A DNA stretch of 64,000 bases from Phoronis australis (taxonomy: Eukaryota > Animalia > Phoronida). Made by a program: the position numbers and the translations under genes. Under the pieces are notes generated by a model that ran no database searches, was not told the origin of the DNA, and was given only the letters and a program-made list of their open reading frames with translations. Shown here piece by piece: positions 1 through 64,000 of this stretch; within the stretch, counting starts at the first letter, position 1, and the number at the start of each line of letters is the position of its first letter. Location: NCBI GenBank assembly GCA_002633005.1, contig NMRA01000563.1:1-64000 (forward strand), written 5' to 3'.

Positions 1-505
1 TTGCGCCACCTAGTGGCCATTTTTAGTGTTTTCGAGTCTGTTTTTGTGCGTCCACCCCTCTATCAACCAAACCGCTAAAAGGATGATTGCGAAAATTGGC
101 ATGTATATGCTTACTATGTAGAGGACGGTTGACGATTTTCCGACGATTTTGACTACTGTGGCGCCTCCTAGTGGTAGTTTTCTTTTTTTTGCGCCTATGG
201 CTGTATCTCCTAAACCGTTCGCAGGATCTTTAGGAAATTGTGTAAGTATATTTATATGATGTTAACAACGGAAGATGACGACTTTTGGAAGGATCCGACT
301 ACCGGTGTTGCCCCTAGTGGCAATTTTAATTTTTTACGCTTACCTTTGTATCTTCACAAATCCTTAACGGATTTTCATGAAATTGGGTATGTAGGCACCT
401 TTTAGTGAGATGACGCTATCCTCCCGTTTTCAGATGGATTTGACATAGTTTGCGCCACCTAGTGGCCATTTTTAGTGTTTTCAAGTCTGTTTTTGTGCGT
501 CCACC
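1..505. repeat. End of a ~449-bp-period tandem/TE-internal repeat with GCGCCnCCTAGTGG sub-units
   Basis: 1-56 recurs almost exactly at 450-505; the core motif is at ~3, ~161, ~310 and ~452. Confidence 0.75.
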
Positions 506-1406
506 AACCGCGTTCTCGCACTGTGTCGCGCATTCAACGTTCCTAACCGAACAGAATGCCTTTCACTGCTAGCACATCAACAACCATACTTCACAGAGTT
601 AAACCCAATGGAAATGCACACATCACTTTTCAAAAGCCAGATCTAATTACATCAGTTTTGGCTAATTCAATCATTTATTCAGTGAAAAACGCTTCTAACC
701 TAAATAATTCATGAAGAATTCAATTTCAGAAGATGAACAGTTCAGAAATCATTAGTTTCACTCCACGATATTGCAATTTATTTCATACAGGTCATGTATT
801 GTTGCTGTGAAGTAGTTCTGATATGTGAGTGGTACAATCAAAACCTTGTGTTTTGTTTTGATGGATTGCTCTGTTGCACACAAAAGGAACTTATTTCAGT
901 GTTTGTGATGACAAGGATTGATGATGTTCAGGGTTCTTGTACATAATTATTGAAGATTGTACAACAGAAGATGCCATGTTGGGCCCAGTTTCTAATGGGA
1001 AAGTAGCCAAACTGCTTGTACATCGGAGACTGAAATTCTGTAATACTCCGATGGGCATTCACAAACATTTTATGGGGACCATTCATTCCAAATTTGTTTC
1101 CTGTCAATCACTTGTTTGCAAAAATTACGTGTCAAAGGTTTTACAAACTTGACCTTGTGTGCAGCCAAAGTTCAGGAACTTTCGTGAGCTAAATGTTATA
1201 CGACCTCTTTTTTGAATTCCTATTTTTAACCTAAGTTACATTCATAAATCTCATTGATAAGTATCAGGCTGTGACAGCTAGAATGATCAGCTTGAATAAC
1301 AGTGATTTATAGCTCATCACATCTCTATTTGTAGCTGACAGCACATGGTGTGAGATCATGTCTTATTGCATACTACAGATTTCAATGCAATGCAATGTCA
1401 ATATAC

Positions 1407-1566
1407 CTTCCTGTTGGTCTACCCTCAAGAGCACAGTACATAAAGTGTCGTCGTGACCACTTAAGTGACGAGTCAGTGACGTAGATCATGCCAGAGCGAG
1501 AAATGTCCATATCATTTAGAAACCTTGACTGAAGTCTCTGTGAAGACATCAACTGGGTCGTATCAC
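1407..1566 (-). CDS. APMAP: APMAP coding exon 6
   Basis: tttcag|GDTTQLMSSQRLQSRFLNDMDISRSGMIYVTDSSLKWSRRHFMYCALEGRPTGR|gtatat, phase 1 to 2. Confidence 0.92.
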
Positions 1567-4500
1567 CTGAAATGGAGGAACCACTTTACAGTGAATCACA
1601 GGTGTCATGTACATACTGAATTTCTACCACAAGAATTTCTATTACAACAAGAATGCACCGACACAGGTTATCCAGTCGCTGATGCTGGTCCTGTTGGACT
1701 TGGTGCTGTCCTGATGCAAGAACATGCAACGAGGTGTCAAAGTTCCCGTTTGCTACGCTAGTCAAGGACTGTCTGAATGTGAACGCCGATACAGCCAAAT
1801 TGAAAAGGAAGCACTCAGTCTGGTATGGGCGTGCCAGAAATTCCATGCTTATTTGTTTGCCCAAAGAGTTTGATCTGATCACTGACCACAAACCCTTAGA
1901 AACCATTTATGGACCCCGATCCAAACCCTGTGCAAGGATCGAGCGTTGGGTACTGCAGCCATATAATTTTCAAACACGGCACGTCGCCGGGAACCAAAAC
2001 ATTGCTGATTCATTATCATGCCTGGTGAACCCAGCAGACATTCGAAGCAAACAAACCGATGAAGCTGAGGACTGTGTCCATTTTATTGAGGTCAATGCCA
2101 CGCCAAACGCTCTGTCAACGCATGAGATTGAAATCTAATCCTTGGATGACCCCGAATTGTCTAACTTCAGAAAGCCGTCGAAACTGGAAGATTCAAGAAT
2201 TGTTGGAATTTGCAAGCTGTTGTTGTAGAACTGTGTGTTGTTGGAAAAGTAATTTTTGGGGTACCCGAATTGTGATCCCGCCTAAAATGTGCCCCACAGT
2301 ATTATAGCTTGCATATGAAGGTCATTTAGGAATTGTTGGGATGAAACAATGTTTACGTGGTGGCCCGGCATGGATAAAGATGCTGAAAAGCACAGCAAGT
2401 AGTGTTATGGTTGTCAACTTGTGGCACGACCCGATGTTGCAGAACCGATTCGTTCCAGTGAGTTACTGGACGGACCTTGACAAGACCTTGCTGTCGATCT
2501 GATGTTACCGTTTCCCTCTGGACATTCAGCATAAAAAAGTGGATTACTACAGTCGATTTTATGAGATCAAGATTTTGAAATCCACGCTCGCCAATAACGT
2601 CATTGATGCATTGTGGGAGATGTTTTGTCGATTTGGTTTACCGTTACCAATCAAGTCAGACAATGGCTTGCAGCTTACAGGGGCGGATCCAGGATTCTGA
2701 GTTGGGGGGGGGGNTTTTTGGGTCTGCAGACCATTTGACTAAAAAAAAAAAAACGTAAACAGGGTTTGTTCAGGGCCTATGCATTGTTTATTCACCCCCC
2801 GAGCCCCCCTGGAGGCGTATGCTAGTTAGCAATTCGCACCCGAACTGTATCTGGTAGAATTTTATGGGGGGCCTGATGGCTCCCTTGGCCCCCCCCCCTC
2901 CTCAAATCTTCCACTGGCTTAAATCCAAACAGTTCCACCAATTTTGTGTAGAAAATGGAATTCGACACCAAAAAGTCACTCCGAGATGAGCCCAAGCCAA
3001 TTAGTAGGTGGTAAGTCAAAATGTGTCATTGCTGAAATGATTGTGCAAAGCGAGGGACTTGACTGAAAACGTGAAATATGTAAATCTTTGATGGCAAGAA
3101 AATGCGTACAAAACTGCCTGCATTCAAAATGGAAGACGAACATTACGACATTGACAAGACTGCGACTCGGAACCAAAAGCCAAATACAAAGTGTACGAAG
3201 GTGCAGCCAGAAATGCGCAACCATCGGAAGTATCTGTGGGCGACACGATGCTTGTACGACAAGACAAATAAGACAAATAGACAACGAATTTCAACCCGAC
3301 ACCACATGAAGTTGTTGACAGATCCGGAAATCAGGTTGTTATCGAATAGCTGGAAGGAGTCAGCTATTCACGAAACATGACCGCGGTGAAGAAGTTTGTA
3401 GTTCCAAATGATAGGTTGGTCATCGATGCGGACAACATGATCACGCAAGTTCCAACTGAGGCACCTGACATGCCAGCTTGTTTTGATGTTTGATGACTAA
3501 ATGTTTCATTTGATATTTTTATCCCTGATGACTGAACATTTTGTCTAAGGAAAGGAGAGATGTCATGTATTGAATTTCTACCAGATGTTTATTAGTTCCA
3601 GTAGCACTTAAATGTATGACTGTTAAACATGTGTTACTATGATGAGTATCCTTAGCGTGAATAGTTTTTCTGCATGTCTTATAGTCCCTTGGATGTCGTT
3701 TGCTTTAATGCCAATTACTTTGATAATATAATTCTTATATAATTCAATTGGTTTTATATAGGAATCCTATAGGATTTCCTATAGGATATCTTATAGGATC
3801 CAATAGAAAATCCTATATGATTCCTATAGAAACCCTAGAGGATTCCTATAGGAAATCCTATAGGATTACGTATAGGATCCAATAGGAAATGCTATCGGAT
3901 CCTATAGGAAGTCCCACATAGGTTCCTATACGAAATCCTATAGGATTTCCTATAGGAATCCTCTAGGGTTTCTATAGGAATCATATAGGATTTTCTATTG
4001 GATCCTATAGGACTTCCTATTGGATCCTATAGGAAATCCAATAGGATCTTATAAGATTTCCTAAAGCATCAAATAGGAAAGCCTATAGAAATCCTTTAGG
4101 ATATCCTATGAGAAACCCAATAGGAATTCACATAAGACATGAATATATCCATTAGGCAGTTCAATAGGATTCTATAGGAAGTTCAATAGGATTCTATGAA
4201 GATATTAACATACATGCATTAAGACTCGCCTGAATATTAAAATTTACAAAAATTAATGACTCAGAAGAGCTGACATAAGATAAAAACAAATCAATATTTT
4301 ACTATATACTCTTAGGCTATTTGTTTGTTAAAATGCTTGTGATTAAATTCCTACTGGATTTTTTCAATAGGAACTCCTATAGGGTATATTGATCCTATAG
4401 GAATCCTATAGGAAATCGATATTCCTATAGGAATTCTTATAGAAGTTTCTATAGGAATTCCTATGGGAAATCTTATCTTATAGGAATCCTATAAGGTCCT

Positions 4501-7500
4501 ATAGGATCCTATAGGAATTCCTATGTGATGTGTGCTTTCTTGCTTTGTTGATCCACCAAGTTTGAACACCCCTTGTCAAGATTACCCCCAAGATGATTGC
4601 AGCACAGCTCGTCAGTATCCAACTCCAGTGACATAACAGAAGAAACTGGCCACCAAGCCGTATTGCTCTAAAAGCAATTTGGCTACTCAGATAATAGGTC
4701 TGCATCACCAAGCAAGCTCATGAGAGCGAAATCTGCAACATGAGGTTTTAAACTCTGTAATTATCACATTATTAGTAATGAGTATTCCAGGGCCAAGTTA
4801 TTCAGAATACACAGCGGAGATAAAATAATTAGTTAATTATCATCTCAGCCAGCACTATTAACACTTTGTTGAGCTGTATTTAGTTACGCGCGCATGCACC
4901 CACACGTACACATACATGGCTGATTTACTGTTGAGCTAATAATTGAGTTAGCCCAAACACCTACAGTGTTATCAGAATGCTGTTATTGCTATTCAGTATC
5001 CTACCTGCTACAACATTCACTTGGTAAAGGCCCAGGTAAGCATCGGCAATGATAAGGAAGCCTTGTGGGTCAAACTTCATCCCCAAAGGTCGGCCACAAG
5101 TTGGTTCATCCGCATCTGTGCCTGCAACGGAAACACAGAAATTTGCACACTGTTTATGAGAATGACAAGCAGCTATTCTGGATGTTGAAACTGCATTTTC
5201 TATGTTGAACTGGCTAAGAATGAAAATAGAATTCAGCATTTTACCTCATTTCTTACCAGGATTCTAATTTCATTTATGGACAAGAAAAACAAACCATCAG
5301 TGACACATGAAGATCTTTCAAAGTATTGAAGTTAGCCAACTCTAAAATTGCAGATTTGCAAATGGTGCATGTACATATTACCTGCGACTTGAGTTTCCAG
5401 CTCACTTGGCAACACTACATTCAAGATTGGATGAGTGCGGTGTTCTTAAGGCTTAAGTAAAGCACTTCCATTAAGAATTCAACATTGACTGCTAAATATT
5501 AGCGAAATGCAGCTTTAATTCACATGTTTTTTCTAATAACTTAACCATAACTGCAAATCACAAATTCTTACCACATGGAGGTTTGCCCAGTCTGGTAACT
5601 TCCCTCAATTTTCCATCATAGATTTCCATTATTTTCCCATCAGCAGTTCCCGTATATAAGTAATGACCTAAAAACAAATAATTACACATCATCCAGTATT
5701 TCTCATCATACTCAAACATTCAGCAGCATTCTTAAATTACAGAGCAGTTCCTGTATATAAGTAATGACCTAAAGACAAATAATTACACCTCAACCAGTAT
5801 TTCTCATCACACTCAAACATTCAGCAGCATTCTTAAATTACAGAGCAGTTCCCGTATATAAGTAATGACCTAAACACAAATAATTACACCTCATCCAGTA
5901 TTTCTCACTGGACTCGAACAATCAACAGCATTTTTCAATTACAGATAATTACATGTACCACACTAAAAGGCCTAACATGTCTTGTACTTTAATGAACTAT
6001 TTATTATTTATTTAGTAATTATTTTTTTATTTAATCATCTTGTCTTTTACTTTTAGTATCTTCTATTTATTGTTTTTTTATTATTTATTTTGTTTCGTCA
6101 TTTGTTCCATGTCATCATTGATCATTAAAGTCTTGTCTTTGTAACGTATATTTTGATTGATTGCCCCCGGGAAGTAGTGAAAAGTGGTGGGGTTACACTC
6201 ATTGTAAAGATCCCAATAAATAAATAAAAAAAATCCCAGAAGGAAAACTGCAGGTAACTAGTCACCTCGCTGTAACTGCCAAGGTGAGATCCCCATTAGT
6301 TTTGGTACATATCCAACATTGAAGTTACATATCACTAATTGTCACTATACAGTCAACAAGATATCACAAATTACTGCTAAGAACATCTGAGTGAAAAATT
6401 ATGCACCGGCCATTTCTCCCACTAATTTCAAAGACAAAATTAAGGATTTCAATTGTATCACGAACTGAATATCTCAGTGCTTAAGTCCAATATTACTTAA
6501 TAAATCAATAGTTCATTAATTACTTTAAATTCTCAAAGAAGATTCAGGATAATTTTTAATACCTACAATTAATCTTAAATTCATGCTTTGCTTATGATTA
6601 CATGGCATTTAAATAGATTCGTTTCATTTCTGTGCACTTGTACATTACCCGTTGGATCTTGCGCTATAGACTCAGGTCCAATGAGCTGCCCAGAAAATTT
6701 GTGCAGGGCATGTTGTAGTCTGTCATTATGTTCCAATGGACCAACCCATTTAGGTGGTGGGGGTAATCTGAATAAAAAGCAATAGAATAACTTAGAGACC
6801 AGAATGGTTCATATAATATACATTTTGTCAGATTTCCTGAGAATCTCCAAAGACAGTAAAGACACAGCTTGGCATCCAACAAGCTGCTCTGTGATGTGTC
6901 ATAGTAGTTTGTGCAAAACGGTACTACTGAGTTCTTATCCTAACCATCTAAATATCAATATATGCACCTGTGTATGAACAATTACAAGTAGCCCTGGTTG
7001 GTTTTCCCCTTCCCTTCAATTCAAGCTGCCTTGCTCTTGGGTTTTGTTTAAATGTTTCACATTATAGTGCATGTGCTAAATTTGAATATTATACAGATGT
7101 ACTTCCACATACAGGTGTAGGGCCTCAGACAATAAAATTCTACAGTGAAAAAATTAATTGCTCAACATGGTGAGAATTGTACGATGACACCTCAAAATCC
7201 AACTGCATGCTTGGTAGTTAGGTACTTGGCCTATGTTGCACAACCAGCAGAGCTTATGGGGAACATAGTATGGCAACATTATACAAACGTTTTAGGTTGT
7301 AAAATTCCGATTTTCAAAATTCAAAAACCTTATCACGTCGTTCTTTTCACAAATATGCTGCTTAAAACTTTCAAAATTACAAAATACTATTGTAACCCTC
7401 AGTGTGTTGATGGGTCCGATTATCTAGAGAACGATAAAGCAGAAGCCTGAGGCGATGTATGGCAGCATACGTAGTGTCTTTGATCAATGCGGGCAGATTA

Positions 7501-10500
7501 CGACTAAGTATGCAAACTGGTTGAGTTGCCCAATCTCTACTGGTGAGGGTGTACTGCCAGCGTAGGATTCTTTGGTTGGAGCTTGTACCAAATTTACAGT
7601 TAACATCAAAACAGTTGCTTTCACTTCAATCTGCTAGGGGCATCAACTTTTGGGAACAAAATGAGCTCAACTACTGTGAAATTTACTCAATTATAACTAA
7701 CTCCTGCTTAAGTCCGTATTCCAGACCATACCGGTTTTCACAGGCCTTATATCAATCTATCTTAATTGCCAGGCTCAGTCTTTTGTCCCATGTTACAATG
7801 CAAGCTGAATTAATACATTACTGTATACACGCCACAAGTCAACATGGTTGTCTGAAAACCCATCACAACAATTTGGCCCATTTTTATTGTGGTTCTTCCG
7901 CGAGAGAAGCATTCTACACTTTCACGAGGAATTCAATTTCAGAAGACAAGCATGCTAAAAAATTACCAGGTTCTGTCTTAGACATTTCAATTTATTTCAA
8001 CCAGTATTTTATTGCCATTTTTTAGACTTGTATGGCAGGCCCGTAATGATAAACGAATTAAACGAACTACGGCCAGTTTAAGGCTTGATCAAGTGGGAAT
8101 TCAAATCACTAATACACATACTTTCAGCAAAGCTTAAAAAATTGCTATGGCCCGTAGAAATCTTGAAAGCCCGGCGTCTAAAAGTGGTGAATTACTGTAC
8201 TCACTCTACCCCTTCTTAAAGAATTTTGCTTCACTTGGAGATGACTTTATTAAGTCGAAGTTAGCTCTAATTGGTAATTCCTACTGGCGCGAAGTATTTG
8301 GAAGTATGACATCTTTCTACAAGAAAAGAGGACTTTTTGAATCAACCTTTGTGGTTAATATTAACTTGGCGATCAGAGGCACAGGTGTTTTTTATAAGCC
8401 TTGGTTTGTAAAAGGCTTAAGACTTATTAGAGATATGTATACTTCTGATGGTGATTTTGTTAGTTTAAACAATATGAAAAATAGGTTCGATGTGAAAACC
8501 AACTTTGTAGAATATAATGGTGTTGTTTCTGTTCTAAGAAGGTTTCAAAAAAGTCTATTTGAAAGTAAATTTAAAAGTGTTAATGTCTACTGTCCTTGCA
8601 TGCCTTTAGCAATTACTCACTTATGGAAAGATTTGAAGGGTTGTAGACATTTTTGTTCAGTCTTTAATGACGTTAAGAAACCTAAGGCAGAGTGTAAATG
8701 GGGAATAGAGCTAGGAGATAGTTTAGAGTGGAAGAAAATATGATTGCTTTACCTTACAAAATTACAAAGGATCCCCATATTAGATGGTTCCAACGTAGAA
8801 TACTACACAGGATTATTGCAACAAATACTCTTTTTAGTCAAAATATGTGTTAGGGATTCTGATTTATGTTCCTTTTGTAATAATGCTCCAGAGATGCTGT
8901 CACACCTTTTTTGGGAATGTAGCTTTGTACAAGATTTCCGGAAAGAATTCGGAAAGCTACTTCAAAAGTGTCGCATTCAGCTTCCCAACTGTCTGTCTTA
9001 CGATTGTGTTATTTTTGGACTTTACAAGACCCATGATTTTCTATTTAGCATTTTGCTTCTACTAGCTAAACAGTACATTTACAAGTAGAAATATCACAAA
9101 TATACCTAATTTTCACAGGTTGGTTACATATACTTATGAGTACTATAGTGCTGAAAAATTAATTGCATATAAAAACTTTGTATACGACAGCTTCTCTGCG
9201 AAATGGGAAAATTTTATTGTTCATGTTAACTACATGTAGAAGATATTTACTTTGAATGAGATAGGAAAATGGTCTTCCTGAGGTGTGCATGGATTATGCG
9301 TGAATGAATGGTGTTCTTATTTGTTGTTTGTTTGTTTTTGTAATTGTTTGTAAATGATAATAAATACCTAAAAAAAGTATTTTATTGCCATGAAGACATT
9401 GCTAATGCGATAACTGCATGTACAACACAAGAGGAGCTTAGATCAATTTTCGTGATATCAAGGGTGGAGGGCGACACAGGGTTTCCCAGTTGATGTAGAG
9501 AAGCATTGTTCAACCACAAAATACCACTGAACGGCAGGGTTTACCCGCCTGTTTCCTTTGACTAAGTGCATGGTGTAGAGACGAGTTGCACACTTAAATG
9601 ACCTCATAGTGACTTATAACTTGCATTTACAAATTACATTCCACCCAACCCCCTGGTCGCTAATCTCATCTTCTGAAGGGGAGTAAATTTGAAAGAAAGT
9701 GATCTTTCCCACAGAAGTTAGGCTACTTGCGGTCAGTAAAGAATGTTAGGCAGGGGGAATAAAGGTTCAGTGGGAAAGTGACTTTTTAGTAACAAAGATT
9801 TACACGCTCCATCAACTCGAACATGTCTTCATGAATAGGCTTGACATGTTGCTTGGGTGGGGTGTACCTTGCTGTCATCAGAATTCCTTTGACACAAGAT
9901 CCAGCAGGGTAAAGCACCTCGCCTAGCCTAGTCTTAGTGTAGGATGGTCTGTAAACGCTATTCTCATGTCACATTTTGATTCCAAAAAATGAAACTGACA
10001 AAAGATTCTTTTCAATTTTGATAACTCCTTCTTGTTCCCATTCAGTCATGAAAAATGTACAAATGCAAAGCAGGACAGCTACCACCACCAAGAAGTTTAC
10101 TTACGATATAACAATTGGATCTACAGGACTTGTAGTCAGTAGCAAGTACAATGTGATCAAAGTCAACAGTAGAAGTACACTAGAAACCACCCAACGTGCT
10201 AGTGTTTTGCAACCTGCTGTAGATCTGAAAAACACAAGCACGAGTTCAAAATTTCATCAAGCAGACCTACCAGAAAATGCACTCAAAATTTCTCCAGATA
10301 ACACATTGCAGAGTTCCACTGAGGTAAGCTCTGGCTGCAGATAACACATCGCAGAGTTCCACTGAGGTAAGTCCTGGTCACAGATAAAACATCACAGTTC
10401 CACTGAGGTAAGCCCTGGCCGCAGATAAAACATCACAGTTCCACTGAGGTAAGCCCTGGTCGCAGATAACACATTGCAGAGTTCCACTGAGGCTCAAGCC

Positions 10501-11738
10501 CTGGCCGCACAAACCCTCATGACCATAACTCTGGTGTACCCAAAGCCAAGGAACAAAAGCGTGTTTTAACCCAATACATTTATTTGCAGGGATGTGGCTG
10601 GGGTTGGGTGGCCCCAGCTGTATATCCTTACAATATAATGAACAATACATCACATAAAACAAATAGGTATTTTGAAAATAATTACTCATAGGATAATAAG
10701 CACAAGATCGTTATGAAAAGGGAAGAGGAAAGGAAAAGCAGGACTTTCATACACTCATTCACACTCACCTACATTCAATTTAATTAACTTGCCTTATATT
10801 TACATACTGTATTTTGGTGAAAAAATTCAGTTTTCTTACAAAATGATATAGAACTGGTTGAAAGGTAACACCATACATTGTTTAAACCATGTAATAAGGG
10901 TTAAATGTGTGTGCTACTATGACTTTAAATCAGAAACATCATGATGAATGATGAGATGGCCGTAACATCATGATGAATGACGAGACAGCCGTAACATCAT
11001 GATGACTGATGAGACGTCCATAACATGATGATGAATGATGAAACGGTCGGCACTAACATCATGATCACTGATGAGACAGCCGTAACATCATGATGACAGA
11101 TGAGACGGCCATAACATCATGCTGACTGATGAGACGGCCGGTAGTGTTTACTCTGTTACAACAGACTTTAATGTAAAAACACGTTTTTAGGGAAAACAAC
11201 ACATAGTCTAACAGGTCAACAACTTTTCATAAAAACTTTATCATTTCCCTTCAATAATTCACTCAAAATTAGTTAATACAAAGCACAGTATACCAAATAT
11301 AATGTGTCTTGTATAAAGGATCAGTGCTTCCAGGCATTAGTGTTTCAAAAACAGGCACAATGGTACTATCACTTACAATTACAAGTTGCTATTCCTTTCT
11401 TTGTAGACATGTTTAAACTCAACTAGTGTTAATAAAGTAACCATTACCATCTACCATTTTGTAACAGATAAGCCAAGTTTCAATCGCACATTTCACAAAT
11501 TTGCTCCCCAGTTGCCAGTCAATTGTTTCCAGCACATACTCCTCACTTGGGATATAGGCGTAACTTCACATATGGGCACATGGTGCTAAATATCCGCATC
11601 TACGGTGTAGTGAAATGAGAATACAACATACCTGAGAGGTGATGCTTTAGTTGGAGCCCCATAAGTATCATCAATCGCTGGTTCACTAAGCTCATCAACT
11701 TTTTTCCTATGCCTCACTTGGTCGCCTTCATAGTTCAT
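1407..11738 (-). CDS. APMAP: Adipocyte plasma membrane-associated protein (strictosidine synthase-like), spliced, 3'-partial; exons 11632-11738, 10105-10224, 6649-6767, 5572-5667, 5005-5121, 1407-1566
   Basis: Six GT-AG exons join in frame: N-terminal tail, one TM helix, then GPESIA, YTGTADG, CGRPLG, ADAYLGL, FLNDMDI and YVTDSS motifs characteristic of APMAP/hemomucin. Confidence 0.92.
1603..3640 (+). mobile_element. Internally deleted, degenerate Ty3/Gypsy LTR retrotransposon (RNase H and integrase remnants) in APMAP intron 5, antisense to the gene
   Basis: ADAGPVGLGAVLMQ, ERRYSQIEKEAL, TDHKPL, ARIERW, HxG..CxxC, VDYYSRF, SDNG and RTKLP motifs with stops and frameshifts; polypurine tract aaggaaaggagaga before the LTR start TGTCATG at 3561, which resembles 1603; right end of the LTR uncertain. 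Confidence 0.88.
2678..2916. mobile_element. Small non-autonomous DNA element (MITE) nested in the Gypsy integrase
   Basis: Imperfect TIRs CAGGGGCGGAT / ATCTTCCACTG, 5-bp TSD GCTTA (2673-2677, 2917-2921); removal restores the integrase frame. Confidence 0.85.
3756..4525. repeat. CCTATAGG-palindrome satellite-like/foldback repeat
   Basis: Many TCCTATAGGA variants in two blocks (~3756-4200, ~4350-4525); near-perfect inverted repeat ~3792-3877 / ~3924-4009. Confidence 0.85.
5005..5121 (-). CDS. APMAP: APMAP coding exon 5
   Basis: ttgcag|GTDADEPTCGRPLGMKFDPQGFLIIADAYLGLYQVNVVAG|gtagga, phase 1 to 1. Confidence 0.94.
5572..5667 (-). CDS. APMAP: APMAP coding exon 4
   Basis: ttttag|GHYLYTGTADGKIMEIYDGKLREVTRLGKPPCG|gtaaga, phase 1 to 1. 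Confidence 0.93.
5642..5944. repeat. 3 x 101-bp tandem repeat spanning the APMAP exon 4 acceptor
   Basis: Units start at 5642, 5743, 5844; each has 26 nt of exon plus 75 nt of intron. Confidence 0.95.
6649..6767 (-). CDS. APMAP: APMAP coding exon 3
   Basis: attcag|LPPPPKWVGPLEHNDRLQHALHKFSGQLIGPESIAQDPTG|gtaatg, phase 2 to 1. Confidence 0.92.
8019..9375 (+). mobile_element. 5'-truncated LINE (L1/Tx1-like ORF2 C-terminus with zinc-binding motif) in APMAP intron 2
   Basis: Disrupted ORFs 8147-9088 with CSFCNNAPEMLSHLFWEC; AATAAA and A-tail; TSD AGTATTTTATTGCCAT at 8003-8018 and 9376-9391. Confidence 0.9.
10105..10224 (-). CDS. APMAP: APMAP coding exon 2 (transmembrane helix)
   Basis: tttcag|STAGCKTLARWVVSSVLLLLTLITLYLLLTTSPVDPIVIS|gtaagt, phase 2 to 2; SPVDP corresponds to the APMAP SPIDP motif. 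Confidence 0.9.
10295..10510. repeat. ~5 x 41-43-bp minisatellite
   Basis: Unit CAGATAACACATTGCAGAGTTCCACTGAGGTAAGCCCTGG at 10295, 10338, 10381, 10422, 10463. Confidence 0.92.
10935..11140. repeat. ~7 x ~29-bp minisatellite
   Basis: Unit AACATCATGATGA(A/C)TGATGAGACGGCCGT. Confidence 0.9.
11632..11738 (-). CDS. APMAP: APMAP coding exon 1
   Basis: aagATG MNYEGDQVRHRKKVDELSEPAIDDTYGAPTKASPLR, donor ag|gtatgt, phase 2; VRHRK resembles the APMAP LRQRR N-terminus. Confidence 0.8.
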
Positions 11739-13368
11739 CTTCCTACGGAATACAATGAAAATACAGTGAAGCTGGAACGGGAGAGCATGTTATGGACATG
11801 TCGTAAACATCTCCCCGCCTTAAGAGTCTTTTGTGTGTACTATTCGAGTTGTGGCCAGGCTGACTTGTTAGGTACCAAGAAGAAAAGTCCACCTGTTGAA
11901 AGATGTAATGAGCATGTGCCGTTGGCATGAATGCGAGAGTCAAGCATTCAAACCATGCTTCGAGAAGACAATGGCTCACTGGCAAGCGATTTAGAGAGGC
12001 TTTATACGACTGTACGTCACACACACGGAACCAGAAATTTACAACATGCAATTAGTGTAATTCGGTAGCAGCCCTTTGTTTACATAAACTTCGTGTGTAC
12101 CGCACGCTGGCTCTGTTTCGATAGGGTTGCGGGCTCCCGACCGTGTGCAGCATTCACACTTTCTGCTTGTATGCCCCTCTTCCCGCTGTCAAGTGTATTT
12201 CACTGATTATTTCACTATGCATCATGTTCATTTCACTTATTGTCTGATGATGAGACATGCAGTCTCCAAATATAGCAAATGTTTTAATTTGTTTGTTTGT
12301 TATGTCTCTCGGTTTTTTATTACATACCTGCAGACCTGAAGAAAGACGACTGTTCCGAAACTACGCGCATACCAGTATCAAGCTTGCAAATGAAAAGTCT
12401 AGTCATGTTTTTAACGAACATGCAATTAGAGGACTTTGATTTTAAAAATCCACGAATTATGAATTAAAGACTTTGATTTAGTGACTACTCATACATGTCA
12501 ACTATTTTTTTGCTTTGATCACTAATTTTTGTGAAGAAATATCGCACTAATGAAAACAAGTCAAATTTGTTCAAAATGGCAACAGAATGCATTTACATAC
12601 TTCAGGTAAGAACAAGGCCCTATTTGTGCAGATGTATCAGGTGTCCCAAAAAGTGAGTCACTTTTTGACAAGTAATTTCTCAGCAATTGACCATCCAAAT
12701 TCGTTCAAATTTTTCGTAATGTACAGGGATATACTTAGCCACTCGCCCAGTCGCCAATGCGAGTAAAAATGGTGCTGTAGAAGCTGACTTGCCGGTCGCC
12801 CAGGTGACGAGCGAATTTTCAGAGTGCAAAAACACTGTATCGTTTCCCCGATGAACATGAATAAATTTTCTCCTCCATGTGCTGTTTTTATCATGACTTT
12901 AAGGTTCAGTTTAGTCAGCGTGTCGAGTCTCCAGCAGTAAGAACATCGGCGCAGTGCGATGCTACCAATTCAGTAGATGTCACCCGATATGCGATTCGTC
13001 TAGACAAAAGAACACAGTACGTGGTCTTGCACAAAGGAATTTGTGGACTAGTCCGAAATGAAGAAAAGGGGGAAAGGCGGAAGACCGGTCCATGCGCTCG
13101 CAGCAAGTGAAATACCATTATTCTTGGAACTGATTTCTTATTGTAATCTGGGAGTGATATCATCCTAGTTGTAATGTACAATGCAATGTCATTTTAGCCA
13201 AAATTATTTTATAAATAATAACATTCTTTACTAATAAGCGACCATGCCCCTATAAGCGACCCCCCCGCACACGTTTTCAGACTTCACTAAACTAAAAGTC
13301 CAGTCCATGAATGTGTACATATGCGAAAAATGCCTTACCTACAGTTCTAAAATTCTACAGTAATGTCT

Positions 13369-13645
13369 TCAGATTATCAATAATATCCGACGATCCTGAA
13401 AAATCATTGTGCATGGAATTTCTAGACAACAAGCCTCACCGCTATTTTGGTATTTAACCATGGCTGTACACTTCAAAAAGAAGGCAAAAGTTCTGATCTT
13501 GCGAGGAACGTGTCCCACTATGGCCAGGTCTTTCAGAACAGACGCAGCGTACTTGTCAATGGGATTGTATTGTATCTTTCCCATACAGCTCTTCTCCCTC
13601 AACGGGAATGCAGATTACATTTGTACACGTAAAAAACGCGAATCG
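13369..13645 (-). pseudogene. Degenerate HIRAN-like ORF inside a TAAGCG(A/C)CC-type DNA element (~13225-17435)
   Basis: IRVFYVYK..PVEGEEL / NPIDKYAASVLKDLAIVGHVPRKI..FFL..LEIPC, frameshifted; TAAGCGACC sub-repeats at 13235-13267 and AAGCGCCCCC/TAAGCACCCTGGGC near 17385-17435. Confidence 0.6.
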
Positions 13646-14079
13646 AAACTTGACCAGTGTTAATAAGCACGTGGCCAAGAAGCGCAAGCTAGGGTCCACG
13701 TAAATGTTAGTATGTGGGCCAGCTGCTACCGAACTCTGACGACACACATGCGCTCACTCACTCGGCGCACACCAGCAGACTAACTTCAAAACAAACGTCA
13801 CGTGACAACAACATGTGTGTTCGTCCAGATTTTTCGCTTGTTGCAGGTGCGATCTAGCCCAGATTTGGACTGCGGTTAATCCCGACTCCACAGGAACTTG
13901 GAAAACTTTAAGGAGAATGCCACCCGATTTAATTACCATCTTAATAGGTCTATATCCACATCACCTCGTATACGGTCGATCTCACCTCGCCAAGAGGTAT
14001 CGCGTTAACCTGTGTCAGGAAGGTGAGAAACGACTCGGCAACGTCATTGGTTAATTCTTCTGCAGAGTGAGTATTGCTA

Positions 14080-14375
14080 TGGAGTGGTATTATCCCTCCC
14101 GCTTGTGCGAACTATGAAGCTACGAGGAAAGCAGGCATATCGTTTTTTCGATTTCCTCGAGAGCACAAAATGCTTCGGAAGTGGTTCGCGGTAGTGAAGA
14201 ATGAAAAGTACGTCGTAATACCATTTAAGTATGAGGCCGTGAAACTTCTCCGTGTCTGTGGCCGGCATTTCGTCTACAGTGATTTCACTGAAGATCGAAT
14301 GCCGGCTTACCAAACAGCTCATGCCAGGGCAGAAAAAGAGACTGAGTAAGGAATCAGATGTTGTGCCTAGTGACT
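14080..14375 (+). pseudogene. THAP zinc-finger domain relic
   Basis: CANY..ISFFRFP..RKWFAVV..RVCGRHFVYSDF, then frameshifted DVVPS (AVPT-box-like). Confidence 0.85.
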
Positions 14376-14531
14376 GTTTGGTTTCGGTAGGCAGGAGACA
14401 AAACAACGCGGATCGGTTGTTGCTCAGTTTTTGATTATGATGAATTGAAGCTGCATGGCCATGGAAACAAACAATTACAAGTAATTCAAGGCATGAGAAC
14501 ATAACGTTTTATAACCTGTTTGATGACATAC

Positions 14532-14880
14532 TCGTTCGTCAGGCTTCTGTTTGGACCTCTGGGTGTAGGATGTTTTCGCCAGTTCTTTTTCCTAGTCCAA
14601 ACGTCGTAAGCATACTTCTGTAAAGATGCGGTGCAAAATCAGGATGGTCCGTGAGACACATCTATGCTTCTCCAAGAAGGCGTTTCACTTACGGAATTTC
14701 ATGGCAGCAAACGCAAGCGTCAGTTATTGTTTCCATTATCGTGCAGTTAGCACACTGACACCATGATAAATCATTCAAACGGTTTTCGGAACTATCCATA
14801 TGTTCCGTTGTCTGTGCACGTTCACGGCGCCTCTCTTGTATTTCTTGATCAGTGAATTCCGGTTCGAACTCGTGTGAAAC
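14532..14880 (-). pseudogene. P2X7 cytoplasmic ballast/nanor-like Cys-rich domain relic (probable Kolobok accessory ORF)
   Basis: HEFEPEFT..NRLNDLSWCQCANCTIMETITDACVCCHEIP*..MCLTDHPDF with in-frame stops; ends at a NE|gtatgt donor-like site. Confidence 0.7.
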
Positions 14881-17800
14881 CTAGCGATCGACCTGTGAAG
14901 TCTTCGTCGGATGAACACTCGTCTAAGCCAGGATTGTGAGTTGCCACGCTCGACGTTTATTATTGTGCGCTATGTTTCAAAATGAATTATTCTCAACCTA
15001 AGCAATGCTTATATAAAACTGAAACAAAGACGCAATGAACTAATTGACAAGGCACCTTTATACCGGGAATAATACGCTTACAAGGAAGTCAGGCATTTCT
15101 AAAAATATGCGGAATTTTCACCGCTCGTCCTTCTGAGCGGCTTGTACCAGGATCAAAGAGAGCGCGGCGCTGGAATCAGGTACAATTTTGATGACCACAT
15201 TGCCTGATACGAGCAAGACCCAATTAAATGTTATTATCCGACCATGTATTAAACATCTCTGACTGTACATAATGGCGAATTTTCAAAATGCACTAACCAC
15301 TAATTTTTGTTATAAATGAACACCACGGCGATATTCAGCTGGAAAAAAACAACCAAGTACGGTTTTCCATTTTTAAAAATCGATGAACTAATAATCTAAA
15401 AGCTACAACCATTGAGTACGATTGAAGAAAAACTACCGCGCAGAGTTAATAATATCACATGCATTCATTTCTTAATATTCTTTCAATCTCGTTTAACCAG
15501 ATTTTTGACCAGGAAACAGTTGTTGTGCCCACTTTTCATTTTTTATTACTGACAAAGAGCTAGAATAGTTATATAGTCAGTGCCACCAAAATTGTCCAGA
15601 GATTCCAATTTTTACTAATCTGCAGTTTGGTAATCACCATATTTGCTCTTTTGTATAATATTTTATGATTTGAGTTTTAATAAAGATTTAACGTTAATGA
15701 CACATGAAATGTTTAGTGTACCTACAATATGATAAGTTTAGGGATGGGATCACAATGAACTTAACTAATTAAGTTTAGCTGGCGATCAAAATCTACCACT
15801 GTTTTGGTACTTCCAGTTTAAAACTTAGATAAAAAGTTATCAACCCCTTCCCGGTAAGAAAAAAAAACAAGTGGGCAGAAGCATTAAAATTAAATAAAGA
15901 AAACCAATATGAAACTTAACGTTCTTTTGGGAAGTGGCCCTTTGTGAAGATAAACACAAGTTAACCTTTTTAGTCATTTTGTAATATTTATAAAACCAAG
16001 TTAAAACTACTCTCCAGAGTTGCAGGCTATAACTCTGCAAATGTCTGAGAAAAACCAAATGGAGGGTACTAACAGACAACCATTGTTGAGACAGTAATGC
16101 TAGCAATTACCTTTCCACTTCATTAGCTCAGATCTACATCAATACAAAGGGTGTGCTGAATAGGCATCCTGAAAGTTGTCTGGGGCTTAGGGAATCAGAG
16201 CGCTCAGCAGTGTAAGGGAGAAATTCTCCACATGTTGGCCATGTGAGTGCATGCTAATTCAGTGTTTGCTGACAGAAAGCCGTTGTGAAACAATATCTCG
16301 ACTGTATGTCCTATGGTCAGATGTTAGGGGAGTAGATATTCATATACATTATTCGAATGATTGTTACTGTGCAACTTTTGCCCTGACGGTTTTGCTGTCG
16401 GCTAACTTGACGTCGCGGCCCGACGAGCTAGTAAGTAGATTTGCAGTTTTGCATCTAATTCACCAAAATAATCATGTGCACATTATTTCTGTGGCTCACT
16501 ATTATAGTCTTTTTATGACTGGAAGTTTAGTTTCTAACTTTGACTGGTTTATGTTAGTGATGTCTTCAGGCCGGCCGCGATGGGTCTGATCGGGTTTCAA
16601 GCCACTGGCCGGGATAACAAGCGTTTTTGTGTGTTTAGAACTGAAAAAACTCGCAAGTCTAAAATTACAACACACAGCTATGTTCCCCTGTCTGTATTTC
16701 GCGAATGAATAATTCAAATTTATCACTGAACAGAGCCCAAAGCTCCCACGACCGACCTTGGTAAGAACGACCTACCGAACTTTGTAGGCTACGGTATGTT
16801 CCAATACCTATAAATCCGTAACAGCGAAATAAAACAACACATTTGTTCAATAACTCGATTTACATCGAATTTTGTTGATTTTTTAATGTAAAACGATAAA
16901 CTCAACCGATAAGCTGACACTAGTAAGCGTGTTGTAAACTGCTGAACAAACTGCATTCGAACCTCGGACGTCATTGGTTAATTTCAACACCTCCGCCTGC
17001 CATCTTGTGTCAGGTAAAAGAACCGTACTTGCTGTTATCGAGTGGAACTACTTGATCTAAATTGATACAAAATAGGTTGTTTTTTGAGTGGCATTCTCCT
17101 TTAAGGAAGATTTCAGGTAATTTGTTGAGTCGAAACTGTATTTTTACACAAGAATTCAAGTTGCTTTATTGATGATCGCGAGGCAGCGACGCATCAGTCA
17201 GCAAGTTTTTGCCATGGGATTTCAGCACATTTTTAAAAACAAGATCGTAATTTAACAACAAAGTTTGATAGCAATGCACCACAGTTTTGTAGAAAGTCTT
17301 TCATATTTTACAGATACATCACAGCTTGTAAATTTGACTTCACCTGTTGTTGGAGACTGGGTTTCAACCGCCTTAGGCTACAACAAGCGCCCCCTTCCGA
17401 AACAAATTTTTCTAAGCACCCTGGGCTAATATGGTAGTTCTAATAGATGGTGACATCAACGCACGAAACGATGATTTTCATTGACCCTGGCAGCAAGTTT
17501 GTGGTGACAGATTCAGACGACCGGGCGAATGAATTTCAGGGTGGGCAAGTAGATTTTCTGGCTTACTCGCCCAGCTGGCGAGCAGGGTTTTGAAACCTGG
17601 GTATATCCCTGCCGTGAAAGACAGGATAATTATGTCACGAGAAGTAATCTCGATGGAAGAAATGCGGAAAAGCATTTCTGGTTGCGTTTAGTCCTGGAGG
17701 AAGATGGAGGCCACATTGAGCCCAGACTGAAACAACAGCTTCCCTTTGATATTTTATTATTTGACCTGAACTTTTTTAATTTGACAGCACTTGCACAATT

Positions 17801-18639
17801 GGACACAAATCTCTATTGGACACAGATCTCTAGCCAAAAAGTGGCTCACTTTTTGGGGACAACTGACATAATAATTTAAATTCAATCACGCTGCAATTCA
17901 ACAAAACGGTCATTTGAAAATGACAATAAAATATCTTAGCTAAAACGTACTTTCTACCTCCCCCCAATTAAAAGTTAATAACAGAAACTTGTGTCTTAAT
18001 TAAAAATCAGTCATAATGTCTCTGATTAAATGTCCACATCGTAAGTCAGAATGCCTATGATGTACATGTCTTCCTCAATTTCTTTCTGCCGTGGGACTAA
18101 CACATGTGTTAAAGTTTGTGAGCTACATCAAAGTGAAGTCTTTACTTAACTTACTTTGGACAGAATAGATTTTCTTAATTCGGGTTCGTTGGCCAATTTT
18201 GTTGATCCGTATCAGCATTTGACGACTATTATTGGTTTATGTTCAAACAGTTTACAACTATTATTTTTAATAGCCATGCAGCCCAAACAGGGTGGATACA
18301 GACGTCTTATCCAGGATTATCGAACAAAAGAGAGCTGGCCCTCCGGCATAAATACCATGACCACAATGGAGTATCCTGTAAGATATACTAGCTACACTGA
18401 TCAATTTTTGTTCGTTTGCTGTTTGATCACTTGAAACAAGTTGGAGTCAACGGGAGATATGCTGGTGGTCATTTTGGCAAAGCTCAACAAGAGAGCGCAT
18501 GTATGGTGAAGCACTACACCACTACGGAAATGGCAAAACTGTTAGCAAATACATCAAAAACATTGTATTGGTCGACATGTGTGACTATTGATTATGTTTC
18601 CATAAACAGTTCAAGACCAATACCAAGGCTCAAACACCA

Positions 18640-19155
18640 AGTCCAAGCCCAATTAGGCTGACTAAGCCCTGTGACCGAATAGAAGTCTGACCAAGCACCG
18701 GCTCCAGTCAGTGAACTCGGAAGGCTGACCAATTAAGACCTGGCTTGCGTTCAGTAGGCGCTAGGACCTACGCTAGGACCTAGCTAAAACCTAGTCAAAG
18801 TCAAGTGTTCTCATTTAAAATACACGACAATATTTCACGTAATCTCGTGAAGTCTTGCTTTTTAGCGAGGTCCTAGCGTTACTGAACGGGAGGCTGAAGT
18901 CGAAGGCTGACCAAGCCCTGCTGACTACAAAGCCCTGAAGGCTGACCAAGCCCTGAAGGCTGACCAAGCCCTGAAGGCCGACCAAGCCCAAGACAATCGC
19001 CCAAGGCTGCCCAACAAGGCCAAGGGCAAGGCCGACCACTGAGTCTGAATTTAACTGAAGTGAAGGCTGCCTGAGGCTGAGTGAAGGCTGAAGGTGAAGC
19101 CGCTGAAGGCAGCCCAGCCAGGCCAAACAATGAAGCCAAGGGCAAGGCTGCCAGT
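18640..19155. repeat. GC-rich block of short GAAGGCTGACCAAGCCCT-like repeats with an internal inverted repeat
   Basis: 18-bp units at ~18902-18990; CGCTAGGACCTAGCTAAAA (~18771) inverted at ~18861-18879. Confidence 0.7.
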
Positions 19156-19600
19156 GGTTCCTGGTTACGTAATCTATCCATATAGGAAACCACCTGGATA
19201 AAAAATCATCAAAATCCCCTAATGCATGTGTACCACTTACAAACATAAATTTTGAATCGCATTAATTGCAAGGCAAATATTACTTACTAACTCCCTTGCA
19301 GACGAAATTGTTTTTCCACTGACCGCAAGATGTCACTTGGACCCTTCATTTTTTAATTATTTTTATTAAGCTTTGAAACTTTGAAATAAAAAATTAGAAG
19401 TGTATCGTTCGAAAAACACAAAAGTATTCAATTTCTTTAAATTTTATTGTTTTGCATTTAGTGGAGAATGAGTGTTGATGGCGTGTGCGCATGACAGGAT
19501 GTTGTTGATAAAATTTCAGAGAAGTCCGTAAATCATGACTTGAGTGAATATTTTGAATATTTGCGACAAATTTCGCACTGCTTTTGCGTATAGCTTCAAC

Positions 19601-19702
19601 ATGACGGCTGCAGTAAGCCTGGATATTTCCAGAAGAAATCCCCAGGATGATTTCGAGTTAATACAACGAGTTGGAAGTGGAACTTACGGTGACGTTTACA
19701 AG
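19601..19702 (+). CDS. MAP4K3: MAP4K3/5 coding exon 1
   Basis: caac[37 protein letters not shown]|gtgtgt. Confidence 0.95.
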
Positions 19703-22700
19703 GTGTGTTCGAATAACTCGACAGTCGACTTCTAAAATGAGTAATTATTGACTTTTGGTTGTTGACATTTGTCATTTTGCCACTGGTAGGTTATAAAAAC
19801 TATCTTGCTTTCTTCCTATGGAATATGAAACTCCCTAAGCGTCGTTCATTTTGTTTTCATTTTATATTTTATCGAGACAAAACGTCACTATGTAAAGTTG
19901 TAATGTGAATTGCAAATTGAAAGTGCACTTGCCTTTAGCTGGCTAAAAAATGAAAATCGGATTAGATCCATTGCTCCCATGAAATTGGTCTTAAAGTATT
20001 CTTGGTGGAAGTAGTGTAGACGGTAATGTTGTAGATGTGTTTAGTGAATCATATGAGCCTTTGTTAGCCACTCACTAACGGCAATTGCCTATTATCAGTA
20101 TTATCTGAAGAATGGTTAGCATGTTCGTCGCTTTATGGGGGTCGCTGGTTCGATTTCCGGGTCGGGTAATCATGGCTATTACTATAATAGCTAGCCAGCT
20201 TGCTGTATGAAGACTATTGTGTAATACTGTGTTGAGTGCTGTCAGACCTCAAAATTTCTCACAGCCGGGGCAGTTCTGCTCGCCACCTGGTCATGAAACT
20301 TATATCAATATGTAGAGCTAACAGCCATCAGGGGTGCATGCAAAATTTGGGAGTCAATCATCACACACCTTGCCCGCAGCGATTTAAGTGAAAAACAACC
20401 TAATAAACATTTTCTTGCATAATTCTCCACCTTTTATGACAAAGAAATGTCTTTATCATTTTTGGAAACAGTTCGCTCATGACACGTGCACACACCATTT
20501 CCTTAAAGTTTGTGACATCTCCCAGTAGTTGATAACAGCTTCGCATCAGCAAAATTTGTTCTTCCCTCGTTGAGTGCCATAAGTCTAGCGAAATTATGTC
20601 AGTTCTCGAATGAAAAGTCCAAGTCACATAAATCGTACAAGTTCTTCCAGATATCTTCCTGTGTTACTTTTTGTCATTGTCAGCTGTCATGACATGCTCT
20701 TAGCTTACAGTAGTCTCTTGTCGTGGCCTAACTCTCGTGGTGTCAATTGAAATACTTTAAGGTTATCGTGCATGGTGAAAATGTCAACAATGACCAAAAC
20801 AGTGGAGCTGGAATTCTTAACCAAAGTCATTTTAATTCCCGTAGACTTGCTTCATTGGATATGTATAGAACCAGAAATTTTCGCTGAAGAAATTAATCGG
20901 TTTTTAAGTGCAAAATGTATTTTGACGAGGTGAAAACCTCTTATGTGGTGACTGGATTTGGACTACTGCTTGTTAAAATATACACAGGGATTAATCAACA
21001 CAGAGACGGATGGGAGTGTTGTAGCTTCCTATCATCCAGCGGAGGGGCCAGTAACCAGTTTTGCTGAACAACAATAATGGCAGTTATTCAGTGAAAACCC
21101 ATCTGTTGGACTTTCACCATATTCGTCTCTCTAAAAGGATTTGATGCCGTTAGTAACAACAACATCATAAAACTATCAGCGACTTTCTATAAAAAGTTTC
21201 CGAGTTTGTTGGGAACTTGAAGAAAATGTTGGTGACTGATTTTATGGGAAGAAGAGGTCCAATTCATTTTTTTGTTTTTCAGCCAGCTAAACAATAGAAA
21301 ATTTAGGCGATGGCACTTCCAAATCCCACCACCTCTACACAAGAACATTTCTGGAAATTGCACGTAATCCTGACTAAACTATCAAAGTCACGTTACCATG
21401 TGGACCTTTTGAATGTATATGGAAGCAGGTGGATTCTTAAATCCTTCTAGGCTCCTAGCTCAAGCGAAACTTTGTAACCACCATTTTTTTGATAGTCCTT
21501 CTTTCTGAAGGCTGAATTCCATTACAGTCTATGTGGAGTGTTATGGAGAGGTCACCCATCTGTCAGTCATGATGAGAGGGGGCAGCACAGATGGGAGACC
21601 TGTCTAAGGAAAATGCAGTTTTAACTATTGAGTAGAATTAATTAAGTCCGACTCAGTGCACAGTCAGGTCAGTACTTGTTGGTTCATCAACATGTGCCCT
21701 ATGGTGGTCCTATGGGAAACTTTTGCCAACTGATGAGAAAATGTGCCGAAAACACGAAAGTCCAATAAGTTCAAATTTACCTGTCAATAAACTTAACCTT
21801 TTTTGATGTTCTTTGATCCTGTACAATTCTAACCCTATTGCTATTTACTTGGCCTCTTGTTTACAAATGTCTTTGCCAGTGATGTTTTGTACGCCTATGT
21901 CACAACGTATTTCAGTCACCTGACCCACATAATTTTCATTTTTGTGACATAATACTGAACGGCTTATTATCTTAGTTCTGTAAATATTTTTGTACCCAGT
22001 CTGCTGTTCTAAGGACCAAAAAGAAAATTGTTTAAGCGTTCCCATTGCAGGACAAACGCTTGTCTACCACAAACAATGTATTGCCACGTATGTTGAAAAA
22101 TCTACTGACACCGAGACTTGAACCGGGTGTCAATCAAGCATCTAAACTGCTTAGACAAGAGCCAAGCGCCTCTTGACAAGCTGGTTGCAGTGACTTTGTT
22201 GGACTATCATGTCTGAAAGTCAAATGATGTAACTCTTCTTCCCCTTCCTGGCAATACCCTAGTGTCCAGGAATTTACCCTTAGCAACACTCGCACTTGCT
22301 CTGGAATTTCCCTTTGAGGATGCTCTCTTTGTGGCCTGGATCCACCAGTATCAGACTTGCACCCTCGCCATAGAACATCCATATACATCTTGGGATCTGC
22401 GTGTGACTCATGTTAGTTGGGTGCACGCCGATGTTGAAAAATCTGCAGACACTGAGACCTGAACTTGAGCTTACTGCACAAGAGTCGAGCTTCCAAACCA
22501 TTCAGCAAAGAGACAGATGCTTTCTCCACATTCCACCTGATTTATGGGAACAGGGATGATGCTTGAAACTTTCATATATTGTGCTACATGAACTTTTACA
22601 GTTAGGAAAGCCCTTGCCCTCTCTTATCCACCTGTCGAGGTCATGTGATCTTTGTTTGTAATCATTGATTCTTAAGTGTCAAAGCCATGGGGTCTTTTGG

Positions 22701-25700
22701 CTCACTATTAATTAACCAACAGAAATTTATTTAAAATTTTGTCAAAGATAAATTATCCGAAGGCTGATTGTACATATCGCACAGTTTGTCTCAAAAATTT
22801 TCCTCACTGTCTGGCAACAATTCTCTATGCAGATTTTTAGGACAGCAAGCTCTTTATCTTGGTATAGTGTTTCTGTAAGGAGTAGGTCATTTTGATTTCA
22901 TTGCGCCCTCAGTGTCGGTGTTTTGTCCATCAGTCTTAGGGATTGGGCCTGAGGGTTGTTCTAACTTACATCTTCCTCATAATGGTTAGGTGCAATGCTG
23001 CCATGCGTTCAAAGTCTAGACCAATGCACTTCGTGGGCAACCGGGAAAAACGGATACTGAAAATCAAATGATCAAAAGCCCTATTGCTACAATGGTGCCG
23101 GTGCATTCTGCAACAATTCAAAGCGCTCCACTTAAGAATTCAAAACTTACAAGATACATAGCAACGAGGAGAAAAGAAAGCTGTTATTAGACATTTCAAG
23201 CCCAAGTTGTAATGGCATTTGGTTGTGGATTTTTTCTTCTTCTTTGCACAAGGCTCTAAATTTGGATTTTAGCTCATGATATTGGCTAAAAAATCAGGGG
23301 CAGGGGTGTTTTTGTCCTCTTAGGAAGAACCGTACCCAATCTAACGCAGACAACTTTCTCCAAGATGTGTGTGAGATGCCCTGGTAGAAGACAAGTTATT
23401 GTGGCAAGCTTGTCTATGGAGGACACAAATGAGTTTGATACCAGGGTTATGTTGTTTGAGTCACAATAACGTGGCGTACAAAATCTAAGGAACCCTACAG
23501 CAGGTTCAGTTCTTCTTATGAAGAAAATAGGAATATTGTAGCACCTGTAAGTATGGTGATCTCACCTGTAAATATGGTGATCTCACCTGTAAATATGGTG
23601 GTCTATGTATCCTTGCCTCATGTGTCTGAAGAGGATTTTTTCCTCGTGCATGGTACATGTAATTTAGAAAAGAGGATTTAAAAAATTTCTTTATTTTCGA
23701 CCTCAACAGCAATTTTATGATTAGAACTTCTGAAACTTTTTATCTTGGCCTAGCTCAGTAATGACCTGATTGCCAATTGATTGATATATACTTAGTACTG
23801 ATATTTCATAAAATATCAACATGGAATTAGTCCAGTGATGAGGTCACTGTGATAAGAAAGATTTCGCTTGCTAAGAACTGACTGCCCGTTAAGTTGCAAA
23901 AGCGTGTGGAATCATTCTTATCCCGAGTTAGCAGATCAAGAATGCATTGGCTTGTTATTGTTAAATCTTACCTACCTTGGTTGCTATGACAACAACTTAA
24001 AGATTGATGACTGTACCCCTCATTACCTGATTTCTTCTCAGTCTGTACACTGTCTCTGGAAATTGGGGGTTCTTGATCAGGAGGTATGGACCAGTCACAT
24101 ATTACATCATCACCACCAGATGGGGGTGGTTTGAATGGTTGATGGTTGATGACAGATTGGGAGTTTCGAGGCCTGGCGGGGTCATTGTTTGTTATTAATA
24201 CATTTAAACGTTCAAGGTAAAAAATTTTACAAAAAAATAGCAAACATGCTAAACAGTGTAGTAAGTCTTATTTATTGTAGATTACAATTACAATTACACA
24301 GATTGTTAAGCAATTTTTTTCCCAAGAAGTTATCACTGTCTACTTTGACATGTGGTTCAAGACAGATGATCAAGTACCGCTCAAATGCAGGTAGTGGATT
24401 TAATGCCTATGACTAGGAGGGGGGGGCTGTGATGAGGTAATTTGTGACTGGATGGGATGGGGATTAGGTGGTGATGACAAAGGGGCAAGAGGCTAAAAAT
24501 GGCATAGTTTGGATGACATAGTACAATCTCTTATTGGATTCTTATAATCATTGCGTTTTTTGTTTCGTATAGGATTTCATTTACCAAATTTCCTTCAAAT
24601 TATTCTTAATCGTACCATAATTTGGGGGGTTTTACGTGGAAAGATCTATCTCTTACCTGGGTCTGTTAGTAGTTGATGTTAGCCTTCTAAAACTTATTGG
24701 ATCAGTCTTGATTGATCTGTTTATGTTTGTAACAGAATTGCTGTCAGTTTCCTGGTGTCAGTTGTCAGTTTTTGATCACTTCCTGCATGCAGAAACTTCA
24801 TCACAGACTCTTGACTATATTGCTTTAGTTATCGTGTTAAGGGCATGGGGGAGATATCATGGTCTTCTAAACCACAATCTATGCTAGACCCATAAGCACC
24901 AGGCATGTGGTATTGTATCCCCAATGTAGAGTTTGCAGGGTGTGTCCTAGGGTCAGGGCCTAGGGACAGGGCCTAGGGGCCCAATCTCTGTACTTGAGGC
25001 CTGACTTCCATTGCCAGTTGCTTGGCATGCTTCAAATAAATTAACGTGTCATGATTCACTAAAGGTGGTTTGTCATTAAAAGGGAAACTTCACTTTTACT
25101 GAAGTTTCAGTAAGAGGGAAAGGTTAACTCCGATAGTTAATCTTCAACCGAAACTTTGCTGAAAATAGTAGGATTTAAAAGCGAACCTTTGGTACTCTCT
25201 GAATGAAACTTTTGTGTAATGGGAACAAGCATGGGGAAGCTTCGTCAAAGTTATCGGTAGAGGCCGCAGCAATATTAGACCATCACACAAGACTGGAAAA
25301 ATGTGTTCTTTGTTATTGTAGTGTACCTGATGTATTCTCAATAGATGCACATAAAATAAATAAAAGCAAGTATATGTCTGATAAAAAATGACACTGTTCA
25401 TTTTCATAAACACTCGTAAATGGCAGGGGAACAATTTTCTGTTAGCTTTCAACCTACTGCTCGATATTCGTTTGAGAGTACAAATGAACTGCGCTGTCTG
25501 GTGTCTACTCCAATGACTGAATTGCCGTTTATTTGATATCGCTGGAAAGATAAGTGAAGTTTCGGTAAACCGAAGTTCGCCTAATGGGAAAACACCATAA
25601 GTTCCAAGTCTTGAGTCTGAGTGAGTTTGAAGATTAAAACCTAGGTAAGAACTTTATAATTGATAATCAGACAATGTCCAACAACCAATCACCGATTTTA

Positions 25701-28700
25701 ATCAATATTCAGCGTATCGTAAAGTTCTGACATCACTCAATTCAAGATGAGTATGATAAAAAGATATGTTTTTAACAACTGTAGAGTATTGGAACGTCGG
25801 TTGTGCATGAGTTTTAAGAATCAATTCTGGTGAAATAGTTTTAGTTGTGACGTTGAAAATGAAACTGCATTGAAATTGAGAACATGTTGCTATGATGTTG
25901 CGAAATTGATGTTATGTGCGCAATATGTTGAAAATGTATCCAGTGAAAAATTCCAGCAGGTTATCAGGTAATAGTCACTTACGGTGGTCCCATACTTAGA
26001 GAACCAGTTTTCTACACTGAATTACGGGCATCAAACTGATTCTAAAAATCCAGGTTTCTTGTGATTATTGCTAAAAACTGTCTTTGGTTAATGTCGGGGT
26101 TTCTCTAGAGAGTTCCATAACTGATTAATCATTGATGTTTGATCATAAACAATTATTTTTTGACCGATATCGATCACTGGCCTTCCTCTAACTAGTCATA
26201 ATGCTGGTTTGGTAGCTTTTTCTAAGTGAATCTATCCACCTATTGAGCAGCTTTTGGAAAATTGTGATTAGGCTCAAAGGAAGTATCAAAGGACAATGCA
26301 GTAGGTGATAAATGTGTACTGGTAATTTTCAATGAGGAAAACGGTAACCATGCATGATTATATGAATAACTGATGTCATAACTTGATTTTCATCTGCTAC
26401 TTATCCACTGTATGCTGTTGCATACATATTTGTTATACTTATCATGGGTTTGTGGGAGAGACCAGAGTAGTACACAGGGGTACTCAGATAGTTTTGATGG
26501 AAGATTGGTTTTGTCTGCAGAATGTTTTGTACTGGTCTTATTTTTTCATAAAACACATCGGATGATCTGAGAGTGGCCCTCAAACTGGCACGTCACCGAC
26601 TTCATCCTGTCTTCGTTCCTCAAGTTGTTCAGTCTTCTAATATGCCATGAATTTCTTATGCTTTAACACTATTGATTTAAGCCAGTCCCAGTAAGGTAAT
26701 TGGATTGCACTAAAAATTCTCTTGGTTGGCTTTCATATTGATCTTCCTTGTCATATACCAAGTTCTCAGCTATTGTAATACAATTTATCTTAATTTGGTA
26801 TTGCCTTGTGATTTCATGGCATGAATCACCCACCCAACTCTTTCACCCACACAGAAGCTGTGCATTATTAGCTTTGATTCATTCATTGTTGATGTTATAG
26901 TTCATGGTATGTCTGCTACTGGGAAGTGCATTGTTAACCCTCCATTGTAAATATCTTGACCCACTGCTGCATACATGTATCTGGCTGTGTAAGCATGGTA
27001 GAATGACAGAAAAATGAAAGCACTCGGAGGAGCGACACTTGGCGAAATTGGCGGAAAAGATGACAATGGCGATGATGATGATGATGGCCGCGATGATGAT
27101 CATGATGATAACAATCATATGCCGAATGATGATTTCAGAAATGAGTAAGAAATATAGTCTTGTTCAATGGAAGGTAAACCAACAAAAGTGCAGCAAAATT
27201 CAATCAACAAAGGAACAGCGTCATCAAAAAATCATGGATAATTCAAAGAAGAGACCTTGTACTAAAAATGGAAACATTTTTTGAAAGCTCGTTTGAAGCT
27301 ATCTAACAGATTAATTTCACTAAATTCCACTTTTTTGAGAATTTTAAAAGTTTGCATTTGCAAGTCTGAGAAAAAAATTGTTAAGGTCATTTGAAAAAGT
27401 ATACCTAAAGAATCCACATGCAAGAGTTCAAGTCGTTTCCTGTTTCCATTCAAGATGGCACCCTAGCACAATTGAAAATTGTTGAAAATGTGTCAGATTT
27501 GCCGTTTTGAAAACACTTTCCCATTAAGCAGTGCTCATATTACTACCTACAGGAAACTAACACATGAAAACTTTCTAAGCAATTGGTCCTGCAATGCGTC
27601 CTCTACAGGACAAAACGTTTTCGTCCCGAAATCGAGATGCCCATACGCAATGGCTGATATTTCCGCCATCTTTAACCAGCGGTTATGATTTTTGTCACAT
27701 TTGTAGTATATGTCTGCTACAATAACCGTACTGAGTTTCAGTCGTGTTCGACAAAAATTGCGACCTCTTAGAGCATTTGAATCTTAATTCGAAAACAAAA
27801 TGGCCACTACGTTCGCCATCTTGAATCCGATCATGACGAAAAACAATAGGGTTCCAGCTCATCTAGAGGTTGTGTGAGAATTTCATGGAAATTGGACAAA
27901 AAATGCGACCTGTAGAATGTGAAAAAACAAAGAAAACAAACTTTATGGCAAGTAACTAACATTGTCATATGGTTTCCTAATTTGTGAAGATTACGTCTGT
28001 TTGGGACAGAGAAACTTGTAAGATGAAAGGTGAATACTTCAATTTTCAGTCAAGACCAGGGTGATTTTCCATCAGGGAAAGCACTGTCATAGCCTAACAT
28101 ACATTTCCAAGGTTGACCAAATATTTATATTAATTTTGTTTTTAAAATCTATAAACATTGGGTTGGTTTTACCCTGTGTTAATTTTAACTTGTAGGAGGC
28201 GGTGTTAGTCAAAGTTTATTGATTACTTGTACTGCTTAGGATTTTGTGTGATTGATCAAGTTGCAGTTATGGTACTGTATTTGCCTAAATCTGTCCACCC
28301 TCTCAGTCTTGAATAACAAAATTCTGAATGGATAATTTCAACAAATTCTGGGTGCATCAGACATGAAGCGCTCAATGCTTAGCTACACGGCAAGTCGCAT
28401 TGGACTACCTGGCAAGAGTCTCGTTTAGACATCACCTTTTGGCCCGGCGCAACTGATACGGAGCAAATTGATCGGTGTCAAGCATCTATTTACACACGCA
28501 ACTCACTAACTGTGGCAAGACGGAAATTGTAGACTGGAGAGTATATCACACATGCACAGGTTTACAAATCACCGGAGTTGAAGAGACCAAGAACCTGTAT
28601 TGAGGTTATTACACAAGCGCAGTAGAGTTGATCCTTTCTGCCTTGTCCCAGTTTCACGTTTAGACATATGATTGACACGGAGCAAGATGTTCTAGCTCAA

Positions 28701-31700
28701 ATTGCTCTACCTCACAAACAGGTGGCAAAAGTTGTCACCGCGGTGTCAAATTGCTCCAATTCAGTTCCGTTTACACATATACTTGCGCTGGAACAACTCG
28801 TTCCGTGTCAGCTGATCCGTGTCAACTTTTGTAGTGTAAACGGCACTTATAATGCTAAATACTATATATCCATCATAACATGACTATTGATTTGAGCTGT
28901 GTGTGAAATATCTATCACTGGGGATTGCAGGCTATTTGCTCTATGCATGCTTTACATGCAAATGGTGAGTGAATGCCCATCATACAACCTGGTTGCTGCA
29001 AAGTAAAAATTTTTGCATTAAAAATAGGAGGGTCCTACATTCTGTAGGGTCTCCCGGTCTACACAACCTGCCTGCAACCAGTGAGAAGGTCAACCTGGCC
29101 AGAACTGAAGGCAGTGTCTCTGCCCAGTTGTTACGTTGCAATGTGGTGGGAGAAACATACCGTGTGATGAATAATGGATGCTGATGAATAACTGATGCTG
29201 TAACTGGCTGCATGGACACAATTTTATCAGTGCCAAGCTTGCCTTTTGCCAATTCAGATTTTCAATGCCAAATGCAAGTTGGGCTCTTGTCTGTTCCTGA
29301 CTTCATTAATCCTAAATGATGACAATTTAATGACATGAGATGACTGAATGACAGTTTTGGCAAATCTCGAACAAAAGCCGCATTTTTCATGTTTTTCCAG
29401 TGTTTTCAAGAGATTTTTGTTGATCGCTTACCTATTGAATTGTGAGAGATGAATTGTCAATGTTAAATTAACTCAAAGTCAAATTCGGAACAACTCAGGA
29501 TCGGAATTTAAAATGTCAGATGTGTGAGTGCTATGCAGTGTATGTGGGGGGCCCACGTGGGTATGTATTTCAATCAAAACCCTTTGTTCATACATGTTTT
29601 TTAACTCAAAATCTTGAATACTCCACCTGCCTCAACAAATTTTAAAATACGTTGTACTTGCATCTTACCCTAAAAGTTTCATAACAGTCCACCGACAAAG
29701 TAACAATTTTATAACGTTTTTTGTCATTGCACCCCAAGTTTTACGTATCTTGAAAATTTAATCGCCACTGGGAAATGCGTACTTTCCAAACAAAACTTGG
29801 CAGTGAGAGAGTTAATGTTCCTGCTAAAATATATTTTAATTGACTATCAGTGTCAGTCGATAATCAATCTGTTCATTTCCATGACTACTGCTGTATTTGA
29901 CGGGGATAATGTCCACATTTGGTTTTTTTGCTCATCTGCAATTAGCATGATAGTTATGTAGGACCTTATTGATCTAGTTGTTTATTTACCTAAATATCTA
30001 AAAATCACACATTTTTACCCTATTAAGATATCATTTTCTGAAATCATGATGCCTATAGAATTTGATTTTTGACTACCAGTAATTGAGATTGTTACCAGAT
30101 CGCAAAATCTGAGATCATGTGATCATGTTTTCAGTAAAATTTAGCAAAAAGAAAGGTACATTGATAGCAAAACAGTGCTATCAATAACGTGACCAAATTT
30201 CATTTGCCCCTCATGCAAAAATGGTACTTTTTCTAAACAATTCCTTACGGCATTTTAGAAAAAGTGCATTTAAAGGGTAGTAATGTGAAGCTTCATATGA
30301 ATTGGATCAACTATTTGTGAGACATGATTTTCCGAGGTTAACCATATTTGAGCATTTTCTAGGGTCATACACAACCTTAACGCCACTGACTTTGAGCATT
30401 TGTGTAGACAAGGAAATTGGTCTTCTTAGCAAGAATTTAAAACAATACACTGTTGATTCCTTTAAGGCCCTTTCACACTAACTTAAGAGCTTCGATGTAA
30501 ACTGCTAAGTTAATTGAATTGCTCATAACAGCTTCGGTAGTTAACGGCATTGAAGTAAACGGTAGGTGACGGTATCGTCATCGAAGTAATCGCAAGGTAG
30601 CGCTGATGGCATCTTGTGTACGCTAAGACTTTTTTACTTGATAATTTGAGAACGTTTACCTGTTCTAATTGACATAAAACTTATTTCTAATTCAATTGGT
30701 GAATATTCAAGCTAAATATAAGCTACTGTTAGCTAAAACACTACCCTTAGTTGTTGACGATAGCAGTGGGCTTTGGCGATAACTTCGATGAAACCAAAGT
30801 TGACCATTCATACTGACCACAACTCCCCAAACCATTGACATGTCCACCTTAGTATGAAAGGGCCTTTAGGGATCATTTTAGAAGAACATACCTAGGAGTC
30901 AATTGACCTAAAAAGTGTCAAACCTGTGGGCCAATTTAAAAGACCCATGGTTCATGTTAATCCCTTTACTTATTCAAATTTTTAGGGCAGTGTCTTTCAC
31001 ATGTGATTTTTTCAGCTATCCCTGTGTATCATCCGATTAGTGATTAATTGACTGAACACTAACTGCAATTCAGCTCTACCAAGTGTGTAAATCCACGATC
31101 TTACTGTATGTTGGACCTTAAAAAGAACGGTGACAGTGGTGGTATTTTGAGGAAAGCAATTGCAACCAGGGGTGGGGACAAAGTTTGAATTAGGAGTCTT
31201 GAACCTTTTGTCATTTTTATCTTACTACTGGCGTGGGCTGCATTCTTTAGATGTAAATGTTCTTGAAAACAAAAGATCATGCAAGTCTTCATGAGATGTC
31301 ACTAAGCATTGAAAATTAGAGACGTGATTACAACAGCTGTCCTTGTGAGGATCTACGGAACACAGCCTTGTTAAACTATAGCCCCTACCGCTGGCATTGA
31401 GTTTGTTGTTTGGTCACAGACATGAAAAAAGTAATTGGCTGGTCTTTGTTAGACAAGGTAACAAGTCTGTAATTCGGTATTTGTTGGTATGCATTGCCAT
31501 TGTTAGAATCTAAATGTAGTGCATATTACACAACTGTGGCAGGACAAAATGAGCTGTGCTTGTGAACACAGTTTTAATGTGCTAGTGCATGGTGTGTCAA
31601 AGAAATTATTTTATGTGCCAGTGACCCGTTGCGTGTTCCTAAACGTAACCCTGCTCTTGCTCTTGAAGTAGTTTGTCACCTCAGGTTAAGTTGGACTTCG

Positions 31701-34700
31701 AAAAATATCCAAATTTGGCCAAACTTCGGTACATCATGTATTAGAAATGGATTATTGGATTCCTATGAAACTGAGATCTACTGTGTTCTCCTAAGCAGTG
31801 TTAGGATTTTTAAAAAGTATTCCACTTTGTTTTGGGGGTTCTATTAATGAAAAAACTCACAAGTTGCATGAAATGAAAACAAAATGATAATTTAAATTAA
31901 AAAACTGTATCAGTTTTTTGAGATTTCATATTAAATGCTTGTATGCTTATTGAAATTTTGTCATGTCAATGATCCCATTATTTTTGGTTATTCTTAGTTT
32001 GCTTAATCTCACTGAAAGACACGATCAATTGACCAAATTAATGACAGATTAGTTTGAAGTCAAAAATTGAATTCCACAGGCTTTCTACTTTCAGAAAAAC
32101 ACATTCTTTTGTTATGATAAAATCTGTAGTTTTCTAGCTGTATTGCTAAGTACAGACATGTTGATAAGGTCCTACATTACTGTAAGGCTCATGCTTAGCC
32201 TTCCCTGATAGTTTCACGGTCTGAATGTAGCATAGGGAAAATGTGGGTTGGTTTTGATAGCTGTTTCTTATATACTCTAGTCAGTGGAAATGATCTTGAA
32301 TTTAAAAGGTTTCCTTTGGTGTTTTTCTTGGTCTGTGTGAAAGTTTGACAGGTCTTAGGGTTGTGTATTGTATATGGAACCTTGTGCTGGACTGTGTAAA
32401 TTTGCGCACATCCAGGGTAGTGTCACTGACCCACAATTACAAACACAATTTCAATTGATTTTCGTAATTTAAAATATGCATCTTGAGTGCCTCATGGTGA
32501 GTAGGCTTGCTAAAGAATCCGGTTGTGTTATAGGTTTAGTGGAAAGAAGGACTGAAGAATGAAGATTCTGGTGGTAAAATGTTACCAAACTATTGAACGC
32601 TGGTTTTTCTTCAATTTTGTGAACAACACGTGTCCAATAAGCATTAATAACTTATTTTTTTACAGATTGGTCATTCTGTTACCATCCATATTTTCTTACT
32701 TGTTTCTAAGCAACTTTTCTTGAAGACTTTAGTTGTATTCTAATTATTCCTCAAGCTGTTATCACAAAATGCCCTCTGTTCAGATTGAATATTTTACTTG
32801 ATAGGATGATAACAGACAGTAATTAAGTTGCATACTTGTAATGGATTGTAGTACATACATCAAAACCAAGACCAGCAAGCACTTTTCAACAAAACAAACA
32901 ATTAGGTTTGTAAACAAATTTCATACAACAAGTTTAATGTGTGGCTGCAAAGATTCCAGAAAATGCTGTAATTGGTAGGAATCTTCTTGACCTTCAAAAC
33001 ATAAGTCAGATGTGTTCAATCAGAAGGCAGACAGAAGTTTCAAATGAAAGGCACAATGTTAACTTGGACAAATTGCAAATAGAATCACTGTAGTGGAGGG
33101 CCTTCCAAGTCATTGTATTTTCTATTGTATATCAATAGGGAAATTATTATTCATTTTGATTTAGCTGTTTTTAGTTTTCTTGCGACAAATATTCTCATTA
33201 GACTCCAAATATCTCTGCCTGGAAGGTTGTGGTTACATAACCAACATACAGAAGGTTCAGGCTCCAACAGGAAGACCAAGTATAGTTCTAAATTTAGACC
33301 ATCTCTACAAATAACATCCATCAGATAGTATTCTACTGGTATGCGAAGGGCAGATAAAAATGAAATGTGCCACTCTTGAGAAGGCATCAATAAATGTACA
33401 TACTATGCTTCTCATGCCCACATTTATTGAACACTAATACAGTTAATAGCATTCTGTCCAAGACGTGCTTGCATGTCAAAAGTTGGTAAATGATATCAAA
33501 CTAAATATCCATAGAGCATGAGTTACACATTGTTTTATTGACCAATTATCTTATTCTACACACGTCAAATTGGAACTGAAATTACCAAGAAGTGCCCAGT
33601 ATCTTTGCACTCAGTGACCTGGGTTTATCCTCTGTGACTACCGGCTACCAGACAGTTGGTCAGGTCTACCAGAGCAAATGCACCCAGAATCAATGTTTCA
33701 ATCTGATAAGTGAACCTAAACAGCCACCTCAAATTATATGAACTTGACAAGCTGTAGCATGCTGGTATGCATTACTACATTGGGCTAATACTACCTTAGG
33801 ACTCCAATGTACCAGTGTATTTAGACTATAGCTACCCATGAAGTAGTCAAACATCACTAATGTGAATGTTTACAGAGGCTGTCACATGACATTTCATCAA
33901 ATGGAGTTTTATTACCATGTATCATGATGTATGATAGGTGCCAAGACTAGACTGAAAGTTGAAGTCACTCAGTACCTAACCTTTGTCGAAGACAAACCTA
34001 ATTTCCTCTTATTTATTGAAATACAAAACTTCAAAAGGGAGAGTTCCTGTGTTTAACAGGATTTGGTAACTTCCTGGCTTTCACATTTTCTTTTTCATAG
34101 GATCTGTTCCAATATGATTTTTGATTCCATTCACACCCTATACCGAGATTACCTCAGTCTTATAGGACATTTCGAGACAACATCTATTAGGTCATTATTG
34201 AGATGTTATTTTCGCACTACTGTGATTATATGGAGATAGTTATTAATTCAATGATTCATTTCTTACAGATCATATTCACTGTCCCTCATTGTGAAGCGGG
34301 GACAAAATATTCACAACTATGTCGGTACTTCATAATCTGATGTTGAGGGGATATCTCATAAAGAAGCTGGGTTTTATTCATATTCTATGTAGGTTAGGTA
34401 ATTACTGCACGTGCCAGTGGATTTTGGAGACCTTGACATCATTTTTGAGGTCATGGCAAGAAATTGAAGTTTAATTTGAGAAAATAGTGTGATGGTATCT
34501 CAAGAAGTGAGCTTTTGATTGTGTTCATATTTTGTAGCGAGGTGTAGATGAGGCAACTCCAAGTGCAAGTCAATTTTGTGGCCTTGACATCATTTTCAAA
34601 GGCTCATTTATAAAATCGAGCTTTTGCATGGGGAAAATGTTGCAGGGCAATATAGACGTCGATTTTAGTGATTCTTGTATCGTGTTCCAACTCCAAGGTC

Positions 34701-37700
34701 CCAGCAAGACAGTCTTGTTTTGACTTGGGAGAAAATGTTTGTGCGATGTCTCATAATGAAGAGCATTAATTTAGATTTCGTTCATATTTTGTACATGTGT
34801 ATCGGTGAAGTATTTCCAGGTGTCAGTCTCTTTTGGCAAACTATTTTATTTTCAAGGCCTTGGCTAGAAATTTAGGGGTTCTGCTTCGAAAATGTTTTTG
34901 ACATGGTATCTTGGGAAGAACACTTTATGTTTTATTCATATTTTTTATTAAGGTGTAGGTGAGCATCTCCAGGCGCCAGTTTGGCGGCCTTGACCTCATT
35001 TTGAGGATCACCTAGAGAAATGTTGAACCTTTATCACGTCATGCACTTTATGAAGGTTAATTTTTAAAGCAAAAATTTCTCATATTAATGTGTGTATTGT
35101 AACTGAGTGATTATTTTCAGATATGCTGGAAATAACATGCTTCAAAAAATACTGTTCTTTTCAAAAAATCATTACAAGATAAAATTATTATGTGTATCTG
35201 TAGCCAGGAGGGGCCAATATGGTCACGCTGTGACAAATGCTTGTTTATTTATCAACCCCATGATAGGACTAATTTTGTATTAATACTACAATGAGTAACA
35301 CTTTTGGTTTACAGTGTTTTTTGTTCACATTGGGCTATTGTCAACTGCACTTTTCGTCTGACCTGAGTTTAAACCCTCTGACTTCAGTGAATGCAAGACT
35401 TTTTAAGAATCTCTTTGTACCCATTATAAATATTTGTGGGGATCATTTTGAAGTCTGACACCGTAACACCTGAACATTTTTTTCTTTTGAAGGTCATCTT
35501 CAAGTAGAATATGTGCTTGCATTTTTCTCCACAGTAGACCATATATGCTGCATGTGAGATTTTAAGATTCAGTTGTTGGTGATCCCTGTCCTGAATGGTA
35601 AATGTTTGTAAACAGGAGGATGTTAGATATTGTTAGCACCATGGTTGGGCATTGATTCAGAACCAGGAATAGTGGTAGTCTGGTAGAAGACATGAGGCTG
35701 CGATTACATCAATTTATAAAAGTATAGTAAATTCTCATCAATTTAGGACACTCTCTGCCAAAAATGTGAAATTTTGTTTTCTCATTTTTTCAGGAATTAC
35801 ATGTACTAAAATGGCGCTTAGCTGTAGTTCAGTATTGTAGCTATCAACTGACAATATTTTAAGAGGTTGAGTGCATTCGCAACAATGGTAGAAGCCCGTG
35901 AAAAAATTAAGTGCTATTCTTGCATTTTTTTGTCTGAACTAGTAGGTGAGCAGGGACTTTGCAACCCTCTCTATACTTGATATTAATTTCATAACTCATG
36001 TTATATAACAAAACCGTTTCTGCTAATTATCATGTATACATGTACATCACAAGTAATATCTTGTCAGAGTTAATGTGTGTTTACTTGCATGCTTTTTTCC
36101 TGCATTCTTTGCTTCTACATTCTCTCTCATTCCTTTAGTCAGTTAATGGTAACTGTACCATCCAGAATTTCGTTATTTGTTGGGAGAATTGCAGTAAACA
36201 AATATCTTGCATAATTTTGGGTCAAAAGTCAATGTCGTTATTTGATAATAAATAAAATTGTTATGTCATATTTACTTTTATATTCAAAATTCGACTAACA
36301 CCTGTCATCATTAGAATTAGTTCAGTAGTTCATCACAGGCACTTGTTAGCAATCAATGTGTTCCCGTGAAACTCTAGAAACACGAATGGACGTCGTAAAT
36401 CATCCCAACGGCACTGTCTGTCAGCCCAGGAAACCTTTACTCAAGATGGTGCACATCCTCTTAATCGCCTGTCATTGTACGAGTCCTGCGTCCGTTTTTT
36501 TAAGTTTTTGATTGACTTAAAACCAAAAAATCTCAAAGGCCTGTTTGACCTATTTTAACATCATTCATGACATGAGCCTGGATAGAAAATTGGTGGTAAT
36601 TTTGACGTCATTAAACCAAAGTTAAAGCTTATAACTTTCTGAAAGAAATGTTAAAATTCACAAGATTTAACAGCTGAGCGTCAATGCTTCTACACTGATG
36701 AATGGTTAACTTCGGTCTCGCTGTAGTTATCACCATTACTTCTGTAACGACAATGCCACCTACCATTTACCTCGATGTTTGTTTACTCCTGAAGCTAATA
36801 TAAAAAATTCAATTCACTTTGTAATTTACATCAATGCTCCTCTAGTACAGAAGTTGAGTTAATTTGACATGACATTAAGACATGATCACTCCCATTCCGA
36901 ATTCCTGGACTTATCAACATTTTGTCTTTCAATACTCGTCCAATCATAAGTGCCGTCCACACACAGACTTACCCTAGAATGAAGTTACTCCTGTAACGAG
37001 TTGTTGCTATGTTTGAGGGCTGTGTGGACACTATTCAAACTTACCCCACTTGTGACAACTTGCGTACTCCACCTTATCGAGGTGGGGTAAGTTGCTCTAG
37101 GGTAACTTGCGCCACTTCTAATTCCTGTGTGGCCACTAACCCGGGGCATGGCGGAAGTAAATATCAGCTGCAATTACATACAGACGGGTTTTCTTTTGCG
37201 AGCCTTACTCGCATTAGGTGTTCATTGTCATGCATGCACAGAGCGACAACTTCCACCTTACCCTAGTTATCAGATGTGTTTGGGTGTGTGTGCGTGCGTG
37301 CGTGCGTGCGTGTATGCTCCACTTAAAAGCGGGAAAGTTGCACTACAACAAGTTTATTTAGGGTAGCCCGTGTGTGGACTGGACTTTCAACTGTATCAAG
37401 GTACCTAAACTACACGGTCAACGGACTTATAAACACGGTCACGGACGCATGAACACGACTCACGGACCTGCAAACACCGTCCACTGACTCACAAACACGG
37501 GAATGGACTCACAAAACACGATCCACGCACCCAAATACACGGGACACGGACTCATATTCACGAGGAAACACGGTTAGCGGACCGCCAAACACGGGTCAGG
37601 GACTCATTGGCTTTCTGGGTCAGCTGACATCTCCATTTTGTCCGTACACCGTGTTTGGCGGTCCGTTAACCGTGTTTCCTCATGAATATGAGTCCTTGTC

Positions 37701-40700
37701 CCGTGTATATGGGTGCGTGGATCGTGTTTTGTGAGTCCGTTCCCGTGTTTGTGAGTCAGTGGATGGTTTTTTGCAGGTCCGTGAGTTGTGGTCATGCGTC
37801 CGTGACCGTGTTTATGAGTCCGTTGACCATGTAGTTTAGGTGCCTTGTGTATCCAATTCAACTTTACCAATCTGCTGAACACCAGTTGAATATATTTATA
37901 CTTTGCTAGTAGTTAATGCAAAGTTGGCATTGTGTGGATCACAACAGATCACCTGTCAATCAGTGATGAATGGCCCGTGTCAATATTACGTTGGTGCAAC
38001 TTGGTTTGTTTGTGCCTGTTTGACTAGTATTTTTTCGTAATAAAATTTGAACGTCAGTGTGTGATCTCTATAAAGGCTGATGGAAGGAGGGTGCTAGATG
38101 AGTTTAATTGCAACAGGATGTACCTCGCTGGTTTCCTGCGTGCTGCTAGGTGGTCGGTAGCCAGCACGCAGGTATCACTTAATTTTCCGCGGGAAATGTT
38201 TTTGCACTGGCGTTTCTGATTGGCTGGTCAAATTCTCAACAGGCAGCGCTTTATGCAAAAAAACTGTCTGATTGATGGACAAATGTAAATGTGGCCTGTT
38301 GTACAGACAAATCGGTGCTTAAAATTCGTGTTTAGGAAATATGAATCCCAAAATTTGTGGTTGCACTTTTTCTACTATTGGTGACTTTTGTTTACAATAC
38401 TGTCCTGTATTCATACAGTATGAATAACACCGCACCGGTTAAATCGGCCGCGGGCCAGATATGTATGTATTGTACATGTATGTGCGTCAAGCACACGGCT
38501 ATTAAACATTACTGCAGAAACGAAATAGTTGCTGCTACGCCACTTGGATGACAAGGCTAAAAATCATTCATAGTCCGCCATTTTTTCACATTGTTGTAAA
38601 GCTAACCAATGTCGAGGTTACACCAACCAATGCTAAAGCGCGTGCTACTGCGTGATACTTGCGTGCTGGCTGGGCACGTAGGAAACCAGCGAGCAGGATG
38701 TACTTGAAGTTCAAAGGTCATTCACCAAGGGGTCTCTTCCATATTAGGATCATGACGTCATCTAAACCAACCTAAGCACGTACTGATACTGTATACTTTG
38801 ACAAAAGTCTCGTAGTGAAGACTGAATTCGACTATTTATACTCGACGATACCACACTTATTCCTAGCACCTGGACATGTCATGTGAGCATTACCTTGCTG
38901 CTTTAGGTTGTTTAGCGAAGTATTGCTCTTATGAGCAGTACTTTGCTGTGTTAGCGTATTTGCCAAAGTATTAATCTTGGGAACAGTACCTTGCTGTGTT
39001 AGGCTGTTTGACTAAGTATTTCTCTTGTTCATTTCAGGCTCGTAACCTGGTGAGCAATGAACTGTCGGCCATCAAGGTCATCAAGCTGGAGCCGGGCGAT
39101 GACTTTGCCGTCATTCAACAAGAGATAGTCATGATGAAGGACTGTAAACATGAGAATATTGTGGCCTACTTTGGCAGTTATCTACGTCGGGACAAGCTGT
39201 GGATCGCTATGGAGTACTGCGGGGGAGGATCAATGCAAGACATCTACCATAGTGAGTTGTGTTGGCTAGTCAGTGCCAATAGAAAACTTCCATATAGCTG
39301 TGGCAACCCATTAGCATGACCCACAACCATCAGCTGACCAAGGAGTTATTTAGAGAGGTTCCCACCTAATTCATGGCCTAAATTACAAATTGTCAACCAA
39401 GATGTCACAAATGCTCTACACAATTGTAGATTGCTAAACACGTGCTCTCATTAAGAACATTCTATACACGCGATTTTTATGAATGAGTTGTCTTGCAATG
39501 CATTACAGTAACTGTAGTGTGGGTGAGACATCATTTTTGCATAGAAATCCTGCATGTCTGTGGACATGGAACCTGTTACAATATAAGAAACATTTTCTGC
39601 AATACTTGTAAGTGCACAGTCTTGTCTGTGTACGATGCTGAGTACTAGTTTTATTGAATGTTCCAAATTTGTGTATGAAATATGTTTGATGTGGAATTCC
39701 ATATCAAATGTGTTTGATGAAGAGAAAAGTTTCTTCGTATCTGATCATTTGATGACACGTTTATCTCATGGCCATGATCTTGTAACTCCTGTAGCTCAAT
39801 ATTTAAAATGCCACAAAATCAGAAATTCACTGCTGTTTTGTGCATCTGTGCTCTGCGCGTGTCTGCTCTAGCCTGTGTATCAATGCCAACTTGATTTTCT
39901 TTTCAGTGACTGGTCCACTATCAGAAATGCAGATAGCCTTTATCTGTAAAGAAACTTTAAAGGGTTTGGGCTACTTACACAGCAAGGGCAAGATGCACAG
40001 AGATATAAAGGTAGGTGTCTAAAGTGGTGGGGTGCAAGATGCACAGAGATATAAAGGTAGGTATCTGAAGTGGTGGGGTGCAAGATGCACAGAGATATAA
40101 AGGTAGGTGTCTGAAGTGGTGGGGTGCAAGATGCACAGAGATATAAAGGTAGGTGTCTAAAGTGGTGGGGTGCAAGATGCACAGAGATATAAAGGTAGGT
40201 ATCTGAAGTGGTGGAGGGCAAGTGTGTCCCATTGGGCTGGCTGTGTGCAGGTCTGGGGTGTAGCTCCTTCCACCCAAGTAATTTATACAAAAACAGTGAA
40301 AAACAGTGCAGTGATGCACATAGTGGGGTTCCTATGGGGATAGCTACAGCAGTTTCCCGAATACTAGAACATGTGTCACTGATTGGTGGAGAAAAGAGCT
40401 CTTGTTGGTGAGAAAGGAAATATATTTTCGGTAAAACCTAACCAACAGTTTCAAGCATAGATCTTTTTCATTTTTCAAAAGTTTTTTTCTAATCTTCTTC
40501 TGAATATCCACGTTTTTTCTAAAGAATATCAATAGCTATGGTATTGAACTTTGAAGTGATAAAGCATTTGTTGATGTTTATCGTTTGTGAAAAAAAAGTG
40601 AAAGTTAAAATTTCACTTGTCCACCGTATTGTACCCTAATTTGGTAGTATTTTACTGTATTAGAAAAAAATGTGGTGCGTGAGAAACAAAATTTAACTTA

Positions 40701-43700
40701 ATTTGTTTTCACAAGAAAATAATGCTGTTAATTAGAAAGACTTTGTAGTTTGTGCGGATGGAACATTGTCTACTGGATAGTTGCAGCCGATATAAATACC
40801 AAATGATGTGTGTCAAAAGCAAAGTCCTGCTATTTGTATATCTCATTTTAAATGCCAACACTGACCTCATGATTAGGTGACATTTACTAAAGGTTAGCCA
40901 ATGCAGTGTAAAAAGCCTTACATATTTCACTTGCCATTCCCTTGAAAAGGCACTGGTGACTTGTTTTAGCTCCTGCAATCACTTTATTCTTTTTGTATTT
41001 GGTGGCATAATTCTCCACGGGTAGGTTGAATGTCAGTAGTCTATTGTGTGCAGTTTAACTGTAGTTGCAGGGTGCCTGTTCCCGTGTATGTTCACTGCTG
41101 GTTGATCCAGTTACACCAGCTGGTCTCACAGTCAGGTGAGGCCCTAGATGACTCCTCTTCACAGTTAATAAACTGGGTTTCCATGGTGATCACCTGACCA
41201 TGGTGTGATATTTCAATAGTGTCTGATACAAGGACCAGTCTGACATTGTGAAATGTCAGTTGGTTATGCTGTGTTCCCAGTCTGTAAACACGATAGTTGC
41301 AATGCCTTGCTGTTTAAAAGTACGAGTGTGACTGTCCAGAACTAATTAAAGAGAGACTTTTGCACTTTAAAGAAAGATTATGTTTGTTAGTCATGCTTAC
41401 TAAATAAAAATACGTGGGTGAAACTCAGTACTATGGCTTTTTGGGATATTAGTACAAATTTGATCATTGTTTTCCCTAGTTAACAGCAGGATCAGAAGTA
41501 CACAATTTTGGTTTGTGTAGTTTTAACTCATTGGTTTTTGCTTTTGTCTTGCGAGTAAACAATTATGGGGGTGTCGCTCTCTGTGTACGTGTTTCCATTG
41601 TAATAAACTAGAAAGAATGTCTAGAAACTAAGGAAAAATGTGTATGTGGTTTTGCATTGTTCATGTGTTACAAAATCGACCCATATCATTGCCCAACTTT
41701 ACTTTATCATGGTATTTGTGGTAGATACATCTTAGCTATTTTAGTAACTGTTGCTCCTGACCTGTCTTGCTTGGTATATCAACTAACTAATACTAAATGT
41801 ATACAACGTACGTTGAAAAAGACACGTTCACATCATATCTTGAAGCAGCTGTCTTTGTTGTTGAGTAACAAATACCTTATGGACTTAAAATCTACCTGTA
41901 ATCCCCATAAATTTAAGTCAAAATGTTGGTTCGACCTGTCACTTTAAGCAAAATTCAGGATACATTAGGCGTGACATCATAAGTCTAGTGTAGAGCTGTC
42001 TGTCACTGTTGATGATGTCACTGGCTTGTCTGTGTACTTTGGATTTCATTCAGTGTAAGGCAACACGCTGGGCATAACTTAATAACATCAATGCCAATAT
42101 CAAATGAGATAATAGTAAACCGACTCGTAGCAGTAGTTTTGTTATATGATCCCTCAAAGCTACCTTTTGTTTACTCTGTAATTTTTTAGTCAAATTTGTC
42201 AAGTTCCTGATTTGGACTTTAAAAACATTGTCTCTTGAATCAACAGGGTGCCAACATCCTACTCACAGATGATGGCGACGTCAAGCTGGCCGACTTTGGC
42301 GTCTCTGCCCAGATTACGGCCACTATGTGCAAGCGTAAGTCTTTCATCGGCACCCCCTACTGGATGGCACCAGAGGTCGCTGCCGTCGAACGGAAAGGCG
42401 GCTACAACCAACAATGTGACGTCTGGGCTGTGGGTATCACTGCCATCGAGTTCGCTGAACTACAGCCACCCATGTTTGACTTACACCCCATGAGGGCGCT
42501 GTTTCTCATGTCAAAGAGTGGCTTCAAGCCGCCGACGCTGAAAGATAAAAACAAGTGGTGAGTGTAGTGACCAAGATTGTAACTTTTCACGTAGGGGTTG
42601 GAGTGTGAAATGAGCACGATTGCTGTTAGAGTATGTGGTGTACATGTGACTTGCCATGGTTTGTATTGTATTTTGTTAGAGGTCTTCTGCAGTGCATTAA
42701 AAGTGAACACGTTGAAATTAACAATTTTTGAGACTAAACTCCGCCACATACACTTATTCTACACTTCAACAAATTATTATTTTAAAAGGACCCGTCTTCT
42801 CGCAGTATTTGGTGCCAAATCCCAGCCTTGTTTATCTAAGAACTCCAAAGATAAGTGATAAGTATGACGGGGTCCTGTGACATTTTGTGACTGGCCTATT
42901 TTTTCCATAAATACCGTAAACGTTAGGGTTAACGCCCATAACCACCCATCCCCAACTTTTGGTGGATTTCCGTTTTAAGCGCCCTCTACTTGGTTAAGTG
43001 CCCCTCTGATTTTTAAAGATTTCCAGTTAAACGCCCACCTCTTGGTTAAGCGTGCATCCCCGACTTTTGAAAGTTGATGATTAAGCCCCCAGTGCTAAGG
43101 AAGCGTGCAATTCCCCGACTTTTAAGATAAACATTGATGATAATAATGAGTGCAATGATGGCCTACGAGACCGGCGGTTTGGCAATGCAAGTTATAATAC
43201 AACAAGTAGCAAATTATTGTCCCAGGTCATGGATTTATTTCAGAATATAATACTTGAACATTTTGTAACTTTATTTTTTTTCCATGTTAGCAAAACTTTA
43301 AGAACCCCGCCGGCTTGAATACCTACGATTTCAGCGACACTGTCTGTCGCGCTAAGTTTCTGTCTGCAATGCTCTAGATAAAACATGTTTTCGATAAAAT
43401 AAGGCCTGAGAAACGTGACAGTGGTTTTGCCAACACTCCTAATTCGCTTTAGGTGGGAAGCTCTCGGATATTGAAGAATTCCCATAACCTACCCTTTTTA
43501 GCCTTCCCGAATAATTTTGTTTCTACATTGGCAAGTTTCAGCCGGAACAAAATCCTTCCCATTCGAGTCTGAAATATCTAAGACGTAGACTGACTGAAAC
43601 TACGTGTGGGGACTCGGATGAGGTAAGATTGGCCGCCCAAAACGGCTGTTTGTTGTAATAAGCATCCATGTATGGTTAACCACCCACCCAAGATTTTTTG

Positions 43701-46700
43701 AAATTTCACGTTTAAGTGCCCATGTCTGGTTAACCGCCCACCCCCGGAGTTTTGGGTTTGCCAATTTAACTGCCCAGGGCGGTAACCCGAATGTTTACGG
43801 TATACATAGGGCAGTAACCTAATGTTTACGGTATACATAGGGCAGTAACCCGAATGTTTACGGTATATATAGAGCAGTAACCCGAATGTTTACGGTATAT
43901 ATATAGTGCCAAGGGAGCAAACCCAAATAACCCAGTAATGTATTATGAGGCTTTTCAATTCATACAAACTAATAACTAAAATTCGTAAACAACCTAAGTC
44001 ACATGATTTTTGCCTGTGTATATAGCTGCACATCAATACAAATTCATACAACACATTGTGCAATTGCTCAATGCCATGTTTTTCAATTGTAAGAGGTTTA
44101 CAAAATTTGAATTGTGTGCAAAGGCAGGGAGTTTGCGCTTAGATTTCAAAATTAAGGACGTGAACATGACAAAGCTTCATTTTGCTTCTATGTATCTTTT
44201 ATAAAAAACAAAGAAATAAAATTCCAGCTGTCCACCGTATTGTTTCTTAAATGGTTGATTCCGCTTTACTGTATCTAACTTTGCACCTTCAGTGACTTTG
44301 ATGACAATCATATGGCAGGTCAGTCCTAGAGTTTTGACTGGTAGTTTTTCGAAATTTGCATAGTGCTTTTAAACTACTCGTATAGATGTGTCAGTTAGAA
44401 AGCATGGATTCGACTATCACATGAACATCTAGCGTTGTGGAAAATTCTTTGAACTTAGTGTCTGTGGATTCCAATTTTGATGGTCATAGGTGGCCTTGGT
44501 ATTTGGCTCAGGTTATGCACCCATGTTCATGTAATTGTACACCCCAATTTCTTGAAATTTCCAATTTAGGCACCATCTCTGGTTAAATGCCCTCTCTCAA
44601 ATTTCCGGGCTTGCTGTTGTATTTAACTGCCCAGGGCATTATATGGATTATACTTCTGTGAAGTATTCTTCTAATCCTTTCTCACTATTCAGTTGAGTTT
44701 TTGCCATGGGCATTTCTAATGTGATATTTCTTATTCTGCCACATGTAGGTGTTGTGCTATTAATTCTGTCTTGACCTGGCCATTGTCCAAGGTGATATGA
44801 TCTTAATCTTGCGTGAGGTCACTGACCCTGGGTATATATTCACCTGTCTGAAAGGAGGTTGCATAATGTCTGGTCTGAAAGTGTTCAACAGAGGGAATTA
44901 TAAAAATGCTTCAGATTCAGTTGACACATGGACTTCAGTTAATTAGTCACTGGCCAAGTGCTGTAAATCAAGCCTAGCTTTTCAATATTTTAAGATGCTT
45001 TGACACAATGTGCAGAGGTGGAAATTGTTACTGCAGCATTTATGGTACATGATCACATATAGTTCAAAGTCACAAAACACCTGGGCTCAAATAGTAGTTA
45101 CTCTGATGTTCAAAAAGGCCACCAGTCTACTCATTACCTGCTATATGCCATATTGTTGATGCTGAAGTGGGGTCGACTCTGTTCTAAGCCAGTTTTCAAA
45201 AGCTCAGAAATCACTTTGTGTTGTGGCAAGGAACACGCTGAGATCAATTTTAATGCAGTGAGTGGTGATATTTAATAGTTCAATGTTTTCATGCAAAAAT
45301 TGCCAAGAACTTGTGTTAGATAGCTTTTAAGAGACATTCTTGGCAAGAAAACTAAATTTACAGAAATCAGCAGTACCATGGTGTCTAACCCACTAACTTT
45401 ACAGTAGCAGTCAAATGCTTTGCTGCTGAGCCAATAACTTCAACAAGTCAAACCCATCCAATAATGACTCCTAAAAATCCTTTGAAGGTAAAACATATAA
45501 GATTGTTTTGGTTGATGATTTGTTTTCATTCCACATTCCATAGAACTTGGAATGGCTTTGTTTAGAAAAAGAATTCAAATTTCAACTTGCTTCCAGTCAT
45601 GCTCTGATTCTTGACCACTAAATAATATCGACCAATCATTTGTTGATAGCTGACAGTTTATTCAAACCATGCCAAGTAACTTGTCTATTTTTGAGTTGAG
45701 TCTTGAATGAAGTTTGGTGGCCCTTGGTCACTTTTGGTATTGCCTTCTCCATTGTCGCAGATGTCTCCCTTTGTAGAGACTCTTGATGAAGTGCAATCCT
45801 CCCATCTGTTTGCTATTGAAGAATATGTTTGCTATTGAAGAATATGTTTGCTATTGAAGAATATGTTTGCTATTGAAGAATATGTTTGCTATTGAAGAAT
45901 ATGTTTGCTATTGAAGAATATGTTTGTTATTGAAGAATATGTTTGCTATTGAAGAATATGTTTGCTATTGAAGAATATGTTTGCTATTGAATAATATGTT
46001 TGCTTGTTTCTAGGTCACCCACCTTCCACCACTTTCTCAAAGTTGCACTCACCAAAAACCCCAAGAAGAGACCAACTGCAGAGAAACTACTGGAGGTAAA
46101 CAGTCATGTATTGAGAACTTCCATAATAACCCCTGTACCATTTTACTGAAGTGAGTTAGCTTCCAAAAAGGGCCACCAGGAGGATCTTTGGGAAAGAAGG
46201 GCTGGGGCTCTTTCGAAAACTTATGTTGTTGCGCAAAGCGGCCCCATTCCACTGTGGGCTTTTTAAGATATGTTGTAAGAGAAAAGTTTCACTTTGTATT
46301 TTAACTGTCCTTTTAGAGATCAAGAAAAATCCCATATGGGATTTTTTAAGATTTCCGAAGGAACCCTATGGGGGGCATTTTCCTTGTGGGGCTATTTTGG
46401 AAATTCTCAATATTGCTTTGTCAGAGTATGCTCAAGAATTTGTACATTTTAAGTGGCATTTGCATGATAATTACTAATTGTATTTAACTATGTTGGAAAT
46501 TTGACTTAAAGTGGCGATGTGAATGAAAAGTGGCACGTGACGTGCTTACTTGTGGCAAAATTGAACCGCTGCCTGGGGCTGAACTCTGTAGACACTGTTG
46601 ATGGAGGTCTGATACTGCACCAAGACCTACTTAGACTCACTTTGTTGTGGCCAGAATGTTTAAATCTGATGATCTGATGACTGTGGATGGTTGCTTTACT

Positions 46701-49700
46701 CTGTGCGAAACCTGCCATAGGACTGTGTCCCAGCCTTTTGAAAATTCGGCAATAGTCGGATATAACATATCACATTTTGAGAACCAGTTAGATGCCCATT
46801 ATTCAGTGTAGAAAACTGGTACTCAAAATGTGGCACGTTGTATGTGACTATTACCCAATAATCATCACAATCTAAAATGTTGTATGAAGAATCGGATGTT
46901 ATTTATGTTTCTTCTACGGATGATATAATTTTTATGATCTCTGGTGGCTGTTATGTTACAAAACTCCTGCTAATTTGATTTTGGTACTTAATTACGCATT
47001 TGACAAACAATTCAATATTTAGTTAAATAATATTATTTTCAGTCCTACAAAAAAACAGTTACTATAAAACTGCTGCCACCTTGCACTGCATCGTGTTCAA
47101 TGACACGTCCAGTTAAATCTCTGACCTTTTCCAGTGGTATTGGTTTTACTTTTCACCTATGCCATTTGACCTCAGCCTCACCTTTGACCTTCCAGCACCA
47201 GTTCATGTGTGGTGACCTCAATCGGCGTTTCACTAAAGAGCTGTTGGACCGGCTATACAACCCTTCAGCTACAGTGTACGCTGACTTGGACGGACAGGAT
47301 GACGAGGTAGGTACCGTTCAAGGATATGGCTTTATTGGTATATTTTGGAATGTTTGGACAGCCAATCTTTAACCTTTTAACCTTGTAACGTTTCTGGATG
47401 CCTACTTTTGGGTGGTTATATACGAGAAAAGTAGTTCACTACTTTTGTTACCAAGGATTGGATTTCTTAATTAACTTCTTATGTATTAACTATGTATTGT
47501 TGAAATCTGAATCTTATTGTGTGCATAAAAGCAATGTGCAGATGTTTGTAATCAAATGATTGGGATTTTTCTTGGAGACAGACATATTTTCCAGGAACGT
47601 GATGTTTTGCATGAAACTTGAAAATTCTGTTACTGTTCATGTGGATTTAAGTGAGGCCGATGGAGATTTGCATTGACCCGTAGATGCTAAAGTAATTGTG
47701 TTTCGACCGTGACATTCATTTTGTTATAAACTGCCATGTTTTGTTCAGATGTAGAAATAGATTTATCTTGTCAGTAGTGAGCTGGCTTGGTTCTCATCAT
47801 TGTCAACACTCTAAAACATCCCAAATGGTTGTCATGGTTACTCAGTCAACTTCTGGATTTTCGACCCCATGTTTCAACGTTTTTCTCCTGTCTTACGATT
47901 GCCTGCGATATCTCTTGTCATTCACTCTACGATATCTCTTGTCATTCACTCTACAATATCTCGTCATTCACTCTACGATATCTCTTGTCATTCACTCTAC
48001 GATATCTCTTGTCATTCACTCTACGATATCTCTTGTCATTCACTCTACGATATCTCTTGTCATTCACTCTACGATATCTCTTGTCATTCACTCTACGATA
48101 TCTCTTGTCATTCACTCTACGATATCTCTTGTTATTCACTCTTATCCTGGCTTTGTTTGTTCCAGGCTGAGCCTGAACCCAATGTACCTAGGAGGATCTC
48201 ATCACAGAGAACAGAGTCTGAACGAGAAGATACAGAGTCACAAAATGGTAACTGGGTTGTCTTCTTGTGCACCTTCATTCTTCAGTTCTGATTAATGTTG
48301 TTCTTCACTGAGTCTAGTCAGTAAACAGGGTTGGAAGTTCGTACATTGAAAGTGTAGAATTTTGTGTCATACATATCACACTTGAATTGCAGATCAATGA
48401 AGTTGTGAATGAACTAAAGCATTCACTTTGCTCATTGGCTAGCATTTGGGTCACTGCTAATTATAATATGATGTCATTAGAGTCAAAATGTGCGAGTAAC
48501 AAAATGGCAGACGATTTGATTCATTGTTATTAGAGAAAGGTACAAAAAGGCGAAATGTAGCTGGATAATACTGTTTATGATTACCTAAATAACCCAAGGA
48601 AATTTGATTTGGTTTAATAATAGTTCTTGCTCTCGTACTCAGAATTTCTTTTGATTAATGATAATTTCCTAAAATTGTGAAAAAGTTTGATGGACCTTCA
48701 GCTATAATTTGCTCTTGCCAGTCTTTCTTTAAAAGTTCACCAACCCTGTTTTGGTGATTTCAAGTACTCATCGTTCCGCTTATGTACATTTAGCGTCTCG
48801 TTCAAGTGATAAAAGCACGATTCAACTAAAAAACTGAGTCACAGAATGGTTGTCATGTAAGAGGTTTTCAAAATTTACTCCAAACTTTTGGTGCTTGATG
48901 GGTTACAGAGCATGGTTTCATTTTAGAGAGCTGTACTAGAGAGCTGTTGTTAAAGGCGAAGGCAACCTTTTTCCATGTCATTTTGAGCTAAAATAAGGTT
49001 GGTTGGTTATCCTAGACATATTTTCCACTTAATTACAGTTTTTCGTAATTTTATAAATTACTCGTCCGCTACTCCGGAAGTGACGTTTTAGGAGGCAAGC
49101 GTTTCCCGCCACTTGGTTTTGCGTTGACTTTACCGTGCGAATCTGTGCTATTCTACTTTTGTTTTGTGCTGTTTTTCAACAATTGTCGCCACCACTTTCC
49201 ATCGGCGAGTATTCTGCGGCAAGATAGATTAGTAGAGAACTCAACTACGTTGGATTTAGGGATTGTTTAGTGTGTTGTAAGCTGAAAATGGCTGGAGTCG
49301 GTGACCNTGGCATGTTGACTGACTAGTAAATGAAAGCAAACGACGACTGAACTTAACACAACCGAGGTAGAACTATGACTGACTCGGCAGCTCTCACAGT
49401 CGGACTATATGAAAAGAAATTGGCACGAAATGCTTGCCTCCTAAAACGTCACTTCTGGAGTAGCGGACGAGTAATTAATAAAATTACGAAAAGCTGTAAT
49501 TAAGTGGAAAATATGTCTAGGATAACCAACCAACCTTATTTTAGCTCAAAATGACATGGAAAAAGTTTGCTTTCACCTTTAATATCTGTGAAAACCGGGT
49601 TTGGCATCCTTTTAAGCATTGAGGTCATGCTTAAGTTATTTGTTGTTTCTCATCACTCTACCTTCACTTCTCCGAGATAGTTATGTTGATAGGTGTAGGA

Positions 49701-52700
49701 TTTACATTTTGTTCATATTTTTGTTAGGGTGCGCTCTTTTTTGTTTCCAAATTTTTTGTTTTTACAATTGTATGTTTAATTCCTGTGACAGATTTCTGAT
49801 AAAGCATTTTTGAGTTGTGCAAGGTGTACCGTGCAAGGGCAAACAAATTCGCTTGTAATTTCAAATTTGGCTTGAATGTTAGTGTGTTCTTTAGTTTTTG
49901 CGGGATGACATGATCCGAGGTAATCTTTGTTCATTCTATTACTTCACCATTAATTTAAAGTGGCTATAAGCCAACTTAGACTATGAATTTTGTATAAAAC
50001 ATTCAAGAGTTTACCTTAAAAATTGGCATACGTTTTCAAAGGCCTAGGTGTTGTCTCTCCCTTCTTCCTCGGTGTAGGTGGCACTGCATGCCCACATACA
50101 GTGAATTGAACGGTCCATTTACACTATTTTCCATAAAAATTGGTCACAACTTCTTTCTCAGATGAAAAATAGTTTCTTGGTTTGTAGACAACTGTCAGTT
50201 ATTCCTTGAGACCATGCTGGCCACATAGAATGACACACCATGACAAGACAACTTGTAGAGCTTGGTATCAAGCAATGCTGGCCACATAGAATGACACACC
50301 ATGACAAGACAACTTGTAAAGCTTGGTATCAAGCAATGCTGGCCACATAGAATGACACACCATGACAAGACAACTTGTAAAGCTTGGTATCAAGCAATGC
50401 TGGCCACATAGAATGACACACCATGACAAGACAACTTGTAAAGCTTGGTATCAAGCAATGCTGGCCACATAGAATGACACACCATGACAAGACAACTTGT
50501 AAAGCTTGGTATCAAGCAATGCTGGCCACATAGAATGACACACCATGACAAGACAACTTGTAAAGCTTGGTATCAAGCAATGCTGGCCACATAGAATGAC
50601 ACACCATGACAAGACAACTTGTAGAGCTTGGTATCAAGCAATAACAAGTGTGTCAGTTTTTTGGGCCCCTCGTATCACCTCTAATTTAACTAAGTGGACC
50701 CCCTCGTATCACCTCTAATTTAACTAAGTGGACCCCCTCGTATCACCTCTAATTTAACTAAGTGGACCCCCTCGTATCACCTCTAATTTAACTAAGGAAC
50801 AATGGAGACCAATTGTGTGTCAATAAGTGGCCTAAATCAGCAGTTGTTTTTTTTTTGGATGGAAGACGGCCTTATGTTGGCTGCTTTAATCATTTTATTT
50901 TAACATTCAGTTTCAGAATCTTTTTTCTTATTTAGTCATATATGTTTCATTTGGTATTAAAAGTGTCATGATACTGTTTCCAATATTAAAAACTTTTCAA
51001 TTGATATTTTAGGTGGAAATCTCAACTCAGAAGGTATCCGGTCAGATCAGGTATGATGTCGTTTTTTTCCCATCTTCTAATGAGTTTTAAAGTTAAAATT
51101 AAAATATTCAACCATTTCATATGATCTTATGAGTTTGGCACTGGTCTGGTGCAACGTACGTTATTGAGCGTGTTAACCTACACAATGCAATCTTCTATGT
51201 ACAGTATTACGTGCTGTGGCTGAAAGTGATAGCAGTGGACGTTTTCTTAGTTTTTCTTTAGCCGTTGAGCACAGGTCACAAAATGAGTTGTCTTGAGTAA
51301 AGTCACTTTTTTGAAAAAGAAAGTCACCCTAGACTGCAAAAATGATTCAGGGATGATTTTTTACTGGTCTCTTGTCAAATCGTGTTGTTTCAAATCTTGC
51401 TTATACTTGCTGACATGCCTTTGGGCAGCTTTTCAAGATAACATAAGTCCACGGCTGAAATTGATGCATGTGGAAGTTTTTTTGGTTGGTGAACACAGAT
51501 CTTAAAATGAATCAGAGTTCAGACCAGAACCAACTGTGCTTTTTGGTCTAACCTTTACACAATGATCCAGCTGATGAATCTCACAGAAATGATATAGAAC
51601 GACTTGACGACTTGACGAAGTAATGAGAGTTTCTTGACAAAACTTAAATAGGCTGATTGACGTGAGACGTGTCACCATGTTTGATATTTATCAAGTATTT
51701 CCTTTTTGATGACTTTGATACTTTCTCGTTGCACACAGCCAAGGTGCATACAGCCACGGTGCGCACAGCCATGGTGCGCACAGCCACGGTACATACTAAG
51801 TGCTAAGATGCTAAGAGATATGGTTGGTCTATTTTAGGATGAAGAGCCACAGTGGAGGAGAGACAATGATGCTAAGTGAGTATCCTACTTCTCTAGCACT
51901 GTTTGTTTCTGTCTAGTGTGTTTATGCTCTAACTGTGTGTTATGTCTCTGTATGTTTCCCCAGACATGTTGACTGGCTGTGAACTGGCTGACCACAGATT
52001 GAACATTGTTGACTCTTCACTGAGGGTCTGTCGGCACTTCGTTCAAATATCCTGGGATCCACTTCAGTTTTCAGTGTTGCTAAAAGCACAATTCCCTTAA
52101 ATGAGGCAAAAACACAGCCTCCAGTTAACATCAACATAAATGTTGTAAACACTTTTTGTAATTTGTTTTCTGTTGTATCTCTTTGATACCCACATTTTGA
52201 TGATTTGTTTACTTGTCTGGAAAATGTGTTCCATGTAATAGTGAACCCGATAATTTTATGTACATCACAAGTAATTGGTCTTGAAAGAGTCCTCTGTTTT
52301 TTTAAGCAAGCAGGAAACATGAGATATGCCTACATGGTGGTCAGCCCCTTGAATTTGAATTTTGAAATGGAATTTACATGGACGCAGGTCTTTACAGCTG
52401 TATAACAGACAATAAATACACTTGCTAAAACTGGTTTTGTATTTGCTCTATTGAGTACCAAAGTTCACACTGTCTAATGATTCATCACAAGTTGGAGCTG
52501 TGAAACGGATAATGCATCCATCGGCGTTTTAAATAACAGTTTGATAGTATGGTCAGCATGTCTGGGAGGGTCGCTTCTGACAACTGTTGTCATGGTACTG
52601 ACTTAATTCCTGCTGGCAATAGCTCGCTAGATGATATCTCAAATTAATGACAGCATCAACTCATGTGAGATATAAGTGCTGTGCATTGACTTCTAAACCT

Positions 52701-55700
52701 ATTTTCCTTTCCATTAACCATTTTTTATTTGCTAATAAGTTGTAAACTCTTGGTTCTTGCGAACACTTCTATGTTGTCTATTGAATTTTTGAATGCTTTG
52801 TCACAATTGACCTATCATCAGGATTTTGAGTGACAGCTTAACTGACCAATCAAAATGCAGTGTTCTTGACACACCTTCGTTTCCAAGCCGCCATTTTACC
52901 CGACAAACAACACATTGTCTGGTAAAACTTATTTGTGAATTTCTCTAAAGCTGAAAATATTTCTTAACATGTCTGGAGGAATAGTTTCTCTGAATTTCAG
53001 AGAAACTATTCCTGTCTGAATATAAACTCGTAACGTTATCATTCTATTATTTGTCCATACTTTGGTGAAAGTGCGTACCATGCTTTGCTTAACAGTACTA
53101 TGCCTTGTGAATGCTTTAAAGTTGCAGTTTTTTTGAATGGGAGTGGTGGTGGCAATTAAAATGCTATTTATGAAATTAATGTTTTCAAGAATTTTTTTAA
53201 GTTGTAGTTAACATTTTCCTGTTAGTGTATGAAGAACAGGTACTGTTCATTGAAGAGTCAGAATGCTTACAAAGAATATTCTGAAAAAAAAGTTAACTAA
53301 AATGTTTGACGTTTTGTCATTCCTTTTGCTAAGATGCTGTAAGATCCGATGGGTTGTTAGGGGGAGGACTACCAGTATGGGCTGTAGTGGTGTTACTCTG
53401 GCATGCCTGGTGTGAAATAAAAATAAAATAAACATGACTTTCGCGATGTTGTTATTCCTTTGAATTGTGTTTGACTGACACTGGGTCCTAAAGCACTCAG
53501 ACAAAAATTCACCATTTTTCAAAATTGTGTCTAGTAGGCAGTATTGACCAGCTTTCGAGACGGCAAATTATGCCTCACTCTGATTAAAACATCAAAGTCA
53601 TGTTGTTGTAACTACCCTTTGCACATAAAAGGACACCTTAGGAGGCCATCGATGTATTTAATTCCTTCCACCTCGAACAAATACTCAAGCAATCAAACTT
53701 TTTCTTCAAGCAGTCCTTCAGTGTAAGGCATATGGTAAAAATTCCCAAATTTAGGGCAGCGAAAAAAAATAACTATTTTGAGCCTGTCTGAAATTTTAAA
53801 AATTGGCAATATTGGCCGTCCGCAATTCGAGAAATATGAGAAAGATGGCAAAATCGATGGTGTCCGAAATCTTAGAATTTATGCTGTTGGGTGCCGACAA
53901 TGTTTTGATTTGCGGTTTTAGATCGTTTGAACAGCCGCGCAGATTTGTAATTGTTATTGCTGACAAGAAATTCACAGGATGTCCTCAAAAACATAAACAG
54001 CAATGTTACTGACTCTGAACACAGTCGACTTACCAAACTTTGTGTAACATGCCTTGACTGATTGTTCGCAATATACATTCATTGGTGCTTAACGTCTTCA
54101 CAATAAACTATTTGCAAGCCAAACACAGACAACGGGACTGCAATATGTGTAACCCTGGTTTGTTTCTGGGGCAGAGCGTGCGACACACTCATACATACCT
54201 GGCACTCAAACAGACGAAAACGGCATTCCCACCAACGAGGTACAAATGAATGAGGTTCCCCCAGTCTTAGCTCGATTACGTATCCGGGCATTTATTTGAC
54301 AATTATAGAACTGTTGCTTCATGCAGTTGGGGTATATTCAATCAATATAAGTTTGCAATTGTTATTCCAAAACATAGCAATAGGCCAGATCACAATTTAA
54401 CGGAGGTAGAGCCTACGTAGTTCTAACCACAAAACATCACCACACGCAAGTGACTGTTCTAGTAGCCAGCTACAAGGGCGTTAGCTTCTTCGACGCTAAT
54501 TAGGCCTATGCTTTAATATAAAAGTGGTTCGTTCCGATAATCTCGGCCCTTGCATTCGTGGTTGTTGTAATTTTATGTGTCCTATGTTCTCTCCGGCATG
54601 ATAGCAGGTTCATTTTACAAATCACATTCCATGGGTCAAAGGACCCATGAAAGGGAAGGGACTGGAGACGGTTGGAAATGGAGCAACTTTTACTGAAGAT
54701 TAATAGGTTCATACTCTGTTTTAGGTGGCTTCTAAGTTCTTAACCTTGAGGTGCGAGTGTGTAGAATACAAAATAGGCTAGTAAACAGAATGTCAGTAGG
54801 GAGACATAAAGATATATTTACATGAAAATTTTTAATGTATACTGCACGACAAACTAGGACATGGATTTTTGCTTTTCATAAAGTCTGTTTTAACACTAAA
54901 CAACATTGTTTTGTCAATTCGGGTGCATGGCATAACGAAGGTCGGAGTGTTGAGAGGAAGGTAAGTGAGCCGCTGATTCACAGAAAAAAAATTGAAGTCA
55001 TGAACCCGGTATTCAACTTGGAAACACAAAGGTCTCATCTCCGGCACTTATTAATTAGCTGTTAATCCAAATACAACGTGCCACTGTGGCGATTACATGA
55101 AATTCGGAGAACATAATTTCATTTGTATAGTGAAACTGCGATCAAGCGTGGCAAATATTTTGAGTTCATGATTATGACTGCCAAGAAAACGTGCGAGATA
55201 TACCCAAACCATCTACATCAATACAATAACTTAAGACCACGACACCAGTCAATTCATTACACCGATGGCTGTTTTGAACGATGTGTAAATAATCACTGTT
55301 ATTTGATGAACTTCCAGATTTACATTCATCATGCAAAAAAGCGCACTGTCCGAAATGTGAGAATTACTACCAATGCCGCTAAAATTGATGTGTCTGAAAT
55401 TTGAGAAATATGGTGAATGCCAAATTTGACCGTGTCCCAAATTTCAGAATAAAAAATTCAGTTCGGGGTTGGATTTAGGTGTCCAAAATTCGAGAGGCTG
55501 TCCTAAATTCTGTAATTTTCAGCGTAATTTACCGAAAAGCTCCCAGCATATGAAGCGCCTATAGGAGCTTCACCTTCTCGAAGGATGGTCGACACAGTGG
55601 TTACTGTCTATTTGTCTAGTTTCTTCTTTCAACTGATTGACGAACAACATATAAGGAATAACACAATTAGTGTTCACCTTCTAAGCTTCCTTTTCCAAAC

Positions 55701-58700
55701 TATCTAAGCTGGTTGCTCTCTTTAAATATTCTGTCTTATGGCCTAGTCTTAATAGTTCATGCACAAGATTTTTGAACAGCACATAGTATTGGACACCATG
55801 TTTTGAAAGGGGGAACAAATTGCAGGCACCAAGATATTAGTTGTTGGCGCCACAAGTTATGTGATGGGTAAAAAGCGGATTTCAAGACTTGGTATTTTGC
55901 ATTTTTTGTGCAAGCCATGTTAAAACTCCACATGGGGAGAGGTGCAAAATACAAGGCAGTGACCTCCATACTGGCTAGACTCTCTTGCTGTTGTTAATAA
56001 TTACATGAATGTTGTGTAGTGCTCATTATTAGTTCCACGTAGCTGTTACGTATTATCATTATTATTTCTGTGAGTGTCACTTTCTTTCCCCACCAGGACT
56101 CTCCTCCAATCTGTTAATGACGAATTACTCCAAAGGTAACCATTCACGTTCACGTTCCTTACCTCGTAATCTCTATCCGTGATTTTCTCGGTTTCTGTGA
56201 TCACACGCTGATAACTAAACACGTCGAGTGCGGCAAACGAAACTGAGAGTTACTTCTCCATATGCTCTGAAGTCAAAACCTTGTTAGTTGTATCTTGCCT
56301 CTAGTTCAGTAGTTGTAGTTAGTAATACTTGTACAACAGCTTTCTTGCCTTAATGAGCTATTTACTAATCCTAACCATTTCAAGGCTTTTGTGTGTGCCT
56401 TTTTATGACCACCTTATTTTCTGCTAATAAACAGTTTTAAAATGTGTCGTTCAGCTCGTGAAATGACATCCAATTTTCAACTTTGTTTTAAAGGATGCTG
56501 TTGTTCCCCTTGAAAAATCTTATAATAAATCATGTTAATCATTATTTAGAATGAGCTATACTTGTTTTACGAAGAACAATATGTTTTCAAGACATTCTCT
56601 TGAAATAGTTGAACAGTGTTTAATTATCAGAGGATTTGTGAAACCTTTAACTATTGAGATTTGTGGGAATGTACTTGGTATATTAGAGTTGACAGTAATA
56701 CTGGCATTTTCCTATCCACTGTAGGGGCCACAGGGATAGCCTGTGTGATCTGGACGTGGATGTCTACCGGTATTCTGAACAGTAAGCTGTGTGTGCTACC
56801 TACTGTGTAGAGCAAGTCTGTACTGTCCTGTGATTGGCTGATGAGATGTGCCCCCACAGTGCATGGATCACGTGTCATTGGCTCTGATCATGATGGAGTC
56901 GTTTTTGATTGGTCAATAATGTTGTTTTACATGACTTGAGTTCAACAGGTCATCTTTTTTAAATAGTGCACTTTGTCTGAACTCAGTTGGAAAATGACAC
57001 CAGTGATATGTGCATTATATTTTTCAATGTGACATCAAAACTTTAAGAACAATTAAATGGAGATTTGTTTGCCATAAAAATTGTCATATTTGAAGTTTAA
57101 GTTAAAAGATATTTACTGAGATAAAAGTATTTAGTATGCAGCAGTGCAATGGAACAGTGTTGTAAAATTTGGAGTCTTTGGAAGTTCAAGGGACTTCACA
57201 GTTTTTGTTGCTATTTTTACAGTAACTATTTCTCAATTGCATAGCAGTGGTAAAAGTATTAAAGCAGGATCCGTTCAAAAACTGTCGAGTGTCTTACAAG
57301 GTTTGGGCAGCTGCTGTAGTTATTTAAGTTATTATCAACATTATGACTACACTAGCTTCACCCATGACATTGCCTGCTATGTTGTCGAGTTGACTTATTT
57401 AAAGTTACACCTGAGTGTTGCCACTAGTTATAAATGTGTTGAGCATCCACAGTAAGCATGTTAACTCCATAGTAACCGAACTGGTGATTGCATGCCATCT
57501 ATGCACAGGAACATGTCTTCAGTTCATGCCTGGCATGCTCTAAGTAATCTTGTTTTTTTAATGTGACCATTGTTTATTAGCATAAAGAATTTGGCAGTGA
57601 GACAGCTCCCTTTCTTCTTATCGCCTTTGTGCTTGATGTGGGTGAATTTTGTTGCTTTTTGTTCATTGTTGCCACTTTTGTTGTGCCTGTTCTTCACAGA
57701 GGCTTTGCCAACGGTCATAATCATTTTTCTTCTCATAGCATCAGATAAAGTAATGGCAAAAAGGGTGGAAAATGATACTAAAACAGGGAATCAGTTGAGT
57801 TCTAAATTTGCTGATCACAAAAAAATAATGTTTCTGCCGGTGTTGTGACTCGTGCTTCATTAATCAAGTGACTTTATTTTCGACATGTCTATGAGATTGC
57901 TGCTATATTTTTTAAATCAATCTAAAGGTGTTAACTTGCCTTTTTTTCTTACTTCTCATCATTATTAATAATGCTCCACATCCTGAACTCCTTTTTGCAG
58001 ATGTAGAAAAACACTTTGTATGAATGACCTATTTTTCGTTAAGTTAGGTTGCTAAATGTTTTACAGTTGAGATGTTCAAGAAAATAATGCCTCAGTCAGC
58101 TTGGTGTTTCAACTGTAACAGTTTGTAAAACAGTGAAACTTTACTGTAATTTGAGCTAAATGGGAAAAATAAGTTTGTTGTAAAACAGTGATGACATGGC
58201 AAGGGTCCACCACCGTGTCCCTCTCAGGGTGTGACTACCACTGTGTCCCTCTCAGGGTGTCACTACCACTGTGTCCCTCTCAGGGTGTCACTACCACTGT
58301 GTCCCTCTCAGGGTGTGACTTCCTAGGTGATAGGAAGAGACCATTTTCTTTCTTCGATACATTTTGACATTTATTTACTAGTGCTAAGTGATTGCATAGT
58401 GCACTACTTCACTTCTGATGTTATGTCTTACACTGCATCTCTTGCACTCTGCCTTCGACAATGGACAGTAAGGCAATTCTTCAGCTATTTCACACAAAAA
58501 TAATACCCTAAATTGTCATTTTTCAAATTCTTAATGGCTGATTACTTTGCTGCAAATGATGAGAACATATTAACCAAATGTTGTTTTATGACATCTATAC
58601 GGTACAAACAAGCTAAACACTGTTGTTTATGACATCTACACAGTACAAACCAGCTAAACACTGTTGTTTATGACATCTACACAGTACAAAGCAGCCAAAC

Positions 58701-61700
58701 ATTGTTGTTTTATGACATCTGCACAGTACAAATCAGCCAAACATTGTTGTTTTATGACATCTACACAGTACAAACCAGCTAAACAGTGTTGTTATGACAT
58801 CTACACAGTACAGACCAGCCAAACACTGTTGTTTTATGACATCTACACAGTACAAACCAGCCAAACACTGTTGTTTATGACATCTGCACAATACAAACCA
58901 GCTAAACACTGTTGTTTTATGGCGTCTGCACAGTACAAACCAGCTAAACATTTGTTTTATGACATCTACGCAGAACAAACCAGCTAAACACTGTTGTTTT
59001 ATGACATCTACACTGGACAAACCAGCTAAACACTGTTGTTTTATGACGTCTGCACAGTACAAACCAGCTAAACACTTGTTTTATGACATCTACAAAGTAT
59101 AGAACCAGCCAAACACTTAGTAACAAATACTTTCTTAATCTTTTTTGTAACAAAAATTGATGAAATGAAATTTCACTTGCCTGCCATACTTTGTGTTAAA
59201 TAGGTGAAGAACTACCATATTATTATGTATCCAGCTCGAGTACTTGATGCACTTATGAAACAAAAACACTGTCTTGTGGAAACTCTGTGTGACGTCAACA
59301 TTGTGATAATGCAGTAAGTTTTCTGGGTTGTTTTTGTTTCATAATTTGCACGTCCTGTCTGTTATCGAGTTTTCAAAAGTAATTTTCCCAGACATTTCAC
59401 TTTCGATGTCCTCTTGTTTCAGAGAGACTCTTCCTCTAAGTGATGTTCCACCCATACCTCCTAAGGTAAGGCAGTGCTATTCATCAATTTTCATAGAGAA
59501 TTTCAACTTAGTGGCCAACGTTTGCTAATTATATGAATGGTTTTGAGAATCATGTTGAATTGTTTGGTAATTACTTGAATGGTTTGTGAGAATCCTGTTG
59601 GATTGTTTGGCTCATTTAAAATTCCAGTAAGCCTGCCATCCGTCAAAGTAGCTTAACTTTGATTTAGACCCTGTTACTCCTCAAAACTCATATTAACTCG
59701 CTCCATATTCATAGGAGAAGTTGTTTGAAAAAATTCTGTTTGTCTTTGCTCAAAACCTACTCTATGTAAATGACTTTTGAGCAATCATTTGTCTATTTGG
59801 GATCTCCACTTTGGGCTCTTTTTTTGGTCAAACAGAAAGCTATACGAATAGTTTTTTAATTTCCTACAAAAAACAGTAAAGTGTAATGGAATTGAAGTGA
59901 CGCTTCATCAGAACGGTACGAACCCTTCCCGTGCTGGATTGCTTTTACATTTGAGTTGTTGTGTTGTGTGGGATTTTTAAGCACCATCTGTGTTTGTTTG
60001 TTTGTACATCACCTAGTAAATGTCCTGGTTTTGCATCAGTTGTAGTTTGAAACACTGATGGTTTTAAAAAGCAATCATTTTTTAATCAACGAAATGAAAT
60101 TATTGGTTTATTTCATGGTATTGTGGCAAAGAGAAAGAGACCTTCTTATGTCTCATATCTTTATGTAACCCATTTTTGATCAATTTTAGGCAATTTTCCT
60201 CATTGACGATCGATAGGTTTTCTCATCAGTGTCCTACTTTTCCCATTATGGCTGTTCGTTTCCTCGTAAACCATATTCTTCCAAGCATCAAATTATGATT
60301 GCTCATGAGAAATGAATGTAGTTTCCAATAAAAGAATGCTAGAAGAACAGAATTGCTACTTTTGAAAGGAGATGAGAATCTTCGAGAAAAGAGGTAAGAA
60401 TTAGAAAAGAGGTATGTTATTGAGAAAAGTACGTCATTGTTGAGAATGCCCGTGTGTAGGAAGATTGTCCAACCTGCTCAAGTCCATACATTCCACTATT
60501 CACATTTAGCACTTTTCATTGACTCTCTAGCCTGACTATGGTTCTGCAAATTCCCGTGAGGGCTCCAGCGATGAAGATAATCAAGATATGCCGGTTGGTG
60601 TGGACTACATGGCGACACTGAGGCCTGGGGAGGAGCCACCAGTCGAGGAGTCAGCCTTCGATGAAGACGGGACACCCCCCGCACTGCCTCCTAAACAGAG
60701 ACAGGTAATTTATTATAATTGCATATGCTGAGTATGCCCAATTTCAGTTGTGGTAAATCTACCTCAATTTTGAACAAACACTATTGCCAAAATTCTAATT
60801 TTGTACGTTTTGGTGTCTTTCATCATTCCTACAAACTTTCTAAATTTTACTGTTGGCATTATTTTAGGATTGCTGTACAGAACAAGCCCTACGTGGAATG
60901 GAATGAAATTTTCTTTTAGTTTACTTTGGTATGATATTCTGTGAATAATTACAATCAGTCATTTCAGAGATATAGTGTTTTTATTGTAGGTAACTGAATA
61001 AACTTTGACATGTTTGTAGGGTTAATCATAACAGTTATACAGTTCTGTTTCTGTGTGGTATTGAAACTGTTTCTCTGTGTTTCACTGATCCTAGGGTATC
61101 ATTTGTCAAGAGCAAATATGAGATCATGCACGGTGTAATTACCACATGTTACCTTATGTCATGATGAAACTGAATTTTCACTTTCTCATATTGCTATTGT
61201 TTCATTATGGATAGATTCTGCGGTCAGGTTCAAAACACATTGTGTAAAATCAAATAATATATTGAATATGAGCGTAACAATTTTTCAACTGTACCTGCTA
61301 GAATTGTAAGATATTGTCTCCCACGCGGATAATCCAGTTCAATAGTAAATTAGCCCCATTCTTCACACTGCACTCATTTAAAAACATATACATGTGAGTT
61401 GAACTACACAGACCGCTGAAGGCTGCAATTGATCTATCCCCGGCTAGTTCCTTATTTGTCTTGCTAGGAAGTTAGTGGTGCTTTCGTGGAGAATTGAGAG
61501 AAGAAATTTTAGAAGAAAATCTACTGAGCGTCTTAAAAACAATGGAAGATGAATGAAACAAAGAAGAAAGGAGTTTGATTTTTGTCACATCATCAAGATG
61601 TGTTAAATGATAATGTAATTCTTCTTACAGCCGAATGGCGACTCCAGCACACTTAAGTCGGATGAGGCAGCTCCCCAAGTGCCCCCTAGGAGGGACCGCA

Positions 61701-64000
61701 AGAAGAAGGAGGGATCCAGTGTAAGCACACTGTTGTTGCCGTGCCAACTGTAGGGTAGCAAGGGTGGTGGAGCTTGAAGTGGCTGGCAACACAAGTTTAC
61801 GTGTGGACCCACATTTTTCTTATTACACCTTCTTTAGCAGCAGTACATAACATAGTGATGTCATCAATTGACTTAACTGAAGACATGATGAGGATTCAGT
61901 TGTCATTTCTAAATAATCAATGATAAGTTTTCAGACAGGCACAGGATATATACGGGCATGGTATCATATTTGAAATATTGTATTTGTCTAAATCAGTTAA
62001 ACACATGTGACGAAAATAAACTTAAGTTTTGACGATTCATTCATTATAACAGTAGCTGTTGTGGTCACTTTCAAACTTTGGGACTCTCTGGTTACTACAT
62101 TTGTGTTATTTCTAGTCGTAAACTGAGTTTGATATGAAGCATTCTTCTAGAACTGTGTTTCCCTCCATCGTCCCTGTGTTGTGTGTGGTGACTGGTTCTT
62201 TCTGGACAACAACTGAATGTTGTCATGTGTTATTATGTGTCGTTTCAGAGACCCGTCAGCAATGGCTTGCCACCCACACCTAAAGTTCATGTGAGTCTGG
62301 AATATGATAGTCAAGTGTTTCTTAGTGTGCCTTCTTACTGGTTCTCATACAAAAATGCTTGGGTTTCTTAAGTTGGCTATTCGCTGAAGAACAAGACTGT
62401 ACATGTTTGTTGTGAAATTTCCTTGAGTAACAACATTTATCATGGGATTCAAAAAGTGTGGTTACAAAGTGCTGTATCCCATATCGTCGAAACTTTGTGA
62501 TTCTAACATATTTCTGTGAATTTTGTTCCATTCTTGATGTCTTTGCATTCATTTAAGGAAATGTGCTAATCTGTGTAAAACTCTGAAAGTTCAAACTTTG
62601 TTTAGCGATTTTGTCAAACTTTAGAAAGGTATTCTTACAAACTGCCGTAGTTTGTACACATCGTCAAGATTTTGTGATTTCATCTTATTTCCTAAAATTT
62701 TTGCCCATTTTTGATTTTTTCTCATTCATATATGGAAATGTGTGCAACTGCAAGTTTGCTTACAAAGTACCCTAGTCCATATCATTGGTATTTTGCGATG
62801 CGACCCAATTTTGGCCTGTTCTTAATTTTCCATCTTAAGAAATGCACTTTCATGTGTAGCCCCCTACAGCTCCTTCATCAATGAATATTGCTGCCTACAA
62901 CTACCTTGTCTCAAATGTAAAGTACTCTAGACTTTGTTGTTCCCTGCCTACTTTTTTAAATTTCATCCAGATTCTTACTAGCTTGAGTGTATGAGACATC
63001 AAACTTGTCATTATTCACAGTTTTGCTTGTGCTCATAACTTTTCCCTTTGTGGTGTGAGAACCCTTGCTGTGAGTTGACCTCACTGCTGTTACCCAACCT
63101 CTGTGCTGTGACTCATGCTCTGCTCTGACTGCACCTCAAGGCACCTATTTTTTAATGGTTACCTGTGGAATATCTATTGTTCCTTATCAGGCCATCTTGC
63201 ATTAATCTTTGACCCAACACTGTTTCCAGTGGGGTTGTTTTCCTCTTTAATGTATATGGACTGCACCTCCACTATTTCTTACTGGTCCATCTTGCGTTAA
63301 ACTTCCACTCTCGTGCTGTTTCACCAAAATCTTCAATGAATGCCTGCTGTACATTCAGTAATCCTTGTCTGACCCCAAACTTTTGCAGATGGGCGCCTGT
63401 TTTTCCAAGATCTTCAATGGCTGCCCGTTGCACATTCATTGCTCGGCCAGTTGGATCCACCCAGAGACACGTGATCAGTACATCCTGATTGGCTCGGAGG
63501 AGGGTATCTACCACCTGAACCTGACAGAGATCCACGATGGCACCCTAGAGTTGGTGCACCCCAGGAGGTGCACATGGCTCTATGTCATCAAGGATGTTGT
63601 CATGTCACTGTCAGGTAGGTCATCAAGGATGTTGTCATGTCACTGTCAGGTAGGTCATCAAGGATGTTGTCATGTCACTGTCAGGTAGGTCATCAAGGAT
63701 GTTGTCATGTCACTGTCAGGTAGGTCATCAAGGATGTTGTCATGTCACTGTCAGGTAGGTTGTCATTGTCACATATTGGTGCTAGTAACATGCACGTTTA
63801 AGTTAAAATTTTATGCATTACATGAAAGTTGCATATTTGAAAAAAAATACCAAGGTTTATAATTATTTGCCTTAAGACATTGATGGAGTCTTTGTTTCAG
63901 GCAAGCACCAGCAACTGTTCCGACACGACTTGATGGCAATCATTAATAAACATCAGAACAGGTTCTCCCTACCCATGAACAAGATACCAGAGAGGCTGAT
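19601..64000 (+). CDS. MAP4K3: Mitogen-activated protein kinase kinase kinase kinase 3/5 (GCK-I STE20 kinase, happyhour-like), spliced, 3'-partial; 16 coding exons seen
   Basis: [95 protein letters not shown] (CNH start); all introns GT-AG with consistent phases. Confidence 0.95.
20105..20255 (+). mobile_element. Degenerate tRNA-derived SINE-like sequence
   Basis: A-box-like GAATGGTTAGCATG and B-box-like GGTTCGATTTCC; no intact cloverleaf. Confidence 0.4.
22090..22520 (-). repeat. Two diverged tRNA-like heads in direct orientation, 341 bp apart
   Basis: GTTGAAAAATCT..GACAC.GAGAC.TGAAC at 22092 and 22433; the reverse complement gives B-box-like GGTTCAAGTCTC. Confidence 0.45.
23542..23601. 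repeat. 3 x 21-bp tandem repeat
   Basis: CACCTGTAAATATGGTGATCT. Confidence 0.9.
25063..25597. mobile_element. Degenerate PIF/Harbinger-like MITE
   Basis: Imperfect TIRs GGTGGTTTGTCATTA / TAATGGGAAAACACC, TAA flanks, internal GAAACTT/GAAGTTTC sub-repeats. Confidence 0.5.
27058..27135. repeat. Imperfect (GAT)n microsatellite
   Basis: GATGATGATG runs. Confidence 0.8.
28416..28848. mobile_element. Degenerate Harbinger-like MITE
   Basis: CGTTTAGACA at the left, GTGTAAACGGCAC-TTA at the right; internal GACACGG/CCGTGTCA motifs. Confidence 0.5.
30465..30865. mobile_element. PIF/Harbinger-type MITE
   Basis: TIR AGGCCCTTTCACACTAA / TTAGTATGAAAGGGCCT with TTA TSD on both sides. Confidence 0.85.
34278..35247 (+). 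mobile_element. Old Helentron/HINE-like non-autonomous repeat with diverged internal tandem units
   Basis: 5' TGTCCC..GGGACA stem, recurring CCTTGAC(A/C)TCATTTT motif (~34431, ~34582, ~34988), 3' GTCAC-GCT-GTGAC hairpin before CTTGTT. Confidence 0.5.
36949..37385. mobile_element. Harbinger-like MITE
   Basis: Imperfect TIR AGTGCCGTCCACACACAGACTTACCCTA / TAGGGTAGCCCGTGTGTGGACTGGACT. Confidence 0.7.
37397..37847. mobile_element. Foldback MITE with ~198-bp inverted arms
   Basis: 37397-37594 is the near reverse complement of 37649-37847; 5-bp TSD TGTAT; arms built of ACACGG sub-repeats. Confidence 0.92.
38124..38693. mobile_element. Mutator-like MITE
   Basis: TIR CTCGCTGGTTTCCTGCGTGC / GCACGTAGGAAACCAGCGAG; perfect 10-bp TSD CAGGATGTAC. 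Confidence 0.9.
38892..39030. repeat. 3 diverged ~47-49-bp tandem units abutting the MAP4K exon 2 acceptor
   Basis: TAC(C/T)TTGCTG..TTAG..TTT..AAGTATT..TCTT three times. Confidence 0.75.
39038..39251 (+). CDS. MAP4K3: MAP4K3/5 coding exon 2
   Basis: tttcag|[37 protein letters not shown]|gtgagt. Confidence 0.96.
39907..40010 (+). CDS. MAP4K3: MAP4K3/5 coding exon 3
   Basis: tttcag|[34 protein letters not shown]|gtaggt. Confidence 0.96.
39988..40213. repeat. 5 x 46-bp tandem repeat spanning the exon 3 donor
   Basis: GCAAGATGCACAGAGATATAAAG|GTAGGT.. at 39988, 40034, 40080, 40126, 40172. Confidence 0.97.
42247..42557 (+). CDS. MAP4K3: MAP4K3/5 coding exon 4
   Basis: caacag|[28 protein letters not shown]|gtgagt. 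Confidence 0.97.
42914..43800. mobile_element. pogo/Tigger-like MITE with TA TSD
   Basis: TA|CCGTAAACGTTAGGGTTA .. TAACCCGAATGTTTACGG|TA; TTAAGCGCCC sub-repeats. Confidence 0.85.
43776..43900. repeat. 4 x 31-32-bp tandem repeat spanning the right end of the MITE
   Basis: AGGGC(G/A)GTAACCCGAATGTTTACGGTATACAT units at 43776, 43808, 43839, 43871. Confidence 0.92.
45807..46004. repeat. ~10 x 19-bp minisatellite running into the exon 5 acceptor
   Basis: TGTTTGCTATTGAAGAATA; ends 9 nt before the exon. Confidence 0.97.
46014..46095 (+). CDS. MAP4K3: MAP4K3/5 coding exon 5
   Basis: ttctag|[27 protein letters not shown]|gtaaac. Confidence 0.95.
46751..46853. repeat. Imperfect palindrome with an inverted relative at ~25965-26050
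   Basis: CACATTTTGAGAACCAGTT..AACTGGTACTCAAAATGTG; core ACCAGTTTTCTACACTGAAT.A.GGGCATC.AACTG shared with ~26000-26045. Confidence 0.75.
47196..47306 (+). CDS. MAP4K3: MAP4K3/5 coding exon 6
   Basis: ttccag|[37 protein letters not shown]|gtaggt. Confidence 0.92.
47906..48142. repeat. ~10 x 24-bp minisatellite just upstream of the exon 7 acceptor
   Basis: CGATATCTCTTGTCATTCACTCTA. Confidence 0.97.
48166..48247 (+). CDS. MAP4K3: MAP4K3/5 coding exon 7
   Basis: ttccag|[27 protein letters not shown]|gtaact, phase 0 to 1. Confidence 0.85.
48954..49578. mobile_element. Kolobok-type MITE with ~155-bp TIRs
   Basis: TTAA|AGGCGAAGGCAA.. TTGCTTTCACCT|TTAA; long near-perfect inverted arms. Confidence 0.92.
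50214..50640. repeat. 7 x 61-bp near-perfect minisatellite
   Basis: ATGCTGGCCACATAGAATGACACACCATGACAAGACAACTTGTA(G/A)AGCTTGGTATCAAGCA. Confidence 0.97.
50666..50796. repeat. ~4 x 34-bp tandem repeat
   Basis: CCCCCTCGTATCACCTCTAATTTAACTAAGTGGA. Confidence 0.95.
51013..51050 (+). CDS. MAP4K3: MAP4K3/5 small coding exon 8
   Basis: ttttag|[13 protein letters not shown]|gtatga; phase 1 to 0 fits neighbours. Confidence 0.65.
51734..51794. repeat. 4 x 15-bp tandem repeat upstream of exon 9
   Basis: CACAGCCA(A/C/T)GGTGC(A/G). Confidence 0.85.
51838..51875 (+). CDS. MAP4K3: MAP4K3/5 small coding exon 9
   Basis: ttttag|[13 protein letters not shown]|gtgagt; phase 0 to 2. Confidence 0.7.
53733..55524. 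mobile_element. Old ~1.8-kb non-autonomous DNA element with TGTCCGAAAT subterminal repeats
   Basis: AAAATTCCCAAATTTAGGGCAGC / GCTGTCCTAAATTCTGTAATTTT imperfect TIRs, TA flanks. Confidence 0.6.
56097..56135 (+). CDS. MAP4K3: MAP4K3/5 small coding exon 10
   Basis: caccag|[13 protein letters not shown]|gtaacc; resembles the MAP4K3 SLLKSVEEELHQR motif. Confidence 0.88.
58210..58320. repeat. 4 x 28-bp tandem repeat
   Basis: CCACTGTGTCCCTCTCAGGGTGT(C/G)ACTA. Confidence 0.93.
58572..59117. repeat. ~13 x ~41-bp minisatellite
   Basis: TTTTATGACATCTACACAGTACAAACCAGCTAAACACTGTTG. Confidence 0.95.
59423..59465 (+). CDS. MAP4K3: MAP4K3/5 small coding exon 11
   Basis: tttcag|[14 protein letters not shown]|gtaagg; phase 2 to 0. 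Confidence 0.85.
60531..60704 (+). CDS. MAP4K3: MAP4K3/5 coding exon 12
   Basis: ctctag|[20 protein letters not shown]|gtaatt; 58 open codons. Confidence 0.85.
61631..61720 (+). CDS. MAP4K3: MAP4K3/5 coding exon 13
   Basis: ttacag|[30 protein letters not shown]|gtaagc. Confidence 0.88.
62249..62290 (+). CDS. MAP4K3: MAP4K3/5 coding exon 14
   Basis: tttcag|[14 protein letters not shown]|gtgagt. Confidence 0.94.
63389..63614 (+). CDS. MAP4K3: MAP4K3/5 coding exon 15 (CNH domain start)
   Basis: ttgcag|[32 protein letters not shown]|gtaggt. Confidence 0.96.
63584..63760. repeat. 5 x 35-bp perfect tandem repeat spanning the exon 15 donor
   Basis: GTCATCAAGGATGTTGTCATGTCACTGTCAG|GTAG at 63584, 63619, 63654, 63689, 63724. 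Confidence 0.97.
63901..64000 (+). CDS. MAP4K3: MAP4K3/5 coding exon 16 (cut by the window edge)
   Basis: tttcag|[32 protein letters not shown]. Confidence 0.92.

Follow-up and report, generated by a model that had tools for sequence, protein, structure and literature searches.

Tandem arrays beside and across splice sites in two neighboring genes of a likely lophotrochozoan

The window, that is, the whole 64,000-nt stretch of DNA that was analyzed, contains two genes in a head-to-head arrangement: the minus strand carries an APMAP-like gene and the plus strand a MAP4K3/5-like kinase gene. Their models are as follows.

1407..11760, minus strand: APMAP-like gene, 6 exons, from RNA joints, an open frame and Pfam
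11632-about 11760, 10105-10224, 6649-6767, 5572-5667, 5005-5121 and 1407-1566, minus strand: APMAP exons 1-6 (the 5' end of exon 1 is approximate)
19601..64000, plus strand: MAP4K3/5-like gene, 17 coding exons within the window, from tblastn with homologs and a GT/AG reading
19601-19702, 39038-39251, 39907-40010, 42247-42557, 46014-46095, 47196-47306, 48166-48247, 51013-51050 and 51838-51875, plus strand: MAP4K exons 1-9
56097-56135, 56725-56781, 59423-59465, 60531-60704, 61631-61720, 62249-62290, 63389-63614 and 63901-, plus strand: MAP4K exons 10-17

The APMAP exons were defined from RNA; a homolog search using the exon 6 frame gave no match. All five APMAP introns were found as joints in raw RNA reads, and the model has an open frame of 239 aa with the Pfam domains Str_synth and SSL_N. 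The 17-exon MAP4K model encodes 617 aa free of stops, with GT..AG in 16/16 introns, and at least 7 of the 12 introns within 44001-64000 are among the RNA joints listed. These reads come from three raw runs carrying the same species label, from individuals other than the animal of the DNA run. An earlier reading of the sequence alone had numbered the MAP4K exons differently; its exon 15 is exon 16 of this model. Possible extra MAP4K exons at 58313 and 59203 were dropped by eye for stops or a frame mismatch. We also observed sense-strand RNA at a depth of ~2 in all three runs over 62677-63343, where no exon is modeled; it may be a retained intron or an unannotated alternative acceptor ahead of exon 16. 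The kinase is 52-56% identical to Branchiostoma versus 62-66% to several lophotrochozoans, and in a quick tree of rows other than echinoderms and hemichordates it joins a brachiopod, an annelid, nemerteans and molluscs in an open group with a support of 85. The three Branchiostoma rows of this tree lie outside that group. By this sequence comparison the host is placed outside the lancelet clade and is likely a lophotrochozoan.

Tandem Repeats Finder (TRF) at score 50 returned 42 rows, which we merged into 26 arrays, 24 of them intronic. The intergenic arrays at 17798 and 18902 were excluded from all counts, as was the output of looser settings (2 3 5 and 2 3 3), mainly low-identity noise. The arrays at exon edges, together with one decayed duplication, are listed below; those spanning a junction are called mirages, after their counterparts in amphioxus.

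5642-5945, minus strand: junction-spanning mirage, 101 bp x 3, at the APMAP exon 4 acceptor; 26 exon nt per unit, two spare acceptors upstream
39988-40222, plus strand: junction-spanning mirage, 46 bp x 5.1, at the MAP4K exon 3 donor; 23 exon nt, four spare donors
63584-63760, plus strand: junction-spanning mirage, 35 bp x 5.1, perfect, at the MAP4K exon 16 donor; 31 exon nt, four spare donors
38891-39027, plus strand: array of 48 bp x 2.9, 10 nt upstream of the MAP4K exon 2 acceptor
45807-46004, plus strand: array of 19 bp x 10.4, 9 nt upstream of the MAP4K exon 5 acceptor
47906-48142, plus strand: array of 24 bp x 10, 23 nt upstream of the MAP4K exon 7 acceptor
51730-51790, plus strand: array of 15 bp x 4.1, 47 nt upstream of the MAP4K exon 9 acceptor
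59520-59610, plus strand: array of 43 bp x 2.1, 54 nt downstream of the MAP4K exon 12 donor
10295-10509, minus strand: array of 41 bp x 5, 70 nt upstream of the APMAP exon 2 acceptor
63316-63438, plus strand: decayed two-copy duplication of the start of MAP4K exon 16, the copy lying 81 nt upstream

Three of the nine splice-edge arrays therefore span a junction and six stop short of one. The sequence-only reading had placed all of its arrays but one where TRF found them, and its distances, within ~25 nt for the MAP4K exon 2, 5 and 7 acceptors and ~45-70 nt for those of MAP4K exon 9 and APMAP exon 2, agree with our measurements; the array at 59520 was absent from it. Its claim of four junction-spanning arrays stands for the APMAP exon 4 acceptor, the MAP4K exon 3 donor and the donor it called exon 15. 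The fourth, at the acceptor of that same exon, has no TRF array at score 50 and is a single decayed copy of exon sequence: 63316-63357 matches 63397-63438 (exon 16 positions +9..+50) at 34/42 positions, with a score of 52 versus a best of 38 in 500 shuffles, and the expected copy of the acceptor is unrecognizable (5/31 identical, ungapped). Two weak two-copy duplications were left uncounted, one at 51891-51957, found with the looser TRF settings 15 nt downstream of the exon 9 donor, and one at 62480-62742 (period 177), about 190 nt downstream of the exon 15 donor.

The units of the edge arrays are local sequence of the genes, locus-specific and of differing lengths, and, as had been proposed, the arrays are copies of their hosts at mixed identity. 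That the units share no sequence with one another was likewise borne out, with 2/120 unit pairs scoring above all 60 shuffles, the number expected by chance. None of the units has a convincing further copy elsewhere in the window. We rejected a transposon-borne or dispersed minisatellite family as the source of the edge arrays, whose units are unrelated and whose flanks have single-copy depth (42-55; 44-64 kb). The host introns measure 286-19335 nt, or 144-19000 nt once their arrays are collapsed. Very short introns do not account for the clustering: the host introns have the lengths just given, and the own-intron null described below still leaves an excess. Intron gain by the Rogers model was also rejected: in every host intron 144 nt or more lies outside the array, and the opposite splice site is the intron's own.

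Other repeats and elements lie in the same window. Positions 1-505 are the end of a ~449-nt tandem satellite with one-strand RNA at a depth of about 230-335 and many go-back joints; 1590-3500 holds decayed LTR-retrotransposon-like fragments with a weak RT_RNaseH match (E 0.002); and 3757-4524 consists of self-complementary repeats of period 11-12 nt, two blocks of which are mutual inverted copies. On the plus strand, ORF fragments at 8138-9236 resemble a LINE end by eye and include a 201-aa piece without a Pfam match. A THAP domain (E 7e-9) at 14071-14346, within a repeat-rich intergenic stretch, is likely a decayed DNA transposon. Two arrays of 21-nt period at 37412-37830, reverse complements by eye, resemble a foldback element, and 48950-49582 is a MITE-like element of very high copy number with 171-nt inverted ends that are 93% identical. 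The arrays at 50214-50642 and 58578-59117, which show variant reads and raised DNA depth, are likely members of dispersed minisatellite families.

To ask how far array positions depart from even placement, we collapsed each array to one seed unit and placed the seeds, which were allowed to span junctions, either across all introns pooled or within their own introns. Positions no farther than 75 nt from a splice site make up only 6% of the intronic sequence. At this distance we counted 9/24 arrays (38%, short of the "roughly half" claimed from sequence alone), versus 2.18 expected under the pooled null (p = 1.3e-4). The permutation within introns that had been suggested as a check, run here in this window, likewise gave an enrichment (3.67 expected, p = 0.0017). 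The fold excess is 4.1 (95% CI 1.9-7.8) pooled and 2.5 (1.1-4.7) own-intron. Within 25 nt there are 6 arrays versus 1.17 expected pooled and 2.14 own-intron, and out to 250 nt the excess within own introns weakens (11 versus 7.87, p = 0.077). The enrichment holds up when parts of the data are removed: 8/18 arrays lie near sites once the 19 kb intron is left out (p = 0.002 and 0.007 under the two nulls), and 6/21 without the spanning arrays (p = 0.002). An acceptor-over-donor bias was rejected (6 versus 3, p = 0.51). The former argument that extra copies always lie on the intron side carries no evidential weight; this is a geometric necessity, because whenever a junction is copied in tandem, one site stays at the intact exon and the others come to lie inside the intron.

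We then considered which copy of a duplicated splice site is used. Among the splice sites adjoining arrays, 6/9 are confirmed by RNA, and the other three (MAP4K exon 2 acceptor, exon 3 donor and exon 5 acceptor) are based on strong kinase homology. At MAP4K exon 16 the first donor, 63614, is used in 27 + 26 + 25 = 78 RNA reads from the three runs, and at APMAP exon 4 the exon-adjacent acceptor, 5667, is used in 9 + 11 + 45 = 65. Reads at both junctions reach 72-74 nt on their short side, which exceeds the duplicated part of the exon. No joint to a spare site is among the RNA joints listed for these two junctions, with the RNA coming from other individuals. Splicing uses the exon-adjacent site at two arrays among the joints listed, in line with the proposal that the spliceosome uses the copy adjoining the intact exon, and presumably does so at the others. 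All 10 spare sites retain their GT or AG, and all 10 would yield a premature stop; purging of spare splice sites was not seen. RNA spliced at a spare site would therefore likely be degraded, and such decay could mask spare-site use in the RNA data.

Taken together, these arrays are probably mirage-type minisatellites: exon-edge DNA copied in tandem, arising more often near edges than elsewhere, and tolerated as neutral. They are likely a harmless by-product of DNA duplication. We suggest the following course of events. The units are all taken from local sequence and are unrelated among themselves. The process would begin with the duplication of a segment of 15-101 bp, in most cases where no direct repeat existed beforehand. 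The terminal overhang is 0-2 nt in 7/11 arrays measured and 5 and 8 nt in two, with two uninformative. We rejected long microhomology as a general seed, present in only 2/11 arrays, though this is above chance (p = 0.001). Duplication without long microhomology fits break fill-in with end-joining better than slippage. Growth and homogenization would follow by unequal exchange or slippage, as reports on mirages lead us to expect, and the high identity of the arrays may reflect homogenization rather than youth. At spanning arrays the exon-adjacent site would be used, and RNA from spare sites, with its premature stop, would be degraded. The last and least certain step concerns the source of the two- to four-fold excess at edges: with about even probability it would lie in where duplications start; where they survive takes a clearly smaller share of our confidence, and the picking of the window a smaller one still.

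An origin biased toward exon edges is favored because near arrays include perfect ones and because near and far arrays show no difference in identity (median match 91 versus 89, p = 0.57). Co-transcriptional breakage, which the sequence-only reading had proposed together with slippage or rolling-circle-type repair, is a candidate form of such a bias. More broadly, and more tentatively, we propose a duplication hotspot: in this and other marine invertebrate genomes, tandem duplications of 15-100 bp might start 2-4x more often within ~75 nt of a splice site, with the site included or not, by a process tied to splicing, to exon chromatin or to recombination that begins in exons. Mirages would then be its visible part. 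If true, such a hotspot would give unexplained mirages a mutational cause and would provide a steady supply of spare splice sites.

The same excess could also come from biased retention. Duplications would then originate evenly, with intron interiors turned over by transposon insertion and deletion and exon-flanking DNA protected. The introns here do carry high-copy repeats in their interiors (DNA depth up to about 177,000 at 48.7-50.0 kb), and the lower bound of the own-intron excess, 1.1, could be reached by a modest protection effect. However, the excess persists in single-copy DNA, where 5/8 arrays at 44-64 kb lie near sites versus 17% expected (p = 0.005), and after removal of the 7 arrays judged part of dispersed repeats (9/17). 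Near arrays are also no more decayed than far ones, which is not what slow retention alone predicts. We consider retention a minority reading, to which we give perhaps one chance in several.

A second alternative is that there is no general bias, and that a minisatellite-rich genome, a small sample and a window chosen after the fact account for the pattern, even placement occasionally giving spanning arrays. The sample is one window with two genes and 24 arrays, and the window was flagged for showing this very pattern; at the p-values obtained, chance would yield some 30-400 of 250,000 comparable windows. Because of this post hoc choice and chance yield across similar windows, the result supports a genome-wide bias without proving it. 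The spanning arrays alone are weakly enriched, 3/24 versus 0.64 expected pooled (p = 0.025) and 1.23 own-intron (p = 0.105), and the latter figure is what even placement could produce. Against this reading, the pattern occurs in both neighboring genes, the adjacent arrays that span nothing are enriched by themselves, and reports of repeats close to intron ends come from 31 plant and algal genomes (PMC3887541) as well as from several lancelet loci. On balance we think chance alone improbable as an account of the window.

A functional role appears much less plausible still. The arrays might tune splicing, through spare sites that feed RNA decay or through repeated branch-point or pyrimidine tracts, and be selected for it. 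The 10/10 intact spare sites in young arrays would agree with this, and so would strong splice-site-like motifs in units of several non-spanning arrays, where 8/64 tests gave p values of 0.05 or less (p = 0.014 overall).

38891 and 58209: sense acceptor motif in non-spanning unit
60384: sense donor motif in non-spanning unit
10295 and 23542: antisense donor motif in non-spanning unit

The spare sites of young copies are, however, intact because the copies are near-identical. Furthermore, the units have no shared motif, no alternative joint is among those listed, and lancelet mirages reportedly leave splicing normal (PMC3087553 and PMC3902484).

The DNA reads indicate that the arrays are genuine. 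Single-copy contigs of DNA run X1, at a depth of 42-55 and without differences, terminate at 45836, 47935, 50243, 58244 and 63613 and begin at 45975 and 50767, and 7/7 of these listed breaks beside arrays lie 30 nt inside the array edge. Such a position is expected if a graph of 31-letter words, a length we infer, branches at a real repeat. X1 contigs also pass without difference through three shorter arrays, including 51730-51790. Since short-read contigs break at array edges, the arrays are not inventions of the assembly; X1 possibly equals the source sample and hence would be no independent individual, and its short-read contigs, which cover 44-64 kb, cannot count copies. The 30-mer at the edge recurs in the window at 5/7 contig ends and occurs once at the other two, both in non-spanning arrays. 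At these two edges the reads must contain a unit order absent from the assembly, from another allele or from collapsed copies. An assembly artefact, such as exon-guided misjoins, can be dismissed almost entirely: the missing unit orders may reflect wrong copy numbers or allelic differences, but the contigs break exactly at array edges and traverse the three shorter arrays, the DNA joints listed include none that skips an array near a junction, and the copies bear substitutions of their own.

Our preferred reading, tandem duplication of exon-edge DNA as a largely neutral process, has practical and evolutionary implications. Junction arrays mislead gene prediction by suggesting false exons and false sites. 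An excess that held genome-wide and in new mutations would point to mutation being biased by gene structure, and would supply material from which splice sites could shift and introns be gained.

The sequence-only reading had left open whether the arrangement was already described. It is, both as amphioxus mirages (PMC3087553 and PMC3902484) and in intron 7 (IVS7) of human F7 (PMC1557585). A search of mostly open-access literature found no report of a lophotrochozoan mirage and no genome-wide test there of minisatellites at junctions; PMC4039745 and PMC6905558 offer no close parallel.

Amphioxus mirages are reported in Adh3, the globins BflGb6 and BflGb9, troponin C and PGBD5 (PMC3087553 and PMC3902484), and their origin is stated as unclear in PMC3087553. 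As here, locus-specific tandem units span a donor or acceptor and carry spare GT or AG sites; splicing is reported as normal there, and here the exon-adjacent site is used at 2/3 spanning arrays among the joints listed. Their units are given as 10-160 bp, versus 35-101 bp for the spanning arrays in this window. Three arrays here span the exon boundary as mirages do, whereas the six adjacent arrays do not and the decayed copy at 63316 does so in part. Amphioxus mirages vary in length between haplotypes or cells; in this window, unit orders absent from the assembly are implied at 2/7 edges, in non-spanning arrays. The present case further differs in that the host is not a lancelet, 6/9 edge arrays do not reach the junction, and the excess was quantified.

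In human F7, the first unit of a 37-bp VNTR in intron 7 spans the donor, the identical pseudo-donors downstream are silent, and the upstream-most donor is chosen (PMC1557585), as at MAP4K exon 16. That case is a single human locus tested by mutation, and the available text is silent on acceptors and on clustering. Across 31 plants and green algae, the density of tandem repeats in introns is reported as U-shaped, with peaks at 10-19% and 80-89% of intron length (PMC3887541). Tandem repeats are thus commoner toward intron ends there as here, whereas the motifs discussed are mostly microsatellites, without junction copies. Internal tandem repeats at exon-intron boundaries are described in duplicated human genes (PMC2812944), and Rogers-type intron gain in PMC3087553. 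Both, as reported, duplicate splice signals as here but can create new introns or isoforms, whereas, unlike in Rogers-type gain, the arrays in this window lie inside introns that exist without them. The arrangement is therefore already known, and what is new is its occurrence in another lineage, together with an RNA-checked excess of arrays beside splice sites in long introns.
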